Shown here: piece by piece, positions 1 through 64,000 of the stretch
How positions within the stretch are numbered: position 1 is the stretch's first letter
How the letters are laid out: every line of letters begins with the position of its first letter
Made by a program: the position numbers and the translations under genes
Notes under the pieces: model-generated
What the model saw: the letters and a program-made list of their open reading frames with translations, nothing else
The model's database searches: none
Told to the model about the DNA's origin: nothing
From: Candidatus Omnitrophota bacterium
Lineage (GTDB): Bacteria; Omnitrophota; Gorgyraeia; Zapsychrales; Zapsychraceae
Assembly: GCA_018062515.1 (NCBI GenBank)
Contig: JAGOSC010000001.1
Coordinates: forward strand, 40,765-104,764
Direction: 5' to 3'
Length of the DNA stretch: 64,000 nucleotides

Positions 1-1176
1 ATAATCAAAATAATTAATCATTTCTTCAATTCTCACCGCGTCGATGGGAGGAAGCTGGCCCTGGTCGACAAATCGTCGAATATTACTGTACGACGCTGTA
101 TCCACATCGACGGAGAATGTTGACAATGGCGCATTAACCGCTGAATAAAACGAATTTTCAAAAATTGAATCATACTCCTCACTATTAGACTGTGGTTGAG
201 GATACGGATAGATGCGTTCGGCTGGATCAGGATAAATGATCCGATCTTTATAATCATCTTCGCGATAAGCCGGCATTCTATTATTTTCCGTGGAATTTAT
301 TTCATTGGATTCAAAATATCTTCTTTGGGCTTCGAGAATTGTTTCATCACTCGCCGGTGGAACAGCGGCGGGATGACGAGCGTACGTCGCACTTCCCTTT
401 GTTTTTTGAGCAACCTGCTCCATCCGTAAACCACCCAAAGCGGCCCCCCGTGGTAAATCATCCTGAGGTACACCTTCCTTCTTTGATTGTATTGGCGCAA
501 AAGTATCCATATTAGCGGAATCCGACCGGGCATATTCCGAAGATTGATATCCGTCCGCACCTTGTCTGTATCGAGCATCTTTAGAGGAGGCTATTTTTTC
601 GCCTGCTCCGAATGATTCTATCGCCGATCCTGATTCTGATTCCGATGGTTTCAAATAACTTGTCGTCAGATAATATGGCTCATATTGGGGCTCAGCTGTA
701 TCTGCTTTTCGCTCTGCACTGGTTACAGTCGGAACCGAAGCTGATACAGTCCGTTTCACTATTGAAGTGTCAACTACGGAAAACTGATCTCCAATATCAT
801 CCGAAGCGGATTTCAAACGTTGCTGAATATTTTTCTTTCCATAAGTCTGGAAATAAATCGTCCCGATAATTAAACATATAGCTATGGTTACAAAGGCGCC
901 GCCTCCGAACGAAAATATTGATTTTCGATTCATATTTTTCTCCCGGAGCTTATCATCAAGAAGTGTCTTCTGAATTTTATTCGCCATATCAGCGGATACA
1001 TCTTCATCTGACCAGTCTTTTAAAGCCGTCGATAACCGATTCAATTCTTTATAATAATCCTGCCATTCTTTTGAATTAATGATCAGGTCTTCGACCTCTT
1101 TTTTTTCTTCTTCAGTGACGAAACCGTCTATATAGGCTGAGATAAGCTCTTTAATTTTTTCATTATTGTTAATCAT
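1..1176 (-). CDS. Anti-sigma factor, 5'-complete and 3'-truncated by the window edge. N-terminal anti-sigma domain, one TM helix, C-terminal vWA-N (YfbK-like) region.
   Basis: ATG at 1176 overlaps the sigma gene stop by 8 bp. I translated the minus frame manually and found it open to position 1: [26 protein letters not shown]... [20 protein letters not shown] ... [38 protein letters not shown] (matches the vWA N-terminal motif). Absent from the ORF track because no stop lies inside the window. Confidence 0.6.
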
Positions 1177-1783
1177 GGTAACCCTCCTGAATATAGGAAG
1201 ATAATTCAACCCGCAATTTTTCACGGGCGCGAAAGATCAGTATTTTGACATTATTCAATGAACAGTTAAGGATTTTGGCGATTTCATCGTAGGAAAATTG
1301 GTGATACTCCCTTAATACAATCGCTTCACGCTGTTGATAATCCAGTCGGCTGATGGCCTTTTGAACAAATACAGCCCGCTCTTTTTTCTCTAAATTTTGA
1401 GATGATATATCCGTTTCATCCGGAACATCCCATTGAGTCGATTGGTCTTTATTTGTAAACGTCATGGAAAATATTTTTTTCGTTTTTCTGATTTTATCGA
1501 TACAGCGATTTCGCGCGATGGTAAACAACCAGGTGGAAAATTTTGCGTTAGGCTGTTGCTTATAAGGACTGCTCAGAAGAGCGACAAATACGTCATGAAC
1601 AACATCCTCAGCATCGGCTCGATTGCCCAAAATTCGGACGCAAAAATTTAAAATACGGTTCTTATATCGATGAAATATCATCGAAATCGCCTCACGATTT
1701 CCAGACTGGTAATCCAGCATGATCTCTTCGTCTGTCTTTTCCATATTGATTAAATGTTCAATGCCTTCAGTTTCATGGAGCAA
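1169..1783 (-). CDS. ECF-family RNA polymerase sigma-70 factor.
   Basis: 204 aa with region 2 ([29 protein letters not shown]) and region 4 ([34 protein letters not shown]) signatures. Overlaps the downstream anti-sigma gene. Confidence 0.85.
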
Positions 1784-1824
1784 TATGCTCCGGCGGGCCC
1801 GCCTTTTTCAACTGATCTTTCATT

Positions 1825-1862
1825 GTTTAAACGCAATTTTCGAAGAATTGTTACAAAAAAAA
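1825..1862 (-). promoter_or_regulatory. Candidate ECF-type promoter (GTAACA-N16-GCGTTT on the minus strand) for the sigma/anti-sigma operon.
   Basis: The minus strand reads tGTAACAattcttcgaaaattgCGTTTaaac: AAC in the -35 and CGT in the -10 with a 16-nt spacer, about 50 nt upstream of the sigma ATG. Pattern only, no experimental support. Confidence 0.3.
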
Positions 1863-1945
1863 GTAGAGTTATTGAGTTCATTGAGTTGGTTGAGTTAATT
1901 GAGTTCGACAAACTCAAAAAACCCAAGAAACACAACAAACTCAAT
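1863..1945. repeat. Direct-repeat array: TTGAGTT at exact 9-bp spacing x4 (1872-1905), a degenerate fifth copy (TAGAGTT, 1864-1870), and two inverted copies AACTCAA (1911-1917, 1938-1944).
   Basis: Read directly: attgagttca ttgagttggt tgagttaatt gagttcgaca aactcaa ... aactcaa. Lies in the 170-bp gap upstream of the ECF sigma gene. Confidence 0.8.
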
Positions 1946-1953
1946 AAACACAT

Positions 1954-2370
1954 TTACCGGAATTTATCGTATTTTAATCCGATGTGATGTAAGAACGGCT
2001 TAAATCGTCCCATGTCAGCTTCAAAGCCGCTAAATTCACAACCGCAGCGGTAACAATTGATTACGTACGGAACCTTCTTAAAAAGCAGCCAGTCTACAAG
2101 TGCAAAAAATGGCAGGCTAAGGCCATATGTCCACGGGACGGCAACTATGCCGCACAGCATAATTAGGCAGCCAGCCATTTGATTAAAATTTTTGGAAAGA
2201 TAAAACTGACGGCAGGGACACATGGGGCAGCGGTCAAAAAAATCCGCCTGATTCTGAACTTCTCCCCATTTTGTGTTACATCCGGGGCAGAAAAATTCTT
2301 TTTGATCCAGCCATTCGATTTGACCATACTTTTGACAAGCTGGACAATGACGGCTGATGACTTTTTTCAC
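1954..2370 (-). CDS. Cys-rich zinc-ribbon membrane protein, function unknown.
   Basis: 138 aa; CxxC pairs (CPACQ..CPGCN; CPMCPC; CYRCGC) flank two hydrophobic helices. Its start overlaps the upstream membrane-protein gene by 4 bp. Confidence 0.5.
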   Translation of the reverse strand: MKKVISRHCPACQKYGQIEWLDQKEFFCPGCNTKWGEVQNQADFFDRCPMCPCRQFYLSKNFNQMAGCLIMLCGIVAVPWTYGLSLPFFALVDWLLFKKVPYVINCYRCGCEFSGFEADMGRFKPFLHHIGLKYDKFR

Positions 2371-3140
2371 AAGCTTATTCCAAATTTTATAAAATAATAT
2401 TTATAAGCAACATCACCTAAAAGGACTCCGCATAAAATAACATAAAGAATTCCCGTCGCAGCCTGCGTGTTCTTCAATTTAATAATTTCATGGACCATGA
2501 ATAAAGCAAACAATGGAAAAATAGTACCAAAAAAAACAGGTATGATGAGCAATATCCCTTCGATCGATTTTATAAAGTCAAAGATTGTAACGGTGTCGCC
2601 CAGGTAAACAACTTGTTGAGTAAAAATATAATAAAGATCCCATACGAATCGCATGACAATTAAAACCCAAAAAACCACCGTAGCATTACGGAGATGTTTT
2701 AAAGGAAGCCCGTGAACATTAAGATACCAATGTCCTAAATTCATCGCGAATAAAGATGAAGAAAAAATTAATCCGCCTAAAATACTGATTAAAAAAGTAC
2801 TCGAACTATGTCCTGTTAAAACCAATTGAACACACCACGTTATATATAATCCCAACACCGCTAAAAAAGTAACGGCGGCGAGACCGACTGTTTCTTTTTT
2901 CCAATAAAATGCCGTGATACCTAAAGCTGCAATCATCCAGAAAATGGAAATCACATTTATCATCGGTGAAATCTGCATACGGATCACAAAAAATAAAGTA
3001 ATCACGCCAATGATCGTCGACAAACCGATATGAAAACGATGAAAATTATTTTTTAGAGGATCTTTAAAACAGATCCAAAAACTAAGCGGATAAGTGAAGG
3101 AAAATAACAGGCTGGTTAATAATGTGATGGAAAATATCAT
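2367..3140 (-). CDS. Polytopic integral membrane protein (7-8 TM), function unknown.
   Basis: 257 aa, very hydrophobic; translationally coupled (ATGA overlap) to the zinc-ribbon gene; immediately downstream of the octaheme cytochrome gene. Confidence 0.5.
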   Translation of the reverse strand: MIFSITLLTSLLFSFTYPLSFWICFKDPLKNNFHRFHIGLSTIIGVITLFFVIRMQISPMINVISIFWMIAALGITAFYWKKETVGLAAVTFLAVLGLYITWCVQLVLTGHSSSTFLISILGGLIFSSSLFAMNLGHWYLNVHGLPLKHLRNATVVFWVLIVMRFVWDLYYIFTQQVVYLGDTVTIFDFIKSIEGILLIIPVFFGTIFPLFALFMVHEIIKLKNTQAATGILYVILCGVLLGDVAYKYYFIKFGISL

Positions 3141-3185
3141 AAGAAATTTTGATTTGCTTGAACCGCATGCATCGAATAAGCCGGC

Positions 3186-6125
3186 TTAATTGCTGGTCGG
3201 TGTTGAGACAGGCGCAGGGTGTTCCGCAGGCGCATCGGATAAATGCATGAGAAAATTGCGTAATACCCGAATCTGTTCATTTTCATCACCATTGAGGACG
3301 TCAGGCGGTCCTGACTCGTTGAAATTACTAGGATCAAAAAATGTAGGCATTTTTGTCCCGGGTACAAGAGCTGGAGGGTTTTTAATCCATTCAATCATCC
3401 ATTCCGGCTGCAAACGTGTTTTTGCCAAAGCTAAATCAGGCGCCCATGAATCCTGCGAGCCCGTCGGGAGTTTATTTCCGACAACGTGACATTTGGTACA
3501 ATCCAAATATTCAGCAGAAAATAATTTCTCAGCAGCAGCATACTCTTCCGGTGAAATACTTGTATCAGAATCAAGTTTAAACGCGAATTGATCTCCGTCG
3601 ATGGTTTGAAAGTATTTAACCAAAGTATTTAAATGAGCCGTATTGAAATTAAACGTCGGCATCTTTACTCTTAGCCAAGGCCTAATATTTTCCTTTGGCT
3701 CATGCAAAAACTTAAATAACCATTCGGGATTTAACTTTTTACCCGTGCCCAATAAATTCGGCGGACTGAAACTGTCCCGTTCTTTAATCGCTTCGTTTTC
3801 TGTTTTTCCTTCATATTCTTTAAGCCATGTTTCCACCGTCGCTGCAATCGTCCCGCCACTGTTATCAATAACGTGACAACCCATACAATTAAATTGCGCG
3901 ATTAATTCCTGTCCTTGTTCTTTAAGCAACATTTCCGGCGTTCGCGGAACTTTCTTTAGGACAACCATATCATCATTAACGAAACCTAACAAAGCCGTAA
4001 CAATCGCTTCAACTTCATCATCCTTAAAATGGAAATTAGGCATGACCAATTTTTCATCCGGGGCTTTAATTTTCCCTTTATCAAAAACGCGCGGATCTTT
4101 TAATTTATGTGTATACCAAGATTCTTTGCTGTGGTCGATATGAAGGAAACCAAAATCAAATTTATGAATCGATTTACTTGATTCTTCCGTTAATTCAACA
4201 CCGATCGGTTTATAATTTTCAAATCCTTTAATAGTGTGACAACTATAGCAGCCATATTGACCGATTAATTTCTCGCCGGAAAACTGTAATTTTTCTTCCA
4301 GTTTCATGCTGATCAATTTTTTATTGGCGCCTTGATCGGTTTCGGCGCGTTTTAAAAATCCAAGGACAATGTCATTAAGTACATGTTCATCGACGGCGGG
4401 TATGGCCTTAGCTTCAAACTTAGCATTCTTTCCTTGAATAAGATATTGGGTGATATCCGACGCTTCCTGATCTGTTAAACGGAAGTCAGGCATCTTTGTT
4501 TCCGGATGATAACGATTCGGATCCTTGAGCCAATCATAAAGCCACTCGGGAGATGTTTTCGAGCCCAAACCGATTAAATTCGGACCATATCGACGTCGGA
4601 CTGAATCAATATTAGCTTTATCTTCTGTCGGTTCAGGTTGAACATTATGACAAGCAAAACAACCAACCGACTTAACTAACTTTTCACCATTTTTAGCATC
4701 GCCATTAACTGGTATTTTTTTCAGAGCAAATTCGGTGCTGTTTCCAAATAAATAAGACACAATCGCATGGATTTCCTGTTCAGAGCGTTTCTTCGACGCC
4801 GGATCACTATTATTTGACTGATTAAAGTATGCGGGCATCATCGTATTGTGACGGAAAGAATGCGGATCATTAATCCAGCGATAGGCCCATTCTTTAGAAA
4901 ACTTATTGTGCAATTTAGTTAAATCAGGCCCAGGTTTTTTCCAATCAGAATAACGTTCAATGTCATGACAAGCAAAACAACCGGCCTTTTCGATTAAATT
5001 TAATCCAAGACTGAGTTTTTCAGCACCTTTAATAGGGAATTCACCGCTGTGACATTTAAAACAGCCCGCTTGAACAAACGGCAAAGGCAGCATGGGATCT
5101 TCCCATAACTCCATTTGATGATATTTGTATTTATGCGTCCACTCATCCTTTTGTTGAGCTGAAGATGGCACGTGAACAGCACCATTAAAACTCGTTCCCC
5201 GCGCCCGGCCGCCATGACAGGTTGTACAACCAAATTCTTCTATAGGATGCTTCGAATCTTTCCCGACGTAAAGTTCAAGATTAGGGTGTGTTCGAAATGG
5301 CTGAATCTCATTTTTATAATCTGGATTGGTAATACCTAAGTGGCATGTCACACAACGCTCCACCTTGGGGATACCCATAAAATTGACATTGTCTTTTAAA
5401 TCCCGCAAAACAATTTGTTCAATTTTATTATTTGGATTGGCTAAATCAATGATAGGTAAATCGCGTACCCCATTGGCAATTTGATTCGCAAAACTCATTT
5501 GGGCGGGATCAATTTTAGCGAGCTTTCTTTCTAATAATTCTTTCTTTCCGGCTATTTTATTTTTTTGACGCTCAATTTGCTTAAGCTGCTCGCCGCATTG
5601 CGCTAATATATCTGTTTTTCCTTTAAGTTGAGTGGTAACGTTTTGAACTTTGAGATTCAGGCCGGTAACCATCTTATCCAATACTTGATAATTATTTTTA
5701 TATTTGCTGGTTTGATGTTCATGATTTGCTTCTGCATGTTCAAATTTGTATTTGGCCGCGTCTAACTCGGCTTTTTTAAATTTATAGGTCTGTTCTACAA
5801 GGGTTAACTGGGCTTGAAGATTTTGAATCTCAGAGTTAATGGTTGTTTGCGTGGTGCAGGTTTTGGTATAATCTTGTTTACTTTTCTCAAAATCCTCGAC
5901 GATCTTTTTGTATTCTTCTTGACTATTTAAATTTATTTCCTCTTTATCGAGCTTTATACGGGCCTTTTCGACTTCCATCTCTCTAAACTGAATCTGATAC
6001 TTTTTCCATTCACGGTCATAATCTCTCAAAAACATGATTGTGATGGTGCCCAATAAAACCATGCTAGCTAGGGCAAATAGTACGTTCAGCTTTTCTGTAT
6101 TATAATGACGTTCGTCTTTTCCCAC
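3186..6125 (-). CDS. Membrane-anchored octaheme c-type cytochrome: a 4-heme module fused to four class-I monoheme domains.
   Basis: 979 aa. N-terminal TM (LNVLFALASMVLLGTITIMF) then about 200 aa coiled coil. Eight CxxCH motifs: CVTCH, CTTCH, CFKCH, CFACH, CFACH, CYSCH, CMGCH, CTKCH. The last four each have a downstream Met ligand motif (KMPDF, VMPNF, KMPTFNF, KMPTFF). Confidence 0.85.
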   Translation of the reverse strand: MGKDERHYNTEKLNVLFALASMVLLGTITIMFLRDYDREWKKYQIQFREMEVEKARIKLDKEEINLNSQEEYKKIVEDFEKSKQDYTKTCTTQTTINSEIQNLQAQLTLVEQTYKFKKAELDAAKYKFEHAEANHEHQTSKYKNNYQVLDKMVTGLNLKVQNVTTQLKGKTDILAQCGEQLKQIERQKNKIAGKKELLERKLAKIDPAQMSFANQIANGVRDLPIIDLANPNNKIEQIVLRDLKDNVNFMGIPKVERCVTCHLGITNPDYKNEIQPFRTHPNLELYVGKDSKHPIEEFGCTTCHGGRARGTSFNGAVHVPSSAQQKDEWTHKYKYHQMELWEDPMLPLPFVQAGCFKCHSGEFPIKGAEKLSLGLNLIEKAGCFACHDIERYSDWKKPGPDLTKLHNKFSKEWAYRWINDPHSFRHNTMMPAYFNQSNNSDPASKKRSEQEIHAIVSYLFGNSTEFALKKIPVNGDAKNGEKLVKSVGCFACHNVQPEPTEDKANIDSVRRRYGPNLIGLGSKTSPEWLYDWLKDPNRYHPETKMPDFRLTDQEASDITQYLIQGKNAKFEAKAIPAVDEHVLNDIVLGFLKRAETDQGANKKLISMKLEEKLQFSGEKLIGQYGCYSCHTIKGFENYKPIGVELTEESSKSIHKFDFGFLHIDHSKESWYTHKLKDPRVFDKGKIKAPDEKLVMPNFHFKDDEVEAIVTALLGFVNDDMVVLKKVPRTPEMLLKEQGQELIAQFNCMGCHVIDNSGGTIAATVETWLKEYEGKTENEAIKERDSFSPPNLLGTGKKLNPEWLFKFLHEPKENIRPWLRVKMPTFNFNTAHLNTLVKYFQTIDGDQFAFKLDSDTSISPEEYAAAEKLFSAEYLDCTKCHVVGNKLPTGSQDSWAPDLALAKTRLQPEWMIEWIKNPPALVPGTKMPTFFDPSNFNESGPPDVLNGDENEQIRVLRNFLMHLSDAPAEHPAPVSTPTSN

Positions 6126-6142
6126 TTGAACCCTTAAGTAAA

Positions 6143-7261
6143 TTAAATATTAAAGAAAAATTCCGGAATGGCGATAATGTACTTCACGTTAAACGCCCAG
6201 CGCAAAAGCATTTTAATCGGTAAGCTAGCTGTCAATAACAGGAGAACAACAAACACGCTGTATCGCAATGGTCCCAAATTTTTATATACATTTTTTAATA
6301 ATGTTTTTGATAAAAGCCACGGCATACCCGCGAGGTAAATAAATAGGACGATAAAACCTCCAACCTCTCTTAAAAGGATATTTGTCGGCAACTCTCTCTT
6401 CATCCATATCATATAAATATATTCAGAAAGATTTATGTTCGTCAACGCTTCTAACTTATGCAAATCCCAGTATTCAAAAGGCCCGAAGAAATTCCAGTTT
6501 GGTCCACGCAAAAATGTTCCGACGGTGATTAAGAACATCCATAATACCAACCATAAGAACATAAAAATCGATATAGCCATGCGCCGTTCTTGAAATGTGT
6601 AATAACCGCAGCCCTTTTTATTATTATCAATATAAGGTATCGACATTAAACCAAACATAATAATCGACGGAAACACGACACCGGCTAACCATGGATCAAA
6701 ATAAACAAGCATTTCCTGAAGCCCAAGAAAATACCATGGGGCTTTGGAAGGATTAGGTGAAACCGCCGGGTTAGCGGCTTCTTCAATGGGTGCTTGCAGC
6801 GACATCGCCCATACAAGGAGTAACGCAGAACACAATATTATACAAATAAATTCAATGTAAACCAGATCCGGCCAAACGAGAATTTTTTCCTTAGCGTCTT
6901 CTGCTTCATTTGGTCTTTGTCCGGCGGCAATACGGGCATCATTGTCATAACCTTGTTTCATGGATAACCACAAGAAAAAAACAATCAGAAACAAAAGCCC
7001 GACGATCGGCACATTATCGGGTTTCGTTACAATTTTTCGAAAATTAGGATCCGTTATCCCAAAACAAAAAAATGCAAAAAGTGTGGATAATAGAGCAACA
7101 CCCCCTGCATTCGTCCAAAGTTTATAGATACGTAGGCGCTGATTAATTTTTAAAAAGAAATCATTGATGGGAAAAATAAGCAGGTAAATTCCGACGAGAA
7201 CTGGAAAAAGAATCCGCGGATTTGTTACGTGATTAATAAATTCTTTGATTGAGTCGATCAT
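6143..7261 (-). CDS. Cytochrome b C-terminal half (subunit IV-like) of a split bc/b6f-type complex, with extra N-terminal helices.
   Basis: 372 aa; carries the PEWY-equivalent motif KAPWYFLGLQEM; polytopic; directly follows the b6-type cytochrome b gene. Confidence 0.7.
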   Translation of the reverse strand: MIDSIKEFINHVTNPRILFPVLVGIYLLIFPINDFFLKINQRLRIYKLWTNAGGVALLSTLFAFFCFGITDPNFRKIVTKPDNVPIVGLLFLIVFFLWLSMKQGYDNDARIAAGQRPNEAEDAKEKILVWPDLVYIEFICIILCSALLLVWAMSLQAPIEEAANPAVSPNPSKAPWYFLGLQEMLVYFDPWLAGVVFPSIIMFGLMSIPYIDNNKKGCGYYTFQERRMAISIFMFLWLVLWMFLITVGTFLRGPNWNFFGPFEYWDLHKLEALTNINLSEYIYMIWMKRELPTNILLREVGGFIVLFIYLAGMPWLLSKTLLKNVYKNLGPLRYSVFVVLLLLTASLPIKMLLRWAFNVKYIIAIPEFFFNI

Positions 7262-7299
7262 AAGTTTATTACTTTATTTTTTTACGAAATATTTTCCGA

Positions 7300-8094
7300 T
7301 TAGACTGGCCCGGAAATTCCGCCGTCTTTTCTTACGCGCCAGAAATGGATAATCATAAAAATCATAACAACGAATGGCAATCCTATACAGTGAAGAACAT
7401 AGAACCGCAACAAAGCCGCCTCACCGACGAAACGGCCGCCTAACATCGCAAACTTCGCATCGCTGCTCGACGTGACAAAATTAACATCACCGATCGCTAA
7501 AAGGCCTGAACCGGGTCCCGACGTCCCGACAAACGGTGTCGCCCCAGCCATGTTTGATCCGACGGTGATAGCCCAAATTGCTAATTGATCCCATGGTAAT
7601 AAATATCCGGTAAAGCTTAAAAGCATTGTTAAAACTAATAAGACAACACCAATTGACCAATTAAATTCACGAGGAGGTTTATAAGAACCTGTCATGAAAA
7701 CTCGGAACATATGCAGCCAAACCGTAATAACCATCAAGTGAGCACCCCAACGATGAATTTCTCGCATGATACCTAAAGGAACTTGTTCGCGTAAATCAAT
7801 AATATCGCCGTACGCATATTCGACCGTCGGACGATAATAAAACATAAGAAGAATTCCGGTCACTGTCATGACGAGAAAAATAAAAAATGATAATCCGCCC
7901 ATACACCATGTATATTTGACTTTTACGGCATGCTTAGGTAAACGCACCGGATGAAGATGAAGAAAAACGCCATTTAACATGACCATCATCCGTTGTCGGC
8001 GAGTTTTCGGAACACCCGTACGGAAAACAGCTTTCCAAACTTGGGTTCCGACTATGTATTTCTGAAATTCTTTCCACTTACTATTTTCCGACAT
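7300..8094 (-). CDS. Cytochrome b, N-terminal b6-type subunit (PetB/QcrB-like).
   Basis: 264 aa; His ligands in helices B and D ([24 protein letters not shown]...[20 protein letters not shown]). Confidence 0.8.
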
Positions 8095-8108
8095 GTACTT
8101 CCTCCTAG

Positions 8109-8735
8109 CTAAACCTGAACAAAAGATTCAGGATCGCTCCACTCGCCTTTTTCCTGCTGAAATTTTTTTGTTTTGTCGACGACCAATTCTCCGTCGTCGC
8201 CTAAAGTAATCTTAAAACGCTCCAAAGGCCGTGGCGCTGGTCCTTCAAAATTAACACCGGTTTTATAAAATCCGCTTCCGTGGCAGGGACATTTAAACTT
8301 CGCCTCGCTGGATAACCAATTCGGCGTGCAACCAAGATGTGTACAATATGTCGATAAAACGTAAATTTTTTCCGGATCCCGAACTATCCAAGCGCCTTGA
8401 GTTTCTTTATAACGTTCGGAAACCTCGCCGCTGACATAATCATCGGGACGACCAGCTCTAAAAGATTGTTTGGGTTCAAATAAAACATTCGGGAAAAGAT
8501 AACGAAGGACAAGTGTTCCATATCCGGCGAGAACAGCAGCAAATGCCGCCCAACCTAATGTTGACCACTTAATAAATGTCCGTCGGTCCATATTTTCAGG
8601 AACTTGCTGAACAGCATTAGCCGGCGATGAATTCACGATTTTGGAACTTTCAGCCAATTGTGAAACAGTGACACCAACTTGTTTTGGATTTAACTCTTTT
8701 TGAGGATCTTTATTTTGCGGGGTATCTTGACTCAT
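8109..8735 (-). CDS. Rieske [2Fe-2S] iron-sulfur subunit.
   Basis: 208 aa; CTHLGCTP ... CPCHGS cluster-binding boxes; TM anchor with a twin-arginine-like RRTFIKW. Confidence 0.85.
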
Positions 8736-8744
8736 GCTACGCGA

Positions 8745-9611
8745 TTAATCCTTTATTAACTTTAGGGCTGCGGCCCTTACTTTCATATTTTGATCACTGA
8801 TCGACAATTTATTTAATTGGTCTTTTATCGCTTGATCGTTAATCAAATCACAGGCTTCAATCGTGGCAATTATCAGATTATTGGCTTCGTTCTGATCCAC
8901 TTCAGCAAATTGACTAAGGTATTGTCGGTCTAGGAGTTTCAACAAAATTTCCTTACCAGAATCATCTCTCATTTTTGCTAAAGATATGCCTGAACCCCAT
9001 TGTACATTGGGTTCAACATCTTTCAATCCTTTTCTTAAAAAAATGATTGATGACTCATTATTTAGGTTCCCGAGAGCAGCGACGGTGATGGATCGAATCC
9101 TCGCATTATTATTTTCCATGAAAGGAAATAATACATCCGCATTTTCTTTTATTCCTAACATTCCAATGGCGTAAATCAAACCAGGTAGGTTCTCTTCCTT
9201 TTCATCTTTAAGCCCATCGACTAACACTTTACTGAAGGCCGGATTTTTTGTGCGTCCCATCGCTAACGCTAAATACTGACGCACTCTCCCGTCGTCGTGC
9301 TTCGCTCCTTCAAAGGCATGAATCAATTCATTTATAAATCGCTCATCGTGCGGAACCAGCGTCGGGGTGGAAAGAATTTTTGATAATTCAAACGCACCTT
9401 GCCAGCGCTTCTCTTGTCCACCGATTTTTACATCTTCCAAGTAATCATACACACTACGATTTTCTTGAGTGAGCAATTTGATGCCGGTAAACAATACGAC
9501 GGAAAAAACCGCAATTAAGAAGGGAATAATAAAAAAAGAATGAACAATTACTCTCAAAAAAGGTTTTTCTTCTTTTACTTCCATCGCTGGTTGATCTTTA
9601 AGGTCTGGCAT
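8745..9611 (-). CDS. Membrane-anchored HEAT-repeat protein (PBS-lyase HEAT-like).
   Basis: 288 aa; N-terminal TM; repeated A-L-G-x-L-G-x-x-x-A-x-x-x-L helical-pair pattern (LALAMGRT..., LIYAIGMLG..., TVAALGNL...). Confidence 0.5.
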   Translation of the reverse strand: MPDLKDQPAMEVKEEKPFLRVIVHSFFIIPFLIAVFSVVLFTGIKLLTQENRSVYDYLEDVKIGGQEKRWQGAFELSKILSTPTLVPHDERFINELIHAFEGAKHDDGRVRQYLALAMGRTKNPAFSKVLVDGLKDEKEENLPGLIYAIGMLGIKENADVLFPFMENNNARIRSITVAALGNLNNESSIIFLRKGLKDVEPNVQWGSGISLAKMRDDSGKEILLKLLDRQYLSQFAEVDQNEANNLIIATIEACDLINDQAIKDQLNKLSISDQNMKVRAAALKLIKD

Positions 9612-9639
9612 TTAAATTCCCAAGAAAATAATTAAACTG

Positions 9640-9932
9640 TTAATTCAGAAGTTGTTTCGCTTCGGCTAAAGATGAAGCCTTAGTTGCTTTATCCGTAAGC
9701 AATAAAGCTTCTGATTTATGATTAACTTCAAATATTCCCGGCGCTATAGAATAAAATATTTCAGCGCCTTCCTGAAGAATGCGGACGACTCCCTTTGTCA
9801 GTTTAGAGGCGATCGGAGCGTGGCGGTTCAAGACACCGAATGAACCCTGAACGCCTGGAACCGACACAGACTCGACGGGGCCTTTAAATATTTTTCCTTC
9901 AGGAGTAATGATCGTTAGATCAAACGAGGTCA

Positions 9933-9933
<1 letters not shown>
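9640..9933 (-). CDS. atpC: F1 ATP synthase epsilon subunit (short form).
   Basis: 97 aa; beta-sandwich N-domain sequence (LTIITPEGKIFKGPVESVSVPGVQGSFGVL); position after atpD. The usual C-terminal two-helix extension is largely missing. Confidence 0.7.
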
Positions 9934-11360
<1,427 letters not shown>

Positions 11361-11365
11361 TTAAC

Positions 11366-12235
11366 TTATTTAATTGCCTCAGCCCCGGCGACGATTTCAA
11401 TTAATTCCGTCGTGATGGATGCCTGTCGGGCGCGGTTTCTTAATAATGTATACCGATTAATCATATCTGACGCATTTTTTGTCGCATTATCCATGGCCGC
11501 CATTCTGGCTCCATGTTCACCAGCCGAATTTTCAAGTAATGAAAAATAAATCTTAAAATATAAATAATGCGGAATTAAAAATTCCAATAATTCTTCAGCC
11601 TCGGGTTCAAAAATATATTCTTTCGGTCTTTCCACTTTTTCATCGACTAACTCGGCCGGGTCAATCGGCAATACCTTTTCAAAAACAGTTTTTTGGGAAA
11701 TTGGGCTTAAAAAATGATTGTACACCGTGTAAACCTCGTCGAATTTACGGTCGATGAAGTCTTTCACGATATCTTCTCCGATCCGCTTAGCCGTTTCAAA
11801 TTTTGGTGTGGCCGTAACATCTTCATAATAATTACGGACATTTTCTTTCTTCTTAAAAAATTGATAACCTCGTCGCCCGCAAAAACTAAGTGATATGGTC
11901 TGATATTTTTTACGGTTTTCATTAACCCAATGAAACACACGTTTGTTCGCATTATTATTAAAAGCCCCGCATAATCCGCGATCCGACGTGATCACCAAAA
12001 TAAGCACATTGTTCACCGCCGGCCGGGTGACAAGTAATGGATGCATGGTTGAGCTCACTGCCGCTGATATACGTGCCGTCATCTCGGCAAGACCTTGCGC
12101 GTATAATTTCGCGTTACTTTGCGCTTCCTGAGCCCGACGAAGTTTACTCGCGGCGACCATTTTCATCGTGCGCGTAATCTTCTTCGTGTTCTTAAGACTC
12201 TTTAACTTATTATTAAATTCCTTAATACTAGCCAT
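11366..12235 (-). CDS. atpG: F1 ATP synthase gamma subunit.
   Basis: 289 aa; start MASIKEF..K(I/L)[21 protein letters not shown]; C-terminal [14 protein letters not shown]; 8-bp overlap with atpA. Confidence 0.9.
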
Positions 12236-13751
12236 TGGCAGGATAATTCTTATTTTTGAAATTGGTTAATATTTTATCTAATTCTGCTTTAATCTCGTCG
12301 GTGATCTTTTGTTCTTTTTCTAATAAACGGATAACATCAATATATTCAGCATCAAGCGCGTCATGTAGTTTTAATTCAAATTCACGCACTTTATTGACGG
12401 GGATAGTATCCAAATAGCCTTTAACACCAGCATAAATGATGACAATCTGTTTGGCAACCGGCAGCGGAGAATAAATTCCTTGTTTGATAATTTGCATGAG
12501 ACGTTGACCACGTTCCAATTGTTTTCGCGTGGCTTCATCCAAGTCAGAAGCAAACTGAGAAAACGCCGCTAATTCACGATACTGCGCCAAATCAAGCCGA
12601 AGTGTACCGGCTGTTTGTTTCATGGCTTTAATCTGAGCATCCCCCCCGACGCGGGAAACAGATATACCGGGATTGATGGCTGGACGCTGACCGGAGTTGA
12701 ATAAATCAGATTCCAAAAATATTTGTCCGTCGGTGATCGAAATAACGTTCGTCGGAATATACGCGGAGACGTCGCCAGCTTGTGTTTCAATAATCGGTAG
12801 CGCTGTTAAACTACCAGCACCCTTTTGGTCACTCATTTTGGCTGCGCGTTCAAGAAGACGGCTATGTAAATAGAAAATATCACCTGGATAAGCTTCACGG
12901 CCCGGCGGTCGTCGTAATAACAATGATAATTGTCGATAAGCCTGGGCTTGTTTCGTTAAGTCATCATAAATAATAAGGGCGTGCTTTCCTGAATCACGAT
13001 AATACTCAGCCATCGCGCATCCGGCATAAGGCGCTAAAAATTGCATCGGCGCAGGATCTGAGGCCGTAGCCGCGACGATCGTTGTATATTCCATCGCACC
13101 ATTTTTCTTTAAAGTCTCATGAACCGAGGCCACCGTCGATCTTTTTTGGCCAATAGCGACATAGAAACAATAAACGCCTTTACCTCGTTGGTTAATAATC
13201 GTATCAATAGCGAGCGCTGTTTTACCTGTTTTTCGGTCACCAATAATAAGCTCTCTTTGTCCTCGTCCAATCGGTGTTAATGCGTCAATAACTTTAATAC
13301 CCGTCTGTAAAGGTTCGTGAACATTTTTTCTGTCGATGATTCCTGGCGCTTTAACTTCAATTTGTCTAAAATCTTTGGTTTGAATCGGCGCCAATCCATC
13401 AATGGCTACACCCAACGCGTCGACAATACGTCCGACTAAGATTTCTCCGACGGGAACGGAGGCAATCAATTCTGTTCTCTTAACTTGATCTCCCTCTTTA
13501 ATTCCAATATCGGAACCGAATATGGCGATACCCGCATTATCAGATTCAAGATTCAGCACCATCCCCTTAATTCCGTTTGAAAACTCAACTAACTCACCCG
13601 CCATAACATTGGCCAATCCGTGAACCCGAGCGATCCCATCTCCGACGCTGAGAACGGTTCCAACTTCATACGTCTCACCTTTGTTATCAAAATTCGCTAA
13701 TTGTTTTTTCAATATAGAAGAAATTTCTTCACGCTTTAATTTCATCGACAT
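12228..13751 (-). CDS. atpA: F1 ATP synthase alpha subunit.
   Basis: 507 aa; GDRKTGKT P-loop; the remainder is alpha-subunit-like. Confidence 0.95.
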
Positions 13752-13760
13752 ATTCAGTCC

Positions 13761-14297
13761 TTACTGGTTTAAAATAGCTGATTTAAATTTCTTTAATTTA
13801 GAATCGATACTGTAGTCGTAAACCATGTCATTAATCTGAACTTTAAATCCGCCCAACATGTTTTCTTGAATGGTTTGTTGTGTCTCAATATTTTTATTTC
13901 TTATTTTCTTAAATTTTTCGGTAATTTGATTTACCTGCGTCTCGGACAAAGCAACTTTACTCTGTATCGTCGCATGGAGAATATCTTTCGATGATAAATA
14001 TAATGATTCAAACGCCGTACATATGTGTTTTACCAATTCCAACCGGTCTTTATCGATTAAGAACAATAAAAAATTGAATGTTTGCGGCTTAAGCCTTCCC
14101 TGAAAAACTTCAGTTAACAGGTTCTTTTTTTGCGCCACAGTGATAATAGGACTGGATATAAAACGTCTGAAGTCCTCAGAGGCTTGACATAAAATGCTTA
14201 TTTCATGCAAATCATTGTGAATGTCGTCGATCTGATTTGCTTCTTTGGCGGTTTCAAATAACGCTTTCGCGTAGCGTTCGGCGATGATATCAATCAT
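13761..14297 (-). CDS. atpH: ATP synthase delta (OSCP) subunit.
   Basis: 178 aa; start IAERYAKALFE typical of OSCP; sits between atpF and atpA. Confidence 0.75.
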   Translation of the reverse strand: MIDIIAERYAKALFETAKEANQIDDIHNDLHEISILCQASEDFRRFISSPIITVAQKKNLLTEVFQGRLKPQTFNFLLFLIDKDRLELVKHICTAFESLYLSSKDILHATIQSKVALSETQVNQITEKFKKIRNKNIETQQTIQENMLGGFKVQINDMVYDYSIDSKLKKFKSAILNQ

Positions 14298-14869
14298 AAT
14301 TCACTAATATACTGAGAAATAAGTTTTCGACTTTTTGTTTCATCCAGGTTTTCCTCAATGATTTTGGCGGCCAGCTCGACGGCGATTTCAGCGCTTTCTT
14401 GTCTCAAGCGAGCCTGAGCTTCTTTGACTTCTTCTCTAATATCACGCTGCGCGTTTTCCAAAATGATTTGAGCTTCTTTTTTGGCTTGTTCAGCAATCTG
14501 GTTAGCTGCTTCTTTAGCAGCCTTCCTTGAATCTTCGATGATCCCTTTAGCCGCTGATTCCGCTTCTCTTATTATTTGCTGTTGCTTCGCGGCAAGGCTT
14601 TCCATTTCTGTTTTGATCTTGTCCGCGTCTTCCACCGATTTCTTGATGTATTGCTCGCGCGAATCCAGCGCGGCTAAAATCGGTTTCCAGGCAAACTTCG
14701 ACAACAAAAATAAAAGTATGAAAAAGCAGCCCCATGTGACCATCATTAATTGGAGATCCGTCGTCAAGAATCCGGGCAGTTCTGAGCTATGCGGATCAGC
14801 ATGCGGCGTTACGCCGATTGATTCCGTTGTTTCGTGCGTCGTTTCGTGTATCACCGTTGTTTCATTCAT
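14294..14869 (-). CDS. atpF: ATP synthase Fo b subunit, with an unusual His/Thr-rich N-terminal extension of about 45 aa.
   Basis: 191 aa; single TM (MMVTWGCFFILLFLLSKF) followed by a long Ala/Glu/Lys/Gln-rich helix typical of subunit b. The N-terminus reads MNETTVIHETTHETTESIGVTPHADPHSSELPG. Confidence 0.75.
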   Translation of the reverse strand: MNETTVIHETTHETTESIGVTPHADPHSSELPGFLTTDLQLMMVTWGCFFILLFLLSKFAWKPILAALDSREQYIKKSVEDADKIKTEMESLAAKQQQIIREAESAAKGIIEDSRKAAKEAANQIAEQAKKEAQIILENAQRDIREEVKEAQARLRQESAEIAVELAAKIIEENLDETKSRKLISQYISEL

Positions 14870-14873
14870 AGGG

Positions 14874-15092
14874 TTATTTCAAGATTAAGGTTAATAAACA
14901 AATGATGATACTGATAACGGCAACCCCTTCGATCAACCCGGCAGCAATAAGCATGGTTCCTCGAATATCTTTTAAAGCTTCCGGTTGACGCGCGATTCCT
15001 TCTAGCGCAGCAGCGGCGAGTAAACCGATTCCTAATCCGGCACCGATTGTAACTAATCCAACTCCGATTCCTGCAAATGTTGCACCTGTCAT
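14874..15092 (-). CDS. atpE: ATP synthase Fo c subunit (proteolipid).
   Basis: 72 aa; two-helix hairpin; the conserved carboxylate is the E in LIEGVAV; polar loop RQPE. Confidence 0.85.
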   Translation of the reverse strand: MTGATFAGIGVGLVTIGAGLGIGLLAAAALEGIARQPEALKDIRGTMLIAAGLIEGVAVISIIICLLTLILK

Positions 15093-15179
15093 AAAAATAT
15101 CCTTTCCTTTAACTTTTTTCTTAATTTGAATTCAATTATAACAACACATCACCCGTTGTAAATAAAGCAATTACAAAAA

Positions 15180-15962
15180 TCAATGTTCCGGATGGTAAAA
15201 GAGGGAAATAAACATCGCCGACAAAAATGTAAAAATATAAGCCTGTAAAAAAGCGACAAAAATTTCCAGCAAATAAATAAACAAAACAACCGGTATAACA
15301 ATCGGTAAAGTAAACATACCGATCAGCGCCGTCATTCCTGTTAAAGACAATAAAACGATGTGCCCGCCGAGTAAATTGGCGAACAAACGAACCATAAGAA
15401 CAAATGGCCGAATCATAAAGCCGAGAATTTCAATGGGAATCAATATAAAAAGAATGACAACCGGAACACCGGAAGGAACGAACGCATGGATAAATCCGCC
15501 TATTCCATTTTTTCTAATCGCACCGAACGTCATGTACCCGAATGTCACCAAAGCCAATGCACCGGTAATATTAAAATTGGCGGTTGCCGTCGAGAAAATC
15601 GGAATAAGCCCCATTAAATTTAAAGTGAGGATAAGAAAAAAGAATGTGCAGAATAATGGCGTCATCCTCCGTCCATCTTCTTCGCCTAGACACTGTATGG
15701 AAATCTCATTCCGAATAAACAGTACAAAAGCCTCAATCGCGTTGGTGACGCGGCCTTTGGGTTGATGGCCCTTTTCCCTATATAACAGGACGAGGAGAAT
15801 AAAGAGAAAAACGGAAGCGATAAAAAACATCAATAAATGCAGGCTAAGCGGCTTAGCCAGTTGAATAGTCGGCAAAAAAGGTAATGCCCATTCCTGGCCA
15901 TTGGCCACGTGATGCATGATGTAATCGTCTAACGCGAATTGTTCACCGGCTGGTTGTGACAT
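15180..15962 (-). CDS. atpB: ATP synthase Fo a subunit.
   Basis: 260 aa polytopic protein; conserved Arg in the penultimate helix (LMVRLFANLLGGH). Confidence 0.85.
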   Translation of the reverse strand: MSQPAGEQFALDDYIMHHVANGQEWALPFLPTIQLAKPLSLHLLMFFIASVFLFILLVLLYREKGHQPKGRVTNAIEAFVLFIRNEISIQCLGEEDGRRMTPLFCTFFFLILTLNLMGLIPIFSTATANFNITGALALVTFGYMTFGAIRKNGIGGFIHAFVPSGVPVVILFILIPIEILGFMIRPFVLMVRLFANLLGGHIVLLSLTGMTALIGMFTLPIVIPVVLFIYLLEIFVAFLQAYIFTFLSAMFISLFYHPEH

Positions 15963-16230
15963 AACGGTATAGGTCGTAGACCTTAGTCCCTAAATAAAAA
16001 ATAATAAATATTAGTAAAAACAAAACTAAATTGATTTTATTGACCAAGATGATGAACGACACCGATGAGAGAAGAAAAGCTATTCGGACTGCGTGCCATA
16101 TTAAGAGAAAAGAAATATTCCTGGGCCCTTCTCTTTTTAACGCCGCTGTTTCAATAAACCGAATAGAAATCTGATTTACTATAACTATGCTTAAAGCAAA
16201 CAAAAGTTCTAAATAGATGTTTCCTGTCAT
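15943..16230 (-). CDS. Putative ATP synthase protein I (AtpI-like small hydrophobic protein). The start is uncertain.
   Basis: The track ORF starts MDICRR... at 16314 and would overlap the atpZ-like gene. The first internal Met gives MTGNIYLELLFALSIVIV..., a 95-aa protein of two hydrophobic hairpins. It sits before atpB, as atpI does in canonical operons. Confidence 0.4.
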   Translation of the reverse strand: MTGNIYLELLFALSIVIVNQISIRFIETAALKREGPRNISFLLIWHAVRIAFLLSSVSFIILVNKINLVLFLLIFIIFYLGTKVYDLYRYVTTSR

Positions 16231-16235
16231 CGCGG

Positions 16236-16433
16236 TTAATCCGTTTCCGTGATCATTTTCCAAATCAGATAACCGCAATAAATCATTCCGAGCCCAACGC
16301 CTACAAATGTCCACCAGCGCGTCTTAAATTTTGAATCAATATAATAACCCGCATATGTCAAAACCCCGACGCCACTAATCATACTCCAAACCAAATTTAA
16401 ATATTTAAAAAACGGGTCTTTTTTCTCAACCAT
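16236..16433 (-). CDS. AtpZ/AtpR-like small membrane protein (ATPase_gene1 family), first gene of the ATP synthase operon.
   Basis: 65 aa; two TM helices separated by a short loop (ISGVGVLTYAGYYIDSKFKTRWWTFVGVGLGMIYCGY), the layout of small proteins found upstream of atpI. Confidence 0.45.
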   Translation of the reverse strand: MVEKKDPFFKYLNLVWSMISGVGVLTYAGYYIDSKFKTRWWTFVGVGLGMIYCGYLIWKMITETD

Positions 16434-16446
16434 GGCGAATACGAAC

Positions 16447-17499
16447 CTACAGAGTCACCGTCGGATGTTCCGTCGTTAAACGGGCAATTTTAGAGTAATA
16501 TTCGTCCAATTTTGCCGCAACAATCTTTTCAACATCCCGGACGGCGGCTTCGCGTTTCATTAAATTTTCCTGAACGACGGATTCCAAGTCATCAATATGG
16601 TAAAGAACAACATTATTAATCGACGCAATCTTTGGATCGATGTTACGAGGCATGGAAATATCCATAAATATCAGCTGTTTACCCTTTCTTAACTCCATCA
16701 CCTTTTCAACAATGAGCTTATCAAGAATGTAATGCGGCGCTGACGAAGAACAAATACATAAATCCACATCGCTTAGGATTTCTTTAATATCACAAAATGA
16801 AACAACCTCGCCGTTAAACGTGTCCGCTAAGCATTGCGCGTGCTCAATCGTCCGGTTCATTAAATATAATTTTCGAAATCCTTTATCTGAAATTTGACCA
16901 ACAGCCAGCTTGCTCATTTCTCCGGCGCCGATCATCAAGACAGATTTATCAGACAATGTCCCTAAATATTTTTCCGCTTTTGTCACCGCCGCCCAACTAA
17001 TGGATGATCCGCCGGAACTGATATCCGTTTCATTACGGGCCTTTTTTCCTGTACGAATGGCCACGTTCCATAAAATATTAAAATTCTTTCCTAAGAAATG
17101 TTTGCCGGCTGATTTTTCAAAAGCACTTTTGACTTGACCTAAAATCTGTTTTTCACCGAGGACGAGTGAATCAAGGCCGGTGACGACTTTAAAAAGATGC
17201 TCGACGGCGGCTCTTTGATGTTCAATGTAAAAATATCCCATTAAACCGCTGCTGTAAGCTAATTCGCGGATTTGGCATATCAACATCACAATTTTTTTGG
17301 GTTCATATTCATTGATTACATGGACGTATATCTCGATACGGTTGCATGTAGACACAACAAAAGCTTCAACAACGGCAGGATCCGAGCGAAGTTCGCTCAA
17401 TAATAAATCTTGTTGAATGGAATTGAGATAGAATTTTTCCCGGATTGAAATGGGAGCAGTTTTATGGTTAATCCCTACGACAATAATTTCCATAAGCAA
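16447..17499 (-). CDS. hemA: Glutamyl-tRNA reductase.
   Basis: 350 aa; VVSTCNRIEIY active-site motif; NAD(P)-binding GAGEMSKLAV. Confidence 0.85.
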   Translation of the reverse strand: MLMEIIVVGINHKTAPISIREKFYLNSIQQDLLLSELRSDPAVVEAFVVSTCNRIEIYVHVINEYEPKKIVMLICQIRELAYSSGLMGYFYIEHQRAAVEHLFKVVTGLDSLVLGEKQILGQVKSAFEKSAGKHFLGKNFNILWNVAIRTGKKARNETDISSGGSSISWAAVTKAEKYLGTLSDKSVLMIGAGEMSKLAVGQISDKGFRKLYLMNRTIEHAQCLADTFNGEVVSFCDIKEILSDVDLCICSSSAPHYILDKLIVEKVMELRKGKQLIFMDISMPRNIDPKIASINNVVLYHIDDLESVVQENLMKREAAVRDVEKIVAAKLDEYYSKIARLTTEHPTVTL

Positions 17500-17590
17500 T
17501 AAAATATTTTCTTAAACGTTAATTTACTGCGAGTATAGCAAAATCTATTTTGACAATCAATGTATTTACCGGAAATATCATAAGTCATTT

Positions 17591-18625
17591 TTAATTGAGG
17601 ATTTGCGAATCATTTTCTAAAACTAAAGACTTAAGGCATTCGATCCATTGAGGCTGAACATTCAGGCTCTCTACGAGATCAAGCCGTTCTCCACCTTCTT
17701 TTCGAAAAAGCTCGTCATATGTTTGTCCAATTTCAACCGTTGTTTCCAGACAATCGGCGACAAATGACGGAGATAATGCCAATATTTTTTTCTTTCCCTG
17801 TTTAGCTAGCTGAGAAATAACTTCGTCGGTGAAGGGTTTAATCCAAGGATCACGTCCAAGGCGGGACTGAAAACAAACAGTATAATCGGACTCTTTTAAA
17901 TTAATCTTTTCGGCGAGCAATCGTGAGGTTTGATAACACTGAGCGCGATAACAATATATATTTTTAGCATGATACATTGAACAACATTTTTGATTTAACT
18001 GGCAGGACCCCGATGAACTTTTTAAAATCTGGCGTTCCGGCAAACCGTGATAACTAAATAAAATGTGATCGTAATTATTCTGTTCCATGCATTTCAAAGC
18101 ATTCTGCGCGAAGGCTTCAAGAAAAAACGGATGGTCAAAAAACTGGCTGATAACGTTCAACCGAGGATAAGTTTCCCATTGTTTTAATTCATCGAGAACT
18201 TTTTCAATGGTCGATCCCGTCGATGCTGAAGCATATTGAGGATATAATGGAATAACAACTAATTGTTTAATCCCGCTCCCTTCAAACTCTTTTAAAGTCG
18301 TTTTTATCGACGGTGATTGATATCGCATGCCTAAGACAACTTTAAAGTTTTCACCTAAACTTTTCTGCAGAAGGTCACGTAATTTTTCTCCATAAACCAA
18401 TAATGGGGAGCCTTCAGCCGTCCATAATTTCTTATATTCATGAGAAGATTTAGGCGAACGGAAAGGCGCGATGATGAGATGGATGAGAAGAAACCGTTTC
18501 CAAAACGGAATATCAATCACCCGCGGGTCCATCAAGAATTCTTTTAAATACCGACGGACATCGGGGGTTTCCGGACTATCCGGCGTTCCTAAATTGATTA
18601 AAAAAACACCTGTTTTTGGCTTCAT
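17591..18625 (-). CDS. hemH: Ferrochelatase.
   Basis: 344 aa; N-terminal GVFLINLGTPDSPE..VRRYLKEFL; conserved His at H194 in FSYHGLPER. Confidence 0.85.
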   Translation of the reverse strand: MKPKTGVFLINLGTPDSPETPDVRRYLKEFLMDPRVIDIPFWKRFLLIHLIIAPFRSPKSSHEYKKLWTAEGSPLLVYGEKLRDLLQKSLGENFKVVLGMRYQSPSIKTTLKEFEGSGIKQLVVIPLYPQYASASTGSTIEKVLDELKQWETYPRLNVISQFFDHPFFLEAFAQNALKCMEQNNYDHILFSYHGLPERQILKSSSGSCQLNQKCCSMYHAKNIYCYRAQCYQTSRLLAEKINLKESDYTVCFQSRLGRDPWIKPFTDEVISQLAKQGKKKILALSPSFVADCLETTVEIGQTYDELFRKEGGERLDLVESLNVQPQWIECLKSLVLENDSQILN

Positions 18626-18805
18626 AAAAAAAGTTTAAGTAAAATTTCGAAATCCTAAATACTAAATTCGAAACAATACCTAAAATCCAAATGTTTTAAT
18701 TTTCTAAACTTTCTTTGCGTTATTATTTTTTCAAAAATTCGAAATTGTTTCGGAATTCGACTTTCGATATTCGAGATTAACTGGTTTATTTTCTGTCGAA
18801 CAATA

Positions 18806-19846
18806 TTATTTTAATTTGGAAATAAAATCAGCGATTTTGAAAACGAGCTGTTTCGAGTCTTCCCAACCGAGGCAAGGATCCGTAATCGATTTCCCGAAGA
18901 CTCCCCCATCCACATCTTGAGAACCTTCTTCGAGATAACTTTCGATCATAAGACCTTTAACAATTTTATTAATTTGTTGGGCTCGTTCCATGCTTTGTAA
19001 AACTTCCATGGCGACACGAGGCTGTTCGCTGAACTGCTTTCCGCAATTGGCATGGCTGACGTCGACGATGATGGCGGGATTGGCAAAACCTTTTTTAAGA
19101 TACATTTCGGTTAATCGATTTAAATCTTCATAATGGAAATTGGGAATATTTTGTCCGAATTGATTAAACGCCCCCCGCAAAATAGCATGCGCATAAGAAT
19201 TCCCCGGCGTCTTTACTTCCCACCCCTTATAAATAAAAGAATGCGGGGCTTGTGCGGCTTGAATTGAATTAAGAAGAACATTTAAGTCTCCGCTCGTCGG
19301 GTTTTTCATCCCGATGGGAATATCGAGCCCGCTGACGGTCAAACGATGTTGTTGATTCTCGACGGACCTGGCTCCGATAGCAACATAAGTTAATAGGTCT
19401 TCAAGATAAGGATAATTTCCCGGATATAGCATTTCATCAGCGGCGGTTAAATGCGTTTCTTGAAGAACACGAATATGCATACGGCGAATGGCTTTCAAAC
19501 CCTCAACAATATTCGGCTCTTGTTTCGGATTGGGCTGATGCGCCATACCTTTGTAACCAACGCCGGTGGTCCGCGGTTTGTTCGTATAAATTCTTGGAAC
19601 GAGCATCAATATATCTTTAACTTCATCATTTAATTTTGCTAATCGTGAAACATATTCACAAACAGCATCTTCATTATCGGCGGAACACGGCCCGATAATC
19701 AGCATAAATTTTTTACTCTTTCCAGTAAGAATATCAATTGCCTCTTGATCTCGATTGGCTTTGACTTTCTTTAAGTCTTCTTTTACGGGCATTTCTGAGA
19801 GAATTTCATCGACGGAGGGAATCTTTTGGATATATTTGAAACTCAT
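18806..19846 (-). CDS. aroG: 3-deoxy-7-phosphoheptulonate (DAHP) synthase, class I.
   Basis: 346 aa; IGPCS, KPRTTGVGYKG, GARSVENQQHR, IVDVSHANCGK motifs. Which AroF/G/H isozyme it is cannot be told. Confidence 0.8.
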   Translation of the reverse strand: MSFKYIQKIPSVDEILSEMPVKEDLKKVKANRDQEAIDILTGKSKKFMLIIGPCSADNEDAVCEYVSRLAKLNDEVKDILMLVPRIYTNKPRTTGVGYKGMAHQPNPKQEPNIVEGLKAIRRMHIRVLQETHLTAADEMLYPGNYPYLEDLLTYVAIGARSVENQQHRLTVSGLDIPIGMKNPTSGDLNVLLNSIQAAQAPHSFIYKGWEVKTPGNSYAHAILRGAFNQFGQNIPNFHYEDLNRLTEMYLKKGFANPAIIVDVSHANCGKQFSEQPRVAMEVLQSMERAQQINKIVKGLMIESYLEEGSQDVDGGVFGKSITDPCLGWEDSKQLVFKIADFISKLK

Positions 19847-20002
19847 TATTTTTCCTTACTAAGTTAAAATGATCAACGGATAATTTTTCAAAATATTTAA
19901 TTTCTAAATTTTGGAAATTATAACATTAAACATAGGTGAGGGCAAATGATTCATTGGTTTAGTATTTACTGATTATAAAATCCTGAGCGACTGGCAATAG
20001 CC

Positions 20003-20230
20003 CTATCTTATGCTGGACAATTGATCTTCCGTATTTATAACCGCGCCTAATATGAGTGGTAGATTTGTGATTGGGGTGACGTTGATAATGACCGGCATTA
20101 AACCATCATCAATTTGAATATTCTCAAAATTGTATACCTTATTACCCGCGTCAAGATTATTCCCTTGACCTCTAATTTCTAATTCCAATAAATCAAGGCT
20201 AAAATCAACCCCACCTGTAGGACTCTGCGC
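20003..20230 (-). other. Family C-terminal conserved domain of about 70 aa (P1 copy). The same domain ends P2 (34746-34990), P3 (38425-38700) and P4 (54757-55000).
   Basis: Four-way alignment by eye gives GG(I/V)D(F/L)NPxLLDL(E/Q)IxGxG - 20-30 aa - NIxIxxGxxP(V/I)IINxTPxTNxPxLLG, then a short acidic/polar tail. I do not recognise the domain. Confidence 0.7.
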
Positions 20231-23200
20231 AGCTCCAGATTTACTTTGTGAAAGGTCATTTGTCGTCGAAGCATTAGAAAAACCATTCTTTAAAGCGGGT
20301 TGTCTATTTATTATGTCCCTTTTTCCATTTTCAAATTTTCGGCTGAAATCTTTAAAATCTTCCGGAAACAATTGCGATACCATTTCAATACCTTCACTGA
20401 CCGTCATATTAGAAACTGCATTCTCAATATACTTCTTTCCGGTAATTTCCGTCCACTCTTTCGACGCCTCAACAAAGACATTTAATAATGGCCGCCCTGT
20501 CAACATAGCGCCTTTAAGGACCGGCTTTGCCGCGGGATATAATTTAGCCCATTTACTTTCCTTCATGGACAAATCGATATAAGCCGTCATCATTCTTTCT
20601 GCCATAGAAACAGAAATCAAACTTCCGACTACATCTTTTATCTCCGCGTCTTGCTTCTTGATCAATTCATTAATATTGTCTTCTAATATTTGTGGGCCGT
20701 AAATTTTGACTAACGTTAGCGCATCTTTTCTGAGCTTCATATCTTGAAATTTTATTTTTCCCATCAGACTCTCCGTCATCTTATAAACTGCTGGCTGCCA
20801 TAAGGAACTCAGGAAATAACGGTTTGTCTTTTCATAAAAATTCTTTTTTAAAATTTGTCTAAAATCCTGTTCCTGCTCATTGGATTCATCCCTCTCAATG
20901 TCCTCAACCACAATATATTTCGCCTGTTCTTGAGCGGCACGTACAGTATCTTCGTCGCTCAAGCTAATATACGACCCGATCGTTTGCAAAGTTTCCATGC
21001 CATTTGCCCAGTCAGTTGGAAAAAGATACATGGCCTGTGTAAAAGCCTTCAAGAAGGTTGAAAAATTCTTTGAAATGTGAGAATTTTTCACTTCAGATAC
21101 AGCTCTCATACTGATCATATTCATCGTCATTTTAAGATCAAACCCCTTATCTAAAACCTCCTGTATGCTCTCCAATGATATGCTCGTCATTTTCGATGAA
21201 GCGCTGTCAGTATTTATAAAAATAGTATCAATCCCTGTCTTTATAAGATCTTTTTCTCTTAATAAAAGCCCTTTAAATAAAACCTTGGCACCTTCGCTCT
21301 GTTTCTTATTTAATGTCCCAACGTTCCCTCTATCAATCAATACCAAGCCACCATCCGGGGTAATCATTACATTAGCCTGATGTAGGTCAGCATGGAAAAC
21401 TCCGTCGACAAATATATTGTGCAACAATAATTGACGTAATAATGAACGTAATTTATCGTAATCAAATTTCAATAGCTTTTCTGATAAACCGTTTAACTCT
21501 GTTTCAGAAAAGCCGGCTTTCTTAAGACCTAAAATAATATGAGCTTGCTTAGAGTCAAGCTTCACTAATTCACTATAAATACGCTTGGCTTCTAGAGGTG
21601 AATACCCCGCCTTTGTCACATCTTCAATAGAAACAGGGTTTTGATTAGGCGCAAGATTTAAAATAGGAATACCCTGAATTTCCTGTTCAACAATCAAAGA
21701 CTTGGTTGCGTAAAAAATCTTCGGATGAATCAAATGTACACCTGCTTCTTTTTGTAAATCTTCCGACCATGAATAATCTAAATCAGTAAGCATATCGGAA
21801 AATTTAACCTCATTCATAAAATCCATCTCAAGAGTGACCCACTCTTTTACCGTTTGGACTAAATCACCCAAGTTAATAGCTTCTCCTCTATATACGTCAC
21901 CTTGAAGATCTTCCGAGACGGATTCAAGTGTTGTAAAATCTGTATCTAAGGTTACTTCCATATCCGGACGTCTAATTTTATAGACAACCGGAACGCCAGC
22001 CTCTTCACGTTTTATCTTATATTGATTTGCTTTTGCGACAATATACGCCACCAGCCCGCTATTCATAATATCTTTACTTTGAAACAATGCCGATAACTGT
22101 GATCTTATTTCATTAGCCTCAGCCTCACTCTTAGCATTTTTGAGCACTAATTGGGATAATAGTTCAATATCCAACCATTTTCCTCTATTTACCTGCTTGA
22201 TCGATGCTACACCGACGGGGTTGTCCATTTCTTGAACAAAGATGTCACTGAACGGTATTTCATTCTCTAAAACAGAAAAACTCGCTATTTTTGTAATTTC
22301 TGGTGCGTTATTTCTTAAAGATCCCAGGTTAGAGCGCATACGTTTATCCGGAACTAAAGTTTCATTTTCCGATAAATATTGAGATACTTTAATACCGACG
22401 GAACCCAATACACCCAGAAAAACAGCTAATCGTTCTCCGACGCTGGTCTTTTCAAAATTCCCCTTAGCGCGTAATTGAGCTAAAGCCTTAATGACATGAA
22501 CCCGTCGATAAGCGGGAAATTTTTTCATAACAACCAAGAAAACTTTTTGTAGAAGAAGTCTCGCCTCACTTTCAAGACCGGGCATATTCTCCGGAAAAAT
22601 AAATATGAATGTCTTTTCCAAAAAATCCGACATAATTCGTACATCATTTTCATCTTGCGGATCCAAAACTCCATTATCCCCCAACATAAACCCTTCGATA
22701 AATTTATCCCGCATGGTTGACGGAAGCAGCTTCACATCACTTGGCAACGTTGTAAAATCTATATTTAATTTCGTTTCAGCATCCACGACAAACTTCGGTT
22801 TTTCCTGAGCCCCGACAACCCATAATAAAATATCCTTTCGCTCGTCCATTCTCGCCGCCCCAAAAAGATGCAGAACGGTTTCTGAAATAAAATCGTGCGT
22901 TCTCAAATCTTTATTCGGCGACAGCAAATTATTAACGTATAGCTCTTTAGTAATGTATGCCACCTCTTCTAAGTGCTTGACATATTTATTGGCGATCTGC
23001 ATTAACAAATCATCTCTGAGTATGCTGGGTTCGGGCATAAATTTTGTTAAGGCGTCAATATTGTCGGTTAGACCCAATTGCGTATTTTCGGGTAATTGTT
23101 TCCATAACATGTAAGCTGTTGCACCATAACGAGACGTTTTTTGGGGTGACAATAATAAAGGAATCATTGTTTGATAGAAATCCAGTAATTCATATATTCT

Positions 23201-26200
23201 TTCTGGTGCTATTTCTATCTGTTGATTTAATTTCTCCAAGCGCCCCACATCATCATCCATTTCTCCCAAAAGAGTCCACATATCCTGCATATCTGTTTCT
23301 TTCCCGGACACTTGACGGGCTAATTTTACCAAAGCTGGTAAATCAGCAATAATTTCAGGAAATACATCGGTTTCCCACATATCAATAACACCGTCTTTAA
23401 TGAGCGATTTATGAGGCATTGACGTTGTTAACCAGTTCAACCTTTCTGGGAGCGGCTTATAATCGCCATACACATATCCTTCGCCATGAATTTTTATATG
23501 CTCGTTTATGAGTCTCGTATAAACCGAAGAATTCTTAAAAAACTTTGCCATTATTTTCCGGTAGGGCACTTTCTCCCCACTCGTATGGTCCTTCAGAAAA
23601 CCGATTGGATCGTTGATAATTTGGTTACCAACATTCGGATTTTGCAATAATGGGACTACTTCTAAAAAATTACCTTGTAAATTATTTTTGATTATGTAAT
23701 TTTCCCATACCGTATCCAGTGTTGCGTTTGGAATAGCGACACCAAGTAAATTTTCTTTAATCTGCGCATATGAAATTTTACTTACATCATCTTTTTCAAA
23801 TTTAAAGTTCAGGCTTGTACTAGCAGAAATCACTCCGTCTTTGTTCTGAGAATAAGAAACCCTTAGCTCCATAAGATCATCCAGCCTATCCATACTATTC
23901 TTTTCCATCCATTTCGGATCACCCAATTTCTTAAACAGAATCAATGTCATTAAATTGGCAAAAAAATCATTGTATCCGGATAGTGAAAAATCTTCACCCC
24001 TATATTCAACTGTTGTATTAAGCGCCACATATTGTAATCTCTTTTTCAAAAGCTGCTTCAATTGATCGATGGATAAATTCGTTAAACTGGTTAGAAAAAT
24101 AGATTGATGATCATATTGATTATCATTCCAACCAAAATTATGAAGCGCGAATCGAGATATAATGGTCTTGAATGATCCTTTACCTTCTGCCTCAGGCATA
24201 ATACTCGTCTTACCTGATTTAAAATCGGGCGTCCCCTCGTCCTTTGAAACCCCGCGTGATTGATACATGTACACTCTTAAAGGTGTTGCAGCACTTAAGG
24301 TGGTCAAGGCCGAATAAATTGTTTCATCGACATAATTCTGATCACTCATTTTTCCAGACTCTTCCATCTTTTCACGCAACAAAGCTAAATAAACCTCGCC
24401 TGATTTTTCCGAAGCTTGAAATGTTTTTGACGTTTGACTAAAAAGGTATTCAAGCAGTGTACTTTGTAAATTCTTTAGATCTGAAATAGGCGCATCGTTA
24501 TCTTGATCTTTCACTGCCTTGAGATATTGCCTATAGATTACATCAGTAACCAATTTTTCGGTTAACTTAAGGGCGTCATTTTTGGAAAACATGCCTAAGA
24601 ACCATACAGCCACTTCTTGGGGATTTTGTTTAAACGAGCTGATAAAAAATTTAGTCAAACGTAAATTGACGTCCGACTCTAAAAATACACTTTCAAATAT
24701 TCTTCGACGCTGATCATAGTCAAGCCTATCTTTCATCCAAGAAAAAAGTTCAGTAATTGAAGCGTTTTCTGTAACAGAAACCTTTATCATCGATGCAACC
24801 TCATCAAAATTCTTATCCAAATATTCAGAAAGAGCCCAGTCCGGCAACTCTGATAAGGCTTTAAAAGATTTAATCTGCTTTTTATCCGGCATATTGTAGT
24901 CTAATCCGGTTTCATTTTGAAACGTGTCTGGCACATGCGCTATTCTTTCTAAGCGAGGCGAACTTATATCTTCTGTAGTATTTAGTTGGCTTGCCACCCA
25001 TAGGTCAGGGTCATTTTTCAGTAAAGAATCAATCGCATCATTATTTCTACCCAACTCAATATCAAAATATTTTTTCAACCTTTGACGCGCTATATTTAAT
25101 GCTTCTGACTTCGAATGTTCTCTTAGTAAAAGGTTATAATATTTTAAAAAAATAGTATCGAGATCCTGCTGTGACCCTCGAGTATGTAAATCAACACCTG
25201 GAAAAGAGCCATCTAAATAACGACTATTGATGTTTTTTATCGGCCTTTTTAAAATATACTGAAGAAGGATAATATTTTGAAGATTTTTTCGGGTATCCGC
25301 GGATTGAATATCGCGATATGAGGGATTTTGTAAATAAATGGAATTGCTTTTTTGTCGTAACTTTGCCTGAACATCCGTGGTTGGAACCTTAACATTCACG
25401 GACGGTTGTTGATCAATATATTTGGCGTAGAAAAAGGCAGAAATTAATTTCTTCGGATCTTTTATTGCCTTTTCAAAAATTGCTTCCGCTACGTAAGCTT
25501 TTTTTCCTTGCGGTAATGGCACCTTATTCCCTAAAATGTCAAGTCTTCCCGCATCTTTTGCATCTGTAAACATCGGGATCAATTCTTCAACTTCATTCAA
25601 GGGAAGCAAAAAATTATCAAAATCAGCGTCACTGAGGCTATTTTGTAGAGAAGTAATGGAATTTAATTTATTTAATAAATCCTTTCCGGAAGCAGATCTT
25701 CTCGTATCTCCACCCTTTTCTTTCGATTTTTCATAATCTCTTATGTAAGTTTCAACATCACCCTTTAAGTCTTTTAAAAAATCTCCATAAAAATCAGAAT
25801 CCTTACGTTCTGATACTTTGATTGTCTCATTATCTTGCCCGAATTCATAAATGGCAGCAGCACTTCTCATATCAGAATAATCAATTTTTTTATTATATAC
25901 ACTTATATCAAGCCTGCGTGTCATTGCTTCGTGAACCGCCTGTACATAAACGTTACGCAAAAAAGAAGTTTTTAAATCTTTTTCTTTAACTAAAGCTTTT
26001 AAGAAATTCATGCGCCTTCGCGTAACAAGCATTCCCGTTAATTCATCTAAAGCTGTGACGCTTTCTGCATTCTGTATCTGATCTAATAAATCTTGGTCGC
26101 TCGCATCCATAAAAAGTCGAAAATCAACGTCTTGACTTTTTATTTCTCCTTCTCCTGCCATATTTACTCGTGGAGCCTTGATATTTGTAAAAATATTTGT

Positions 26201-28264
26201 TTTTTGTTCATAAATTAATTGAGATAATTTATGTTTCCTGAGGCTTATGTAGGGATGCGAATCTAATATATTTTCGGCTTGGCTGGATTGTTGCATATAT
26301 TCCAGAAATCTCATAGCGTCAATGGCTCCTAGTACAGAATATCCCGCCTTATTCATCAATTCCAAAGCCACCATGTCTGCATCATATTCACCATTCTTGA
26401 TCATTTGCAACAAATAAGGCAAAGTCTCAGATCCATAAAAATCTCGAATATTAAGGCCGTAATGGGTGGTGTTTTGTATGGAATGGCTTAACTCATGCGC
26501 CATGACAAAGGCAATTGCATCTTCCGTAAGCGGAACGTTCATTTTCCCAGCGATATCATACAAAGCTTCATACAAACCTTTAAAGAAATATACATCCGTA
26601 CGATTACGTATCACAAATGCATTAATCTCATTTGAATCGATAATGCGCAACTCACCCGGTGAATCCTTGGTTTTTACTGTATAAATATCAATGAGGCGAT
26701 CAAATATTGTATGCATTTTTTCAGTAACCATATCGGTGTTTCGCGGTAATATGCCTGTATGTTCCATTTGCTTTTCGATCATAACAATGTTCCGTTCAAA
26801 ATTGGCTTCCACGTCGTCAACTGAGATACCCTGTTTTTTAGCAAGCTCCTCAATTAAAATTTCATCATACGTTTCATTCTTCTCAATTTTATATACAGGC
26901 TGTTTCGGCGTGGTTTCTTTTAGTTTTAAATTTTTGACAGGCTCTATTCTTGCTGCGGTTGTGTTCACATCTTTAGAACCAGTTAAGATCGCTGGATCAT
27001 TTACCGGAGGTAATTCTTCTTCCTGCCCTTCTTCCTCGTTAAATCTTTGTTTCATAAATTCATTAACCGTCTCCGGAGATATTTTTGAACTGATAAATGC
27101 TCCCGCAATGAAATGCCTTTTTGTAGCTTTATTTGTCTTAGCCAATTGTTCCTGGGTCACATTATCCGGCGTCACTGTCTGAAGCGGGACGATAATCTTG
27201 GTCAAAACCATACCGCCGGAAAAATATTTTCTGGGAATGATTTCCTGTGATACCGCGTCATATTCATCTTTGATATAATTATAAACGCCTTGTTTAAATG
27301 CTTCTAAATATTGCGCGTAAATTTTTTCTTTAGCGGAAGGATCATCAATCTCAACACCCCCGATTTTCTTCCGATCTGAAAATTTCTGATTCAATATACT
27401 TTGTTTCAGATTCTGTTTGTACCACTTCGCTAAAATCAATGAGTTATAGACTTGACGTAACTTGGAAAAATTTTTACCTTCGTTCACTTCTTTTTCAATT
27501 TCAGGTAAAATAATTTCCCGTATAACCTCAGATCCCAGTTTACTAGTATTTTGATTTTCTGATTCGCTTCTGCCTTTTAAACTTCTTTCATCGGTTCGGC
27601 TATGTTCCAATGCCACGTAATCTTCTTCCAACATAACCTTTAAATGGCTTTCAATAACATAGACAATATCGCCATTTTGATAAACTACGGCCTTTTCGGG
27701 AACTATCCAAACTTTATTAAATGTGTTAACAGGAACTTCAGTTGTTCCATATTCTTCCTGCGCACGTTGATAAATCTTCTTCCAAAATGCTTGTCCCAAG
27801 GCCTCTTCCGGATAAATTAATGACGCCGTCAATTGCTTTAAAATATAATCCTGGGCTAATAAATCGCGGCCCATTTCTGTCATACCAAATTCATTGGGTA
27901 CAATCCGATCCTTTTCATAGGGAGATAAATTCACCCATAGATCATCTTCTGGAATGGTTAATGAAGCCAAAAAATATTTAATTAACTTATTGGCCTCTTC
28001 TTTTAAGCGGTCGGGATTTAAGTCAACATCTCCGCTATCTAAAATGAAATCAAAATGAAAAGGATTATTAACCGCTATTTTCATACCGGTCAACATCGGA
28101 GGAATAAAGGCAGAAGTACGGGTAATCATCATACCCGGGAGAGGTAAATTAAGAACACTTTGCGCATAACTTGGCTGAGGCGGGACTACAAATGTCACAG
28201 CCAAAATAAGGCTTAGACAGGAAGAGAAAATTTTGTATAAGAAATGGTTTTTAAGCCGGGTCAT
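20003..28264 (-). CDS. Giant secreted protein P1 (2753 aa): signal peptide, family N-terminal domain, M48-type metallopeptidase domain, long helical region, UbiB/ABC1-type atypical kinase domain, family C-terminal domain.
   Basis: Uninterrupted 8.3-kb ORF. N-terminal signal sequence (LSLILAVTFVVPPQPSYAQS). HELSH...EYDAD (M48). ASIKQVNRG ... VYKIRRP ... EMDFMNE ... FHADLHQANVMITPDGGLVLIDRG (UbiB). C-terminus GGVDFSLDLLELEIRGQG...PVIINVTPITNLPLILG. Confidence 0.9.
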   Translation of the reverse strand: MTRLKNHFLYKIFSSCLSLILAVTFVVPPQPSYAQSVLNLPLPGMMITRTSAFIPPMLTGMKIAVNNPFHFDFILDSGDVDLNPDRLKEEANKLIKYFLASLTIPEDDLWVNLSPYEKDRIVPNEFGMTEMGRDLLAQDYILKQLTASLIYPEEALGQAFWKKIYQRAQEEYGTTEVPVNTFNKVWIVPEKAVVYQNGDIVYVIESHLKVMLEEDYVALEHSRTDERSLKGRSESENQNTSKLGSEVIREIILPEIEKEVNEGKNFSKLRQVYNSLILAKWYKQNLKQSILNQKFSDRKKIGGVEIDDPSAKEKIYAQYLEAFKQGVYNYIKDEYDAVSQEIIPRKYFSGGMVLTKIIVPLQTVTPDNVTQEQLAKTNKATKRHFIAGAFISSKISPETVNEFMKQRFNEEEGQEEELPPVNDPAILTGSKDVNTTAARIEPVKNLKLKETTPKQPVYKIEKNETYDEILIEELAKKQGISVDDVEANFERNIVMIEKQMEHTGILPRNTDMVTEKMHTIFDRLIDIYTVKTKDSPGELRIIDSNEINAFVIRNRTDVYFFKGLYEALYDIAGKMNVPLTEDAIAFVMAHELSHSIQNTTHYGLNIRDFYGSETLPYLLQMIKNGEYDADMVALELMNKAGYSVLGAIDAMRFLEYMQQSSQAENILDSHPYISLRKHKLSQLIYEQKTNIFTNIKAPRVNMAGEGEIKSQDVDFRLFMDASDQDLLDQIQNAESVTALDELTGMLVTRRRMNFLKALVKEKDLKTSFLRNVYVQAVHEAMTRRLDISVYNKKIDYSDMRSAAAIYEFGQDNETIKVSERKDSDFYGDFLKDLKGDVETYIRDYEKSKEKGGDTRRSASGKDLLNKLNSITSLQNSLSDADFDNFLLPLNEVEELIPMFTDAKDAGRLDILGNKVPLPQGKKAYVAEAIFEKAIKDPKKLISAFFYAKYIDQQPSVNVKVPTTDVQAKLRQKSNSIYLQNPSYRDIQSADTRKNLQNIILLQYILKRPIKNINSRYLDGSFPGVDLHTRGSQQDLDTIFLKYYNLLLREHSKSEALNIARQRLKKYFDIELGRNNDAIDSLLKNDPDLWVASQLNTTEDISSPRLERIAHVPDTFQNETGLDYNMPDKKQIKSFKALSELPDWALSEYLDKNFDEVASMIKVSVTENASITELFSWMKDRLDYDQRRRIFESVFLESDVNLRLTKFFISSFKQNPQEVAVWFLGMFSKNDALKLTEKLVTDVIYRQYLKAVKDQDNDAPISDLKNLQSTLLEYLFSQTSKTFQASEKSGEVYLALLREKMEESGKMSDQNYVDETIYSALTTLSAATPLRVYMYQSRGVSKDEGTPDFKSGKTSIMPEAEGKGSFKTIISRFALHNFGWNDNQYDHQSIFLTSLTNLSIDQLKQLLKKRLQYVALNTTVEYRGEDFSLSGYNDFFANLMTLILFKKLGDPKWMEKNSMDRLDDLMELRVSYSQNKDGVISASTSLNFKFEKDDVSKISYAQIKENLLGVAIPNATLDTVWENYIIKNNLQGNFLEVVPLLQNPNVGNQIINDPIGFLKDHTSGEKVPYRKIMAKFFKNSSVYTRLINEHIKIHGEGYVYGDYKPLPERLNWLTTSMPHKSLIKDGVIDMWETDVFPEIIADLPALVKLARQVSGKETDMQDMWTLLGEMDDDVGRLEKLNQQIEIAPERIYELLDFYQTMIPLLLSPQKTSRYGATAYMLWKQLPENTQLGLTDNIDALTKFMPEPSILRDDLLMQIANKYVKHLEEVAYITKELYVNNLLSPNKDLRTHDFISETVLHLFGAARMDERKDILLWVVGAQEKPKFVVDAETKLNIDFTTLPSDVKLLPSTMRDKFIEGFMLGDNGVLDPQDENDVRIMSDFLEKTFIFIFPENMPGLESEARLLLQKVFLVVMKKFPAYRRVHVIKALAQLRAKGNFEKTSVGERLAVFLGVLGSVGIKVSQYLSENETLVPDKRMRSNLGSLRNNAPEITKIASFSVLENEIPFSDIFVQEMDNPVGVASIKQVNRGKWLDIELLSQLVLKNAKSEAEANEIRSQLSALFQSKDIMNSGLVAYIVAKANQYKIKREEAGVPVVYKIRRPDMEVTLDTDFTTLESVSEDLQGDVYRGEAINLGDLVQTVKEWVTLEMDFMNEVKFSDMLTDLDYSWSEDLQKEAGVHLIHPKIFYATKSLIVEQEIQGIPILNLAPNQNPVSIEDVTKAGYSPLEAKRIYSELVKLDSKQAHIILGLKKAGFSETELNGLSEKLLKFDYDKLRSLLRQLLLHNIFVDGVFHADLHQANVMITPDGGLVLIDRGNVGTLNKKQSEGAKVLFKGLLLREKDLIKTGIDTIFINTDSASSKMTSISLESIQEVLDKGFDLKMTMNMISMRAVSEVKNSHISKNFSTFLKAFTQAMYLFPTDWANGMETLQTIGSYISLSDEDTVRAAQEQAKYIVVEDIERDESNEQEQDFRQILKKNFYEKTNRYFLSSLWQPAVYKMTESLMGKIKFQDMKLRKDALTLVKIYGPQILEDNINELIKKQDAEIKDVVGSLISVSMAERMMTAYIDLSMKESKWAKLYPAAKPVLKGAMLTGRPLLNVFVEASKEWTEITGKKYIENAVSNMTVSEGIEMVSQLFPEDFKDFSRKFENGKRDIINRQPALKNGFSNASTTNDLSQSKSGAAQSPTGGVDFSLDLLELEIRGQGNNLDAGNKVYNFENIQIDDGLMPVIINVTPITNLPLILGAVINTEDQLSSIR
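21030..22250 (-). other. UbiB/ABC1/ADCK-type atypical protein-kinase-like domain inside P1.
   Basis: Ordered family motifs: PVGVASIKQVNRG (A-S-I-x-Q-V-H-like), VVYKIRRP (VAVKVQRP-like), EMDFMNEVKF (E-x-D-F salt-bridge Glu), VHLIHPKIFY...LIVEQEIQG, and FHADLHQANVMI...LIDRG (F-H-A-D-P-H-P-G-N ... D-F-G equivalents). About 60 aa are inserted after the first motif. Confidence 0.6.
26290..26790 (-). other. M48-family (HtpX/BepA/Ste24-like) Zn-metallopeptidase domain inside P1.
   Basis: AFVMAHELSHSIQ (HExxH at 26483-26497) followed about 50 aa later by KNGEYDADMVALELMNKAGY, the M48 third-ligand E-x-x-x-(E/D)-A-D motif. Confidence 0.6.
27060..28264 (-). other. Family N-terminal conserved domain (signal peptide plus about 330 aa), P1 copy. 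Also at 37280-38357 (P2) and 49250-50334 (P3).
   Basis: Shared blocks: LNLP.PG, NPL.F.F, LIKYFLA.LT.P...LWVNLSPYEKD(R/K)(I/M)IP.EFG.TEMGRDLLAQDY.LKQ, YGTTEIPV.TFNK.WIVPE.A.VY, SHLKVML..DY.AL, NEGE.F..LRQ..NS.ILA.W(Y/F)K.NL, PR.YFSGG. Confidence 0.7.
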
Positions 28265-28364
28265 TTATAGTACTCTATATTATTATTAGTTTAATACGCC
28301 CAAGTCTAACATATATATATAGGCGATGCCACAAAAGCAGCAATATAAATCGAAATTTTTTAAG

Positions 28365-29054
28365 TCAAATCCGATCCGGAAAGTCAGAAAAAATTCCGTC
28401 CACACCCAGCTTTTTCAACCGGTCAATATCTTCCTTTTCATTTACCGTCCAAACATAAACCTTTAAACCGCTTTGTTTTGCGTCTTTTATGATTTTAGGA
28501 TCGGTCACTTTAAGGCTTAGATGAGCAGAATATGCCCGTATGGACTTGGCAAATTTAATAAAACCAAAGGGATGACGGGCTAATAAAGCACCTATGCGGA
28601 CTTTATGATTTAATTTAGATAAACGTTTAAGATTCTTTCGTGAAAACGTAGAAATGATAAAATGTTCATACGTCCATCCTTTTGTGTGGACATATTCTTC
28701 AATCAGCTTTAAAACCGGGGTGAGCGTAAATTTTCCCTTAAGTTCAATATTGATGCCGATGCGTTTATCAATCAAATCGAAAACTTCTCGCAAAGTTGGG
28801 ACTTGCTCTTCGTCGCCAGCATTTAAAGATTTAATGTAGGCCAAAGATTTTTTCCGGACCGCGCCTAAGCCGTTGGTCGTTCGATTAAGTTTTTCGTCGT
28901 GAATAACAATCACTTCACCATCGAGAGAAACATGAACATCCAATTCTACCATGTCCACGCCGAGTTCAATGGCTTTACGAACGGATTTTAATGTGTTTTC
29001 AGGAGCATAACCCTTAGCCCCGCGATGCCCAATCTTCAATAATGGTTTCGTCAT
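28365..29054 (-). CDS. Glycerophosphodiester phosphodiesterase.
   Basis: 229 aa; HRG...APENT, ELDVHVSLDGEVIVIHD, and E..KG motifs of the GDPD fold. Confidence 0.8.
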   Translation of the reverse strand: MTKPLLKIGHRGAKGYAPENTLKSVRKAIELGVDMVELDVHVSLDGEVIVIHDEKLNRTTNGLGAVRKKSLAYIKSLNAGDEEQVPTLREVFDLIDKRIGINIELKGKFTLTPVLKLIEEYVHTKGWTYEHFIISTFSRKNLKRLSKLNHKVRIGALLARHPFGFIKFAKSIRAYSAHLSLKVTDPKIIKDAKQSGLKVYVWTVNEKEDIDRLKKLGVDGIFSDFPDRI

Positions 29055-29527
29055 GGAAGTGGGATATTTTTTGGAATCGTACTCTCAAAGGGTTGCTTCA
29101 GAGACGACCACTCCGCGATTCCACCTTTGTAATGCAGGATATTTGTATAGCCTAATTTTATTAAGCGCTGGGCGGAATACTCACTCAACGGACAGGAACT
29201 ACTGCTGCAATAAACAACAATCTTAGCCCTTTTTTCGGGAAGAAAACTAAAAATCTGTTCATCCGTGGACTGACCAACATATAAATTAACAGCACCTTTG
29301 ATATGTTGAGAATCATAACTTTGTTGAGAACGAACGTCGAGGAGAATATAGGATTCATCCGACGCGTGTAAACGCACCATATCGTCATAACTGATTTCAG
29401 AAACCTTGATTTCCGTCGGCGCAGGGCTTTCGTCGCTGCATGGAGTATCCGCCCCGCAATCGGAATCGGCGTTAGACTGATAAGGACATACGACTAAAAA
29501 CAAAAATAAAATAATTATCTTCTTCAC
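29051..29527 (-). CDS. Secreted rhodanese-domain (sulfurtransferase) protein. The start is re-assigned to a GTG.
   Basis: Rhodanese fold: active-site Cys in VVYCSSSSCPLSE, then GGIAEW. The track ORF starts further upstream, overlapping moaD. A GGAGGG Shine-Dalgarno plus GTG (MKKIIILFLFLVVCPYQSNA, a signal peptide) right after the moaD stop is the more plausible start. Confidence 0.55.
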   Translation of the reverse strand: MKKIIILFLFLVVCPYQSNADSDCGADTPCSDESPAPTEIKVSEISYDDMVRLHASDESYILLDVRSQQSYDSQHIKGAVNLYVGQSTDEQIFSFLPEKRAKIVVYCSSSSCPLSEYSAQRLIKLGYTNILHYKGGIAEWSSLKQPFESTIPKNIPLP

Positions 29528-29528
29528 A

Positions 29529-29771
29529 TTACCCTCCTGCCACCGGCGGAATAAAAACAATTTCATCATTCTCTTTAATATGTGTTTGCCAATGAACATA
29601 TTGGCTATTGACGGAAACGCGTAAAATATCCGTCGACAACTTGAATGCATATTTTTTTCTTAAAAAAACATATAAATCCTGGACGGTTATACAATCTGTC
29701 TGAAGTGTTTCGCTGTTCAAGCCGCTCTCTTCTTTCAGCAATGCATAATATTTAATGTGAACTGTATTCAT
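29529..29771 (-). CDS. moaD: MoaD/ThiS-type sulfur-carrier protein.
   Basis: 80 aa ubiquitin-like protein ending in ...FIPPVAGG (C-terminal Gly-Gly); directly downstream of moeA. Confidence 0.6.
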   Translation of the reverse strand: MNTVHIKYYALLKEESGLNSETLQTDCITVQDLYVFLRKKYAFKLSTDILRVSVNSQYVHWQTHIKENDEIVFIPPVAGG

Positions 29772-29772
29772 A

Positions 29773-30969
29773 TCACCACCGATAAAACCTTGCCGTTGTG
29801 CCGGGTTTAATTACTTTTGTACCCGACGGAATCTCAATAAATCCGTCGGATAAAGCTAAAGAAGCAAAATCACCCGAACCTTTAAATATTTGCGGGCGAG
29901 CTGTCAATATTGCGTCTTTTGTCTTTTCCAATTTAACCGGACAGAAAAAAGTTAATGGCGTGTCCGGTGTAAATTCTTCATTCAATTGAACAAATTCCTC
30001 AGCCGGTTCAAGACCTAAGGCTCTTTGTAAACTAGGGATGACGTATCGGTATGTTCCCATCTGCGTTGAGACCGGATTTCCCGGTAAAGCAAATACCGGT
30101 TTTCCGTCGGAAGAAATTCCAAACCAAAAAGGTTTTCCGGGCTTTTGCTGAACTTTGTGAAACAAGACTTTTACTTTTAATTCCTTCATCGCTTGCGGAA
30201 TAAGATCAAATTTACCCATCGATACTCCGCCCGTCAAAACTAATACATCATAGCGTTCAATAATCGCGCCGATTTGTCGAATGAGTACTTTTAAATTATC
30301 TTTAAAATGAAATAAAGCTGTGTCAAATAATTGAGTTTTTTCCAAAGCGGCCTGAATAAAATAGGAATTTGATTTACGAATCTGATAAGGCTCAACGGGA
30401 ACATCCAAATCGACGAGTTCATCACCACTTGAAATAATGGCAACACTGGGTTTCGCGCTGACTTTAACTTGCGCCGCACCGACGGCAGCGACGGTGGCAA
30501 TTTGAACGGGCCCCAATATATTCCCTTTTGGTATTAATATTTCTCCCTTCTTATGATCAGAGCCTTTACTGCGGATAAACTGTCCCTTTTTTAATGCCAA
30601 GCCATCCTTAACCAATGCCTTTCCTTCTTGAATCGTGACATCTTCAATAGGAATAACCGTATCACATCCCTCGGACAAAACCGCACCCGTCATGATTTCC
30701 GTGCACGAATCAGCAAATTTTAACGATAAGGCTGGAATTCCCGCCGACTGCGTTCCTTCGACGAGAAATTTACGGTTTCCTTTTTTATAAGATTCAATTC
30801 GAATTGCTAAACCGTCCATGAGCGATTTATCAAACGGCGGCATATCACGATCGGCTTTAATATTTTCTATTAAGACCGCGCCGTAGGATTTTAATAATGG
30901 ACGCTCCACGATGGGAAATGGTTTGGTGGCTTTTAAAATAATTTGATCAGCTTCTTGAATACTAATCAT
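29773..30969 (-). CDS. moeA: Molybdopterin molybdenumtransferase MoeA.
   Basis: 398 aa; MoeA N-terminal, linker, MoCF-binding (GGVSMGKFD) and C-terminal domains. Confidence 0.8.
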   Translation of the reverse strand: MISIQEADQIILKATKPFPIVERPLLKSYGAVLIENIKADRDMPPFDKSLMDGLAIRIESYKKGNRKFLVEGTQSAGIPALSLKFADSCTEIMTGAVLSEGCDTVIPIEDVTIQEGKALVKDGLALKKGQFIRSKGSDHKKGEILIPKGNILGPVQIATVAAVGAAQVKVSAKPSVAIISSGDELVDLDVPVEPYQIRKSNSYFIQAALEKTQLFDTALFHFKDNLKVLIRQIGAIIERYDVLVLTGGVSMGKFDLIPQAMKELKVKVLFHKVQQKPGKPFWFGISSDGKPVFALPGNPVSTQMGTYRYVIPSLQRALGLEPAEEFVQLNEEFTPDTPLTFFCPVKLEKTKDAILTARPQIFKGSGDFASLALSDGFIEIPSGTKVIKPGTTARFYRW

Positions 30970-32867
30970 ACCTTTAACCTTTTTTTAGCGGCTGGATAAG
31001 CGACAGTCAAAAATAATAATTGAGCCAATAAGTAAATTAAAAGATTTGTCGCCAGTCCGGACGTGAAACCATATGAATGTAAACCAATACTCAATAAGTT
31101 TACGCCGAACCACGCCCACATCACGACGATAATTCCTAAAATACTCCCCACCGCTAAACCGAGTGGCCCGATTATTTTGGCGATCTTGGCATGAAATAAC
31201 ATGGCCGTCCAAAGAATAATCATCAAAGCTCCGTTCTCTTTCGGATCCCATCCCCAAAACCGTCCCCAGGATTGATCCGCCCATATTCCGCCGAGATTGG
31301 TTCCTAAAAACGCGAATGTGAGACCAAACCCTAATGTTCCGATTAAAACATTGTAAGTCGATCGTAATAATTCTTTATCTTTCGATTTAAAAATAGCCTG
31401 AAGCATATAGACGTGTCCGACAATACCGGCCACACAGGTACCGGCATAGCCGATCGTGATACTCGTTACATGCGTTGACAACCAAAAATTAGAATTTAAA
31501 ACAGCGACGAGCATTTGCATTGTATCGCCTTCAGCCGCGAATTTTTCAGAAATACTTAAGAAAATGTATCCAGATATCGCCGCGACGGCAATACCCAGCC
31601 AATTTTTAGTCATTCGCTCAATAATCAAGCCAACGATCACGCTGATAAGGCCAACAAAAATAAATGTTTCAAATAAATTCGATACAGGCGGGCGCTGCAG
31701 GATTGTTATCCGCATCATCAATCCAATCAGATGACATAAGAATCCGATCCACAGAAAAATCCAAGCTGTTCGATAAACCCAACGATTCGAAAATATTAAT
31801 CCAAAAATAAAAATAATAAACGTTAACAAATAAATAATTTTAGCCAGCAAAAATAAGTTTGACTGATTATAAAGCAATTCCAAATTGGCCAGCCCGATTC
31901 TTTTATCGTAACTGTCGTCGGAACGTGCTTTCAGCAAACCGCGATAAGCTTTAACGTTGAGATCAAAATCAAGCCCTCGTCCATCCCAATAGTCAACCAT
32001 CATTTTCTGAAAAGAAATTAATTCTTTGCGTCCGGAAGCATCCCGCAAGCCCGTCGTCATAATGTCCCACGGACTATACCAATTTTCATCGCCTTTAGTG
32101 TAAGACGGAATAATTTGGAGAGGCATTCCTTTATAGATCATCGACCATTTCAGTAAATTCGCGGCTAACACGACAACTTCCTGCTGTTGTGAAGACCATT
32201 TCGACTGATCCAAGCGCTGCAGAGGAACCGTCAATTTTTGCAAAACATCGGCATTAAGGGCAATATCTAAATAACTGAACACATCCGCCCGTTCCCCAAG
32301 CCCCATCATGTTTTTCAGCTCGGCATCGGTCACGGTAAAATCAGGATGAGATAAAACAAAGGCAAAACTAATCGATAAATTCGAATACAATTTAATATTT
32401 TCATAAACACGGATGAGCTCCGCCTCGACGATATCACGTTCTTTACTATCAATTTCACTCGCCGCATGGGCTAAGCGCTGTAATGTCTCAAACTTTTCTT
32501 CCAGTTGAGAAAACGTATAGCGACGATGTTTATCCGGTTCAATTCCTAATGATTCGACAATCTGCGGGTTATTGATAAGAAAAATTTGATTTTCCCGGGC
32601 ACGGCCGGGATCAAACAAAACCATGGTGAGCCAGTTGATCGCCGGTTTTTTATTGAACGTACCTCGTCCGGAAAACTGTACTAATATGCTGCGCGCGTAC
32701 GTATCCAAAGGTTTAACGCGTCCATGATCTAAAATAAGAATATGCTGAAATTCTTTTAAGGATGATACACCTTTGGCTATGGGGCAAACTTGATCCGCCG
32801 ACCATGATGTGATCGACACAAAAAATATCATCAAAAAATAAAAAAGAATCTGTTTAACTTTTCTCAT
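30966..32867 (-). CDS. ccsA: Cytochrome c-type biogenesis protein CcsA/ResC (System II heme-handling protein), long form with a large N-terminal periplasmic domain.
   Basis: 633 aa; signal peptide, about 330 aa soluble region, then eight TM helices carrying the Trp-rich WWD motif FWGWDPKENGALM and conserved His residues. Confidence 0.8.
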   Translation of the reverse strand: MRKVKQILFYFLMIFFVSITSWSADQVCPIAKGVSSLKEFQHILILDHGRVKPLDTYARSILVQFSGRGTFNKKPAINWLTMVLFDPGRARENQIFLINNPQIVESLGIEPDKHRRYTFSQLEEKFETLQRLAHAASEIDSKERDIVEAELIRVYENIKLYSNLSISFAFVLSHPDFTVTDAELKNMMGLGERADVFSYLDIALNADVLQKLTVPLQRLDQSKWSSQQQEVVVLAANLLKWSMIYKGMPLQIIPSYTKGDENWYSPWDIMTTGLRDASGRKELISFQKMMVDYWDGRGLDFDLNVKAYRGLLKARSDDSYDKRIGLANLELLYNQSNLFLLAKIIYLLTFIIFIFGLIFSNRWVYRTAWIFLWIGFLCHLIGLMMRITILQRPPVSNLFETFIFVGLISVIVGLIIERMTKNWLGIAVAAISGYIFLSISEKFAAEGDTMQMLVAVLNSNFWLSTHVTSITIGYAGTCVAGIVGHVYMLQAIFKSKDKELLRSTYNVLIGTLGFGLTFAFLGTNLGGIWADQSWGRFWGWDPKENGALMIILWTAMLFHAKIAKIIGPLGLAVGSILGIIVVMWAWFGVNLLSIGLHSYGFTSGLATNLLIYLLAQLLFLTVAYPAAKKRLKV

Positions 32868-33991
32868 TTTTTCTTCCGTTTAAAAGCCATCATAAGAAAA
32901 TGAATGGCCAGGCCGGTAAATGTCAATAAACTGGAGATGTACGGTAAAAGCCGCCCAGAATTTCGTACAACCGCTAATGTCGAGCGCATATTTCCAGATG
33001 CGTCGACGGAATACGAAGCTTGATAAAATGTATAATTTTTATAACGATACGGATGATTCATATAAATTTCAGCATCACGTTTGGCTCCGCCATGCTCAAT
33101 CGTGACATAACTTTTATAGCTTCGCGCAATTTCCGTCCCAGGATGTTTTTCCATTTCAAATTTTTTTAAAATAACGGTGATGGGCAAAGGATAACGTTTA
33201 CGTTGTACCTGAAGATTTACACTTTTACCGTCGATCTCAATCGTCGTCGGGCGCGACTCTTTACCAAAAAGAAGGACACTGTCTTTTTTCTGTCCTTGCC
33301 CGGTGACATCTATAACTATTCCCGGAAAATTTTTTTCAGGTTCTTTATTGAGATCTGATTTTCTTAACTCATGAATGCCCGATACGTTCTTGATGGTGTT
33401 TTGCGCCTCATTACCCACGTATGCCTCGGCATTTTGGAAATAAGATTTAACAGCTGCCTCGACTCCTAAATCAGCAAACGACAATTGTTCGCCCGATTTT
33501 AATCCTTTCAAATCAAACGCGTATACTTTTTTAAATTCAGGTTTACTCTCCAGCCAGACGGCAACTTCCCAATAATGGTAAGCCACCCCGACATTGCTTC
33601 CCTGTCCTTCACTTAATGTCACGTTCGACTCCTCAACCATATGCAAAGTCACAAAAGCGGAGACAAAATAAGTAAGTAATCCCAAATGAATGACCAAAAT
33701 CCCAATGTGTGACCAGCGGTACACAAATCTAGTTATGGAAACAGCGCAGAGATTGATAAATAAAACCCAAAGAACTAGTTGAGCGCCGGGAAATGGCAGG
33801 AAATTAAAGACAAGGAAATACCAGGAATTGAAAAATTGTTGTTGAGCCTCATACAAGCCTTGATTAACTTGGGCAACGGTGCCCCAAAAAGTTAAAATGA
33901 ATAAGAGTAAAAGACAAACGACGGTTATCTTGATCGACGCTATTGACTTTAAAACGGAGGATTTCTTTAAACGTTCAAATAAATTATTCAT
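32864..33991 (-). CDS. ccsB: ResB/CcsB-like cytochrome c biogenesis protein (short form).
   Basis: 375 aa; N-terminal TM, periplasmic domain and C-terminal TM, as in ResB; 4-bp overlap with ccsA. Confidence 0.6.
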   Translation of the reverse strand: MNNLFERLKKSSVLKSIASIKITVVCLLLLFILTFWGTVAQVNQGLYEAQQQFFNSWYFLVFNFLPFPGAQLVLWVLFINLCAVSITRFVYRWSHIGILVIHLGLLTYFVSAFVTLHMVEESNVTLSEGQGSNVGVAYHYWEVAVWLESKPEFKKVYAFDLKGLKSGEQLSFADLGVEAAVKSYFQNAEAYVGNEAQNTIKNVSGIHELRKSDLNKEPEKNFPGIVIDVTGQGQKKDSVLLFGKESRPTTIEIDGKSVNLQVQRKRYPLPITVILKKFEMEKHPGTEIARSYKSYVTIEHGGAKRDAEIYMNHPYRYKNYTFYQASYSVDASGNMRSTLAVVRNSGRLLPYISSLLTFTGLAIHFLMMAFKRKKK

Positions 33992-34637
33992 TCGTTAATC
34001 TTAATGACGTAAGCAAGCCCATAAATTTTTCATCGTTTAAGTTTATGGCTTCTAACGTACCCGTTAATTTAATGAATATGGTCTTCTCATCCGATTCGAT
34101 GACGCCGGCCATAATACTCGACTCTTGGTTATCTTTAGATGAGGAGAGCGGCCGAAAATCGATCAGGCGAATTTTAAGTCCGCTTTGTGATGCAATTTCC
34201 TTTTGAGACGACATAAAATTCTCAAACTCTTCCGTCGATAAATCGAAAGAAAGTTGACCTAACCAGCGTTGGATATTCGCCTCAAGCCCACCCGATGCTC
34301 CGCTCAAGGAAACAATACTGCATTCAATAGCATTCTCACCCGTCGAGGTAAACGTCGCCATGCGCATTCCGCTTCCTTTCTGCTCCGTCCATCCGTTGGG
34401 AACTGTCCAGCTCAAATCAGCGTTTGCCATTGAATTCGTGAGCATTTCCTGCATAGACGAATCTTGGGATTGAAAATCCATACCTCGATTCATCATCATT
34501 CCTTCATGAGGATCTTTCACGTTTGAAGGTTGAGGATTAATCGTCACCTCTTCGTAAGTGCGGATCGTACGATTCTGTTCACACGAATAGGCAGACAGTA
34601 TAGTTATAGAAACTAATATTATTATTTTTGATTTCAT
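33984..34637 (-). CDS. Secreted or lipoprotein-like hypothetical protein.
   Basis: 217 aa; signal peptide MKSKIIILVSITILSAYSC; no recognisable motifs; 8-bp overlap with ccsB. Confidence 0.45.
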   Translation of the reverse strand: MKSKIIILVSITILSAYSCEQNRTIRTYEEVTINPQPSNVKDPHEGMMMNRGMDFQSQDSSMQEMLTNSMANADLSWTVPNGWTEQKGSGMRMATFTSTGENAIECSIVSLSGASGGLEANIQRWLGQLSFDLSTEEFENFMSSQKEIASQSGLKIRLIDFRPLSSSKDNQESSIMAGVIESDEKTIFIKLTGTLEAINLNDEKFMGLLTSLRLTNE

Positions 34638-34745
34638 AGAAGGGATAGTTATTTATTCATTTTATAAACTTTTATAACAAATACAAGGAATAATTTGACG
34701 GAAAAATCGAAGATTTTATGGAAATCTAAGACGGGTTTTATAAAT

Positions 34746-37700
34746 TTACGAGGAATGTTGATTGGCTACTTGTAACGGAACTTTATCAATAGAATTTTCC
34801 TGATCTGATTCGGATTCTCCCAAAAGCATTTGGATATTGATCACCGGCGCGACATTGATGATGACAGGCTGTATCCCTTCAATCTGAATGTTTTGAATTT
34901 TGATTGGATCAAACTCAAGATTATATTTAATTTCCGTCCCTTGTGTGTTTAATTGCATATGATCTGGATTAAAATCAATACCACCCAAAGGATCACCGGT
35001 TAAAGGTTTATCTTTATTATCCGTCGCGTTAGGATTCTTCTTTCTTCCTAAATTCTTAAAGCCCAGAGTCATTGCCCAGAACAGAAGCTGACTAAAGTGA
35101 ATAAGTTCTTCTCTGTCCTCATTTGATATATTTTTTTCCTCAATTAACGTGTCGGAAAAGTTAACAAAATCACCGTAAAGCAATGTCCCCGACGCAACGG
35201 CAATCAATATTTGTGAAAGAATTTTATCAAGATTCTTATTTTCAGAAACATCATAATTTGACAGGAACCACTGGATGACCGGATGATCAAGCGTTAATGA
35301 TTGACCACCAGAATTTTTTTCCAGAGCTTTCTTAAAATCCTGAACCATACTGTCATTCGCGGAATTTTCTAATTCTATATTCAACCTTTGAGAATTAAGG
35401 GCAATTTCTTTCATCTGTTTGACACTTAACGAACGCCCTATCGAGTCCACCGCTGCCCGCCAAACCTTTTCTTTTGCGCTCTGACCAAACAGTTGCGTAA
35501 AAATCAAATCATCATCTATAGTATGGGCAACGTTCATACTGTCACTATACGTGAGACCATTATCGTTAATATATTTCACCGCCTCAGGAGATATATTTTT
35601 CTTCAAATTTTCCTGAAAATCGTCATTTATAGGTTTTGGCAAGATGAATGGCGGTGTGATAGGAAACGATTTAAAGTCTTTATTATATAATTCAAACGCT
35701 GCTTGCTGGAGCAACTCGGGATACATGAGCATGTCATCAATCATTTCCCGAATCGTTTCCCCGTCCCTGGCATCTCGCACCTTTTTTGGTTTTAAACCTT
35801 TGACCCCTTTTTTCCGTAAAGATTTATAGACGGAATTAAAAATATAGGTGGCTACATAATCGTAAGGATTCTGATACCCATCATTCTCCTGTTTTCTTAG
35901 AATAATCCTCCCTAGACCGATTAAATCCAAAATAGGCCTTCTATTCTGCGCCATTGAATATAAATAAGCGCCCGTTTCATTAATAATCCTAATCTGTAGT
36001 CTGTCATCAAAGGAATCCCATAAACCATCATTAAGAGTTTTAAAATAATCTGTTCCGCTATACGAAGATGCGTCTCTAAAATACGCATGTTCGCCTTCAT
36101 GAACTCTTATATAGTTAATAATGTCCAGCTTGATTTCATCAGGCGACATCCCCGAAAAAGCTTCTCTGATTAATTGATCAATTCTGGATGATGTGACTGA
36201 ATCCGTTAATAAATAATTATTTCCATTTAACGTGTTAATGATATTTTGGGTTTCTTTATTTACATAATCCATATTGATAAAAAGTTCTCCATCCAGGTGT
36301 GCCCCCTGATGAGCAACCAAAGGATGGAATGGTAAATCAATTTTATTTACTTGCCGATAATAAAAAACTTTAATTTCTCTGCCGGCTAAAATAAATTTTT
36401 CCTCTTTATCCACCACAAATATGGCGATAACAGGAAGCATATCACCCGATTTTTTTTCGATTAGATCCATCCCCCCTAAAAAACCATTCCGAAGAAGGTA
36501 CACCTCGAATTCATCCCACTTCTTAAGAAAAGTAAAATCCTTACTTTTATAAAAAGCTGGATCCTCTTTCTGATAAGACATAACTAAATATTCCATATAC
36601 GCTTCTAAAGTTTCGGAAATATCTTTAGCTTTACGAACGAGATCAACTTCGAGCTCTCTGCGATTAGGAGATGAGTCAGTAACTGCGGTCATATACTTTG
36701 ACCAAACCTCTTCAAAAAATATCCGCAATTTTCTCGTTTCTTCTGATTCAATCATCCTCTGTTCCTGCCAATTTTTGTCATTGATGATATCCAACATCGC
36801 TTCTTTTAATAATCGGCCATTATCTTTTAAGGGGTCTTTTATTTCCAGCTTTGAAGCATCATAGGATGCAATTTTATAAAGATAAATAAACAGTTCAAAT
36901 ATTTTTGGATCATTTCCGAGATTTTTAAGATTATCCGAAAAATACTCTACGTCAACGGTCGTTTCTAAATAACGTTTCCACTCATTTATATCCGTCGAAA
37001 ACAAAAGAGGCTGCTCTGTCTTCTTCATATGCTCCAGGTACTGAGTTAGATCAGATAAAGCTATTTTTGTACTTTGCTGATTAGCGTGGTTGACTTCATT
37101 GACTAGAAAAACTTCGAGATTATCAGGCTTTCCTCCATCTTCTTTTTTATAATACTCTCCTGTTTGCGTAATCCCCAAAGCGACTAGCATCAGTGAAAAC
37201 ACACTAAAACTGGCATGGGTCGTTCTTTTAAGCCAGTTGACGGATGGTTTTTTATTTTCCTTACTGGTCAGTATTGCAGCATCTATTTTTGCCGCGTTTA
37301 TCCCCCCGGAAAAATACTTTCGAGGAATCATTTCCTGTGTTGTTGAATCGTATTCATCACGCACAAAATTATGTACACCCTTTTTAAATGATTCGACATA
37401 CTGCTCGTAAATTTTCTCGTTCCCATCTTTATCTTCAACCTCTAAACCTTTAACTTTTCCCTTATTAACAAAGATTCCACCTAATAAACTTTTTTGTAAA
37501 TTATGTTTGTACCACGTCGCTAAAATCATCGAATTATAAACTTGCCGTAAATTGGCGAATGTCTCGCCTTCATTCACTTCTTTCTCAACGGCCGGAATCA
37601 ATATGTTCTTCACTATTTCCGAAGACACGCCGCTGGTGATTTCAATATCTTCTTTTGTCACCTTGCCCAACCCGTGCTGTTGACTATTCTGATTATGCTC

Positions 37701-38357
37701 TAAAGCCAGATAATCCTCCTCGAGCATGACTTTAAGATGACTATCGACGACAAAAACGGTTGTTCCATTAACATACACATCCGCTCTTTCTGGAACAATC
37801 CAAATCTTGTTAAAAGTATTCATTGGGATTTCTGTAGTTCCATATTGTTCTTGAGCCTTCTTGTAAACTTCATCCCAGAATTTTCCCCCCAGTTTTTCGT
37901 CCGGATTCATTAATGAAGCTGAAAATTGTTTCAACATATAATCCTGGGCTAATAAATCCCTTCCCATTTGTGTTAATCCAAAATCAGTCGGAATAATACG
38001 ATCCTTTTCATACGGTGATAAATTCACCCACATTTGTTCGGATGGAACAGTAAGCGTTGTCAAGAAATACTCAATGAGCTTATTAGCCTCGGCGCGAAAT
38101 TCTTCCGAACCTTGAACTTTGTCGCCCGGATCGATAATAAAATCAAATTTCAAGGGGTTGTCAGGATAAATCGTAATGCCGGTGATGATGGGAGGATTAT
38201 AGGGCTGGCTGACTAGCACTGGTGTTCCCAGAGCAGGCAGATTGAGCACACTTTGCGCGTAACTTTGCTGTGGTGGAACAACAAACGTTACCACCAAAAT
38301 AAGGCTTAAATAAGCCGAAAAAGTCCTGAATATTATGTGTGTTCTTAGTTGACGCAT
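34746..38357 (-). CDS. Giant-family secreted protein P2 (1203 aa): signal peptide, family N-terminal domain, internal TM, HEGEH motif region, family C-terminal domain.
   Basis: N-terminus about 60% identical to P1 and P3 (LSLILVVTFVVPPQQSYAQSVLNLP..., WVNLSPYEKDRIIP..., HLKVMLEEDYLALEH). HEGEH at 36087-36101. C-terminus GGIDFNPDHMQLNTQG...PVIINVAPVINIQMLLG. Confidence 0.9.
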   Translation of the reverse strand: MRQLRTHIIFRTFSAYLSLILVVTFVVPPQQSYAQSVLNLPALGTPVLVSQPYNPPIITGITIYPDNPLKFDFIIDPGDKVQGSEEFRAEANKLIEYFLTTLTVPSEQMWVNLSPYEKDRIIPTDFGLTQMGRDLLAQDYMLKQFSASLMNPDEKLGGKFWDEVYKKAQEQYGTTEIPMNTFNKIWIVPERADVYVNGTTVFVVDSHLKVMLEEDYLALEHNQNSQQHGLGKVTKEDIEITSGVSSEIVKNILIPAVEKEVNEGETFANLRQVYNSMILATWYKHNLQKSLLGGIFVNKGKVKGLEVEDKDGNEKIYEQYVESFKKGVHNFVRDEYDSTTQEMIPRKYFSGGINAAKIDAAILTSKENKKPSVNWLKRTTHASFSVFSLMLVALGITQTGEYYKKEDGGKPDNLEVFLVNEVNHANQQSTKIALSDLTQYLEHMKKTEQPLLFSTDINEWKRYLETTVDVEYFSDNLKNLGNDPKIFELFIYLYKIASYDASKLEIKDPLKDNGRLLKEAMLDIINDKNWQEQRMIESEETRKLRIFFEEVWSKYMTAVTDSSPNRRELEVDLVRKAKDISETLEAYMEYLVMSYQKEDPAFYKSKDFTFLKKWDEFEVYLLRNGFLGGMDLIEKKSGDMLPVIAIFVVDKEEKFILAGREIKVFYYRQVNKIDLPFHPLVAHQGAHLDGELFINMDYVNKETQNIINTLNGNNYLLTDSVTSSRIDQLIREAFSGMSPDEIKLDIINYIRVHEGEHAYFRDASSYSGTDYFKTLNDGLWDSFDDRLQIRIINETGAYLYSMAQNRRPILDLIGLGRIILRKQENDGYQNPYDYVATYIFNSVYKSLRKKGVKGLKPKKVRDARDGETIREMIDDMLMYPELLQQAAFELYNKDFKSFPITPPFILPKPINDDFQENLKKNISPEAVKYINDNGLTYSDSMNVAHTIDDDLIFTQLFGQSAKEKVWRAAVDSIGRSLSVKQMKEIALNSQRLNIELENSANDSMVQDFKKALEKNSGGQSLTLDHPVIQWFLSNYDVSENKNLDKILSQILIAVASGTLLYGDFVNFSDTLIEEKNISNEDREELIHFSQLLFWAMTLGFKNLGRKKNPNATDNKDKPLTGDPLGGIDFNPDHMQLNTQGTEIKYNLEFDPIKIQNIQIEGIQPVIINVAPVINIQMLLGESESDQENSIDKVPLQVANQHSS

Positions 38358-38424
38358 TAGGTTATTAGTATTATTTATATCTATTTATGCTCAAGAGTAA
38401 CATATAGTGAGCAGAGTTGCTAAC

Positions 38425-41400
38425 CTAGGAATTAATCCTAGAATGCAGTCGTTTTGGGTCATCACTCAGGTGCTTATACTGGAAACTATACTCTGTTGGA
38501 TTACCTTCCTGATCGACGAGGCCTAGAAGAAACGGCATATTGGTCACTGGTGTTAAATTGATAATGACGGGAATAAAACCTTCGATATTTTTGAGAAGAT
38601 CGGCTGGCTGCTGCAACATCGGCAACGGGATACCGTTACCGTCACGTTTAATTTGAAGGTCTAAAAGCTCCGGATTCAAATCAATCCCGCCGGGGGTTTC
38701 AGGATTTTTGGTATTCGACACGGGAACACCATTAACTTTCATGTCCCCACCACTCCATCCATTGAGATACAGTTTATTTTTCCAATTCTTTTGTTCACGC
38801 TGAAACTCCTTCTCGGTAAAAATCTTTTCTCTATTACTTCCACGAGAATTTTTGCGAGGCGCTAATTTGATACCCTTCTTTTCCAAAGCTGTTTCCGCTA
38901 AACGAAGCATATATTTTTTTGCTAGCCATTCATCCCATCTATATTGGATCTTCTCCGGGTGGTCATTAGAATTTTCAACCTTTAGAAGTTCCCCACGAAT
39001 CTTCTTTTTAAGTTTTTTAAGCTTTTCTAAATCTAGTACGCCATTACCTTTTATTTGGAGAGCATGCACCCATATTTGCGCATCAATCCGATGTGCTAGC
39101 AATTTCCGGTCATGAGGCGATAAGACTGTCCAGTCTTCAGCTTTCAAATTCTTTAACTGAGCAAGTTCTCTTGCGTTTAACGAGAGCAATTCATGAGTTA
39201 TCTTAGCTAAAGTCATTTTTAACATTCGCTCAATTTCTACATTTATTAGTGGTTGTTCCTCGGGGTCTACATCAAAATTAATTAGATCTTCCCATTCGTT
39301 TTCATCCTGAAAATCAGAAATCATAGCGTGATCAATTTTTTCTTTAACGCTTGATAATATTTTAGTCCATCTTTCCGACGATGGACCGATAAATTTCTCT
39401 CCACTTTCTTCTTTTATTTTCGTTTCCTGAATGCGAGCGTTAAGAATGCTGACGACAAATGATTTTAACGGCTGTTGAGAAATCCATTCAATCAATTTCT
39501 CGTCCTGAATAGCCGGATTTTCTTCAATTAAATGATTTAATTTTGAATCAAGATCGCTAAATATATCCTTCAAGAATTTAGCTAATTTTTGCTGATCAAC
39601 CGGCGTGCTTTGGGCATCAAGATAATCTAAAATCTTATTTAATTCCGCCTTCTGCTTCTCATTAAAGGCATTCAGAGTTTTATGATCAGGCAGTTCATTT
39701 TCCTCCAAAACACTTTCAATGACCAGTTCAAGTAGGTATTGAATTTCTTGTTTAAGCATCAATTCCTTATCCGGCATTTTCGAAATTTTTTCAACGATGG
39801 CTAATGAAAATTCGACAAATCCGGACGACGACCAATTAGGACTAGAGGTAAAAAATATCTTAAAATCCTCATCAATTTTACTTAATAATAAAGTTAAAAT
39901 CTGGTCAGCACTATGATTCACAACTATTAACCGCGCATTAATCCTTTTAATGAGATCCTCTGATTCAGCTGATTTTCTTTTTTGTTCAAGCTGTAAACTA
40001 GTTAGACCGCTTAAATCACTTTTTAATGCCTCTAGTTCTAAAAGCGGACGATTCTCTTTTTCCAAATACCGTGAAAGCGGCAACTCAAGTACATAACTAA
40101 AAGGTTCATATTGATATTCGATTCCTTCCTGAGATAATTTAGTGAGGAGCTTTACGGCGCTTGATTCTCCGTGCGTATGGACCCAAATTTGTGCTTGTAT
40201 ACGTGATAAAACAATCGCTATGCCTTGCAGGCTGCCAGACACATTTATATCTTCGCTTCCTGTGAGACTATTTAAACCAGCCGAAACGACTGTTACTAAA
40301 TCTTTCTGCACTTCAGAATCCAACTTCTTAATATATTCTTGATAATTTGAAAATTTGCCTTTGTCATTTCTCAAACCATTCTCAAGCACATCATTAATTT
40401 TTGTTAACTCAGTACGAGTAAGTTGCGCCAACATGTTCTGAAAAATTTGATCTTCTTGCGTGTTTTCATTCTGGGATCCGAGAATTTTTGTTACAGTCAT
40501 CCATTCTTCCAAAGAATATTTTCCTGTTTCCACCGCCGTCGGTTGTTTTCTAACTGAAGCAGGATTGTTTGGTTCAGCCGAAGGCTCATTCAATTTAATC
40601 ATATCCTTCTCGGAAAATATTTCTTCATTCTCTAAGTCATGTTCATCATGCATAATCGCTGCTTCTAAAACATACAAAAGAGGTTGATGAGGCTCAATCA
40701 TAATTCCCGCGCGAGATGTTTCGATAAGAAGCTGTAAAACGCCTAATTTCTTAAGTTCGAGTAAGCGTTTTTGGGCTTTAAATCTTCTTAAAACAATATT
40801 CCACTCGACGGGTTTATTGACCCTTAAAACTCTAAGTAAATTCTTGGGATTATTACGCCACGTTTCATATCCTTGCGACTTTTCTACTTCCAGACTGTCG
40901 ATCCCAGTCACAATCGCATTCCGGTAATTTGTCTGCTCCTCAGAAGTGAACTGGCTAAACATTCCCATTAAAGCATATTCGAGGGTTGGTTCATCATTCG
41001 TGTTCCCAAGCTCCATGATTTTAATTAACATGTCGAGCTCTTCCACGTTCAATTCATTGAGTAGTTTCTTAAATTCTTCATCAGATTTTTCACCTCTTTC
41101 CGTTAAATAGATGGGAACCATTTCCCCCGACTTATTCTCTTTATATCGATAAATAATGTGAGGTGCAGTAAGAACAACATTAATGGCATACCATTCCAAA
41201 GGTGGACGGCGGCCTTGTTTCCTCAAGGCCATCTTTTTTTCTTCCGATGCATTCACCCAATCGTTCGTTTCAGATTCATACATTTGTAATGTTTTAATCT
41301 CAATGGAGGTTAATGTCTTGACTGGTTTTGATAATAAGTCCTTAATATACGCCTTTGTGACCATCATAGCCTGATCCTCATCATGATTATCTTTTTCAAG

Positions 41401-44400
41401 AGCAAATCGGAGCATAAACAATACAGCTTCCACCTCCTCGGGAGAACGCATTGAGTAACCATAAAGCGCGTCTTGAAATTTATTAAAAACACGTGATCTC
41501 AACTTTTCTAGAGTTTCAGTTTTTCTCTCAATTTGCACAAGCACCCATAATTGAGCGGTAACACGGTCTAATAAAATCTGCCATTCTTCCGGCGCGCGAT
41601 TCCCCTTTGTTCGCTGAAACCATTCTTCCGGAGATTCTTCTTCGATCTGCTTACTTTCTCGTTTCATTTTCTCAAACTCTTGATTTTTTACTAATTCACG
41701 GCCTTTAAGCCGTAATAATTTCTTCAATTCCTGATCTTCAACCATACTCCATTCTTTATGGTTTTCGAGCGCATTCTCAAGGTTTCTCTCAATAATATCG
41801 CTTAATTCGATAAGTTCATCATGGTCTAAGTCAGTTAATTGATGACTAAATATTTCTAACGGCTGCTGCAATAATGTATCCATTAGATCCTCAGTATTCC
41901 CTTCCCCACTCTGATGATTGGCTAATAGTTCACTTAACTTCGACCAATTTCCATCATTGACCTTTTGACTTTCATTCTTCATAGCATATTCAATCAATAA
42001 TAAAAAGGGATGACTATGTATCCATTTTAAATGTTCTTTATTGGCCATTTTTGGATTATTTTCTAAGTGTTTTTCTATCATAACCAAGAATTCGTCCATT
42101 GCTGCCTTAAACGCTTCGCTTAATTGCTCTCCAGAAATTTGATGGTTTAAATTTTTTACATAAAACAATAATTCTTGTATTTTAATTCTTTGTTCCTGGT
42201 TAATTTCTTTATGAAGCTCTTTCTCTAATGCAACTTCTGCAATATATTGGAAAACATATTTAATTGGATGTTCGATATAATTTTGTTCAGAAAGCTTTTC
42301 AAGAATAATCAAGGTGTTCTCAATAAATCCTGACACAGACCAAGGATCACTATCCTTTAGGGATTCAATTAAATCTTGATCAATATATTTTAAGTACAAA
42401 AACAACAAATCATTGAGGCTTTTTTCAAAAGCCGATAGGCGCGCATTAATACGCTCATCGATCATGTTTAATTGCTCTTTGGTTATATATTCTTGTATAA
42501 AATCATTTTCGGTTTCTGTTCTTTTTTCTCGCAGTTGTTCAGAATTTAAATTGCTCAATCCATCTGATAATTCATTCAGCGATTTTTCCATTTTTGACTT
42601 TGGAATATATTGAATATATTCTTCAAATTCCTTTGATAAAGACGCTGCAAGGATATAAATAAAAGGTTGATCCATCATAGGAAAAATATTTTCGCGGATA
42701 ATTCGTGTTAAAAATTTTACACCTTTTAATGTCCCATTTTGAAGCAGCCAGATTTGCGCTTCAATACGTTGAAAAACAATTTTCAATTTTATAAAATCGC
42801 TATCCTCGTAAGATCCTGACGAATTTATAAATTGATCATTTTTTAGACTATCTATACCAGCCTGGAGTAAGTTTGTAAAATTATCCTTCAATTCCGCGTC
42901 TAAACCATCAAAATATGATTCATACTCTAATTCTTGATCATAAGTTATGCCCATAATCGCAGGCTTATATATGTCGCGCATTTCAATTAACTGTTCAACA
43001 CTAAATTGATCCAACAAAGTTCTAAAAGTCTTATCTTCTTCTGTGTTCTTAACATTTAGAGGGCCAAGAATGTCGGTGATGATCACCCATTCAGTCGCTG
43101 TGTAAGACCCTAATTCGCGTTTACTCTTCTTTTCCTTTTTTTGTTCCGGTTTACTTTCGTTTCCCTTTTCTTCAAAGTCAGTTGCAATATCCGAAGTCTC
43201 CATCCACGTGAGGAAATGGTCACTAGTAAACACATCTTTATTTTCCAAATTGGCTATACCGTACTTAATTGCTCCCTCAAGAACATATATGAAAGGCTGA
43301 TTAGTGGAAATTTCAAAACCAAAACCACCCAAACTGAAAATTTCAGCTAAACGCTGTAAAGCGGCTTCACTACCCATTTCAACCAAACGAATTTGGGCTT
43401 CAATACGTTTTAAAACAATTTCCCATGCCTCTGGATTGTAGGAGCTTAAAGCCCTAAACCAATTATCGTCCTGTTCTTTTTTAGTGCCATGATGAATTTG
43501 TAAAGCTAATGTTTCTAGGCTATCTACCCCCGAAATAATGATATTTTTAAAATCCTTGGTTTGCTCAATTATTCTTTTCGCTTCTATATAGTCTCCGTCA
43601 TTCGCATTCTGCCCTAGTTGCATGACATACTTTAATCCATCCAACTCTATAGGACTCAATTTGTTTATTAAAGACTTGAAAATAATATCAGAACTTTGAG
43701 CATGTGGTGTTGGATAGTCAGGATGAAATTCTAATAATCCTTCACCATCGTCAAATAATAATATTTCATTTGGTGAATTAAGGACAAATCCTAAAGCATA
43801 CCATTCATCAGGCGGCCGACGGTTATTTGATCGAAGCTCTGAGCGTTTCTCTTTTGAAGTATTAACCCAATCGCCGGTTTTATATTCGTATTCTTCGAGT
43901 TGATTAATCTCCGTACCCAGTAAGTGTCTGATTGGTTTTTTGAGAAGGTTCTCAAATTTAGCCTTGGAAATCATCGCCTGATCAGCTATTTTCTCATCAA
44001 GAATTTTCAACCATTTTTGAGTCGGGCGAATATACGAAACAGCTTGCCCATTTAAGCTCGGTTGTGAATCCAGAGCCTTTTTAACCAATTTTTCCAAATC
44101 TTCAAGCTGAGGCTTCTGCATGACGGCTATTGTTTGCCGGAATAAAGCGTCATTATCTTCGTCGGATATTAATTCCCGCGATATGATTTCCGGTTCTGTT
44201 GAATTTTGCCTATTCGCCACGTCAATCAACTCTTTCATGCGGGAAATATTCCATGCGGAATCTATGTCAGAATTCTCTGCCTGCAGCGGCTCGATGACCA
44301 TCAGCCTTTTTATTCCCAGCAACGGCTTACGCAACATGTTAGCACTCCCGACATCGACGTTCTTGCCATTCCGCGCCCACAATTCAATAATCTTATTCAT

Positions 44401-47400
44401 TTTTACGTCTAAATCTTTCAGCTCAGTGGAATCTAATGTCAATAATTCTTTATGCGCTTCTATCCGGTTAATGGCCCTGTGGTAATACATTAATGTTATA
44501 AATCTTTTAATCCGCTGATTATCGTCACCTATGTACCAATAATCAAGAGCGTCTTTTCCAGTTTCTAAAATATTTTTCGCTTCGTTGAAATCTTCGTTGC
44601 TCAAAGATTTTTCATTACCAGAACGATTCAACCGTGCGTTTAAAAAATAAGCCAGGTCATCCGGTAAATCAATATTACGGAGATTGGGCATTTCAACCGG
44701 TTGTTTAACCGGCTCTATTTTGTTTATCGCAGATGGATTTGATTCGAGAATCGCACTTGAAGCAACGTATTCCGATTCCATCATCCGCTCAAGCTCAGCG
44801 ATTTGACTATTGATCCATTGACTGTTTAGGCCCGCATTTAAATCCTTAAGTTTCTTGATCAAGCTCTCCAATTCAGCCAATTGCGCAAAATCTTTTTCAG
44901 AATTTGATTCTTCATTTACATTTACAGGTGAATTTTTCTTTAATTCTTCCTCAGCATGAGGCAGTTTTAGTTTTTCATCGATCCTAGACAACCATTCACC
45001 GGTAAATTTGTACTGGCCTTTTTCTATAAAGTCATTCTTTACCTGAATACTTAAACGGACTTTCTGGGTTAACAAATTTCGTATTTGTGTAAGCTGAATA
45101 AATTGTTCAGAGTTTTCATCCGAAGCCTCAGGAAATCGCCTTAATAATTTATTAAATAACTTTATTCCCTTTACCTCATTTATACTAACATCCGACAATA
45201 TCGTATTATTGTCGGAATAGTCGGGCGTATTTAGAAAAAAATTAACATGACCGATAAGTCTTTCCAGATCAAGAATGTACAAAAAGCTCTCCAATTGACC
45301 AACGCGCGGTATTGACGACGACTGACTAAAATTAACTTTCAGTTCATTTTCTAGCGCTGCTTCCGCATTTTCTTTTATGATTCTAAGCTCCAGGCGGCTC
45401 TTATCGTTCAAAGGTCTTGTCATTAAATCTTTCAAATCAGCCAACTGTGCGAAATCTTTGTTTGATTCATCAACTTTAGAGGCCGATGTCTTTCTCCTAT
45501 ACTGTCCGCTATACTCTCCGCCGATCACTTTGCTGTGCTCTACGGGTTTCGACGCAACCGTGGTTTTGTCTTGCATTTTTAACTTTTCTAAGATTCCTTC
45601 CAAAATCGATATCATTGCCTCACGTTCCCGCTTTGATTTAAGGCTAATACTATTACTTTCTTTCCTGCTAATTCCTTTTTGCCAATCATCTCTATCACTA
45701 TCCAAATTCCATTTTCCCCAGAATTGACTTATGTACCGCTTAACCTGCTCAATGTCATCTAATCCAGTTAATTTTTTAACCCCTACATATGCTTTAGTAA
45801 GGATTAACAATTTTTCTAACTCATCTTTGTCCCATGGAAATGTGATCTTCTTATGTGTAGTTTCATTAAACACGTGCGGCTCAAGTAGATATTTTAATTC
45901 TACGAGCATTTTGGGGGTTAATTGACTTAATTTATTTGCGGCATCATCAAATGATAAATGCAGCAAATCTGATAATTGCAATTCATCACTATGCCTCGGC
46001 TTTAATTTGTCATCAATCAAGGAAGACCATTTGTCAGTGAATACGTAAAAATGCGGACTCTTAAAGTGGCCAAATCTGGGATCATCAGAGTATTCGTGAC
46101 CAGCGGTTTGAACTTCCTTGGTTAATAAATCCCGTATTCGGAGCAACGGAAAAAATTGTTCCGGTTTATCTTCGGTATAATTAAGCGGAATTCGATTTAA
46201 TATCTGTAACAATATACGTTCACTCGTTTTTTCATTCACGATCACTTCAGATATTACTTTTCTATTTGTTGAATAATCAGCCGAATTCAAAAGAGAATTG
46301 ATGTGATTAATGAACCATTGCAAATCAAGAATATCCAAAAATATATCCGCTTGAACAAATGATGGTGCCTCTTCGTTTCCTGGAGCAATGAAATGCATAA
46401 AAAGTTGCTCTCTTAAGGTATTCTCAGCCTTTTCTTTAATGGATCTAAGTTCCTCGCGGGTCTTGTCATTCAAAGGTGTTGCCATTAAATATTTCAAATC
46501 CGTCACCTGAGCTTGACTTTTATCTAAAGACGTGTCCACATCCCTTTCCGCAGCGATCATGGCCGCATCGGCTTTCAATTTCATCTGAATTTCAGATAAC
46601 TTTGCCACCCATCGATCTCTTGACCATAGGTAATGCTCTTCCAAATATTCTTTAAGAACATCGGTCTGTTCTTCGGGTTTATGTACCATCCAGTACCGGT
46701 TTTTGAGTTCAATTTTTACTATTTTTTCCAGCTCTTTAAGTTCCAGCGGATTCGATTCCGCAATCGGTTTATTCAATAATCGCTTTGTCGACTCGGAAAA
46801 TCTCTTTGCTGTAGCGGCGATTCGTGCTTCTTCCTCTTGAGATAACATAGACTGATCGACGGATGAAGATTTTTGAGGAATAAAAACAGTAATTTTCGGA
46901 TTATCTTTATGATGAGTATCGTTATTCTCGTCGAAAAGAACACGAAAATACATTGGAATTTTTTTATTGATGAGCTCTTGGTATAACTTATGACTAATAT
47001 AAATTTTCTCAACTTCCCAATTTTTTGCGTCTGAAGTTGTGTTAGAAAATTTTAGATAGTTTTGTACGTCAGGATCATTTTTATCGACCTTTTTAAAAGT
47101 TTCTTTACGGAAAACTTGCCTTACTTTGTCTTCAACGACTGCTTCTTCTTTCATAAATTTATTTTGAAAAATAACTCTGGTTCTTTGACTGGGCAGACTC
47201 CATAGTATCCTAAGGTGGTCATTCCTGAAGTTCTCATGAATTTTACCACTCCAACTAAAATTAATTGGTTTACTGCTTTTCGCTTTTTCCTCTCTCGCTT
47301 TTATTTTTCCTTTTATTTTTTCTTCATCCCTTTTCGTTAACGCGCTCATAGTGGCTTGGTCCGAGCCGGCTTGATTTTGTTTTTCATCAGCCGTCATCGC

Positions 47401-50334
47401 CTCGTCATGGGATGTTGAAGGTGATTCAGACTCATTGCTGATTTTCCCGTCTTTTCCGTTTTCCATTACCCTTGATGTCGGACTTCTTTTAGAAATTTCA
47501 TCTCTAAGGGCGAAAATTCTTGACTCCAGAGTTAATAGGCTGTCATTCAGCTCTCCTTCATTCAGTTCTCGACCATTTAGCTTAGATTCTAAATTTAAAA
47601 TCACTTCATTTCTTTCTGCTATCGACTCCGATAGTATCTTTTCAAATTCTTTTGTAAGCTCTTCTTTTAATAGCGTCTTATCTTCTTCTCTAAATCTCCC
47701 TTTATATTGTTCTTTATATTTTCTTATAATCTCATTACTCATATTTTTGTATTGGCGCAGATATATTAATGCCCGAACATAATATAATAAGATTTTCTGT
47801 TCTTCCTTAATATGCCAAAGCCTGGAGACATTGATCATTTTTTTATTTTCCGCCTTATCGTTCCAATCCTTAGCGGGATCAATCAAATCTTCAACTTCCT
47901 TGAGTTTAATCAGGCTTATTTGGTCTAATGGCCAATAAGATAACGGATCCCATTCGATTTTCCGTTTTTCAACACTAAATCCCGTTGATGGCCAATAATT
48001 TAATAATCCCATCTCGAATAACATCGATTTAAAAATATCCGAAACTCTTGTTTGTATTTTAGCTAAAGTCTCGTTTAACTCAGTAATTTCTCCCTTGGAC
48101 GTTTCGTCATTGATTTTCTTATAAACTAATTCATTGAATTTAAAAATTTCTGGTAATTTTAATTCATGTCTTAAAAACTTCGCGCGCATTTCGATATACT
48201 CTTCATCGTGATTTTCCCCGATCATCGCAACATCAACAAACTCTTTGTTACCAGTGTATTCAAAAGAATCGACATTTTCTGCCACCGTAATATCACCTAG
48301 ATTGTCGTAAATAGCACGTCTGAGGTCATCCCATGTCCGCAATGACAACCGGCCTTTTCGCAACAATTCTCTTTCTTCTTTTGGCGTCAGTGTTGACCAA
48401 TCTGTTCCTGACTTTTGTTCCACCTCATATTCATTCTCTATATTAAGGAATAGTTCAAATTTCGTATCAGAGTTTGTATACCCATTAAAACCCTTAAGAC
48501 GAAGCCATTGCTGCGGATCGACACTGGCAATCTTATTCAACCAGTATTCTAATGGTTGCCGACCAAGCTTTTTCCATATGTCCTCTATTTCATCACTTTT
48601 TTTCAAGTCCCAACGAATGATCGATGTTTTGGAGAGTTCTTCTTCAAGTTTGTATTCCTCTTTCAATATTTCCCTTAATTTGGCGACCTGCTGATCATTT
48701 AAACTCATTAACGGCGCCTTCATATTGATTAAAGCATATCTTATGGCTTCTTCTACTCGGGAACGTAATTTCTGTTTCCATAAGGCGTCTTCAATCGACC
48801 GCGACGGTTGTAATAAAAGGTCAACCTCTTCAAGAAGCTTGAGCTGATGAGCCCCTATGGAATTTGATTTAACATAATCAATAACGTGTTCGATTTTAAA
48901 ATCTTTTCGGATAGGATCAAATTTTTTACGGAAAATAGAGGGCTGATTAGACCGAACTGCCTTTGTCACAAGCTTATGAAGTCTCACTACTTTTTTATCG
49001 TATTTATTTTCCCTTCTTGACGCCAACGCATCCTTAAAATTTTTGACTTCCTCTCGCTTTAACTCAGCCATCTTATTGAGTATCGAAAGTTTTTCTGTAT
49101 CTTTAGCGGCGACAGCATCATTAATTATTTTTTCATTGGTGAAATTAGCCTCAAAAAGCTTTACGTCCAATGCAACCATGGAATTATCTTCGGCAATCTT
49201 CATTGCTTCATCAATAATATCTTTTTTGGCATACTTTAAATCTTCATATGTTTCCGATAAGACAGCTTTATCAATATTCTGAAATCCTGCCCCGCCGGAG
49301 AAATATTGTCTTGGAATAACCTTCTGCACGGAAGGATCATATTCTTCTTTAATATAGTTATAGACTCCCAGCTTAAATGCCTTTAAATACTGCTCATAAA
49401 TCTTATCTTTTATTGCAGGATCATCCACATTTACGCCGGCTACTTTCTTTTGATCCACATACACTTGGCCTAAGAGTGATTCTTTCAAATTATTCTTAAA
49501 CCAAGCTGCTAAAATCATGGAATTAAACATTTGTCTTAAACTCGCGAATGTTTCTCCTTCATTCACTTCCTTTTCAATCTCAGGTATAAGAATCTCTTTG
49601 ATCAATTGAGAAATCATTTCATTCTTGTCATTGTCTTCAGCAACTTTTTGATCCGGTCGTAAAGCCATATAATCTTGAGCTAACATCACCTTCAAATGAC
49701 TCTTTAACACAAACGCGCTGCCATTATGCTCATACACCGCCGCTCTTTCTGGAACAATCCATATCTTATTAAATGTTTCAACGGGTATCTCCGTTGTCCC
49801 AAAACGTTCAAAAGCTTTTTCATGTACTCGTGTCCAAAATTTTTGACCCAATTCATCCTCAGGATACATCAATGAGGACGTTAACTGTTTTAGTACATAG
49901 TCCTGGGCTAATAAATCTCGTCCCATTTCAGTAACTCCAAATTCCTGAGGAATCATCTTGTCTTTTTCATAAGGTGACAAGTTAACCCATAGATCTTTGG
50001 ATGGAGTGGTCAAAGTGGCTAAAAAGTACTTAATTAACTTGCTGGATTCTTCTTGAAGCTGATCATCACTGATATTTTCATCCCCTTTACTCACATAAAA
50101 GGTAAAATTAAGAGGATTTTCAGGGTTGATCGTGATACCTCTAATTAAAGCCGGCGTAAACCCTGATGTTTGAGCAACTAATGAACCGGGTATGGGAAGA
50201 TTAAGAATGGTAGGAAGGCTTTGAGCCGCCACTTGCGGGGGTAAAATCGAGGTGAAAACAAACGAAAACGCCACAAAACTACAGATAATTTTGCGGCCGA
50301 TGATTCTTTTTTCTTTATTTTTTGCCAACTTCAT
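38425..50334 (-). CDS. Giant-family secreted protein P3 (3969 aa): signal peptide, family N-terminal domain, very long charged alpha-helical repeat region including a tandem super-repeat of about 870 aa, family C-terminal domain.
   Basis: 11.9-kb uninterrupted ORF; N-terminal LNLPIPGS...WVNLSPYEKDKMIP...HLKVMLAQDY; C-terminal GGIDLNPELLDLQIKRDG...PVIINLTPVTNMPFLLG; no enzymatic motif recognised. Confidence 0.9.
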   Translation of the reverse strand: MKLAKNKEKRIIGRKIICSFVAFSFVFTSILPPQVAAQSLPTILNLPIPGSLVAQTSGFTPALIRGITINPENPLNFTFYVSKGDENISDDQLQEESSKLIKYFLATLTTPSKDLWVNLSPYEKDKMIPQEFGVTEMGRDLLAQDYVLKQLTSSLMYPEDELGQKFWTRVHEKAFERFGTTEIPVETFNKIWIVPERAAVYEHNGSAFVLKSHLKVMLAQDYMALRPDQKVAEDNDKNEMISQLIKEILIPEIEKEVNEGETFASLRQMFNSMILAAWFKNNLKESLLGQVYVDQKKVAGVNVDDPAIKDKIYEQYLKAFKLGVYNYIKEEYDPSVQKVIPRQYFSGGAGFQNIDKAVLSETYEDLKYAKKDIIDEAMKIAEDNSMVALDVKLFEANFTNEKIINDAVAAKDTEKLSILNKMAELKREEVKNFKDALASRRENKYDKKVVRLHKLVTKAVRSNQPSIFRKKFDPIRKDFKIEHVIDYVKSNSIGAHQLKLLEEVDLLLQPSRSIEDALWKQKLRSRVEEAIRYALINMKAPLMSLNDQQVAKLREILKEEYKLEEELSKTSIIRWDLKKSDEIEDIWKKLGRQPLEYWLNKIASVDPQQWLRLKGFNGYTNSDTKFELFLNIENEYEVEQKSGTDWSTLTPKEERELLRKGRLSLRTWDDLRRAIYDNLGDITVAENVDSFEYTGNKEFVDVAMIGENHDEEYIEMRAKFLRHELKLPEIFKFNELVYKKINDETSKGEITELNETLAKIQTRVSDIFKSMLFEMGLLNYWPSTGFSVEKRKIEWDPLSYWPLDQISLIKLKEVEDLIDPAKDWNDKAENKKMINVSRLWHIKEEQKILLYYVRALIYLRQYKNMSNEIIRKYKEQYKGRFREEDKTLLKEELTKEFEKILSESIAERNEVILNLESKLNGRELNEGELNDSLLTLESRIFALRDEISKRSPTSRVMENGKDGKISNESESPSTSHDEAMTADEKQNQAGSDQATMSALTKRDEEKIKGKIKAREEKAKSSKPINFSWSGKIHENFRNDHLRILWSLPSQRTRVIFQNKFMKEEAVVEDKVRQVFRKETFKKVDKNDPDVQNYLKFSNTTSDAKNWEVEKIYISHKLYQELINKKIPMYFRVLFDENNDTHHKDNPKITVFIPQKSSSVDQSMLSQEEEARIAATAKRFSESTKRLLNKPIAESNPLELKELEKIVKIELKNRYWMVHKPEEQTDVLKEYLEEHYLWSRDRWVAKLSEIQMKLKADAAMIAAERDVDTSLDKSQAQVTDLKYLMATPLNDKTREELRSIKEKAENTLREQLFMHFIAPGNEEAPSFVQADIFLDILDLQWFINHINSLLNSADYSTNRKVISEVIVNEKTSERILLQILNRIPLNYTEDKPEQFFPLLRIRDLLTKEVQTAGHEYSDDPRFGHFKSPHFYVFTDKWSSLIDDKLKPRHSDELQLSDLLHLSFDDAANKLSQLTPKMLVELKYLLEPHVFNETTHKKITFPWDKDELEKLLILTKAYVGVKKLTGLDDIEQVKRYISQFWGKWNLDSDRDDWQKGISRKESNSISLKSKREREAMISILEGILEKLKMQDKTTVASKPVEHSKVIGGEYSGQYRRKTSASKVDESNKDFAQLADLKDLMTRPLNDKSRLELRIIKENAEAALENELKVNFSQSSSIPRVGQLESFLYILDLERLIGHVNFFLNTPDYSDNNTILSDVSINEVKGIKLFNKLLRRFPEASDENSEQFIQLTQIRNLLTQKVRLSIQVKNDFIEKGQYKFTGEWLSRIDEKLKLPHAEEELKKNSPVNVNEESNSEKDFAQLAELESLIKKLKDLNAGLNSQWINSQIAELERMMESEYVASSAILESNPSAINKIEPVKQPVEMPNLRNIDLPDDLAYFLNARLNRSGNEKSLSNEDFNEAKNILETGKDALDYWYIGDDNQRIKRFITLMYYHRAINRIEAHKELLTLDSTELKDLDVKMNKIIELWARNGKNVDVGSANMLRKPLLGIKRLMVIEPLQAENSDIDSAWNISRMKELIDVANRQNSTEPEIISRELISDEDNDALFRQTIAVMQKPQLEDLEKLVKKALDSQPSLNGQAVSYIRPTQKWLKILDEKIADQAMISKAKFENLLKKPIRHLLGTEINQLEEYEYKTGDWVNTSKEKRSELRSNNRRPPDEWYALGFVLNSPNEILLFDDGEGLLEFHPDYPTPHAQSSDIIFKSLINKLSPIELDGLKYVMQLGQNANDGDYIEAKRIIEQTKDFKNIIISGVDSLETLALQIHHGTKKEQDDNWFRALSSYNPEAWEIVLKRIEAQIRLVEMGSEAALQRLAEIFSLGGFGFEISTNQPFIYVLEGAIKYGIANLENKDVFTSDHFLTWMETSDIATDFEEKGNESKPEQKKEKKSKRELGSYTATEWVIITDILGPLNVKNTEEDKTFRTLLDQFSVEQLIEMRDIYKPAIMGITYDQELEYESYFDGLDAELKDNFTNLLQAGIDSLKNDQFINSSGSYEDSDFIKLKIVFQRIEAQIWLLQNGTLKGVKFLTRIIRENIFPMMDQPFIYILAASLSKEFEEYIQYIPKSKMEKSLNELSDGLSNLNSEQLREKRTETENDFIQEYITKEQLNMIDERINARLSAFEKSLNDLLFLYLKYIDQDLIESLKDSDPWSVSGFIENTLIILEKLSEQNYIEHPIKYVFQYIAEVALEKELHKEINQEQRIKIQELLFYVKNLNHQISGEQLSEAFKAAMDEFLVMIEKHLENNPKMANKEHLKWIHSHPFLLLIEYAMKNESQKVNDGNWSKLSELLANHQSGEGNTEDLMDTLLQQPLEIFSHQLTDLDHDELIELSDIIERNLENALENHKEWSMVEDQELKKLLRLKGRELVKNQEFEKMKRESKQIEEESPEEWFQRTKGNRAPEEWQILLDRVTAQLWVLVQIERKTETLEKLRSRVFNKFQDALYGYSMRSPEEVEAVLFMLRFALEKDNHDEDQAMMVTKAYIKDLLSKPVKTLTSIEIKTLQMYESETNDWVNASEEKKMALRKQGRRPPLEWYAINVVLTAPHIIYRYKENKSGEMVPIYLTERGEKSDEEFKKLLNELNVEELDMLIKIMELGNTNDEPTLEYALMGMFSQFTSEEQTNYRNAIVTGIDSLEVEKSQGYETWRNNPKNLLRVLRVNKPVEWNIVLRRFKAQKRLLELKKLGVLQLLIETSRAGIMIEPHQPLLYVLEAAIMHDEHDLENEEIFSEKDMIKLNEPSAEPNNPASVRKQPTAVETGKYSLEEWMTVTKILGSQNENTQEDQIFQNMLAQLTRTELTKINDVLENGLRNDKGKFSNYQEYIKKLDSEVQKDLVTVVSAGLNSLTGSEDINVSGSLQGIAIVLSRIQAQIWVHTHGESSAVKLLTKLSQEGIEYQYEPFSYVLELPLSRYLEKENRPLLELEALKSDLSGLTSLQLEQKRKSAESEDLIKRINARLIVVNHSADQILTLLLSKIDEDFKIFFTSSPNWSSSGFVEFSLAIVEKISKMPDKELMLKQEIQYLLELVIESVLEENELPDHKTLNAFNEKQKAELNKILDYLDAQSTPVDQQKLAKFLKDIFSDLDSKLNHLIEENPAIQDEKLIEWISQQPLKSFVVSILNARIQETKIKEESGEKFIGPSSERWTKILSSVKEKIDHAMISDFQDENEWEDLINFDVDPEEQPLINVEIERMLKMTLAKITHELLSLNARELAQLKNLKAEDWTVLSPHDRKLLAHRIDAQIWVHALQIKGNGVLDLEKLKKLKKKIRGELLKVENSNDHPEKIQYRWDEWLAKKYMLRLAETALEKKGIKLAPRKNSRGSNREKIFTEKEFQREQKNWKNKLYLNGWSGGDMKVNGVPVSNTKNPETPGGIDLNPELLDLQIKRDGNGIPLPMLQQPADLLKNIEGFIPVIINLTPVTNMPFLLGLVDQEGNPTEYSFQYKHLSDDPKRLHSRINS
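38700..43895 (-). repeat. Tandem duplication of a super-repeat of about 2.6 kb (about 870 aa) inside P3. Copy A runs about 43895 down to 41290, copy B about 41285 down to 38700; roughly 30-40% amino-acid identity.
   Basis: Collinear matches: YEYKTGDWVNTSKEKRSELRSNNRRPPDEWYALGFVL vs YESETNDWVNASEEKKMALRKQGRRPPLEWYAINVVL; YTATEWVIITDILGP vs YSLEEWMTVTKILGS; FQRIEAQIWLLQNG vs LSRIQAQIWVHTHG; DPWSVSGFIENTLIILEKLS vs PNWSSSGFVEFSLAIVEKIS. Confidence 0.7.
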
Positions 50335-50545
50335 AAACCAAATTTACCCCGATATCGACATAGATTGATTTGCTAAAAACAACGTAAAAAACCCGAATGA
50401 TTAAAACCATAAGGGCTTAAATGACAAAATAAACTAAAGTTGTAGTTAGAATTTAACTCAATTGATTGGGGAATTTGGATCAGTTTTGGATATGCAGTAA
50501 GTATATTCTATATACTTATAACTGTCAATTTTTTCTTTAAATTTT

Positions 50546-51898
50546 CTATAACAATTGAACTGTTTGCTGGGCGGATTTAATGCAATCGTTGACCGATACT
50601 CCGTCCCAATAATTCGCGGTGAAATAAATATGAGAATGATGTTTGAGCGCGGATTCAATACAAATCTTCGCCTGATGCCGATGGAGGTCATACTGCGGAA
50701 TAGCGTTTCGCCACGTCTTTAAAAATACGTGAACCGGCTGCCCGGTGAACCCAAGCGTTTCACTGATTTCCCGACGAGCCATAGCGATCAAATCGTCTTT
50801 GGAATATTTTAGGATTTGCGGATGGCGGATGCCTCCGATCATCAACCGGAGTAAACATTGATCCGGCTGGCTGCGGTTCTCAAAAATTTGGTCTTCAAAT
50901 AAAACACCCAGAATGGGACTTTTCTGATTCGATGGTTTTAAATATCCAAACCCTTTGGGCATATTGATAAAGTCTTTTTTCAAACACACAAATCCTATGA
51001 CGGCCAGCGGGGCGTACTTGATTTCATTGAGGCTGGCGGCCAAAACCGGGTCAAGACCATTGAGCATATAGCCCGCCGCGTACGCCGGCACAGCGATAAA
51101 CAGTTCATTCGCCAGGTACATCGTTTCGGCGGTATGCAAAAAATACGGATGATCAGGCTCCTTGTCGATGGATTCAACCTCCTGAGACAAAATAATATCG
51201 TTTCGGTATTTCTCATAAAGAGCGTTTGTCAACGAAACCATGCCGCCGCGCAAAGAATATAATACACGTTTGGCCGGATTTACTTTTCTCTGTTCCGTGA
51301 GGCCCTTTAAAACCGAACCGTGATTTTGTTCATACCCATACAGTTGCGAAAAAGCGTCTTTGAATATGATCGCTTTCGCGTCACCGGCGTAAATGCCGCT
51401 GACCATCGGATCAGCCAAAAAATCTGCCCAATTAGACGACAAACGCCGGCTAACAAACTCATGAACAGTTTCCCTCGAGTTCATCCCTGGTTTAACCAAT
51501 TTCTCTGACAACAAACGAAGTTTATCCTTCATCGTCAAAAAAGGAAAAGCGATTAATTTAAGAGGTGATGTCGGCGCCGGGTAAAGTTTTTGTTCAATAC
51601 ATAAATATCTGGTTTTAGTCGCTTCAGACGCCTCAATCAGTTGATCGCGAATACCAAGGGCGTTGATCAAATCCAATGTGTGCGGCTGATGATTAAGAAA
51701 ACTGCCGGCTCCGGTTTCGAATAAAGCGCCCGCTTCCCTCTCAGAGTTGATGACACCGCCGGCCGTCGGTTTTTTTTCCAAAAGTTTGATCGACATATCC
51801 GGCCTGTTTCTATATTTTTCTTTTAAGAAATGCAGCGTCGATAAACCGCTGATACCGCCACCGATAACGACGATGCTATGATTTAAAGTCATGTTCAT
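50546..51898 (-). CDS. hemY: FAD-dependent protoporphyrinogen/coproporphyrinogen oxidase (HemY/PPOX family).
   Basis: 450 aa; VVIGGGISGLS dinucleotide-binding motif; PPOX-like throughout; 4-bp overlap with hemE. Confidence 0.8.
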   Translation of the reverse strand: MNMTLNHSIVVIGGGISGLSTLHFLKEKYRNRPDMSIKLLEKKPTAGGVINSEREAGALFETGAGSFLNHQPHTLDLINALGIRDQLIEASEATKTRYLCIEQKLYPAPTSPLKLIAFPFLTMKDKLRLLSEKLVKPGMNSRETVHEFVSRRLSSNWADFLADPMVSGIYAGDAKAIIFKDAFSQLYGYEQNHGSVLKGLTEQRKVNPAKRVLYSLRGGMVSLTNALYEKYRNDIILSQEVESIDKEPDHPYFLHTAETMYLANELFIAVPAYAAGYMLNGLDPVLAASLNEIKYAPLAVIGFVCLKKDFINMPKGFGYLKPSNQKSPILGVLFEDQIFENRSQPDQCLLRLMIGGIRHPQILKYSKDDLIAMARREISETLGFTGQPVHVFLKTWRNAIPQYDLHRHQAKICIESALKHHSHIYFTANYWDGVSVNDCIKSAQQTVQLL

Positions 51899-52908
51899 GA
51901 GCTTGTCCTAGGAAACTGATGCACTTGATCCACAATGCGTTTCAATTTATCAGGATCGACGTCGGGAAAAATACCATGGCTGAGATTAAAAATATACCGC
52001 GGGTACCTGCCTCCGCCGATGAGAACATCATTCACTTCCCGACGAAGCTGTTCATGATCAGCGTAAAGTAATCCATTAAATAAATTACCTTGAATACCCG
52101 AATTTGTTTTCTCCAGCACGCGTTCATGGCCAAGCACAACCGTATGATCGACGGATAAAATGTCAGCGCCGCATTGCGTCATGAGTGGTAATAAATGTTG
52201 CGTGTTTTTTAAAAAATAAATCGATGGATGATCAACCGCTTTAAATATACGCTGTATATATGGTAAAACTAATTTCGCATAATCAACGGGACGTAAAATT
52301 CCCGCCCAACTGTCAAATAATTGATATACAGCGACGCCAGCTTCGATTTGTAATTTTAAATATCGAATTGTATTTGTCGTCAAACGATCCATCAGTTGAT
52401 GGAATGTTTGTTCTTGCGTTTGGATAAAACGCAGCGTCTTGGTGAAATTGATCGATGATCCGCCTTCGATTAAATAGGTCGCGACGGTAAATGGCCCGCC
52501 GGCAAAACCGATGAGTGGAATGTGATCAGGTAATTCTTGTAAAACGAGTTTAATCGTCTCGTCGATATAATCCAAATTTTCGAAATCACGCATATGTTTA
52601 AAATCAAGACTCTCGTCGATAAGAGGCCCTTTTTGATTATCAAATGTAATTTGAAAACCCATAGCCTGCGGCAAGGTAAGAATATCAGCGAATAGAATGG
52701 CAGCGTCCACTCCCAAATACCCGATGGGCTGGCACGTAATTTGCGCGGCCAATTCAGGCGTTGTGAACATTTCATTTAAAGAATATTTTTCTTTGATTTT
52801 ACGATATTGGGGTAAATACCGCCCAGCTTGACGCATAAACCAAACCGGGACGGTTTTATTGGTGCCATCAAAAGCTTGTAACAGGAGTGGTTTTTCGGAT
52901 GTGATCAT
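51895..52908 (-). CDS. hemE: Uroporphyrinogen decarboxylase.
   Basis: 337 aa; PVWFMRQAGRYLPQY signature. Confidence 0.9.
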   Translation of the reverse strand: MITSEKPLLLQAFDGTNKTVPVWFMRQAGRYLPQYRKIKEKYSLNEMFTTPELAAQITCQPIGYLGVDAAILFADILTLPQAMGFQITFDNQKGPLIDESLDFKHMRDFENLDYIDETIKLVLQELPDHIPLIGFAGGPFTVATYLIEGGSSINFTKTLRFIQTQEQTFHQLMDRLTTNTIRYLKLQIEAGVAVYQLFDSWAGILRPVDYAKLVLPYIQRIFKAVDHPSIYFLKNTQHLLPLMTQCGADILSVDHTVVLGHERVLEKTNSGIQGNLFNGLLYADHEQLRREVNDVLIGGGRYPRYIFNLSHGIFPDVDPDKLKRIVDQVHQFPRTSS

Positions 52909-52948
52909 CTAACCATCAAATACATTACGTAGGTTTATACCGGATACT

Positions 52949-53311
52949 TTAGCCAGTCTTTTCCGGAGGATTACTTTTGATGAGAGACGTATAAAATTCG
53001 AGGAATCGTTCATAATCAGGTCCTTCACCTTCCAAAATCTGGACGCCAACCATGAAACGGCCGCTATCCCCCACCGCCTTGCACCAGGCGGATTTAACTT
53101 TTATCGTCGCGAGTGTGTCATCACCGAGATCCACGCATAAAAGGATGTCTTTACCGGCCTTAATCGGTTCATGGGTAAAAAAACCAAAACCACCGGAAGA
53201 TACATTCACGATGGTGGCCTCTTGAGTGTATGGCAAATCTTCCGGGATTCCAAACGAAGCGGCCATTTCTATCGGAGAGCGTTGATTAATACGTTTGTTG
53301 TCCATATTCAC
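52949..53311 (-). CDS. PilZ-domain (c-di-GMP-binding) protein.
   Basis: 120 aa; RINQR (RxxxR) and NVSSGG (D/N-x-S-x-G-G) PilZ motifs; 4-bp overlap with hemN. Confidence 0.65.
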   Translation of the reverse strand: MNMDNKRINQRSPIEMAASFGIPEDLPYTQEATIVNVSSGGFGFFTHEPIKAGKDILLCVDLGDDTLATIKVKSAWCKAVGDSGRFMVGVQILEGEGPDYERFLEFYTSLIKSNPPEKTG

Positions 53312-54684
53312 ACCGTCCTTGAAAATCGAGCGTTTAGTTTCTGTTTATTTAGATAAACATCAAAGCCCATACAGATATTGCGGATAAAAATTTTTCCTAA
53401 ATCACTTACATTTATAACATGTTTATCGGCTTCAAGCAAACCATCTTCTATACAATTTTGAATATGCGCCTGTTCTTCGAAAAAATAACCATCAAATAAT
53501 TCGTCAAACCGTTGAGAAAATTCATCCTTATCCAGCCTAAAATGGCACATCAAAGAATTGATGGTAAACTGCCGTATTTTATCGTCCCTGGTCAAACATT
53601 TCCCCCGCTCGACGGGAAGCCGGTTCTGATCTAAAGCGCCATAATAATCTTTAAGAATCTTGTGATTTTGAATAAACGCGTCTTCAATAAATCCTATCGA
53701 CGAGACTCCGACGCCAATATACTCATCGGCCGGCTTGACGGTATAACCCATAAAATTTCTGTATAACCGATTGTTTCGATACGCCTTCGCCAATTCATCC
53801 TCTTTTAAAGCGAAATGATCCATAGCGATAGCCTGATAACCAGCCTCTAAAAGTTGCCGGCGCGCCTGAAGAAAGATATCGATTTTTTCACTGCTCGTCG
53901 GTAATGAAGCTTGATCTATTTTTTTTTGATGTTTTTTCAGCCATGGGACATAAGCAAAACTATATAAAGCAATTCGGTCTGGGCGTAAAGCAATAACTTT
54001 ATCGACGGTGTCATAAAAACTTTTCGTTGTTTGAAAAGGCAATCCATAAATCAGATCAAAATTAATCGACGGAAAACCAAGTAAACGGCAATAATCATAG
54101 AATTCTTTGACTAGTTCGTAGGGTTGAATACGGTTCACCGCTTCTTGAACAGCGACGTCAAAATCCTGAACGCCCATGGAAATACGGTTAAAACCCAAAT
54201 CCTTTAAACTTTTAACTTTTGAGCGGTCAATTGTCCGCGGGTCGATTTCAATGGCGATTTCTCCAGTATAATCAATTTCAAAATGTTCACTCACCTTTTG
54301 AAAAAGTCTTCGGATCTGGTCTTCATTCAAAAATGTCGGAGTTCCTCCCCCCCAATGAAATTGGCGGATATTCTTCCGACGGCCGATATATTGGGAAAGC
54401 AGATCAATTTCTTTAAAAAGATATGTGAGATATTCTTCACCATATTTGTCGTCGTGTTTGCGTAAAATAACGCTACACGCGCAATAGGTGCACATGGTCT
54501 GACAAAAGGGAATATGGATGTATAAGGATAAAGTTTTATCTGATTGGCCGAATGTTTTTAACTTCTCTTGATAAATTGATGAATTAATTTCCTCTGACCA
54601 AACGGGCGCGGTGGGATAACTTGTATAGCGTGGACCAGCGATATCAAATTTCTCAATTGTATGTTTATCAATCTGAAGGGACAT
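53308..54684 (-). CDS. hemN: Oxygen-independent coproporphyrinogen III oxidase (radical SAM, HemN-type).
   Basis: 458 aa; CQTMCTYCAC (CxxxCxxC) radical-SAM cluster motif; full-length HemN architecture. Confidence 0.85.
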   Translation of the reverse strand: MSLQIDKHTIEKFDIAGPRYTSYPTAPVWSEEINSSIYQEKLKTFGQSDKTLSLYIHIPFCQTMCTYCACSVILRKHDDKYGEEYLTYLFKEIDLLSQYIGRRKNIRQFHWGGGTPTFLNEDQIRRLFQKVSEHFEIDYTGEIAIEIDPRTIDRSKVKSLKDLGFNRISMGVQDFDVAVQEAVNRIQPYELVKEFYDYCRLLGFPSINFDLIYGLPFQTTKSFYDTVDKVIALRPDRIALYSFAYVPWLKKHQKKIDQASLPTSSEKIDIFLQARRQLLEAGYQAIAMDHFALKEDELAKAYRNNRLYRNFMGYTVKPADEYIGVGVSSIGFIEDAFIQNHKILKDYYGALDQNRLPVERGKCLTRDDKIRQFTINSLMCHFRLDKDEFSQRFDELFDGYFFEEQAHIQNCIEDGLLEADKHVINVSDLGKIFIRNICMGFDVYLNKQKLNARFSRTV

Positions 54685-54756
54685 AGAGTTACAATAGCAG
54701 AGTTACGGTATATTTCAAGCTCAAATCTGAACCGGATGAGCTGACTTTATACCGCT

Positions 54757-57700
54757 TTATCTTACGCTGCTCAACATCTCTTCTTCGTTCACTGTCGCAC
54801 CCAAAAGAAGCGGTAAATTGGTGATTGGCGTTATGTTAATGATAATGGGCGATAAACCTTCGCCGATGTGGATATTTTGTAGATTTTGATTAACATTCGG
54901 CGCGTTAAAACTTTGACCTTTTCCTTGAATTTCGAGATCTAGTAAGCCGGGATTAAAATCAATACCACCGACTTCTTTTCCCAATATGCTTTTATCGGAA
55001 TTTTGCATCTCGCTCGCGCCACTCACGTATTTACCAAAAGGAACCTTCGCTTGGTCTGACGGATCTTTGGTCGGGTCTTGGCCAGGTATCGCGTTTGTTT
55101 TCATCTCTTTTCCAATCTTTGCAATTAAATCTTTGGCCTTGTCTTGTAGTCCATCCGCTTCAAAACGATTAAGCACATTTTTTAAAACAGCGTCAGGTTG
55201 AACGAGGGATTCTAACATTGATTTAAGCAAAGTCTCTTCGGATGATAATGTTTGTTCTTCAGCTGTCTGTTTAGATCTTTCTTCTTCAACTAACTTTTTA
55301 TATTGATCTGGCAAGTTACTCATCGTTACTTTTTGATTGACATCGTGACCATATTTGATCGTCAGATTATCCCGATTTTTGTGACGGACCAGAGAACGGT
55401 AAACTCTCTCCATATTATTTTTGATAGTGGCTTCGTCTCTGTAGTTAGGAGCAAAATCATATGAATGAATCTCAATCTTTTTTAAACTTGATACTGTTTC
55501 CAATTGTTCTAAATATGATAAAGAAGGTATGTTTATCTCCTCTAAATTTTCAGGAAAATCTATATTTTCCATATTTAAATTGCGATTATCCGCATCGCGC
55601 AATACTAATTCTTTTAAAAACTTAAAATTTTTCAAATAACTTAAAATCCTTTCTCGAGCGGCATCGTCCATCTTCTCAACAGATAATTTAATATTACTTA
55701 TATTCTCTAAATGACTAGGCCAGGAAAGTATTTTAATTATTGCCTCTGGTTCCAAACCAAAAATACTTAATCCGCTAATTTCTCCTTTTCTATTAAATCT
55801 TAATGTTTCTTTAAGCATCTCCCTCTCAATAGACAGATCTTTGACGGCCGCATCCAATGTCTTTTCACTGTTTAAGGTCATCATATGCCCTTGCGACGTA
55901 AGGATAGCCAAATTATCCCGATTCTTATGATGATTTAAGAAATCTATCAAAAGATCATCCTTAAAACCTGTGGCATACACACTTAAATATTCCAAGTTTT
56001 CCAGGTATTGTAGATTCTTTAATCCGGCTATAGTTATATTTTCTTTGTAAAGGATTAACTCTTTCAGGCTCTTTATTTTTGTTAAATATTTGAAATCGAC
56101 ATCATTATTTTCGTTTGTGGAATATTGTAATTTTTTCAAATTCTTCAGTTTTGGTAAATGCTTAGCTCTATTTTTCATTTCAACATTGTAAAGATATAAT
56201 TCTTCCAAATCATCGCTTAATTGTTCCAACCCAACAAATATTTTATCCATAATTTTTTCGTCGAGAGAACTGTTATCTAAATCTAAAACGAATTTTCCGT
56301 CACTGTTGAGTGTCAATCGTTCTTTACCTAAATTCTTATTAAGACCAAGATTTTCTAAATATTTACGGGCTATGGCCAAACGTTTATCCAAAGCAGCGGA
56401 TGTTTCTTTCGGGTCAGCGATTTTATATTCCGAAGGTACGTCGTCAAGAAATAAAGTTTTACCCGAAGAAGACACAACAGAGAAAATTTTTGGTTCTGGA
56501 GAATTATATTGCATAATAAGTTTAAAAATAGCGTCATCGCTCACCGCAGTATCTTTAAAATTTAAACTTTGTAATATAGGCAGCCCTAATAAATGTTTTT
56601 CTAATCCCACATCAGTCACTTTTGTTCCTTCAAGATCAAGGCTTGACAATCCTAACCCTTTTAAATGCACTAAGCCGTTATCGCTTATATTCGTTCCGTC
56701 TAGGATTAAAATTATTAAATTGGGTAACTCTCTAATCTGGACTAATCCCGCATCGGTCACCTTCGTTTGTCTAAGATTTAATATGCCTAACTTATGCAAA
56801 CTCTTTATATGTGCTAATCCATCATTGGTGACGTTCGTTCCCTTTAAATCCAAACGTACCAAATTGGGCAAATCTTTAATGTACCCTAATCCTGAGTCGC
56901 TCACCATTGTATCGTTAAGCATTAATTCTTTTAAATTCGACATCCCTTTTAAATTCATTAACCCGCTATTGGTCACAGCCATTCCACTAAGATTTAACAT
57001 GTTTAGGTTCGTCAAACGGCTGATATCAGAAAGGATATTGTCAATATCAATAATATCGGCATCTATACTTAATCCGCTTAAATCCAACTTCATAAATTTT
57101 TCCTCACCTAATAAATCAACTCGTTCTTTTATTTCGTTAAGTTTGACAACACCCAAATCTCCTAAAATTTTAATGGCCAAATTCACCTGGTCGTCCAGGC
57201 TGAGCCCCTCTTTCTGTTCCGCGATTTTGTGCTCAGGTAGATCCTTAACTGTAAGTTTAGTATTTGAATCGGTAAGAATTTCCAGATTTTTCTGATTAGC
57301 ATGCTGTTCAATAAATTTCAAAAACGCATCCTTAGATATTCCAGCTTCAAGAAACAATAATTTTAGATTTTTTAAACTTAGTAAATTTGATAGTCCAGCC
57401 TCCGTAATTTTTGTTCCATCAAGATAAAGACTTTCTAAATTTAATTTACTCAAACTTGGCAGCCCGGCATCCGTGACTTTAGTGTTTGTAAGATCCAAAT
57501 GTTTTAAAAATGTTAATTCTTTTAAATATTCTAACCCGTCGTCACTTATATTCGTATCTTTAAGTTCCAAATGTATTAATTTTGTCAAACCTTTTACATG
57601 TTGTAACCCCGCATTACTTATACTTGATCCACTGAGATTTAAAAATTTCAAATCCGTTAAACGGCTGATTTCGGAAAGCTTATTGTCCATTTGATCATTT

Positions 57701-60700
57701 TTGAGACCTGACAAATCCAAACTTATCCATTTCTGTTGAGCGTCATTTCGTATATTTATTCGCCCCTTCATTTCTTCGAGATCTTTTACCCCAAAATCAT
57801 TCAATATTTTTTTGGCTATTTCTTCTTGTTCGTCCAGGCTGAGGGTTTCTTTCTGCCCCGCGGTTTTATATTCCTCAGGCACGTCAGTTATTGTGATTGT
57901 TTCAGTCGGGGAATATATGATTCCTAAATTATCCCGATTTGGATGCTGCACAATAAATTCATAAATAGCTTTATCGGTTAACTGTGTATCGTCACCGACA
58001 TTTACATCTTCCTCTAAATGTGTGTCTGTTCGAAAATGAAGATCCAGGGTTTCCAATTTTTTCAGTGAAATCAGGTATTTTAATCCCGAATCTTGAATGC
58101 GATTGTTCGAAAAAGTCAGTTTCTTTAAATTCGTTAGCTGACCAACCCTGAAAAGAATATTGTCTTCTATTTTATGTTTGCTTCTAAGGTCTAACTCCAA
58201 TTCTCCCTGATCATTGACGTGTAATCGATCCATTGAAATATTTAATTCAAGCAATACTTTTCGAGCTTCAATTATCTGCTCATCCAGAGTGAGGGGCTTT
58301 TTCTGCTCAGCGGTTTTATATTCCTCAGGCACGTCATTTATGGTAATAAGCTTCCCAGAACTTGATATAACAGCCAGATTGTCTCCATTTTCATGTTGGC
58401 TGATAAAATTTTTAATGGCATCATCACTTACTTTCGTAGCTACAAATATCGCAGATCCCAAATTCGGCAATTTATTTAAATACGGCAATGCGGCATCAGT
58501 AACGTTCGTATCAGTCAAATTAATAAACTTCAGATTCAGTAAATCTAAATACTTTACCGATGTATCATCCACTTGGGTATAGTCAAGATATAATGCCTCT
58601 AAAGTCGTCAGAAGACGAATATTGAAAAGCCAAGTATTGATATTACTGTTTGTTAAATTTGATAAAATCACTCCAATAACTTCTTCCTTATCATTTTTTA
58701 TGATTCGATCTTTGATAGCGTCATCCGCAACGTCCAATCCTTTTAATAATTGACGGGCCATGTCCTCAACGGTGAGAGGTTTTTCCTGCTCCGCGGTTTT
58801 GTATTCATCCGGCACGTCATCTATGGTCAAATACGGGCCGCCCGCTCCAACCTCCAATTTTTGATTCGGATGTTGTACTATAAATTTATATATTTCTTCA
58901 TTACTTATATCTGATCTAGAAAAATATAAATTCTCTAAATATAGCAGACCGTTAAAATACTTTAACTTCGAGCTGGTTATGGTTACGCCTCCAAGAAATA
59001 GCCATGTGAGGTCTTTATCTTTTAATCCAGCAAGAACTTGGTCAATATTATTATCATTCAAATCATCTATGTGTGCCTTCAATTTTCCGCCTTCAACCAA
59101 TACAATGGGTTCTTTGATTCCTAAATTTCTTAACAATTCTTTGATCTGTGTCACTTGATCCTTCAAACTAGAAGGTTTTTTCTGCTCCTCGGTTTTGTAT
59201 TCATCCGGCACGTCGCTTATTCCAATCGTCTTACCAGAGGCTGAGATGACTTTCAGGTTATTTCGATTCATATGTTGTCCTAAAAATTTTTTAATATCGT
59301 CTTCACTTACATTCGTTCCAGATAAATCTACATAACGCAAATTTGGTAATTCAAGCAAAGGCGTAAGTCCAGAATAACTCACCTTTGTTCCCCTCAAAAA
59401 CATTGTTTCTAAATTTTTATTATTTAAATATGATAATTCTGAATCACCCACATCTGTGTTAGTAATATCCAATCTTGTCAATTTTTTCAATCCGTTAATT
59501 TGCTCTAAGTCATTCCCCTTTAATTTTAATTTAGTCCCTTGTAAAGTTAAATCTTCCAAAGTATCTAGCCGCGCCACGTCATAAAGTATTTTTGAGAAAT
59601 CTTTATTATCAGCAAATAAACTGAGGGACAATCTAAATAATTCACCTTGAGAGTTGACGCCTATGCGCAAATCACGCCGACCTTTTTCTAAAACTCCTAC
59701 ATCCTTTAATATTTTATGGGCCAGATCTATTTTTTCCTCCACGGAAAGTTCTTTTTTCTGTTCTGTGGTTTTGTATTTATCCGGCACGTCTGTTATGCCA
59801 ATGGTATGGTGCCTTCTTATAAACTTTCCTGACTTAACACTTATCTCATGCGCTAACGTAACTCTTATATTATCCCGATTCTTATGCTGCACAATAAATT
59901 TATAAACAGCTTCATTGCTAACTTGTGTCTCATGAAGATTTATCTCTTCCAAGTTTTCTAAATCTTTAAGAAGGAGGAGGTGTTCATCCGTCAAATTTGC
60001 TATCGAATTAAGAAGCAGATATTTTAAATTTGTCAAACGGTTAACGTCCGAAAGCACCTGACTAATATCATTACTCACCAGGTCAGATAAATTAAATCCT
60101 TCCAACTCTCCAGAGTCGTTCTTCAGTATTCGAGCTTCAACTTTCAAAAAACTCGAGCTAAAAGCCATATTTTTTAATAGTTTTGTGACTAAATCAAGCT
60201 GTTCTTCAGAGCTGAGAACTTCCTTCTGTCCCGCGGTTTTATATTTCTCAGGCACGTCACTAATTTTGTAAACAGTTCCGTTGTCATTTTTTCCCCACCC
60301 GTCCCCATAATATAATTTAACGGATAGATTATTCTGATTTTGATGCTGTCCGATAAATCTTTTAATAGCATCTTCGCTTACTACCTTTTTATAAAACGTT
60401 ACTTCTTTCAAATTCGGCAGTGCCAATAAATATGGCAGTTCGGCATCGGTGAATGCCGGTCCATTAAAGGTCAATTTTATCAAATTCGGAAGACGATTGA
60501 AATTCAGAAATATAGACTTGAGACCTTCAATGTCAAAATTTGATAAATTTAACGTGAATCCTACCCGATCGTATCTTTTTGATATTCGTTCCTCAATGCC
60601 AATCGCTGACTCCCCCTGCTTTTTTAAAATTTCCTGAGTCAGTTTCACCTGTTCATCCAAGCTGAGTTCTTCTTTCTGTTCCGCGGCTTTATATTCATCA

Positions 60701-63700
60701 GGCACGTCTTTTATTGTAATTTCTTTTCCGAATGCATGAACTGTTAAATTATCTCTATTTTTATGCTGCCATATAAATTTCTTTATGGCATCCTCAGTTA
60801 CTTTGGTTCCATTAAGATATAAGTTTTTTAAATTTGACATTAAGATTAAATACTCTAACTGTTTATCGGTTGTATCCGTATCATGCATGTCTAATGTTTC
60901 TAATTCAGTTAAATGCTTTATATCGTGAAAAATTGCCTGTTTCGTTGGCTCTAACAATGCTACACTTAATTCAGTTACTCCATAGTCATTAGTATCCATA
61001 AACAGATTACTTTTTGTAATGCCTAGCTTTTTTAATATTTTAATTGCCAAGTCAATTTGTTCTTGCCTGCTGAGTTTTTCATTCTTTTCCGTTGATTCAT
61101 CTCCAACATTTTCCTTTAATATGACTGAACGCATGACGCCATAGGTATAAACCTCTTCCACTTTGCGCTGAATGTCCTGTAAACTTACCAGTTCAAATGT
61201 ATCGCGCTGAAGGCGGCTGGAAACGTCTTTCTTTATCGCTTCATTCTCGACGGAGGTAGACCGTTGTATGGCTTTTTTAAGGTCGGCGAGTGTAGTGATT
61301 TCGTCAACATAACTGACCGCGTCTGTATATACAGTGAATTTAAATCCTTGTGCAAATAAAAATGCCAAAGCCTCGTCGAGAATCGGATTCCATTTGATTT
61401 CGTTCAAGTTCTCACCCGTTAAAATAATTGTCTTTTTAGAAGTTAAAGGAACACCGCTGCTACTCACATGTGCTTCGGAAGGATTTAGAAAATAGGCTTC
61501 TAGGTCAAATACACCATTCATCCCAAAATCATCACCAGGTGTTTTTTTAATTTGAATAAAGGCGTCCAAAGCCTGATTCAGTTCACTCTGGAACGTTTCA
61601 CTGACTTGAGCCATACGTGGTTGTCGAGGAGTATCTTCTGTTGTACTTCGGGTTAATTTGATTTGCTTGACCGATGGTGGTGTTACGGGCTTAGGATCAT
61701 ATTTTGAGGCTCGATGACTATCTGTATGGACACCCGCCCCATGTCGCCGGCCAATCATTCCTCCCATATCTATTCCTTCTCCAAAGCCATCTCCAAATTG
61801 TTGTCCGAACCCATGTCCTTTTACATCATTCCAAAATTTATCCAGCTTATTTAAAAAACTGTTTGATTTTCCTTTCTGATTCAATGATTCATTCGCCGCC
61901 TGCATTCTTTTTTGTGAAACCTTTCTAATATGACTCTTCAGTCGATTAACTTGACCTATAAGCGTTGACTCCAGATTAGATTTTTGAATTTGATGAATGG
62001 CATCAACAATGTTTCCTTGATAAGACGGATTTTCCAATAATGAAAGCATTTCTTCAAGACGTTCATCTAAAAGACGATATTCATACATTAAGTCCTTAGA
62101 AATTTCGTCTAAAATCCGTTTGATTTTTTGTTCAGTAGGTCGTGTGTTCCGTTTAAGACGATCAGCCAAAGCTTGTTTTTTCTTATTCAACTCAGCTTCA
62201 GTTAATGGCTGATTATTTTGAACAACATGGCTTTCTTCCTCTACATTTTCAACCTCACCCAAATTCCGGATAGCCTCAGCACTGTGGGCGCGTTCTTCCT
62301 CTTTCTCTTCTTCAGAAAGAATTTCTTCCGGTTGTTCTTCCACTGGAATAGATAAATAGTCATTTTCCATTGAGGAAAATAAAATATCCCCGCGAAACTG
62401 CTGATACAAACGTTCTTCTTCATCATTTACCCGCGCGTAAGAAAGCCCTAATTCCCGAGCAGCATCCAAATGTTTTAACGCTAAACGGACCGGATTTATA
62501 GCAAAGACATCATCTAATACACCGGCAAATTGTTCCAGACTCTCGCGTCGATTATTTTTTGCGTGTTCTGGGGTCAACAGAGTATTTGCATAAGTCCATA
62601 ACGTATATTGATACATTGTCCGCATAGTTAAAGGATCATTGCCGTCAATCATCCATTCATCAAATGTTTCAATATCCACGTCGGCTGCCATTTGAGCAAA
62701 ACGTTTTAAACCGTCTGACGGTATACCAAGTACGGAATACTCAAACTCATAACGATGCCCGGCCTCATGACGCAAATCTTCCATATCTTGCTGAAAATCA
62801 CTTCTGAGTACTGAGCGCGTCCGACGGGCATGACTGGTTTCATGGAACATGACATTCTCCCAATAACCATTGATAAATCCCCGCGACCGTTGGACAATTG
62901 CTTTTTGATCTTCCTTCCAATAACCACCACCGTCGTTTGCATCGGCACTGTCCTCCCACACATCAACCTCTCCGTAAAGATCTCCGACCAGATACCAAGC
63001 TATTTTTTTCATCATATTAATTTGCTGGATTTTCAAATCCTTGGCATCTTCCTGGTAATTGATTAATTCCTCGCGAGACGGAAGCTTTTGATTTTTCAAG
63101 AATTTTTGTAAATACAGCTGATAAACAAACTCTTCAGCTATTTTTTCAGGAGATTCACTTGGTAAACCCAAGCGCATATGTAACATACGGAGAAACTCCC
63201 GAGGCGTAGGCTGATGTTCTTTATTTTCAATGTGATTCTGCAGCCATAAATGAATATTCACCATGACCTTAATATCTTCCGTTGATACTTCCTTACCAAC
63301 CATATATGAATCAATAAACTGAACCGCAATTTGCGTTAATTCTTTTTGATTATAACTCCTTAAACGTTTATAAATAACCCGGTTCTGCAAGGCGCTGGAA
63401 AGCTTTTCTCGTCCATGAAAATCCACGGAATTAATGGTGGCAAACAGCGCAAAACCCGGAGCGGCGTTACCAGTCAACACATCATTGAGCCGCCCTTCCA
63501 AAAATCCGCTCGGTAAACGGTTCATTTCACTAATAACAACAATTGATCCTTCTCGTTGCGCCTTCTTGATGAGAGCCACCATTGCATCCGTATCAAAAGA
63601 CGCCGTAATGCGGTAAAAAGTTGTTTCAGGATTTGTTGCAGTTTGCTCTACCGATCCTTCTTTAAATCCATTTTCAGTGAGTGTTTTAACAACACTCACG

Positions 63701-64000
63701 TCCTTACCTTGTCCAGATGGGCCCTCAATAATCATCCCGCGTTTGCCTTGTAATGTCTGCGGATTTTTAACCCGCTCTTGACGCATATTTAAAAAATCTT
63801 GAATATCCGCCGTTAATTCCGCTGTAGAGTCGTTGAAAAAGAATTTATCTTTTTTAAAACGTTCGCCAAATTTTTTTTGAATGTCTGCTATCCGTTGTTG
63901 ATCAAGATCGTTCACTAAAACACCATACTTTTCTCGAATCAAATACGTAAATGCTTTTTTCTCCTCTTCAGAAAAATTTCCTTTATAAATAATCCAAGCG
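54757..64000 (-). CDS. Giant-family protein P4 (more than 3080 aa, 5' end beyond the window): degenerate AAA_5 (MoxR/midasin-like) ATPase module, tandem HExxH motifs, nine leucine-rich-repeat cassettes, family C-terminal domain.
   Basis: The frame stays open from 63942 to 64000 (AWIIYKGNFSEEEKKAFTY-L-IREKYG...), so the track's 'M' is a TTG inside the ORF. GPSGQGKD / IVVISEMNRL / FALFATINSVDF..LSSALQNRV follow the AAA_5 motif order. HETSH at 62830-62844 and HEAGH at 62755-62769. LRRs of the LxxLxLxxTxVTDAGL type. C-terminus GGIDFNPGLLDLEIQGKG...PIIINITPITNLPLLLG. Confidence 0.9.
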   Translation of the reverse strand, partial: AWIIYKGNFSEEEKKAFTYLIREKYGVLVNDLDQQRIADIQKKFGERFKKDKFFFNDSTAELTADIQDFLNMRQERVKNPQTLQGKRGMIIEGPSGQGKDVSVVKTLTENGFKEGSVEQTATNPETTFYRITASFDTDAMVALIKKAQREGSIVVISEMNRLPSGFLEGRLNDVLTGNAAPGFALFATINSVDFHGREKLSSALQNRVIYKRLRSYNQKELTQIAVQFIDSYMVGKEVSTEDIKVMVNIHLWLQNHIENKEHQPTPREFLRMLHMRLGLPSESPEKIAEEFVYQLYLQKFLKNQKLPSREELINYQEDAKDLKIQQINMMKKIAWYLVGDLYGEVDVWEDSADANDGGGYWKEDQKAIVQRSRGFINGYWENVMFHETSHARRTRSVLRSDFQQDMEDLRHEAGHRYEFEYSVLGIPSDGLKRFAQMAADVDIETFDEWMIDGNDPLTMRTMYQYTLWTYANTLLTPEHAKNNRRESLEQFAGVLDDVFAINPVRLALKHLDAARELGLSYARVNDEEERLYQQFRGDILFSSMENDYLSIPVEEQPEEILSEEEKEEERAHSAEAIRNLGEVENVEEESHVVQNNQPLTEAELNKKKQALADRLKRNTRPTEQKIKRILDEISKDLMYEYRLLDERLEEMLSLLENPSYQGNIVDAIHQIQKSNLESTLIGQVNRLKSHIRKVSQKRMQAANESLNQKGKSNSFLNKLDKFWNDVKGHGFGQQFGDGFGEGIDMGGMIGRRHGAGVHTDSHRASKYDPKPVTPPSVKQIKLTRSTTEDTPRQPRMAQVSETFQSELNQALDAFIQIKKTPGDDFGMNGVFDLEAYFLNPSEAHVSSSGVPLTSKKTIILTGENLNEIKWNPILDEALAFLFAQGFKFTVYTDAVSYVDEITTLADLKKAIQRSTSVENEAIKKDVSSRLQRDTFELVSLQDIQRKVEEVYTYGVMRSVILKENVGDESTEKNEKLSRQEQIDLAIKILKKLGITKSNLFMDTNDYGVTELSVALLEPTKQAIFHDIKHLTELETLDMHDTDTTDKQLEYLILMSNLKNLYLNGTKVTEDAIKKFIWQHKNRDNLTVHAFGKEITIKDVPDEYKAAEQKEELSLDEQVKLTQEILKKQGESAIGIEERISKRYDRVGFTLNLSNFDIEGLKSIFLNFNRLPNLIKLTFNGPAFTDAELPYLLALPNLKEVTFYKKVVSEDAIKRFIGQHQNQNNLSVKLYYGDGWGKNDNGTVYKISDVPEKYKTAGQKEVLSSEEQLDLVTKLLKNMAFSSSFLKVEARILKNDSGELEGFNLSDLVSNDISQVLSDVNRLTNLKYLLLNSIANLTDEHLLLLKDLENLEEINLHETQVSNEAVYKFIVQHKNRDNIRVTLAHEISVKSGKFIRRHHTIGITDVPDKYKTTEQKKELSVEEKIDLAHKILKDVGVLEKGRRDLRIGVNSQGELFRLSLSLFADNKDFSKILYDVARLDTLEDLTLQGTKLKLKGNDLEQINGLKKLTRLDITNTDVGDSELSYLNNKNLETMFLRGTKVSYSGLTPLLELPNLRYVDLSGTNVSEDDIKKFLGQHMNRNNLKVISASGKTIGISDVPDEYKTEEQKKPSSLKDQVTQIKELLRNLGIKEPIVLVEGGKLKAHIDDLNDNNIDQVLAGLKDKDLTWLFLGGVTITSSKLKYFNGLLYLENLYFSRSDISNEEIYKFIVQHPNQKLEVGAGGPYLTIDDVPDEYKTAEQEKPLTVEDMARQLLKGLDVADDAIKDRIIKNDKEEVIGVILSNLTNSNINTWLFNIRLLTTLEALYLDYTQVDDTSVKYLDLLNLKFINLTDTNVTDAALPYLNKLPNLGSAIFVATKVSDDAIKNFISQHENGDNLAVISSSGKLITINDVPEEYKTAEQKKPLTLDEQIIEARKVLLELNISMDRLHVNDQGELELDLRSKHKIEDNILFRVGQLTNLKKLTFSNNRIQDSGLKYLISLKKLETLDLHFRTDTHLEEDVNVGDDTQLTDKAIYEFIVQHPNRDNLGIIYSPTETITITDVPEEYKTAGQKETLSLDEQEEIAKKILNDFGVKDLEEMKGRINIRNDAQQKWISLDLSGLKNDQMDNKLSEISRLTDLKFLNLSGSSISNAGLQHVKGLTKLIHLELKDTNISDDGLEYLKELTFLKHLDLTNTKVTDAGLPSLSKLNLESLYLDGTKITEAGLSNLLSLKNLKLLFLEAGISKDAFLKFIEQHANQKNLEILTDSNTKLTVKDLPEHKIAEQKEGLSLDDQVNLAIKILGDLGVVKLNEIKERVDLLGEEKFMKLDLSGLSIDADIIDIDNILSDISRLTNLNMLNLSGMAVTNSGLMNLKGMSNLKELMLNDTMVSDSGLGYIKDLPNLVRLDLKGTNVTNDGLAHIKSLHKLGILNLRQTKVTDAGLVQIRELPNLIILILDGTNISDNGLVHLKGLGLSSLDLEGTKVTDVGLEKHLLGLPILQSLNFKDTAVSDDAIFKLIMQYNSPEPKIFSVVSSSGKTLFLDDVPSEYKIADPKETSAALDKRLAIARKYLENLGLNKNLGKERLTLNSDGKFVLDLDNSSLDEKIMDKIFVGLEQLSDDLEELYLYNVEMKNRAKHLPKLKNLKKLQYSTNENNDVDFKYLTKIKSLKELILYKENITIAGLKNLQYLENLEYLSVYATGFKDDLLIDFLNHHKNRDNLAILTSQGHMMTLNSEKTLDAAVKDLSIEREMLKETLRFNRKGEISGLSIFGLEPEAIIKILSWPSHLENISNIKLSVEKMDDAARERILSYLKNFKFLKELVLRDADNRNLNMENIDFPENLEEINIPSLSYLEQLETVSSLKKIEIHSYDFAPNYRDEATIKNNMERVYRSLVRHKNRDNLTIKYGHDVNQKVTMSNLPDQYKKLVEEERSKQTAEEQTLSSEETLLKSMLESLVQPDAVLKNVLNRFEADGLQDKAKDLIAKIGKEMKTNAIPGQDPTKDPSDQAKVPFGKYVSGASEMQNSDKSILGKEVGGIDFNPGLLDLEIQGKGQSFNAPNVNQNLQNIHIGEGLSPIIINITPITNLPLLLGATVNEEEMLSSVR
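56400..60760 (-). repeat. Nine tandem coding cassettes in P4 (each about 130-200 aa): LRR block, FIxQHxNRDNL, then DVPDEYKTAEQK-xLSLDEQ linker. The linkers are near-identical at DNA level.
   Basis: A core of about 33 nt (ctgctccgcggttttgtattcatccggcacgtc and variants) recurs at about 56440, 57225, 57870, 58321, 58790, 59180, 59760, 60225 and 60675, each encoding DVP(D/E)EYKTAEQK on the minus strand. Confidence 0.85.

Follow-up and report, generated by a model that had tools for sequence, protein, structure and literature searches.

Gene content and strand organization of the window

The window, i.e. the entire 64-kb stretch of DNA that we analyzed, combines housekeeping genes for heme biosynthesis, cytochrome c maturation, ATP synthesis and a Rieske/cytochrome b complex with four large genes, P1 to P4 (Table 1). 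The gene names and gene order proposed by the sequence-only reading were borne out by Pfam and NCBIfam and, as it had stated, every non-nested ORF of at least 100 aa lies on the minus strand; so do the ORFs cut by both window edges (anti-sigma-like on the left and P4 on the right). The short overlaps that it had described comprise seven of 4 bp and two of 8 bp, all among the housekeeping genes, whereas the large genes overlap none of their neighbors and are flanked on both sides by gaps of 67-211 bp. No tRNA or Rfam RNA genes were found in the 64-kb window.

Table 1. Positions of genes and other features in the window
Feature	Position	Strand	Basis or remark
Anti-sigma-like ORF	1..1172	-	start adjoins sigma-factor stop codon; runs off left edge; open frame throughout
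ECF sigma factor	1169..1783	-	Pfam Sigma70_r2 + Sigma70_r4_2
138-aa Cys-rich protein and 257-aa protein with ~8-9 hydrophobic segments	1954..3140	-	hydropathy, Cys counts; neither with a Pfam or NCBIfam match
Rieske/cytochrome b complex, four genes	3186..8735	-	Pfam
Octaheme cytochrome c, 979 aa	3186-6125	-	8 CxxCH motifs
Cytochrome b C-part	6143-7261	-	Pfam; cytochrome b split
Cytochrome b N-part	7300-8094	-	Pfam; syntenic in L002
Rieske protein	8109-8735	-	Pfam; syntenic in L002
HEAT-repeat protein, one N-terminal hydrophobic helix	8745..9611	-	between atpC and Rieske; position kept in L002
F1Fo ATP synthase operon: 123-aa membrane ORF, then atpB E F H A G D C	9640..16314	-	Pfam
hemA	16447-17499	-	Pfam; colinear in L002
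hemH	17591-18625	-	Pfam; colinear in L002
DAHP synthase	18806-19846	-	Pfam; colinear in L002
P1/DAHP synthase spacer	19847..20002	-	alignment: DAHP upstream segment common with L002; promoter-like site 19945-19917 (consensus scan)
P1, 2753 aa, insertion 3	20003..28264	-	between GDPD and DAHP synthase
P1 C-terminal motif	20006-20215	-	
P1 ABC1/UbiB-like kinase region	~21185-22105	-	
P1 M48 peptidase-like region with HELSH	~26468-26725	-	
P1 signal peptide + N-domain	27185-28264	-	
Lipoprotein-ccsB-ccsA-moeA-moaD-rhodanese-GDPD unit	28365..34637	-	Pfam; colinear in L002, L087, L088
GDPD	28365-29054	-	Pfam
Rhodanese	~29051-29530	-	Pfam
moaD	29529-29771	-	
Lipoprotein	33984-34637	-	
P2, 1203 aa, insertion 2b, orphan middle	34746..38357	-	
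P2 C-terminal motif	34749-34988	-	
P2 signal peptide + N-domain	37278-38357	-	
P3, 3969 aa, insertion 2a, ~3500-aa orphan middle	38425..50334	-	
P3 C-terminal motif	38428-38691	-	
P3 signal peptide + N-domain	49255-50334	-	
hemN-PilZ-hemE-hemY block	50546..54684	-	Pfam; order shared by L087, L088, L089, L090
hemY	50546-51898	-	Pfam
hemE	51895-52908	-	Pfam
PilZ	52949-53311	-	Pfam
hemN	53308-54684	-	Pfam
P4, >3080 aa, insertion 1	54757..64000	-	5' end past window; frame open through base 64000
P4 C-terminal motif	54760-54969	-	
P4 leucine-rich (LRR) region; P-loop near window edge	~57490-58134 (LRR)	-	

GC skew, synteny and codon usage had all been put forward as checks by the sequence-only reading. 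The skew is continuous and of one sign over the whole window, large genes included, so that its genes occupy the G-rich strand, which is presumably the leading one. This single-strandedness is unremarkable for the phylum Omnitrophota: in eight other loci ~90% of the called genes (~114/126) are co-stranded with the anchor gene. Furthermore, as the genes are grouped in operons there are few independent strand units.

The housekeeping backbone and the probable insertion of the large genes

Comparison with three related loci (L002, L087 and L088), covering the junctions that these contain, showed that the order and orientation of the housekeeping backbone are kept, namely hemN-PilZ-hemE-hemY, lipoprotein-ccsBA-moeA-moaD-rhodanese-GDPD, DAHP-hemH-hemA, the atp operon and HEAT-Rieske-cyt b. 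The L002 locus, with proteins 56-93% identical to those of the window, reads lipoprotein-ccsB-ccsA-moeA-rhodanese-GDPD-DAHP-hemH-hemA-orf123-atpBEFHAGDC-HEAT-Rieske-cyt b, its ATP synthase operon being colinear at 63-93% identity; P1 is absent there and 115 bp separate GDPD and DAHP. L087 and L088 (hemE 82% and 68% identical, respectively) contain hemN-PilZ-hemE-hemY, followed by an opposite-strand ABC ATPase with a ~530-aa gene, and then lipoprotein-ccsB-ccsA-moeA-moaD-rhodanese(-GDPD). The ABC pair is also found in L002 and is missing from the window, while in L088 and L090 other genes, not P4, lie upstream of hemN. The sequence-only reading had allowed that the housekeeping genes might be unlinked in relatives; they are in fact linked in the close ones, indicating that the backbone is real, and this linkage fades in more distant genomes. 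Its further claim that the giants split the heme pathway stands in that they widened the gaps; the split itself was not created by them, since two heme groups are already present in relatives devoid of the large genes. The backbone is comparable to conserved heme-biosynthesis, cytochrome c maturation and ATP synthase clusters, as ordinary housekeeping clustering with 4- and 8-bp overlap translational coupling. It differs from them in that a PilZ gene separates hemN from hemE and a HEAT-repeat gene separates atpC from Rieske, a gene order that appears specific to this Omnitrophota clade.

Absence of the large genes at the covered junctions of the relatives points to lineage-specific insertions rather than co-evolved parts of a super-operon, and this supports the "tolerated insertion site for large genes" that had been offered as one option. 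Distances among the window, L002 and L087 are roughly equal and L088 lies farther away, which makes gain in the lineage of the window most parsimonious. On this reconstruction an old, co-oriented housekeeping cluster (heme, cytochrome c maturation, molybdenum cofactor, DAHP synthase, F1Fo ATP synthase and Rieske/cytochrome b) would have received the four large genes at three junctions between transcription units: 1) P4 upstream of hemN; 2) P3 and P2 at the hemY/lipoprotein-ccsBA junction, where they would have displaced the opposite-strand ABC-transporter pair, a replacement that would explain why the window is single-stranded; 3) P1 between GDPD and DAHP synthase. Insertion is shown by several genomes for P4 and for the P3/P2 slot, and is supported by one (L002) for P1; the segment upstream of DAHP synthase that is conserved with L002 lies downstream of P1 in the window. 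A search for insertion scars, flanking repeats and recombinase genes found none.

The large genes might instead have been present in the cluster of the common ancestor and been deleted independently in the relatives, for which large genes are easy targets and to which the single comparison genome for P1 leaves room. However, in the P3/P2 slot L002, L087 and also L088, which is more distant, carry the orthologous opposite-strand ABC pair, and this scenario needs repeated loss together with repeated gain of the same pair; moreover, P4 is missing in L088 and L090, and the P3 middle has no detectable homolog anywhere. We regard such losses as improbable. The least credible account is an assembly or binning chimera, in which metagenome mis-assembly joined large genes to housekeeping genes: the source is a MAG, Logan contigs break in or near the large genes, and hemY-P3 and P2-lipoprotein lie outside the independently reproduced junctions. 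Yet the GDPD-P1-DAHP and P4-hemN-PilZ junctions recur at 100% identity in the Logan assembly of run SRR11088468, the NCBI contig measures 111 kb with the skew unbroken across the window, and many other assemblies have family members embedded among housekeeping genes.

Of the sigma-70-like consensus matches in one 20-kb scan region, the best (TTGACA-17-TATACT, 11/12; 50500..50528, minus strand) falls within the 211-bp gap preceding P3. Promoter-like sites of this kind occur upstream of P3, P1, hemN and DAHP synthase, the overall number of matches being not clearly above that in shuffled sequence. Each large gene apparently brought its own promoter, which would make insertion between operons tolerable. 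Codon usage also sets the large genes apart: their relative synonymous codon usage (RSCU) correlation with the neighbors is 0.80 as against 0.95 (minimum 0.91) among the neighbors, and their GC3 (third-position G+C) is 0.343 as against 0.396, a difference that could reflect expression level instead of origin.

These observations bear on the other option entertained by the sequence-only reading, that the giants are co-regulated with, or co-evolved with, a respiratory super-operon. In such a scheme the large proteins, for example as surface or quinone-related machinery that the respiratory chain needs, would be expressed and evolve together with respiration and hence be interleaved on one strand. 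Its appeal lies in the common strand, the short gaps, the lack of convincing terminators after the large genes, and the ABC1/UbiB-like kinase and M48 (HtpX-like) regions of P1, from families tied to quinone synthesis and membrane-protein quality control. It conflicts with the full backbone lacking large genes in three relatives, with the gaps, candidate promoters and distinct codon usage of these genes, with the unrecognizable P2 and P3 middles and the low UbiB score (see below), and with the unrelated neighbors of family members elsewhere: rpsO-pnp-ftsK-rodZ-miaB…, two-component genes, or T2SS genes accompanied by super-giant genes. We find it very improbable; from these contexts the link to respiration looks incidental. 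Insertion of large genes of one family into an old housekeeping cluster, with an incidental link to respiration, is in our judgment the likely explanation.

A large family with conserved ends and variable middles

P1, P2 and P3 have in common a signal peptide and a ~330-aa N-terminal domain (N-domain), and all of P1-P4 end in a C-terminal motif of ~60 aa (GGIDFNP…PVIINVTPITNLPLLLG), while their middles are unrelated to one another. Judging from these sequences, P1-P4 are paralogs with conserved ends, a relationship that had escaped the sequence-only reading. Pfam and NCBIfam recognize no domains in the P2 and P3 middles. The ABC1/UbiB-like region of P1 scores 101.9 bits, far below the family cut-off of 487.55 bits. 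UbiB has a role in quinone biosynthesis, and even at this score the domain is a possible respiratory connection. The N-domains of P1, P2 and P3 are 51-56% identical to each other over ~350 aa. In a comparison with members from other metagenomes they proved closer to these (62-75%) than to one another (54-57%). In our reading the inserted genes are old paralogs of one very large family.

Searches with the N-domain recovered at least 8043 representatives of 50%-identity clusters at E<=1e-3 (6152 at E<=1e-30), and a separate search gave more than 4281 matches, as a lower bound; all named matches belong to Omnitrophota. The domain always occupies residues ~5-370 and has neither a Pfam or NCBIfam model nor a structural relative in the PDB; its predicted model is mixed alpha/beta, of moderate confidence (pLDDT 75). 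An HMM of the C-terminal motif matched 156 of 192 N-domain proteins, the median distance to the C-terminus being 8 residues, and the motif is predicted to lack a fold of its own (pLDDT 62, pTM 0.19).

P1-P4 display an N-terminal hydrophobic signal (where visible) with an AQS-type site, and are free of internal hydrophobic helices. They contain just 2 cysteines in 10,986 aa, both in signal peptides, against ~132 expected from their neighbors, and across the 192 family members cysteine makes up 0.05%, those retained forming CxxxCxxC or CxxC motifs. The family thus has a "bookend" build, consisting of a Sec-type signal and N-domain, an unrelated middle and the C-terminal motif, with near-total exclusion of cysteine. 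The middles are often orphan or enzyme-bearing, with cargo such as phosphoglucomutase, G6P isomerase, PGK, hexokinase, ROK kinases, radical SAM and HATPase. Radical-SAM cargo behind a Sec signal, as in some members, is hard to fit with a simple periplasmic or extracellular function.

Predicted export and likeness to known systems

These features suggest a mechanism in which the large proteins would leave via Sec, a dedicated envelope pathway would recognize the conserved ends and handle the proteins unfolded, and the middle would be freely exchangeable cargo, the outcome being surface display or delivery into a host or prey cell. We consider this joint mechanism about evenly poised between right and wrong; no candidate transporter was found within the 64-kb window. 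In a competing view the family is not exported: the N-terminal helix would anchor each protein in the inner membrane and so tether a cytoplasmic multi-enzyme scaffold, of the kind put forward for some Omnitrophota giants. The cargo of other members is typical cytoplasmic enzymology, from the same Pfam families that dominate "multi-enzyme" giant proteins (bioRxiv 10.64898/2026.06.07.730766), and the retained CxxxCxxC motifs imply Fe-S loading, a cytoplasmic process. Nevertheless, a hydrophobic stretch preceded by basic residues and followed by an AQS-type cleavage site predicts that the bulk is outside the cytoplasm, there is no reason for proteins of the cytoplasm to purge cysteine (cytoplasmic neighbors have 1.2%), and a conserved motif at the extreme C-terminus suggests sorting; tethered scaffolds hence seem unlikely.

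TpsA exoproteins (type Vb: FhaB, CdiA, HMW1) combine a Sec signal with a conserved ~300-aa N-terminal secretion domain, are 2-5 kaa long, poor in cysteine and variable in their functional regions, and in FhaB carry a conserved C-terminal prodomain. Our family is alike in its signal and N-domain, great length, few cysteines and variable regions, but has no Pfam match to the TPS/hemagglutination-activity domain, and the N-domain model is not a beta-helix; no gene for an Omp85-type TpsB partner is present in the 64-kb window. The likeness is one of analogy, not homology. To our knowledge type IX secretion cargo has no shared N-domain, and its C-terminal domain is an Ig-like beta-sandwich, unlike the C-terminal motif here, which matched no Pfam or NCBIfam C-terminal-domain model. 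What the two have in common is an N-terminal Sec signal and a conserved C-terminal element on unrelated cargo, that of type IX cargo being a ~60-90-aa sorting element (described in general terms in PMC11285876). Mycobacterial PE/PPE proteins, Rhs/polymorphic toxins and oomycete CRN effectors likewise join one conserved module to a very diverse, fast-evolving remainder and are greatly expanded in one lineage; they show no sequence relationship to our family, which differs in being conserved at both ends around a variable middle and in excluding cysteine.

Omnitrophota are known for giant proteins, including "Archaeovorins", Dockerin-type and multi-enzyme forms (West-Roberts et al. 2023, bioRxiv 10.1101/2023.11.21.568195; Nielsen & Lui 2026, bioRxiv 10.64898/2026.06.07.730766; Seymour et al. 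2023, PMC10066038). The proteins of the window share with these the phylum, unusually long ORFs, few recognizable domains and overlapping cargo Pfam families, but at 1.2-4 kaa they are shorter than the giants (>10-20 kaa) and have no internal hydrophobic helices, C39 or SecA-like domains. In two loci family members directly adjoin genes of 38,825 and 44,763 aa along with T2SS E/F genes; the readable parts of these super-giants lack the N-domain and C-terminal motif, and no T2SS/T4P locus occurs in the 64-kb window. Neither the conserved ends nor the cysteine exclusion are described in the cited literature on Omnitrophota giant proteins. Beyond their insertion in a respiratory cluster, the main interest lies in the large genes themselves: by their sequence features they probably encode a class of proteins, hitherto undescribed, that are exported or delivered.

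Large genes within a housekeeping cluster

All 34 of the non-nested ORFs of at least 100 residues in the window, and likewise the two ORFs cut by its edges, lie on the minus strand, and the housekeeping genes display seven 4-bp and two 8-bp overlaps, in agreement with the sequence-only reading, which had described a single-strand block with many such overlaps. The gene names assigned in that reading were upheld in essentially every case by Pfam and NCBIfam searches, and tRNA and Rfam scans of the window recovered no RNA genes. The GC skew keeps one sign over the entire window, placing its genes on the G-rich, presumably leading, strand. By our own count about 90% of the called genes share the anchor's strand in eight other Omnitrophota loci; genes of this phylum are as a rule co-oriented. 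The GDPD-P1-DAHP…atp and P4-hemN-PilZ junctions have independent assembly support, being matched exactly by two Logan assemblies of run SRR11088468; exact-sequence look-ups with P2 and the lipoprotein gene matched no record, leaving the P3/P2 junctions without such support. The 199-aa rhodanese ORF extends too far 5', overlapping moaD in another frame; the rhodanese itself probably begins near 29530 with a signal peptide of its own.

Positions of the window's features and of related features in other loci
Feature	Locus	Position	Strand	Basis
Anti-sigma-like ORF	window	from beside the sigma-factor stop, off the left window end	minus	open frame
ECF sigma factor	window		minus	Pfam/NCBIfam
138-aa cysteine-rich protein	window	1954-2370
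Cytochrome c, 979 aa, eight CxxCH motifs	window	3186-6125	minus	Pfam/NCBIfam, motif count
Split cytochrome b; Rieske protein	window		minus	Pfam/NCBIfam
HEAT-repeat protein	window	8745-9611	minus	Pfam/NCBIfam
HEAT-repeat protein	L002	19034-19945
atpCDGAHFEB, hemA, DAHP synthase	window		minus	Pfam/NCBIfam
hemH	window	17591-18625	minus	Pfam/NCBIfam
P1 (2753 aa)	window	20003-28264	minus
TATATGTTAnnCTTGnGCnTA, P1 site	window	28295-28315	minus
Rhodanese ORF	window	29051-29650	minus	Pfam/NCBIfam
moaD	window	29529-29771	minus
GDPD, moeA, ccsA, ccsB, lipoprotein	window		minus	Pfam/NCBIfam
P2 (1203 aa)	window	34746-38357	minus
TATATGTTAnnCTTGnGCnTA, P2 site	window	38386-38406	minus
P3 (3969 aa)	window	38425-50334	minus
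hemY, hemE, hemN	window		minus	Pfam/NCBIfam
PilZ gene	window	52949-53311	minus	Pfam/NCBIfam
PilZ gene	L087	1581-1943
PilZ gene	L088	9590-9943
PilZ gene	L090	9554-9880
P4 (>3080 aa)	window	54757 to base 64000, without in-frame stop	minus	open frame
Y1 transposase	L087	4474-5154
Adjoining family member and super-giant	L092	1743-6572 and 8460 onward
Adjoining family member and super-giant	L093	1-9598 and 10001-15388

Comparison with other Omnitrophota genomes (the named homologs of the window's hemE are from this phylum) revealed that the housekeeping backbone is kept in order and orientation in relatives without the large genes. L002, a 1-Mb contig from a further Omnitrophota MAG (56-93% protein identity to the window), has lipoprotein-ccsB-ccsA-moeA-rhodanese-GDPD-DAHP-hemH-hemA-orf123-atpBEFHAGDC-HEAT-Rieske-cyt b in the window's order and orientation, and as just 115 bp separate GDPD from DAHP, P1 is absent there. 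The segment upstream of DAHP is conserved between the two, and its copy in the window, which has a promoter-like site, is found downstream of P1. In L087 and L088 (hemE respectively 82% and 68% identical to that of the window) hemN-PilZ-hemE-hemY is followed by an opposite-strand ABC ATPase and a ~530-aa gene, and then by lipoprotein-ccsB-ccsA-moeA-moaD-rhodanese(-GDPD). The same ABC pair lies upstream of the lipoprotein gene in L002, and no trace of it was found in the window. L087 additionally codes for a Y1 (IS200/IS605-type) transposase between hemY and the ABC pair, which is the slot of P3 and P2 in the window; the hemY-lipoprotein junction seems to accept insertions repeatedly. The upstream neighbors of hemN are YHYH and 556-aa genes in L088 and sdhAB in L090, with P4 in neither. 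In the more distant L090 and L091, hemE-hemY are still clustered with ccsBA and/or hemA (in L091 also hemH), again without large genes.

Given that the window, L002 and L087 are mutually about equidistant and L088 is farther, the simplest history is one in which the window's lineage gained P4, P3 along with P2 (with loss of the ABC pair), and P1 into a conserved backbone, the comparison for P1 being with L002 alone. Of 80 loci recovered by a JGI scan with DAHP synthase (63-70% identity), the 36 examined (>9 kb) lacked the window's neighborhood and do not inform the polarity of P1. The block is single-stranded here because its sole opposite-strand unit was lost. The heme pathway, earlier described as broken up by the large genes, does fall into two groups, but these same groups, parted by the ccs, Moco and GDPD genes, already exist in relatives without large genes. 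The suggestion that the large genes were inserted is supported: the arrangement is real and amounts to lineage-specific insertions in a conserved cluster, with the large genes at three inter-operon junctions.

The other genes of the cluster offered several observations. In four Omnitrophota genomes hemN and hemE are separated by a small PilZ-domain gene, coding for a c-di-GMP-binding protein within a heme operon; in the window there is a 4-bp overlap of its start with the hemN stop. The gene between atpC and the Rieske gene codes for a protein with HEAT repeats and a single membrane helix at its N-terminus, is found at the same position in L002 (74% identity), and may specify an accessory of the Rieske/cytochrome b complex. 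The octaheme cytochrome c combines an N-terminal membrane helix, a stretch of about 200 residues weakly matching SMC-like (coiled-coil) sequences, and then the heme sites; this stalk is unusually long for a bc-complex cytochrome. A gene for a 138-aa protein with 12 cysteines in CxxC-type pairs, one hydrophobic helix and no family match separates the sigma-factor gene from that of the membrane protein orf257. The window's HemH is 80% identical to that of L002; the next closest GTDB species belong to Cytophagales and other Bacteroidota (57-64%), the GTDB relatives besides L002 being mostly Bacteroidota that do not share the neighborhood, and the ferrochelatase of L091, itself from Omnitrophota, is only 30% identical. 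This pattern of similarity suggests that hemH was acquired by inter-phylum transfer.

The conserved ends of the large proteins

The large proteins P1, P2 and P3 have ~350 N-terminal residues in common (51-56% identity), the N-terminus of P4 lying outside the window. These begin with a typical Sec signal (basic residues, a hydrophobic stretch and …AQS), followed by a conserved N-domain of ~330 residues marked by WVNLSPYE…, RQ…W.K and YFSGG. All four proteins share the C-terminal motif GGID(F/L)NP…G..PVIIN(V/I)TP(I/V)TN.P.LLG, which by hydropathy is their only membrane-type segment other than the signal peptide; their middles are mutually unrelated. Just two cysteines occur in their 10,986 residues, at positions 16 and 18 within signal peptides, leaving none in the mature parts, when ~132 would be expected from the 1.2% of the window's other proteins. 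P2 is identical to an NCBI protein with the locus tag KBD53_00350, encoded on a 111-kb contig of a 'Candidatus Omnitrophica bacterium' MAG. P1 contains an M48 peptidase-like region, in which the HELSH motif is intact, and a kinase region resembling ABC1/UbiB; its assignment to UbiB proper was rejected, as TIGR01982 scored 101.9 bits against a cut-off of 487.55 over a partial region only. P4 contains a P-loop and leucine-rich repeats, and no domain was recognizable in P2 and P3 with Pfam and NCBIfam, or for P3 with a PDB sequence search.

The conserved ends had no match in Pfam, NCBIfam or PADLOC, and sequence searches of the PDB with P1, P3, P4 or the N-domain profile returned just LRR/ABC1 fragments or low-complexity matches. 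A search with residues 361-2000 of P3 recovered no homolog and did not return P3 itself, so the database searched may lack it; the middle of P1 recovered nothing in a JGI metagenome scan. The C-motif yielded no fold and no predicted secondary structure with AF2, a weak test on a 95-residue fragment modelled alone.

The N-domains of P1-P3 are 55-74% identical to thousands of other proteins. A search with that of P2 recovered >4281 proteins, and among the matches listed every source-named one came from Omnitrophota or an unclassified vent MAG. An exhaustive search recovered 8043 representatives at 50% identity with E<=1e-3 (6152 with E<=1e-30), in which the domain is always at residues ~5-370 of proteins of 420-4969 aa. 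An HMM of the C-motif, defined for the family as GGID(F/L)NP … PVIIN(V/I)xP(V/I)xN…LLG within ~100 residues of the end, matched 156 of 192 N-domain proteins at a median of 8 residues from the end, indicating that the two ends travel together; most of those without a match look 3'-truncated. We refer to these proteins as the bookend family. Each of the three N-domains in the window is more similar to members from other metagenomes (62-75%) than to its two counterparts (54-57%); they are old paralogs and not local duplicates.

The Pfam domains between the bookends of other members are very diverse; methyltransferase, HATPase, phosphoglucomutase, ROK, G6P isomerase, PGK, hexokinase, UDP-glucose pyrophosphorylase, radical SAM, HEAT, DnaJ and LysM are among them. 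For an exported protein, a radical-SAM domain following a Sec signal peptide is a paradox. The mature parts of the 192 members have 0.05% cysteine, with none at all in 128, and where present the cysteines form CxxxCxxC (radical-SAM) or CxxC motifs (e.g. residues 581-588 of P0031 and 482-489 of P0265). Hence, non-essential cysteines seem to have been purged from the family and catalytic ones kept. No published description of the conserved ends or of the cysteine exclusion was found in Omnitrophota papers and full-text searches of a limited library; this is apparently an undescribed, large protein family with a distinctive signature.

Genomic setting and likeness to known systems

The four large genes have no overlaps and are flanked on both sides by spacers of 67-211 bp. 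The gap upstream of P3 holds the best sigma-70-like match (11/12) of its 20-kb scan region, with weaker matches ahead of P1, hemN and DAHP, all being consensus matches only. Codon usage also sets the large genes apart: their RSCU correlation with the neighbors is 0.80, whereas random halves of the neighbors correlate at 0.95 (minimum 0.91), and their GC3 is 0.343 versus 0.396. This difference could be due to expression level or origin. An insertion-scar search around P1 found only short, chance-type repeats, and the window contains no integrase, transposase or viral hallmark genes.

The 21-nt element TATATGTTAnnCTTGnGCnTA lies ~30-50 nt upstream of the start codons of P1 and P2 and at no other site in the window (0.04 expected, a count that is partly circular because the pattern was derived from those two sites). 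Elsewhere among the fetched loci it was recovered only from L001, the Logan contig of the same genome. The element may be a shared promoter or leader; a k-mer search found no upstream motif common to family genes of several genomes, the P1/P2 element being confined to this one.

Family members elsewhere occupy varied contexts. In L082 one is flanked by a BaxI-like gene and TPR genes, following rpsO-pnp-ftsK-rodZ-miaB-pgsA with all genes on a single strand, and in L084 one lies among two-component genes. No member was found in the heme, ccs or atp loci of the relatives, and the family thus shows no specific tie to respiration, which makes the earlier suggestion of co-regulation with respiration unlikely. 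In L092 and L093 members directly adjoin genes of 44,763 and 38,825 aa respectively, along with T2SS E/F/pseudopilin genes, so that the family sometimes occurs at the known 'giant gene plus secretion system' loci reported by West-Roberts et al. (10.1101/2023.11.21.568195) and Nielsen & Lui (10.64898/2026.06.07.730766), and may be functionally tied to them. The N-domain and C-motif are absent from the readable parts of these super-giants. Two IMG/VR loci classed as viral, L175 and L176, each code for a member (N-domain 47% identity); radical SAM/SPASM and Lcl_C-domain proteins are encoded in the 5 kb upstream in L176, without a viral hallmark, and the viral classing could be a misclassification or reflect a mobile context.

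The Archaeovorin/Dockerin-type giants have tens of thousands of residues and many transmembrane helices, a C39 or S8 peptidase close to the N-terminus, repeats of HEAT or dockerin/TSP3 type and a SecA-like C-terminal region, and are encoded with a T2SS/T4P-like locus upstream and pilZ directly downstream. In contrast, P1-P4 have 1203-3969 residues and by hydropathy just the signal peptide and C-motif; Pfam recognizes only the M48 and ABC1 regions and the LRRs, with none of the Archaeovorin-type domains, and the 64 kb contain no secretion or pilus genes. The window's PilZ gene belongs to the heme cluster, being present in relatives without large genes. Accordingly, P1-P4 are not of this type, from which they differ in size, transmembrane helix number, C39/SecA domains and T2SS neighborhood.

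Two-partner secretion typically involves very long proteins that are poor in cysteine and have a conserved N-terminal secretion domain, and sorting elements at the C-terminus are typical of the T9SS. P1-P4 have no TPS (hemagglutination-activity) beta-helix domain after the signal peptide, the window contains no adjacent gene for a TpsB (Omp85/POTRA) transporter, and no Pfam/NCBIfam match was obtained to the Ig-like beta-sandwich of T9SS cargo (Por_Secre_tail/TIGR04183). Exosortase/PEP-CTERM substrates carry a signature motif, a transmembrane helix and a basic cluster at the extreme C-terminus, whereas the hydrophobic stretch here is rich in proline and runs into an acidic tail (…LLGESEEQ…LSxL), with no NCBIfam CTERM match. 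As each defining feature looked for was lacking, they are not members of the TpsA, T9SS or PEP-CTERM classes.

A possible export route

The architecture of these proteins suggests a mechanism in which they would be exported by Sec, handled in an unfolded state by a dedicated pathway recognizing both ends, and then displayed on the surface or delivered to a partner cell. It is conceivable, if rather doubtful, that the bookends are the substrate marks of an undescribed Omnitrophota export or delivery route for unfolded, cysteine-free polypeptides, possibly into host or prey cells, with kinases, proteases, LRRs, glycolytic and sugar-nucleotide enzymes and even radical-SAM domains as cargo. The retention of cysteines only in catalytic CxxxCxxC/CxxC motifs suggests that the cargo enzymes are active, and also suggests strong selection on the travel of the family's proteins. 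Alternatively, the large proteins might be membrane-tethered cytoplasmic scaffolds, a role to which cytoplasm-type enzymes with retained Fe-S motifs would be suited. Such cargo is hard to fit with the periplasm or medium, and favors either the scaffolds or delivery into another cell.

Omnitrophota are uncultured, with the exception of one episymbiont, and are already known for very long genes. The inserted large-gene family, rather than the gene order, which is itself ordinary, is the part worth following up. Its signature of signal peptide with N-domain, C-motif and lack of cysteine would allow a probably exported class to be listed in any Omnitrophota genome, separate it from the membrane-embedded super-giants, and aid the search for the machinery recognizing the conserved ends. 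If the delivery proposal is true, this family of at least 8,000 clusters would be the effector repertoire of the phylum, its genes scattered by insertion between housekeeping operons.

Follow-up and report, generated by a model that had tools for sequence, protein, structure and literature searches.

Four giant ORFs with common ends

The window analyzed here is a stretch of 64,000 nt from a Candidatus Omnitrophota bacterium, and about 33 kb of it is taken up by four minus-strand ORFs (P1, P2, P3 and P4), whose sizes and positions are exactly those claimed in a preliminary description of this DNA:

20003–28264, minus strand: P1, complete family member (ORF call, 2753 aa; head and tail HMM matches)
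34746–38357, minus strand: P2, complete family member (ORF call, 1203 aa; head and tail HMM matches)
38425–50334, minus strand: P3, complete family member (ORF call, 3969 aa; head and tail HMM matches)
54757–64000, minus strand: P4, 5'-truncated by the window end (ORF, more than 3080 aa; tail HMM match)

Using BLASTP, we found that P1–P3 share their N-terminal ~350 aa (52–56% identity, E-values from 1e-114 to 1e-136), comprising a Sec-type signal and a domain of about 330 aa (referred to as the head), and that all four proteins share their last 57–150 aa (29–49% identity, E-values from 6e-4 to 2e-12; referred to as the tail). Similarity by BLASTP was confined to these ends, and none was detected among the middles of P1–P4, so that common ends around unrelated centers, as proposed earlier, were recovered in full. 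According to the HMMs, P1, P2 and P3 each have the head at the N-terminus, together with the signal peptide, and the tail no more than about 100 aa from the C-terminus; P4 has the tail match, and its N-terminus lies beyond the window end. No hydrophobic segment was found between the signal peptide and the tail motif in P1–P3 (nor in the visible part of P4), i.e., P1–P3 are without internal TM helices, which are also rare in their relatives. P1–P4 are paralogues of one family that is characteristic of the nanobacterial phylum Omnitrophota.

Signal peptide and head domain

The N-terminal features of the three complete proteins are as follows.

28163–28264, minus strand: P1 signal peptide, aa 1–34, cleavage predicted between SYA and QS (sequence and family statistics)
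27161–28162, minus strand: P1 head domain, aa 35–368 (BLASTP, alignment, AF2 model)
38256–38357, minus strand: P2 signal peptide, aa 1–34 (sequence and family statistics)
37284–38255, minus strand: P2 head domain, aa 35–358 (BLASTP, alignment)
50224–50334, minus strand: P3 signal peptide, aa 1–37, cleavage predicted between VAA and QS (sequence and family statistics)
49255–50223, minus strand: P3 head domain, aa 38–360 (BLASTP, alignment)

Across the family the signal peptide is about 36 aa long and ends in a conserved Ala-Gln junction, which we read as the predicted cleavage site; signal peptides were judged by rules (charge, hydrophobic core, and the residues at –3 and –1) and not by SignalP, and cleavage is a prediction only. 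Typical n-regions carry a net charge of +3 (median), the uncharged run spans 21 aa, and 55 of the 69 members carrying the anchoring Ala-Gln motif have a small residue at –3. Tat instead of Sec was considered as the export route and rejected (the RRx-hydrophobic motif is found in only 5 of 189 members). As a separate observation, WRR is present in both radical-SAM-bearing members (L061 and L062), which come from a single sub-lineage.

The head is an alpha/beta domain of ~330 aa that directly follows the signal peptide. Its AF2 model (pLDDT 82.4, pTM 0.81) is a confident globular domain with three beta-hairpins; comparison of the model with PDB structures gave no neighbor, and the predicted fold is apparently new. 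Neither the head profile nor the tail profile matched any PDB sequence. No known sorting or anchoring domain was found by Pfam in the full P1–P4 proteins (E-value cutoff of 0.01), and NCBIfam (E-value cutoff of 1) gave no match for the last 110 aa of P1, P3 and P4 or for full-length P2. The earlier remark that neither conserved end is a known sorting domain thus agrees with all three resources (Pfam, NCBIfam and PDB).

The C-terminal tail

All four proteins carry the tail motif.

20015–20257, minus strand: P1 tail motif, aa 2670–2750 (HMM match, motif)
34788–35024, minus strand: P2 tail motif, aa 1112–1190 (motif, HMM match)
38473–38718, minus strand: P3 tail motif, aa 3873–3954 (motif, HMM match)
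54772–55011, minus strand: P4 tail motif, aa 2997–3076 of the visible part (motif, HMM match)

The tail is about 75 aa long and bipartite (GGIDLNPxLLDLQ...GFxPVIINITPxTNLPLLLG), with a mostly acidic extension behind it; the motifs quoted in the preliminary description, GG[IV]D[FL]... and P[VI]IIN[VLI][TA]P, are both present. About 45 residues separate the GG from the hydrophobic stretch, which contains prolines and polar residues and is followed by a median of ~27 residues (37 when counted from the PVIINxxP motif). In 76% of members the C-terminal extension carries a net negative charge, and in 10% a net positive one. Modeled by AF2 from an alignment of 80 sequences, the tail is coil with no strands (pLDDT 65.7, pTM 0.22); in the mechanism favored below, it would probably be disordered until bound. 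As described earlier, this end is a conserved C-terminal element; the comparisons made with T9SS cargo and with PEP-CTERM/exosortase proteins do not extend to the tail itself, which is predicted to be coil, unlike the folded T9SS CTD, and has an acidic extension, unlike the TM helix and basic end of sortase or exosortase signals.

A phylum-wide family with coupled head and tail

The head profile matched at least 1598 proteins, nearly all of them named Omnitrophota, and at least 588 loci in species genomes, with several loci per genome. Of the 6001 representatives (50% identity) matched by the tail profile, 3167 have E-values of at most 1e-10; among the 150 matches listed, the tail is C-terminal, and it is single in all but three. 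Family members are 0.6–5.8 kaa long. The fixed frame of signal peptide, head and tail that had been described from four local proteins is thus real, and its extent had been underestimated, the family being phylum-wide with thousands of members. We did not find this head–tail frame described in those papers on Omnitrophota giant proteins that were searched. A phage or mobile-element origin was also considered and set aside (only 3 matches in IMG/VR).

Among complete head-bearing ORFs, 66 of 76 contain the tail (frameshift splits account for 6 of the 10 that do not), and the head is found at the start of 49 of the 57 tail-bearing proteins of at least 800 aa. The tail is not strictly required, since about 10% of head-bearing proteins lack it; one example, P0015, has TM helices instead.

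That the four ORFs are repeat-made assembly chimeras or spurious ORFs is extremely improbable, and we found nothing in favor of it. The architecture of P1–P4 recurs in 66 independent complete ORFs, taken from many assemblies, as well as in thousands of proteins in the databases, and the Pfam domains are intact. TRF reported only two tandem arrays (47 and 134 nt), the repeat copies in P4 are 60–76% identical as DNA, and the copies of head-coding DNA are 67–79% identical over 100–220 nt, all of which makes misassembly unlikely.

The near-obligate, one-to-one coupling of head and tail in each protein raises the possibility that the tail inserts into the head, in cis or in trans, so that chains or rings, or else a mixed multi-enzyme scaffold, would form in the envelope with no need for separate machinery. 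Such docking would suit a confidently globular head with three beta-hairpins and a tail that is predicted, with moderate model confidence, to be extended, as segments that become folded upon binding typically are; it would also suit the frequent occurrence of family genes in tandem (L053, L059, and P3–P2 in the window). The divergence of heads and that of tails are correlated (Spearman 0.39, Mantel p 0.001), but this correlation does not discriminate, because shared ancestry alone also predicts it, and some close head pairs have dissimilar tails. We consider docking unlikely as the explanation of the frame.

Cargo of the four proteins and of their relatives

Between the conserved ends, the following cargo features were identified.

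26345–26725, minus strand: P1 cargo, M48 metallopeptidase, HELSH...GEYDAD (Pfam PF01435 Peptidase_M48, 6.7e-13)
21248–22000, minus strand: P1 cargo, ABC1/UbiB atypical kinase domain (Pfam PF03109, 5.6e-20)
36087–36101, minus strand: P2 cargo, HEGEH motif, aa 753–757 (motif search)
42004–44103, minus strand: P3 internal duplication, copy A, aa 2078–2777 (chunked self-BLAST)
39466–41517, minus strand: P3 internal duplication, copy B, aa 2940–3623 (chunked self-BLAST)
62320–63999, minus strand: P4 P-loop (AAA-like) module and two HExxH motifs (homology to P0365, P0366 and P0367)
55150–61302, minus strand: P4 array of ~150-aa repeats containing LRRs (Pfam LRR, PDB LRR proteins, repeat analysis)

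The M48 peptidase and UbiB-type kinase that had been read in P1 are thus both recognized by Pfam, and weak PDB matches to ABC1 lie at aa 1943–2036, just upstream of the Pfam kinase stretch. The HEGEH motif claimed for P2 is indeed there, and the ~500 aa around it share 24% identity with a family member in L064; the P2 cargo has no Pfam match and no PDB match. The repeated cargo of P3 takes the form of a duplicated unit of ~700 aa with copies about 35% identical, and P3 has no match among PDB sequences. For P4, the reading as an AAA_5-like ATPase holds as far as the module goes (its P-loop is GPSGQGKD, and it has homologues), but the AAA_5 label itself has no Pfam support at E-values of at most 0.01; the HExxH that had been noted is present twice. 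Of the nine LRR cassettes proposed for P4, the LRRs and the repeat array are borne out, with at least seven copies of the ~150-aa (450 nt) repeat counted by us between aa ~900 and ~2950. The P4 type of gene extends upstream with a further AAA-like module in the relative L082, and a scan of metagenomes with the N-terminal part of P4 gave no match.

In the relatives, the cargo between head and tail is replaced wholesale: pairs with 73–83% head identity show zero BLAST similarity in their cargo, and cargo modules recur in other members with their order changed. Annotated cargo includes enolase, PGK, GDH, PPDK, PP2C with HATPase, methyltransferases, GT2, B12-radical SAM, HEAT and TPR (each in a single member), and NUDIX, HAD, PGI and ankyrin are found among the head-profile matches. 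Many cargo regions are without any annotation. The annotated cargo of the relatives is mostly enzymes of cytoplasmic type, dependent on ATP, SAM, NAD or Fe-S clusters, and this points to a cytoplasm-like milieu (that of a host or prey cell) as the possible place of action, or else to a different role of the frame.

The preliminary description had suggested a surface-display or export system, possibly for cell-cell interaction, attachment or predation. Read as a coat or adhesin display, the proteins would stay on the producing cell, anchored by head or tail, and mediate attachment. Part of this suggestion finds support, namely the Sec-type signal combined with the lack of an internal TM helix, and the LRR, HEAT, TPR and ankyrin cargo of some members; in addition, in about 9 of 57 members the second tail motif is so hydrophobic that it scores as a membrane segment, and adhesion roles have been proposed for giant ORFs of Omnitrophota (PMC10066038). 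The part concerning function fares less well. ATP, SAM, NAD and Fe-S clusters are unavailable outside the cytoplasm, and cofactor-dependent enzymes of cytoplasmic type therefore fit display or attachment poorly; the enzymes carried by the relatives make simple adhesins a poor reading and favor delivery toward a host or prey cell. The hydrophobic stretch of the tail, with its prolines and polar residues, and an extension that is acidic and not basic speak against this reading as well, and no classical adhesin domain was found in P1–P4 by Pfam. Surface display is, in our judgment, unlikely.

Cargo typical of cytoplasmic enzymology (PGK, enolase, PPDK, radical SAM, methyltransferases, ABC1 kinase) could also mean that the family proteins are not exported at all, and a similar reading has been given for the TM-only class of giant proteins in a 2026 preprint (10.64898/2026.06.07.730766). 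Against this, the positive n-region, the hydrophobic core and the small-x-Ala-Gln site predict translocation of the chain that follows, the 330-aa head comes directly after the site, and no TM helix returns the chain across the membrane. In P0015, TM helices come after the head, which puts it on the membrane's outer side. Retention in the cytoplasm is accordingly improbable.

Gene neighborhoods

The neighbors of P1–P4 in the window are genes for haem, cytochrome c biogenesis, MoeA, GDPD and ATP synthase, and no secretion or processing gene was found there. Likewise, no export or processing gene recurs beside the relatives (79 related loci plus the window); the only recurrent neighbor is a gene for a GAF-HD protein (11 of 80 loci). 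A PilZ ORF (52949–53311) lies two genes downstream of P4; what lies upstream of P4 falls beyond the window end. Of the dedicated export or display system proposed earlier, the fixed frame and the swappable cargo were observed, but its machinery was found neither in the window nor in the neighborhoods, and the system as such is therefore inferred and not observed.

Proposed export to a host or prey cell

Omnitrophota are widespread, uncultured and ultra-small, and the export and role of their huge multi-domain proteins are a recognized puzzle. They have been described as living as epibionts or predators and as encoding giant multi-enzyme proteins with signal peptides (PMC10066038; 10.1101/2023.11.21.568195; 10.64898/2026.06.07.730766), and RNA transfer into prey cells has been reported for V. 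archaeovorus (PMC13153191).

We tentatively favor the explanation that P1–P4 and their relatives are Sec-exported modular proteins, whose head and tail route swapped cargo to the surface or interface and into an attached host or prey cell. The chain would be translocated by Sec and the signal peptide cut, leaving an N-terminal Gln, and head and tail would act as two common handles that are held or recognized by a shared envelope component. Any kind of cargo would in this way reach the cell surface or interface and, most likely, enter the attached host or prey cell, and the cargo (proteases, kinases, ATPases, glycolytic enzymes, radical SAM proteins and repeat scaffolds) could work as effectors where ATP, SAM and NAD are present. 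Unfolded Sec export of radical SAM and other cofactor enzymes is awkward, and this counts against our preferred explanation. In a more specific version, which we regard as possible though doubtful, a dedicated, Omnitrophota-specific post-Sec pathway would use head and tail as its two recognition elements and carry cytoplasm-type enzymes into or onto host or prey cells; the pathway could consist of an outer-membrane translocon or anchor of a new kind, or of head-to-tail chains that self-assemble.

The frame suggests a new way of exporting proteins, or presenting them, to host or prey cells. It is a defined and searchable handle (two new domain models that mark thousands of proteins with clean cargo swapping), with which the candidate effector repertoire of any Omnitrophota genome can be listed, co-distributed machinery can be searched for, and cleavage and localization can be tested in existing metaproteomes. 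Delivery of cytoplasm-type enzymes into other cells, if real, would give bacteria a counterpart of the metabolic effectors of intracellular eukaryotic parasites; a dedicated post-Sec pathway, should it exist, would represent a new principle of protein sorting and would supply the export logic so far missing for the phylum's giant proteins.

Comparison with known systems

Cargo proteins of the T9SS resemble the family in having an N-terminal Sec signal (rule-based in our case), unrelated cargo of very different sizes, one conserved C-terminal element of ~70–100 aa, and many paralogues per genome. The T9SS CTD is, however, an Ig-like beta-sandwich, whereas the tail is predicted to be coil and matches neither Por_Secre_tail nor other T9SS CTD models (Pfam, NCBIfam); moreover, our family has the 330-aa head as a further, obligatory conserved part, it belongs to Omnitrophota, and Por/Spr genes were not seen. 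MARTX toxins likewise have a constant frame at both ends and central effector modules exchanged by recombination, and their cargo enzymes act in the target-cell cytoplasm, as is proposed here for the cargo of the family. They differ in being T1SS substrates without a Sec signal, and their glycine-rich repeat arms and cysteine protease domain were not found in P1–P4 by Pfam, nor was HemolysinCabind or any other RTX-type repeat.

TpsA proteins (FhaB, CdiA) share with the family a long signal peptide, a conserved N-terminal domain of ~300 aa and a very long variable passenger, but their TPS domain is a beta-helix (the head is alpha/beta and has no PF05860 match), and they have no conserved C-terminal tail of the kind seen here. 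An adjacent TpsB gene (POTRA plus beta-barrel) accompanies TpsA, whereas no such gene is found near P1–P4 or recurs at the 79 related loci. LPXTG, PEP-CTERM and GlyGly-CTERM proteins are similar in that one C-terminal signature is common to unrelated exported proteins, and the Gly-Gly and the hydrophobic stretch add to the similarity; sortase, exosortase and rhombosortase signals, however, consist of a motif, a TM helix and a short basic cluster, in contrast to the proline-containing stretch and acidic extension of the tail. The anchor of trimeric autotransporter adhesins (YadA_anchor, PF03895) has four beta-strands, whereas P1–P4 have no such Pfam match and no strands are predicted in the tail. 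Polymorphic toxins have a constant N-terminal part, a variable toxin at the extreme C-terminus and an adjacent immunity gene, as opposed to a variable center, a constant C-terminus and housekeeping genes downstream in our family.

The giant proteins already described from Omnitrophota (Archaeovorins, Dockerin-type and multi-enzyme; West-Roberts 2023, 2026 preprint, Seymour 2023) come from the same phylum and share with the family an unusual set of cytoplasm-type Pfam domains behind signal peptides (HATPase_c, radical SAM, PPDK_N, NUDIX, HAD, AAA_5, HEAT/TPR). They are 10–147 kaa long and rich in TM helices, whereas our family has 0.6–5.8 kaa and is essentially TM-free, and they are linked to T2SS/Tad-like loci (upstream, with pilZ downstream), whereas the genes of our family are scattered among housekeeping genes. 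A PilZ gene lies close downstream of P4.

Four giant proteins with common ends and different middles

The window contains four large ORFs, about 33 kb in total, whose coordinates and sizes agree with the preliminary description:

20003-28264, minus strand: P1, 2753 aa
34746-38357, minus strand: P2, 1203 aa
38425-50334, minus strand: P3, 3969 aa
54757-64000, minus strand: P4, which extends beyond the window end (visible part >3080 aa)

As that description had proposed, near-identical signal peptides with a conserved domain (P1-P3) and a common C-terminal end (P1-P4) enclose different payloads: pairwise BLASTP among P1-P4 gives exactly two shared regions, one at each end, and none in the middles. 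Over the first ~350 residues, identity among P1-P3 is 52-56% (E 1e-114 to 1e-136); over the last 57-150 residues, identity among P1-P4 is 29-49%. The motifs quoted for these ends were all found: GG[IV]D[FL], P[VI]IIN.xP...LLG and a start resembling a signal peptide. Below, head denotes the conserved ~330-aa N-terminal domain after the signal peptide, tail the conserved ~75-aa C-terminal motif, frame the signal peptide with head and tail, and cargo the variable middle.

Pfam bears out both the M48 peptidase and the ABC1/UbiB domain of P1 (which also contains HELSH...GEYDAD), and the HEGEH motif of P2 lies at aa 753. P3 has an internal duplication of ~700 aa. For P4, the LRRs claimed earlier are supported by Pfam, whereas the AAA_5 assignment received no Pfam call, the N-terminal part being a P-loop module with homologues; P4 also contains a ~150-aa repeat in at least seven copies. 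This P-loop module (window 62320-63999) is 40% identical to a protein, P0365, that likewise terminates in the tail. It also shares 33% identity with the N-terminal end of P0367, a protein with a transglutaminase domain from Endozoicomonas, an animal symbiont. At another locus (L082) the gene homologous to P4 is split and continues upstream with a second AAA-like module.

Misassembly of the giant ORFs is unlikely, judging from the DNA itself, because the only two arrays that Tandem Repeats Finder detects in the window measure 47 and 134 nt and the repeated DNA has diverged, with identities no higher than 60-76% among the P4 repeat copies (~450 nt) and only 67-79% among the head-coding copies. 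We rejected the reading of the four ORFs as artefacts.

The frame across Omnitrophota

A profile built from the heads of P1-P3 matched at least 1598 proteins, and by record titles nearly all named ones are from Candidatus Omnitrophota or Omnitrophica; a few head-bearing records are titled otherwise (some 'uncultured Planctomycetales', one Elulimicrobium). At least 588 head loci were confirmed using one genome per species, with identity to P1 of at most 62% among the matches listed, and genomes carry several (e.g. five each in SMAG_U7936 and BWOrgControl MAG1). A profile of 80 tails searched against 1.84 billion representatives matched 6001 proteins at E<=1e-3, of which 3167 reach E<=1e-10. Among the 150 matches listed, the tail lies ~10-100 residues from the C-terminus, is single except in three, and ends proteins of up to 5808 aa. 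Natural short members of ~600-650 aa are complete, with signal, head, a middle of ~200 aa and tail. On these profile matches, the head-tail frame is a huge, phylum-wide family of Omnitrophota. The names carried by homologues place the organism of the window in this phylum too. Only three head-domain loci were found among 2.9 million viral contigs of IMG/VR, and these probably derive from host DNA or from the flanks of prophages.

Head-tail coupling and cargo swapping

When every ORF of 79 loci and the window was scanned with the HMMs, the tail was found in 66 of 76 complete head-bearing ORFs. In six of the ten exceptions an overlapping ORF follows that carries the tail, pointing to a frameshift, and tail-only ORFs are either cut off at the locus 5' end or frameshift continuations. 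In an independent set, the head opens 49 of 57 tail-bearing representatives of at least 800 aa.

Among 64 full-length members, head pairs that are 73-83% identical have middles without BLAST-detectable similarity, and cargo is in common only for one pair with 94% identical heads (probably orthologues). Cargo modules of P1 and P2 reappear in other members at 24-26% identity and in changed order, and the M48 module is also found as a stand-alone gene. Such homologues of ~280 aa (L007:7219-8046 and L013:8408-9268) lie directly upstream of the family member of each locus.

In an alignment of 40 relatives, Gly-Gly is invariant at both junctions (...PRKYFSGG, cargo, GGIDLNP...), which in P1 fall at aa ~345-351 and 2684-2685. 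These pairs may act as hinges or as cleavage sites of the double-glycine type; Omnitrophota giants have been reported to contain C39 peptidase domains.

Structure of head and tail

The AF2 model of the head (74 sequences; pLDDT 82.4, pTM 0.81) has nine helices and three beta-hairpins. Foldseek against PDB gave a best E of 0.1 (TM about 0.1), and no PDB sequence matched. A metallo- or cysteine-protease role of the head seems unlikely, since its invariant residues include neither His nor Cys. The tail model (80 sequences; pLDDT 65.7, pTM 0.22) has essentially no secondary structure and scores highest at two conserved motifs. PVIINxxP is followed by a median of 37 residues, 76% of members have a net negative charge in this extension, and the second motif scores as a membrane segment by hydrophobicity in about 9 of 57. 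We read the tail, as modelled, as a linear element in two parts that serves recognition or docking, and not as an autonomous domain. Its predicted disorder and the 1:1 coupling with the head also accord with head-to-tail self-assembly of family members.

Cargo repertoire

Pfam was run on 40 full-length relatives, and every cargo family was seen in one member only.

Cargo families (Pfam), each in one member of 40
Enolase, circularly permuted
PGK
Glu/Leu/Phe/Val dehydrogenase
AlaDH/PNT
PPDK_N with PEP-utilizers domain
PP2C with HATPase_c
SAM methyltransferases (two, each in one member)
GT2
B12-binding domain with radical SAM
HEAT and TPR repeats (each in one member)

NUDIX, HAD, PGI and ankyrin are additional cargo among the head-profile matches. 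The permuted enolase (L032:9947-14662, from a Candidatus Aceula lacicola MAG) has Enolase_C (aa 946-1260) ahead of Enolase_N (aa 1279-1373) and keeps the signature ILIKLNQIGTVTET intact. A matching odd repertoire is on record for Omnitrophota giants of 10-147 kaa.

Such enzymes depend on ATP, SAM, NAD or Fe-S clusters, and because of this need the cargo enzymes should be inactive in a normal periplasm or on the cell surface. A surface coat or adhesin would be in keeping with cargo of LRR, HEAT and TPR repeats, though not with the enzymes.

Signal peptide and proposed export

Judged by rule, the family signal peptide has a median length of 36 aa, an n-region net charge of +3 and an uncharged core of 21 aa, and residue -3 is small in 55 of 69 members with the anchoring Ala-Gln motif. 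P1-P3 have no hydrophobic segment between signal peptide and tail motif, and relatives seldom have one. Cytoplasmic-face tethering, which accords with the cargo enzymology, is at odds with the signal-peptide topology and with the absence of a return TM helix. Both members with radical-SAM-type cargo (L061:4252-8835 and L062:70-4920) have WRR directly ahead of the hydrophobic core, and no more than 5 of 189 members contain an RRx-hydrophobic motif; WRR may reflect Tat export of cofactor-bearing cargo or a trait of one sub-lineage.

The best-supported reading has three steps: the proteins would be exported by Sec and their signal cleaved, head and tail would offer a shared envelope partner the handles common to all members, and arbitrary cargo would reach the interface with, or the interior of, a host or prey cell, the site of cytoplasmic cofactors. 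The analyses demonstrate the frame, the head-tail coupling, the cargo swapping, the signal-peptide features and the types of cargo; the partner, the outer-membrane passage and the delivery we infer. An indirect precedent for delivery is that Omnitrophota are epibionts or predators (PMC10066038) and that V. archaeovorus RNA was found to reach prey cells (PMC13153191, which cites electron micrographs of open predator-prey cytoplasmic contact).

T9SS cargo, MARTX, TpsA proteins and sortase-type signals follow a similar logic, but their defining features, where tested, were absent from P1-P4 except for the Sec signal (T9SS cargo). Biologically, the giant proteins of Omnitrophota come closest; in the texts searched on these we found no description of the head-tail frame. 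We file the framed proteins as large modular signal-peptide-bearing Omnitrophota proteins sorted by terminal tags; that the frame stands for a new pathway of sorting or assembly is a tentative and rather doubtful proposition.

Genomic neighbourhood

Every gene in the window lies on the minus strand, and the giants are interspersed with housekeeping operons across short gaps (67-211 nt). The latter encode a cytochrome bc-type complex with a multihaem cytochrome, F-type ATP synthase, haem biosynthesis, system II cytochrome c biogenesis, MoeA, GDPD and rhodanese; secretion or sortase-like genes were not found within the 64 kb. GC is 0.366-0.374 in the four giant ORFs versus 0.386-0.463 in the interleaved housekeeping genes, and the giants are 3-9 points lower than their neighbours. 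Family genes are frequently in tandem (e.g. L053, L059, and P3-P2 in the window).

In 11 of 80 loci (e.g. L008:8093-9577) family genes have as a neighbour a GAF-HD (HD_5) protein that is likely to be a phosphodiesterase of cyclic nucleotides. In the window, a 120-aa PilZ-domain ORF (52949-53311, minus strand; Pfam 1e-7) is flanked by hemN and hemE and lies two genes from P4 on the downstream side. Together these neighbours hint at c-di-GMP control; pilZ genes downstream of Omnitrophota giant genes have been described (West-Roberts et al.).

Directly downstream of P2, a 217-aa ORF (window 33984-34637, minus strand) has a lipoprotein-type start (MKSK...AYS|C), shares 8 nt with a ResB-like gene and has no Pfam or NCBIfam match. 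A 979-aa protein (window 3186-6125, minus strand) with 8 CxxCH motifs combines cytochrome c, c7/c3-like and FixO-like regions and adjoins split cytochrome b genes, a bc-type complex fusion of unusual make-up.

What the first reader, a model, noticed from the sequence alone, without database searches (positions are those of the whole stretch)
20003..20230. Novel conserved C-terminal domain shared by all four giant proteins (candidate sorting or anchoring signal)
The last 70-90 aa of P1, P2, P3 and P4 align with fixed positions: GGIDFNP, LLDLEI.G.G, NI.I..G, and the proline-punctuated hydrophobic run PVIINVTPITNLPLLLG, followed by a short acidic tail. Copies are at 20003-20230, 34746-34990, 38425-38700 and 54757-55000. 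It is too long and too proline-rich to be a simple TM tail as in PEP-CTERM or GlyGly-CTERM. The size and the N-terminal signal peptide are reminiscent of T9SS-style C-terminal domains, but the motifs differ. Conservation exceeds that of the adjacent cargo regions, implying a recognised functional module.
Basis: seen in the sequence. Interest (0 to 1): 0.85.

Follow-up and report, generated by a model that had tools for sequence, protein, structure and literature searches.

The report
Docking tail of Omnitrophota giant proteins
The shared ~60-residue C-terminal tail is real, but it is only one half of an undescribed two-part frame (signal peptide plus a ~320-residue N-terminal module, then variable cargo, then the tail) found on thousands of almost cysteine-free exported proteins of the phylum Omnitrophota; it matches no known sorting signal and probably works by binding the N-terminal module.

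Summary
All four minus-strand giants end in GGID(F/L)NP..L.L, a 25-30 aa spacer, then P(V/I)IIN.TP.TN.P.LLG and a mostly acidic extension. A profile of the tail finds 5,554 cluster representatives among 1.84 billion proteins, always at the extreme C-terminus. Named sources are almost all Omnitrophota, and the window itself is a public Omnitrophica MAG.

The tail is undescribed: no Pfam, NCBIfam, PDB or literature match. It is not a T9SS-like beta-sandwich, and it lacks the motif/TM-helix/basic-cluster design of sortase-type signals.

- The tail is nearly always paired with a far better conserved N-terminal module (52-56% identity among P1-P3), which follows a Sec signal peptide with an invariant A|Q site.
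- The mature proteins are essentially cysteine-free: 2 Cys in 10,986 aa, both inside signal peptides, against about 120 expected.
- The cargo is cytoplasmic-type enzymes and signalling domains.

AlphaFold2 predicts the tail as unstructured when alone (pLDDT 63) but confident (82-92) when the N-module is in the same chain. The N-module fold has no PDB match.

Best model, which is inferred and not shown: the tail is a docking peptide that clasps the N-module, in cis or head-to-tail. No conserved partner gene lies nearby.

The parts
20003..28264 (-). P1, complete family member (2753 aa): signal peptide, N-module, cargo with Peptidase_M48 (aa 514-599) and ABC1 kinase (aa 2089-2339), then tail
   Evidence: Deposited as MBP9853291.1 'M48 family metalloprotease' with a start 22 codons further in.
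28163..28264 (-). P1 predicted Sec signal peptide (aa 1-34, ...PPQPSYA|QSV); holds P1's only cysteine (C16)
   Evidence: The A|Q site is invariant in the family. Cleavage is inferred, not shown.
27212..28162 (-). P1 N-terminal module (aa 35-351, ends ...RKYFSGG)
   Evidence: 56% and 55% identity to P2 and P3. HMM hits of E ~1e-130 to 1e-172 in other members. Predicted fold has no PDB match.
20045..20215 (-). P1 tail core (aa 2684-2740): GGVDFS..LLELEI...PVIINVTPITNLPLILG; hydrophobic run at 20045-20095
20006..20044 (-). P1 post-tail extension AVINTEDQLSSIR (acidic, ends in the Phi-S-x-Phi-[NRKQ] motif)
34746..38357 (-). P2, complete family member (1203 aa, no cysteine); signal peptide 38256-38357, N-module 37302-38255
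   Evidence: MBP9853299.1 'hypothetical protein KBD53_00350'.
34818..34985 (-). P2 tail core (aa 1125-1180): GGIDFNPDHMQLNTQG...PVIINVAPVINIQMLLG
38425..50334 (-). P3, complete family member (3969 aa), in tandem with P2; signal peptide 50224-50334 (holds its only Cys, C18), N-module 49291-50223
38521..38691 (-). P3 tail core (aa 3882-3938): GGIDLNPELLDLQIKRDGNGIPLP...PVIINLTPVTNMPFLLG (the commonest subtype in the family)
54757..64000 (-). P4, N-terminally truncated by the window edge (at least 3061 aa, no cysteine); AAA_5-like region and LRRs (aa 1937-2151 of the visible part)
54799..54969 (-). P4 tail core: GGIDFNPGLLDLEIQGKG...PIIINITPITNLPLLLG; extension ATVNEEEMLSSVR at 54760-54798

Best explanation
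The tail is the C-terminal half of a bipartite frame that defines a large protein family specific to Omnitrophota. The architecture is: Sec signal peptide (cleaved at an invariant A|Q), a ~320-aa N-terminal module with a new alpha/beta fold, an interchangeable cargo region (roughly 0.1 to 5.4 thousand residues in the members seen), a short linker, a ~57-aa tail, and a short and usually acidic extension. The tail is not an autonomous domain, a TM anchor or a sortase-type signal. It is an extended peptide that becomes ordered by docking onto the N-module. It does this either in cis, tying both ends into one composite 'clasp' domain from which the cargo protrudes as a giant loop, or in trans, linking molecules head to tail. 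The composite N-module-plus-tail unit is then what is recognised, retained or assembled outside the cytoplasm. The near-total absence of cysteine indicates that the polypeptides function in, or must cross, an oxidising extracytoplasmic compartment without forming disulfides. Shown here: the architecture, its near-obligate pairing, its size and taxonomic restriction, the cysteine depletion, and the lack of any known homologue. Inferred: signal-peptide cleavage, docking of the tail on the N-module, and the extracytoplasmic location. Unknown: whether docking is cis or trans, and the final destination.
Against: The docking inference rests only on context-dependent pLDDT. Coordinates and PAE were not available, so no contact was seen. 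The control used a different tail (window P4) from the in-context model (P0279). A covariation test between N-module and tail columns was inconclusive: MIp maximum 0.292 versus a permuted-pairing maximum averaging 0.259 and reaching 0.289, with 105 sequences. The cargo consists of enzymes that normally need cytoplasmic substrates: PGK, PGI, PGM, UDP-glucose pyrophosphorylase, PPDK, FBPase, receiver domains, ABC1 kinase. That sits uneasily with a periplasmic or surface location unless the proteins are delivered into another cell. About a quarter of members, including P1 and P4, end in a conserved acidic stretch plus Phi-S-x-Phi-[NRKQ]-COOH, which could instead mean that the C-terminus is read by some machinery. 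One orphan tail without an N-module exists (L083).
Confidence: 0.5

Rival explanations
1. The tail is a secretion or sorting signal read in trans by machinery encoded elsewhere in the genome, such as an outer-membrane translocon, a T2SS-like system, or a C-terminal processing protease. The N-module is an independent retention or anchoring domain. This would work like LapA-type giant adhesins, which have an N-terminal retention module and a C-terminal secretion signal, or like T9SS cargo.
For: The tail is strictly C-terminal. Family members are many per genome and dispersed, a many-substrates-to-one-machine pattern. Cysteine depletion fits passage of an unfolded chain through a narrow channel. 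The extension is acidic, and 64 of 285 members have a conserved extreme C-terminal motif against 7 of 652 neighbouring ORFs. Papers report T2SS/pilus-like loci next to many Omnitrophota giant genes (10.1101/2023.11.21.568195).
Against: No known signal family matches. No conserved neighbouring gene was found in 82 loci. T1SS substrates lack Sec signal peptides, whereas these proteins have classical ones. The tail gains confident structure only when the N-module is present, which a free signal would not need. The tail's sequence is far more conserved than T1SS signals typically are (established knowledge).
Confidence: 0.25
2. The proline-punctuated hydrophobic run is a C-terminal membrane anchor, either a tail anchor in the inner or outer membrane or a substrate for an exosortase/rhombosortase-like enzyme.
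For: The run is the only hydrophobic segment besides the signal peptide. Kyte-Doolittle 19-residue maxima are 1.5-1.9 in the four copies.
Against: Across 272 tails the run is only 17 aa, carries 3 prolines in 213 of 272 and about 4 polar residues, and has mean hydropathy 1.35. The next 10 residues have mean net charge -2.0 and are net positive in only 35 of 272, so there is no basic stop-transfer cluster. Residue identity is conserved, not merely hydrophobicity. No PEP-CTERM, GlyGly-CTERM, LPXTG, MYXO-CTERM or other NCBIfam sorting model is hit at E<=1.
Confidence: 0.08
3. The tail is an autonomous C-terminal sorting domain of the T9SS CTD type (a small beta-sandwich).
For: The size (~60-90 aa) and the pairing with an N-terminal signal peptide resemble T9SS cargo. 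One of 27 family members has a weak Por_Secre_tail Pfam hit (E 1.8e-6) at an undetermined position.
Against: None of 44 tails hits Por_Secre_tail/TIGR04183 even at E<=1. The tail alone is predicted as coil without strands. The family is confined to Omnitrophota, whereas T9SS is known from Bacteroidota and relatives (established knowledge). No T9SS genes were seen near the loci.
Confidence: 0.02
4. The shared ends are simply vertical remnants of one ancestral ~500-aa protein into which cargo has repeatedly been inserted, and the tail has no function separable from that protein's fold.
For: Minimal members of 564-695 aa exist. The N-module ends in an invariant YFSGG and the tail begins with GGID. 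The two ends are modelled confidently together.
Against: This is largely compatible with the best explanation, as its evolutionary side, rather than a true alternative. Strong purifying selection on the tail across thousands of paralogues, with saturated synonymous sites, shows that the tail itself is functional.
Confidence: 0.15

Closest known systems
Tripartite C-terminal sorting signals (LPXTG/sortase, PEP-CTERM/exosortase, GlyGly-CTERM/rhombosortase, MYXO-CTERM/myxosortase, PGF-CTERM/archaeosortase)
   Same: A conserved module at the extreme C-terminus of many signal-peptide-bearing paralogues per genome, with a signature motif followed by a hydrophobic stretch.
   Different: It is three to four times longer. 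The hydrophobic stretch is 17 aa with three conserved prolines. It is followed by acidic rather than basic residues. It matches no model. It is always paired with a specific N-terminal module, which these signals never require.
T9SS C-terminal domain (Por_Secre_tail, PF18962/TIGR04183)
   Same: Similar length, C-terminal position, Sec signal peptide at the other end, and highly diverse cargo.
   Different: No sequence match. It is not predicted to fold alone and has no beta-sandwich. It occurs in a different phylum.
LapA/RTX-type giant adhesins (N-terminal retention module plus C-terminal T1SS signal)
   Same: A bipartite conserved frame around a giant variable middle, almost no cysteine, and an acidic C-terminal region. 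This comparison rests on established knowledge of that family.
   Different: These proteins have classical Sec signal peptides. They have no RTX nonapeptides or adhesin repeats. Their cargo is enzymes and signalling domains. No adjacent ABC transporter/MFP genes were found.
Donor-strand or terminal-peptide complementation (chaperone-usher and type V pilins; encapsulin cargo-loading peptides)
   Same: A short terminal peptide that is unstructured alone and becomes ordered by inserting into a partner domain. This is the principle proposed here for the tail and the N-module.
   Different: There is no homology. The acceptor here is a ~320-aa alpha/beta module in the same polypeptide. Polymerisation or encapsulation has not been shown.
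Omnitrophota giant proteins described as 'Archaeovorins' and Dockerin-type giants (West-Roberts et al. 2023, 10.1101/2023.11.21.568195; 2026 preprint 10.64898/2026.06.07.730766)
   Same: Same phylum and an overlapping cargo repertoire (phosphoglucomutase, starch synthase, receiver domains, HEAT repeats). A nearby PilZ gene occurs in the window.
   Different: Those papers treat proteins of 10,000 aa and more that have many TM helices, SecA-like and C39 domains. They do not mention this N-module/tail frame or the cysteine depletion. The members seen here are 0.56-5.8 thousand aa with no internal TM segments.

Membership tests
T9SS C-terminal domain (Por_Secre_tail PF18962 / TIGR04183) | Sequence match to the CTD profile | tested here: not met
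   No hit for the 4 window tails at E<=10, nor for 44 tails at E<=1, in Pfam or NCBIfam.
T9SS C-terminal domain (Por_Secre_tail PF18962 / TIGR04183) | Autonomous Ig-like beta-sandwich fold of ~80-100 aa | tested here: not met
   AlphaFold2 on the tail alone with a 44-sequence alignment gives pLDDT 62.7, pTM 0.20 and no strands.
T9SS C-terminal domain (Por_Secre_tail PF18962 / TIGR04183) | Host genome encodes T9SS components (PorK/L/M/N, SprA, PorU/V) | not tested
   Only 64 kb of the genome and flanks of +/-10 kb at 82 loci were seen, and none showed a recurrent neighbour. The whole genome was not searched.
Sortase/exosortase-type tripartite sorting signals (LPXTG, PEP-CTERM, GlyGly-CTERM, MYXO-CTERM, PGF-CTERM and others) | Match to a curated sorting-signal model | tested here: not met
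   NCBIfam release 20.0 gives no such hit for 44 tails at E<=1.
Sortase/exosortase-type tripartite sorting signals (LPXTG, PEP-CTERM, GlyGly-CTERM, MYXO-CTERM, PGF-CTERM and others) | Hydrophobic segment able to form a TM helix (~20 uninterrupted hydrophobic residues) | tested here: not met
   The run is 17 aa, has 3 prolines in 213 of 272 tails and about 4 polar residues, and has mean hydropathy 1.35.
Sortase/exosortase-type tripartite sorting signals (LPXTG, PEP-CTERM, GlyGly-CTERM, MYXO-CTERM, PGF-CTERM and others) | Cluster of basic residues at the extreme C-terminus | tested here: not met
   The first 10 residues after LLG have mean net charge -2.0, negative in 204 and positive in 35 of 272. 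The extension has a median length of 29 aa.
Sortase/exosortase-type tripartite sorting signals (LPXTG, PEP-CTERM, GlyGly-CTERM, MYXO-CTERM, PGF-CTERM and others) | Cognate processing enzyme co-occurring in the genome | not testable with these tools
   This needs whole-genome phylogenetic profiling across Omnitrophota.
Type I secretion substrates (RTX/LapA-like) | No N-terminal Sec signal peptide; the C-terminal signal is uncleaved | tested here: not met
   P1-P3 and 25 displayed family members have classical signal peptides with an A|Q site.
Type I secretion substrates (RTX/LapA-like) | RTX GGxGxDxUx repeats upstream of the signal; adjacent ABC/MFP genes | tested here: not met
   There are no RTX/HemolysinCabind Pfam hits in P1-P4 or in 27 members, and no recurrent neighbour.
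Autotransporters / inverse autotransporters (T5SS) | A terminal 12-16-stranded beta-barrel domain | tested here: not met
   The tail is too short. The N-module is predicted as a mixed alpha/beta fold with about 8 helices of 9 or more residues and four beta-hairpins, not a barrel. There are no autotransporter Pfam hits.
Omnitrophota N-module/tail frame family (defined here) | Sec signal peptide with A|Q site, then N-module ending in YFSGG | tested here: met
   Met for P1, P2 and P3. P4 cannot be tested because its N-terminus lies outside the window.
Omnitrophota N-module/tail frame family (defined here) | Tail GGID.NP..L.L...P.IIN.TP.TN.P.LLG within 55 aa of the C-terminus | tested here: met
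   Met for P1-P4. The extensions after the core are 13-31 aa.
Omnitrophota N-module/tail frame family (defined here) | Mature chain essentially free of cysteine | tested here: met
   There are no Cys after the signal peptide in P1-P3 or in the visible 3061 aa of P4.

The most novel reading that the evidence does not exclude
The N-module and the tail are two halves of a single new split 'clasp' domain. The tail peptide inserts into the N-module of the same molecule, closing a giant cargo loop, or of the next molecule, building head-to-tail chains or a surface coat. This would give Omnitrophota a generic, phylum-specific system for exporting and displaying cysteine-free versions of normally cytoplasmic enzymes and signalling proteins outside the cell or into prey or host cells. 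It would be an export/assembly principle unrelated to any known secretion or sorting system.
Probability: 0.3. Interest if true: 0.85.

Novelty: new variant of a known kind. Interest (0 to 1): 0.66.

Why it matters
Omnitrophota are ubiquitous, uncultivated ultra-small bacteria thought to be predators or parasites. What their giant proteins do, and how they leave the cell, is an open question. This finding supplies a concrete handle on it: a sequence-defined frame (signal peptide, N-module, tail) that tags thousands of proteins and takes up half of this 64-kb window. The frame's cargo is glycolytic and sugar-nucleotide enzymes, kinases, proteases, AAA ATPases, LRRs and receiver domains, all purged of cysteine. 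The frame makes it possible to list the whole presumed exported or delivered proteome of any Omnitrophota genome with two HMMs. It also gives small (~560 aa) natural constructs for structural and localisation experiments. It predicts a testable peptide-domain interaction. Finally, it corrects public annotation, where members are currently labelled 'hypothetical protein' or named after a cargo domain and sometimes have their signal peptide trimmed off.

Tried and rejected
- Pfam and NCBIfam scans of the tails, the N-modules and the whole proteins found nothing for either conserved end.
- PDB sequence searches with single sequences and with profiles found nothing.
- A search for a conserved neighbouring gene clustered 652 neighbour ORFs from 82 loci. 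The top cluster occurs in only 13 loci, about 4 kb away, and looks like a generic PAS-type regulator, so the partner-gene idea was rejected.
- The covariation (MIp) test between the N-module and the tail was inconclusive with 105 sequences. Two earlier versions of that script timed out.
- Model coordinates could not be obtained, so contacts could not be measured.
- 'Stand-alone tail' and 'N-module-only' proteins were checked. L001, L085, L086 and L087 are frameshift or low-coverage fragments. Only L083 remains an unexplained orphan tail.
- The attempt to recover P4's N-terminus from the source contig failed, because only a 9.7-kb Logan contig was returned.
- Gene conversion or a DNA-level repeat as the cause of the similarity was rejected, because synonymous sites are near saturation.
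- The inverse-autotransporter idea (N-module as a beta-barrel) was rejected on the predicted secondary structure.
- The search for related loci with the ragged alignment A3 failed and was repeated with a core alignment.

Full report
**1. What is in the window**

All ORFs of 150 aa or more lie on the minus strand. Four very long ORFs take up 32,970 of the 64,000 bases:
- P1, 20003-28264, 2753 aa
- P2, 34746-38357, 1203 aa
- P3, 38425-50334, 3969 aa
- P4, 54757-63942 and beyond, at least 3061 aa

They are interspersed with ordinary housekeeping genes: F-type ATP synthase, a Rieske/cytochrome b complex with a multihaem cytochrome c, haem biosynthesis, cytochrome c biogenesis and molybdopterin synthesis. 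Exact-sequence look-up shows that the window comes from a public Candidatus Omnitrophica MAG with locus tags KBD53_* and a contig of 111,417 bp. P2 is deposited as 'hypothetical protein'. P1 is deposited as 'M48 family metalloprotease'.

**2. The observation**

In a four-way alignment, 13 columns are invariant: GG.D, L, G..P.IIN..P..N, and LG.

All-against-all BLASTP of the four proteins aligns only two regions. One is the last ~57-89 aa, at E 2e-4 to 5e-13 and 38-49% identity. The other is the first ~350 aa of P1, P2 and P3, at 52-56% identity and E 1e-114 to 1e-137.

The P4 frame is still open at base 64000, so its N-terminus lies outside the window. Third-codon positions at conserved residues are only 36-58% identical. 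The copies are therefore old paralogues under purifying selection on the protein, not products of recent gene conversion.

**3. How widespread the tail is and where it sits**

A word-indexed search with the four tails returned 44 short proteins, one of them named Candidatus Omnitrophica. An exhaustive HMMER search with a 44-sequence profile (A3) against 1.84 billion representatives gave 5,554 proteins at E<=1e-3 and 2,553 at E<=1e-10. In all 150 listed hits the match lies at the extreme C-terminus of proteins of 85-5,808 aa.

A scan of one genome per species found 183 confirmed sites using a single strict peptide pattern. The 80 loci kept are Candidatus Omnitrophota MAGs or automatically labelled 'Planctomycetales' or 'bacterium' MAGs. 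Several genomes contribute three or four loci each. The named genera Aceula and Zapsychrus are Omnitrophota.

In those loci, 98 stop-to-stop ORFs carry the tail. The match always ends no more than 55 aa before the stop, with a median of 14. Thirteen of the 80 loci hold two or more members within 20 kb, as with P2-P3 here.

**4. The tail is half of a bipartite frame**

- Of 65 tail-bearing database proteins of at least 600 aa, 50 have the N-terminal module at their very N-terminus: 49 at E <= 1e-130 and one N-terminally cut at 7e-74. The remaining 15 start in mid-protein.
- In the genome loci, 50 of 57 tail ORFs not cut at the 5' edge have the N-module. 52 of 58 N-module ORFs not cut at the 3' edge have the tail. 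Four exceptions on each side are the same genes, split into overlapping ORFs.
- Apparent stand-alone tails or N-modules on long contigs turned out to be artefacts. L001 is an out-of-frame junction next to a 7-nt tandem repeat. L085, L086 and L087 are roughly 2x coverage long-read contigs shattered by frameshifts.
- One orphan tail remains. It lies in frame 63 nt after a stand-alone response regulator (L083).
- Minimal complete members of 564-695 aa consist of the N-module, a spacer of roughly 130-240 aa and the tail.
- The N-module has more than 1,290 relatives at E<=1e-10. All are unannotated and almost all named ones are Omnitrophica/Omnitrophota. It has about 78 invariant positions among 27 diverse members and ends in YFSGG.

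**5. Export signal and cysteine depletion**

P1-P3 and the 25 displayed family members begin with a basic n-region, a ~16-20-aa hydrophobic core and PP..(S/A/V)xA|Q. The A and the Q are invariant. This is the pattern of a signal peptidase I substrate by established rules. Cleavage itself is inferred.

The only other hydrophobic segment is the tail run. The four giants contain 2 cysteines in 10,986 residues, against about 120 expected from the 1.09% in the other proteins of the window. Both cysteines lie inside the signal peptides, at P1 C16 and P3 C18.

The depletion is family-wide. There are 21 Cys in 83,704 mature residues of 44 database members (0.025%) and 41 in 103,097 residues of 57 genome-locus members (0.040%). 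Neighbouring ORFs have about 1.3%. Other predicted exported proteins in the window do contain cysteine, so this is a property of the family and not of the organism.

**6. Cargo**

- P1 carries a Peptidase_M48 and an ABC1 kinase domain.
- P4 carries an AAA_5-like region and leucine-rich repeats.
- P2 and P3 have no Pfam domain.
- Among 27 other complete members the cargo includes receiver domains (4), UDP-glucose pyrophosphorylase (4), phosphoglucomutase (3), phosphoglycerate kinase (2), phosphoglucose isomerase, pyruvate phosphate dikinase, CofD, starch synthase, 2H phosphoesterase and HEAT repeats.
- L001 has FBPase and PGM domains.

These are normally cytoplasmic activities. They overlap the 'sugar metabolism' module reported for the much larger Omnitrophota giants (10.64898/2026.06.07.730766).

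**7. What the tail is not**

- No Pfam-A or NCBIfam model is hit by the four tails at E<=10 or by 44 tails at E<=1. These libraries include Por_Secre_tail and the curated sortase-, exosortase- and rhombosortase-type signals.
- Across 272 distinct tails the hydrophobic run is 17 aa, has three prolines in 213 cases and about four polar residues, and has mean hydropathy 1.35.
- The following ten residues have mean net charge -2.0 and are net positive in only 35 tails. The extension has a median length of 29 aa.

The motif/TM-helix/basic-cluster design of classical C-terminal sorting signals is therefore not met.

No neighbouring gene recurs. The best cluster occurs in 13 of 82 loci at a median distance of ~4 kb and looks like a PAS-type regulator. 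No paper in the library contains the motifs. The two papers on Omnitrophota giant genes and the Nature Microbiology survey describe neither the frame nor the cysteine depletion.

**8. Structure prediction**

AlphaFold2 on the 564-aa minimal member P0279, with a 95-sequence alignment (A5), gave mean pLDDT 74 and pTM 0.69:
- The N-module (residues ~40-345) is mostly above 90. It is a mixed alpha/beta fold with long helices and four beta-hairpins.
- The spacer (346-493) is mostly below 50.
- The tail (501-550) is at 82-92 although it is mostly coil with two short strands.

The window's P4 tail, folded alone with its 44-sequence alignment, gave pLDDT 62.7, pTM 0.20 and no strands. Its GGID-L.L part drops from ~90 to ~58. 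The tail therefore does not behave as an autonomous domain. It is modelled confidently only in the presence of the N-module, which is the signature of a docking peptide.

There are three caveats. Coordinates and PAE were not available. The control used a different tail sequence. A mutual-information test between the two modules was inconclusive, with an observed maximum of 0.292 against a permuted maximum averaging 0.259 and reaching 0.289, from 105 sequences.

**9. Most likely mechanism**

The proteins are exported by Sec and cleaved at A|Q. The tail then binds the N-module. This happens either in cis, which makes one composite terminal domain with the cargo as a giant loop, or in trans, which links molecules head to tail. 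That composite unit is what is retained, recognised or assembled in the envelope or on the surface.

Cysteine has been purged because the chains work in, or must pass unfolded through, an oxidising compartment. I give this model about 0.5.

The main rival, at about 0.25, is that the tail is read in trans by unidentified machinery while the N-module is an independent retention domain. That would be functionally like LapA-type adhesins or T9SS cargo. In its favour, about a quarter of members, including P1 (...QLSSIR) and P4 (...MLSSVR), end in an acidic stretch plus Phi-S-x-Phi-[NRKQ]-COOH (64 of 285 against 7 of 652 neighbouring ORFs).

A TM anchor (0.08) and a T9SS-type CTD (0.02) are disfavoured by direct tests.

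The cytoplasmic-type cargo remains unexplained by any purely periplasmic model. It hints at delivery into another cell or at extracellular metabolism of prey contents, in line with the predatory or parasitic lifestyle proposed for the phylum (PMC10066038). That is speculation.

**10. Novelty and verdict**

The tail is real and abundant. As far as the libraries and papers available here show, it is undescribed. It belongs to no known sorting-signal family.

I rate it a new variant of a known kind: a conserved terminal module framing diverse exported cargo. It has an unusual obligate pairing with an N-terminal module and may work by an unprecedented clasp mechanism. The 'categorically new' reading has a probability of about 0.3.

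Interest is 0.66. It remains substantial because the frame, the cysteine purge and the enzyme cargo together make the question of what Omnitrophota giant proteins do directly testable.

Noticed in passing
window 27212-28264, 37302-38357, 49291-50334 (minus strand): P1, P2 and P3 share a signal peptide plus a ~320-aa N-terminal module at 52-56% identity, far stronger than the tail similarity. The module has more than 1,290 unannotated relatives, no Pfam, NCBIfam or PDB match, and a confidently predicted fold with no solved relative.
   Followed up: yes
window P1-P4 coding regions; family members in L002-L081: There is extreme cysteine depletion: 2 Cys in 10,986 aa in the window, both inside signal peptides, and 0.025-0.04% family-wide against ~1.1-1.3% in neighbouring proteins. 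Members carrying PGK, PGI and PGM enzyme domains fit the same pattern.
   Followed up: yes
window 28199-28264 (start of P1): The deposited P1 protein (MBP9853291.1, 2731 aa) starts 22 codons downstream of the ATG that the alignment with P2 and P3 supports. The public annotation therefore lacks most of the signal peptide, and it names the whole 2753-aa protein after one cargo domain (M48).
   Followed up: partly
window 52949-53311 (minus strand): A 120-aa PilZ-domain protein lies two genes downstream of P4, after HemN. West-Roberts et al. 2023 report that small pilZ genes commonly follow Omnitrophota giant genes.
   Followed up: no
L083 9551-10243 (GCA_964515035.1, CAZEUO010000002.1); same arrangement in L084: An orphan tail ORF (80 aa, P0040) lies in the same frame 63 nt after a stand-alone 129-aa response regulator, separated by a single TAA. 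No N-module is present upstream. It could be a remnant of a decayed family gene, a stop-codon read-through, or a genuine small protein.
   Followed up: partly
L001 6600-6700 (GCA_016212005.1, JACRHP010000079.1): The tail is out of frame with a 2176-aa ORF carrying FBPase and PGM domains. The junction sits at a 7-nt tandem repeat (CAGTCAC x3), which suggests slippage, either an assembly error or real frame switching.
   Followed up: partly
family members P0045-P0183 and L002-L081; absent from window P1-P4: 'SSSP' occurs 47 times in 126 family giants against 2.3 expected. A broader [AVS]SSP[VILMA] motif often lies 4-31 aa upstream of the tail's GGID. It may be a linker, processing or glycosylation site in other clades.
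   Followed up: partly
window 20006-20023 and 54760-54777; family C-termini: A third mini-motif lies at the very C-terminus. An acidic stretch followed by Phi-S-x-Phi-[NRKQ]-COOH (consensus ...KAREPE(L/I)S(A/S)LN) occurs in 64 of 285 members against 7 of 652 neighbouring ORFs. P1 (QLSSIR) and P4 (MLSSVR) fit; P2 and P3 do not.
   Followed up: partly
one of the 27 proteins of alignment A7 (P0054-P0180): A single family member has a Pfam Por_Secre_tail hit (E 1.8e-6). Which protein it is, and where in the protein the hit lies, were not determined. No tail itself hits this model.
   Followed up: no
window 3186-9611 (minus strand): The window holds a Rieske / split cytochrome b / 979-aa multihaem cytochrome c gene cluster next to a complete F-type ATP synthase operon. 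This Omnitrophota genome therefore encodes at least part of a respiratory chain, whereas a 2026 preprint describes electron transport as incomplete in most complete Omnitrophota genomes.
   Followed up: no
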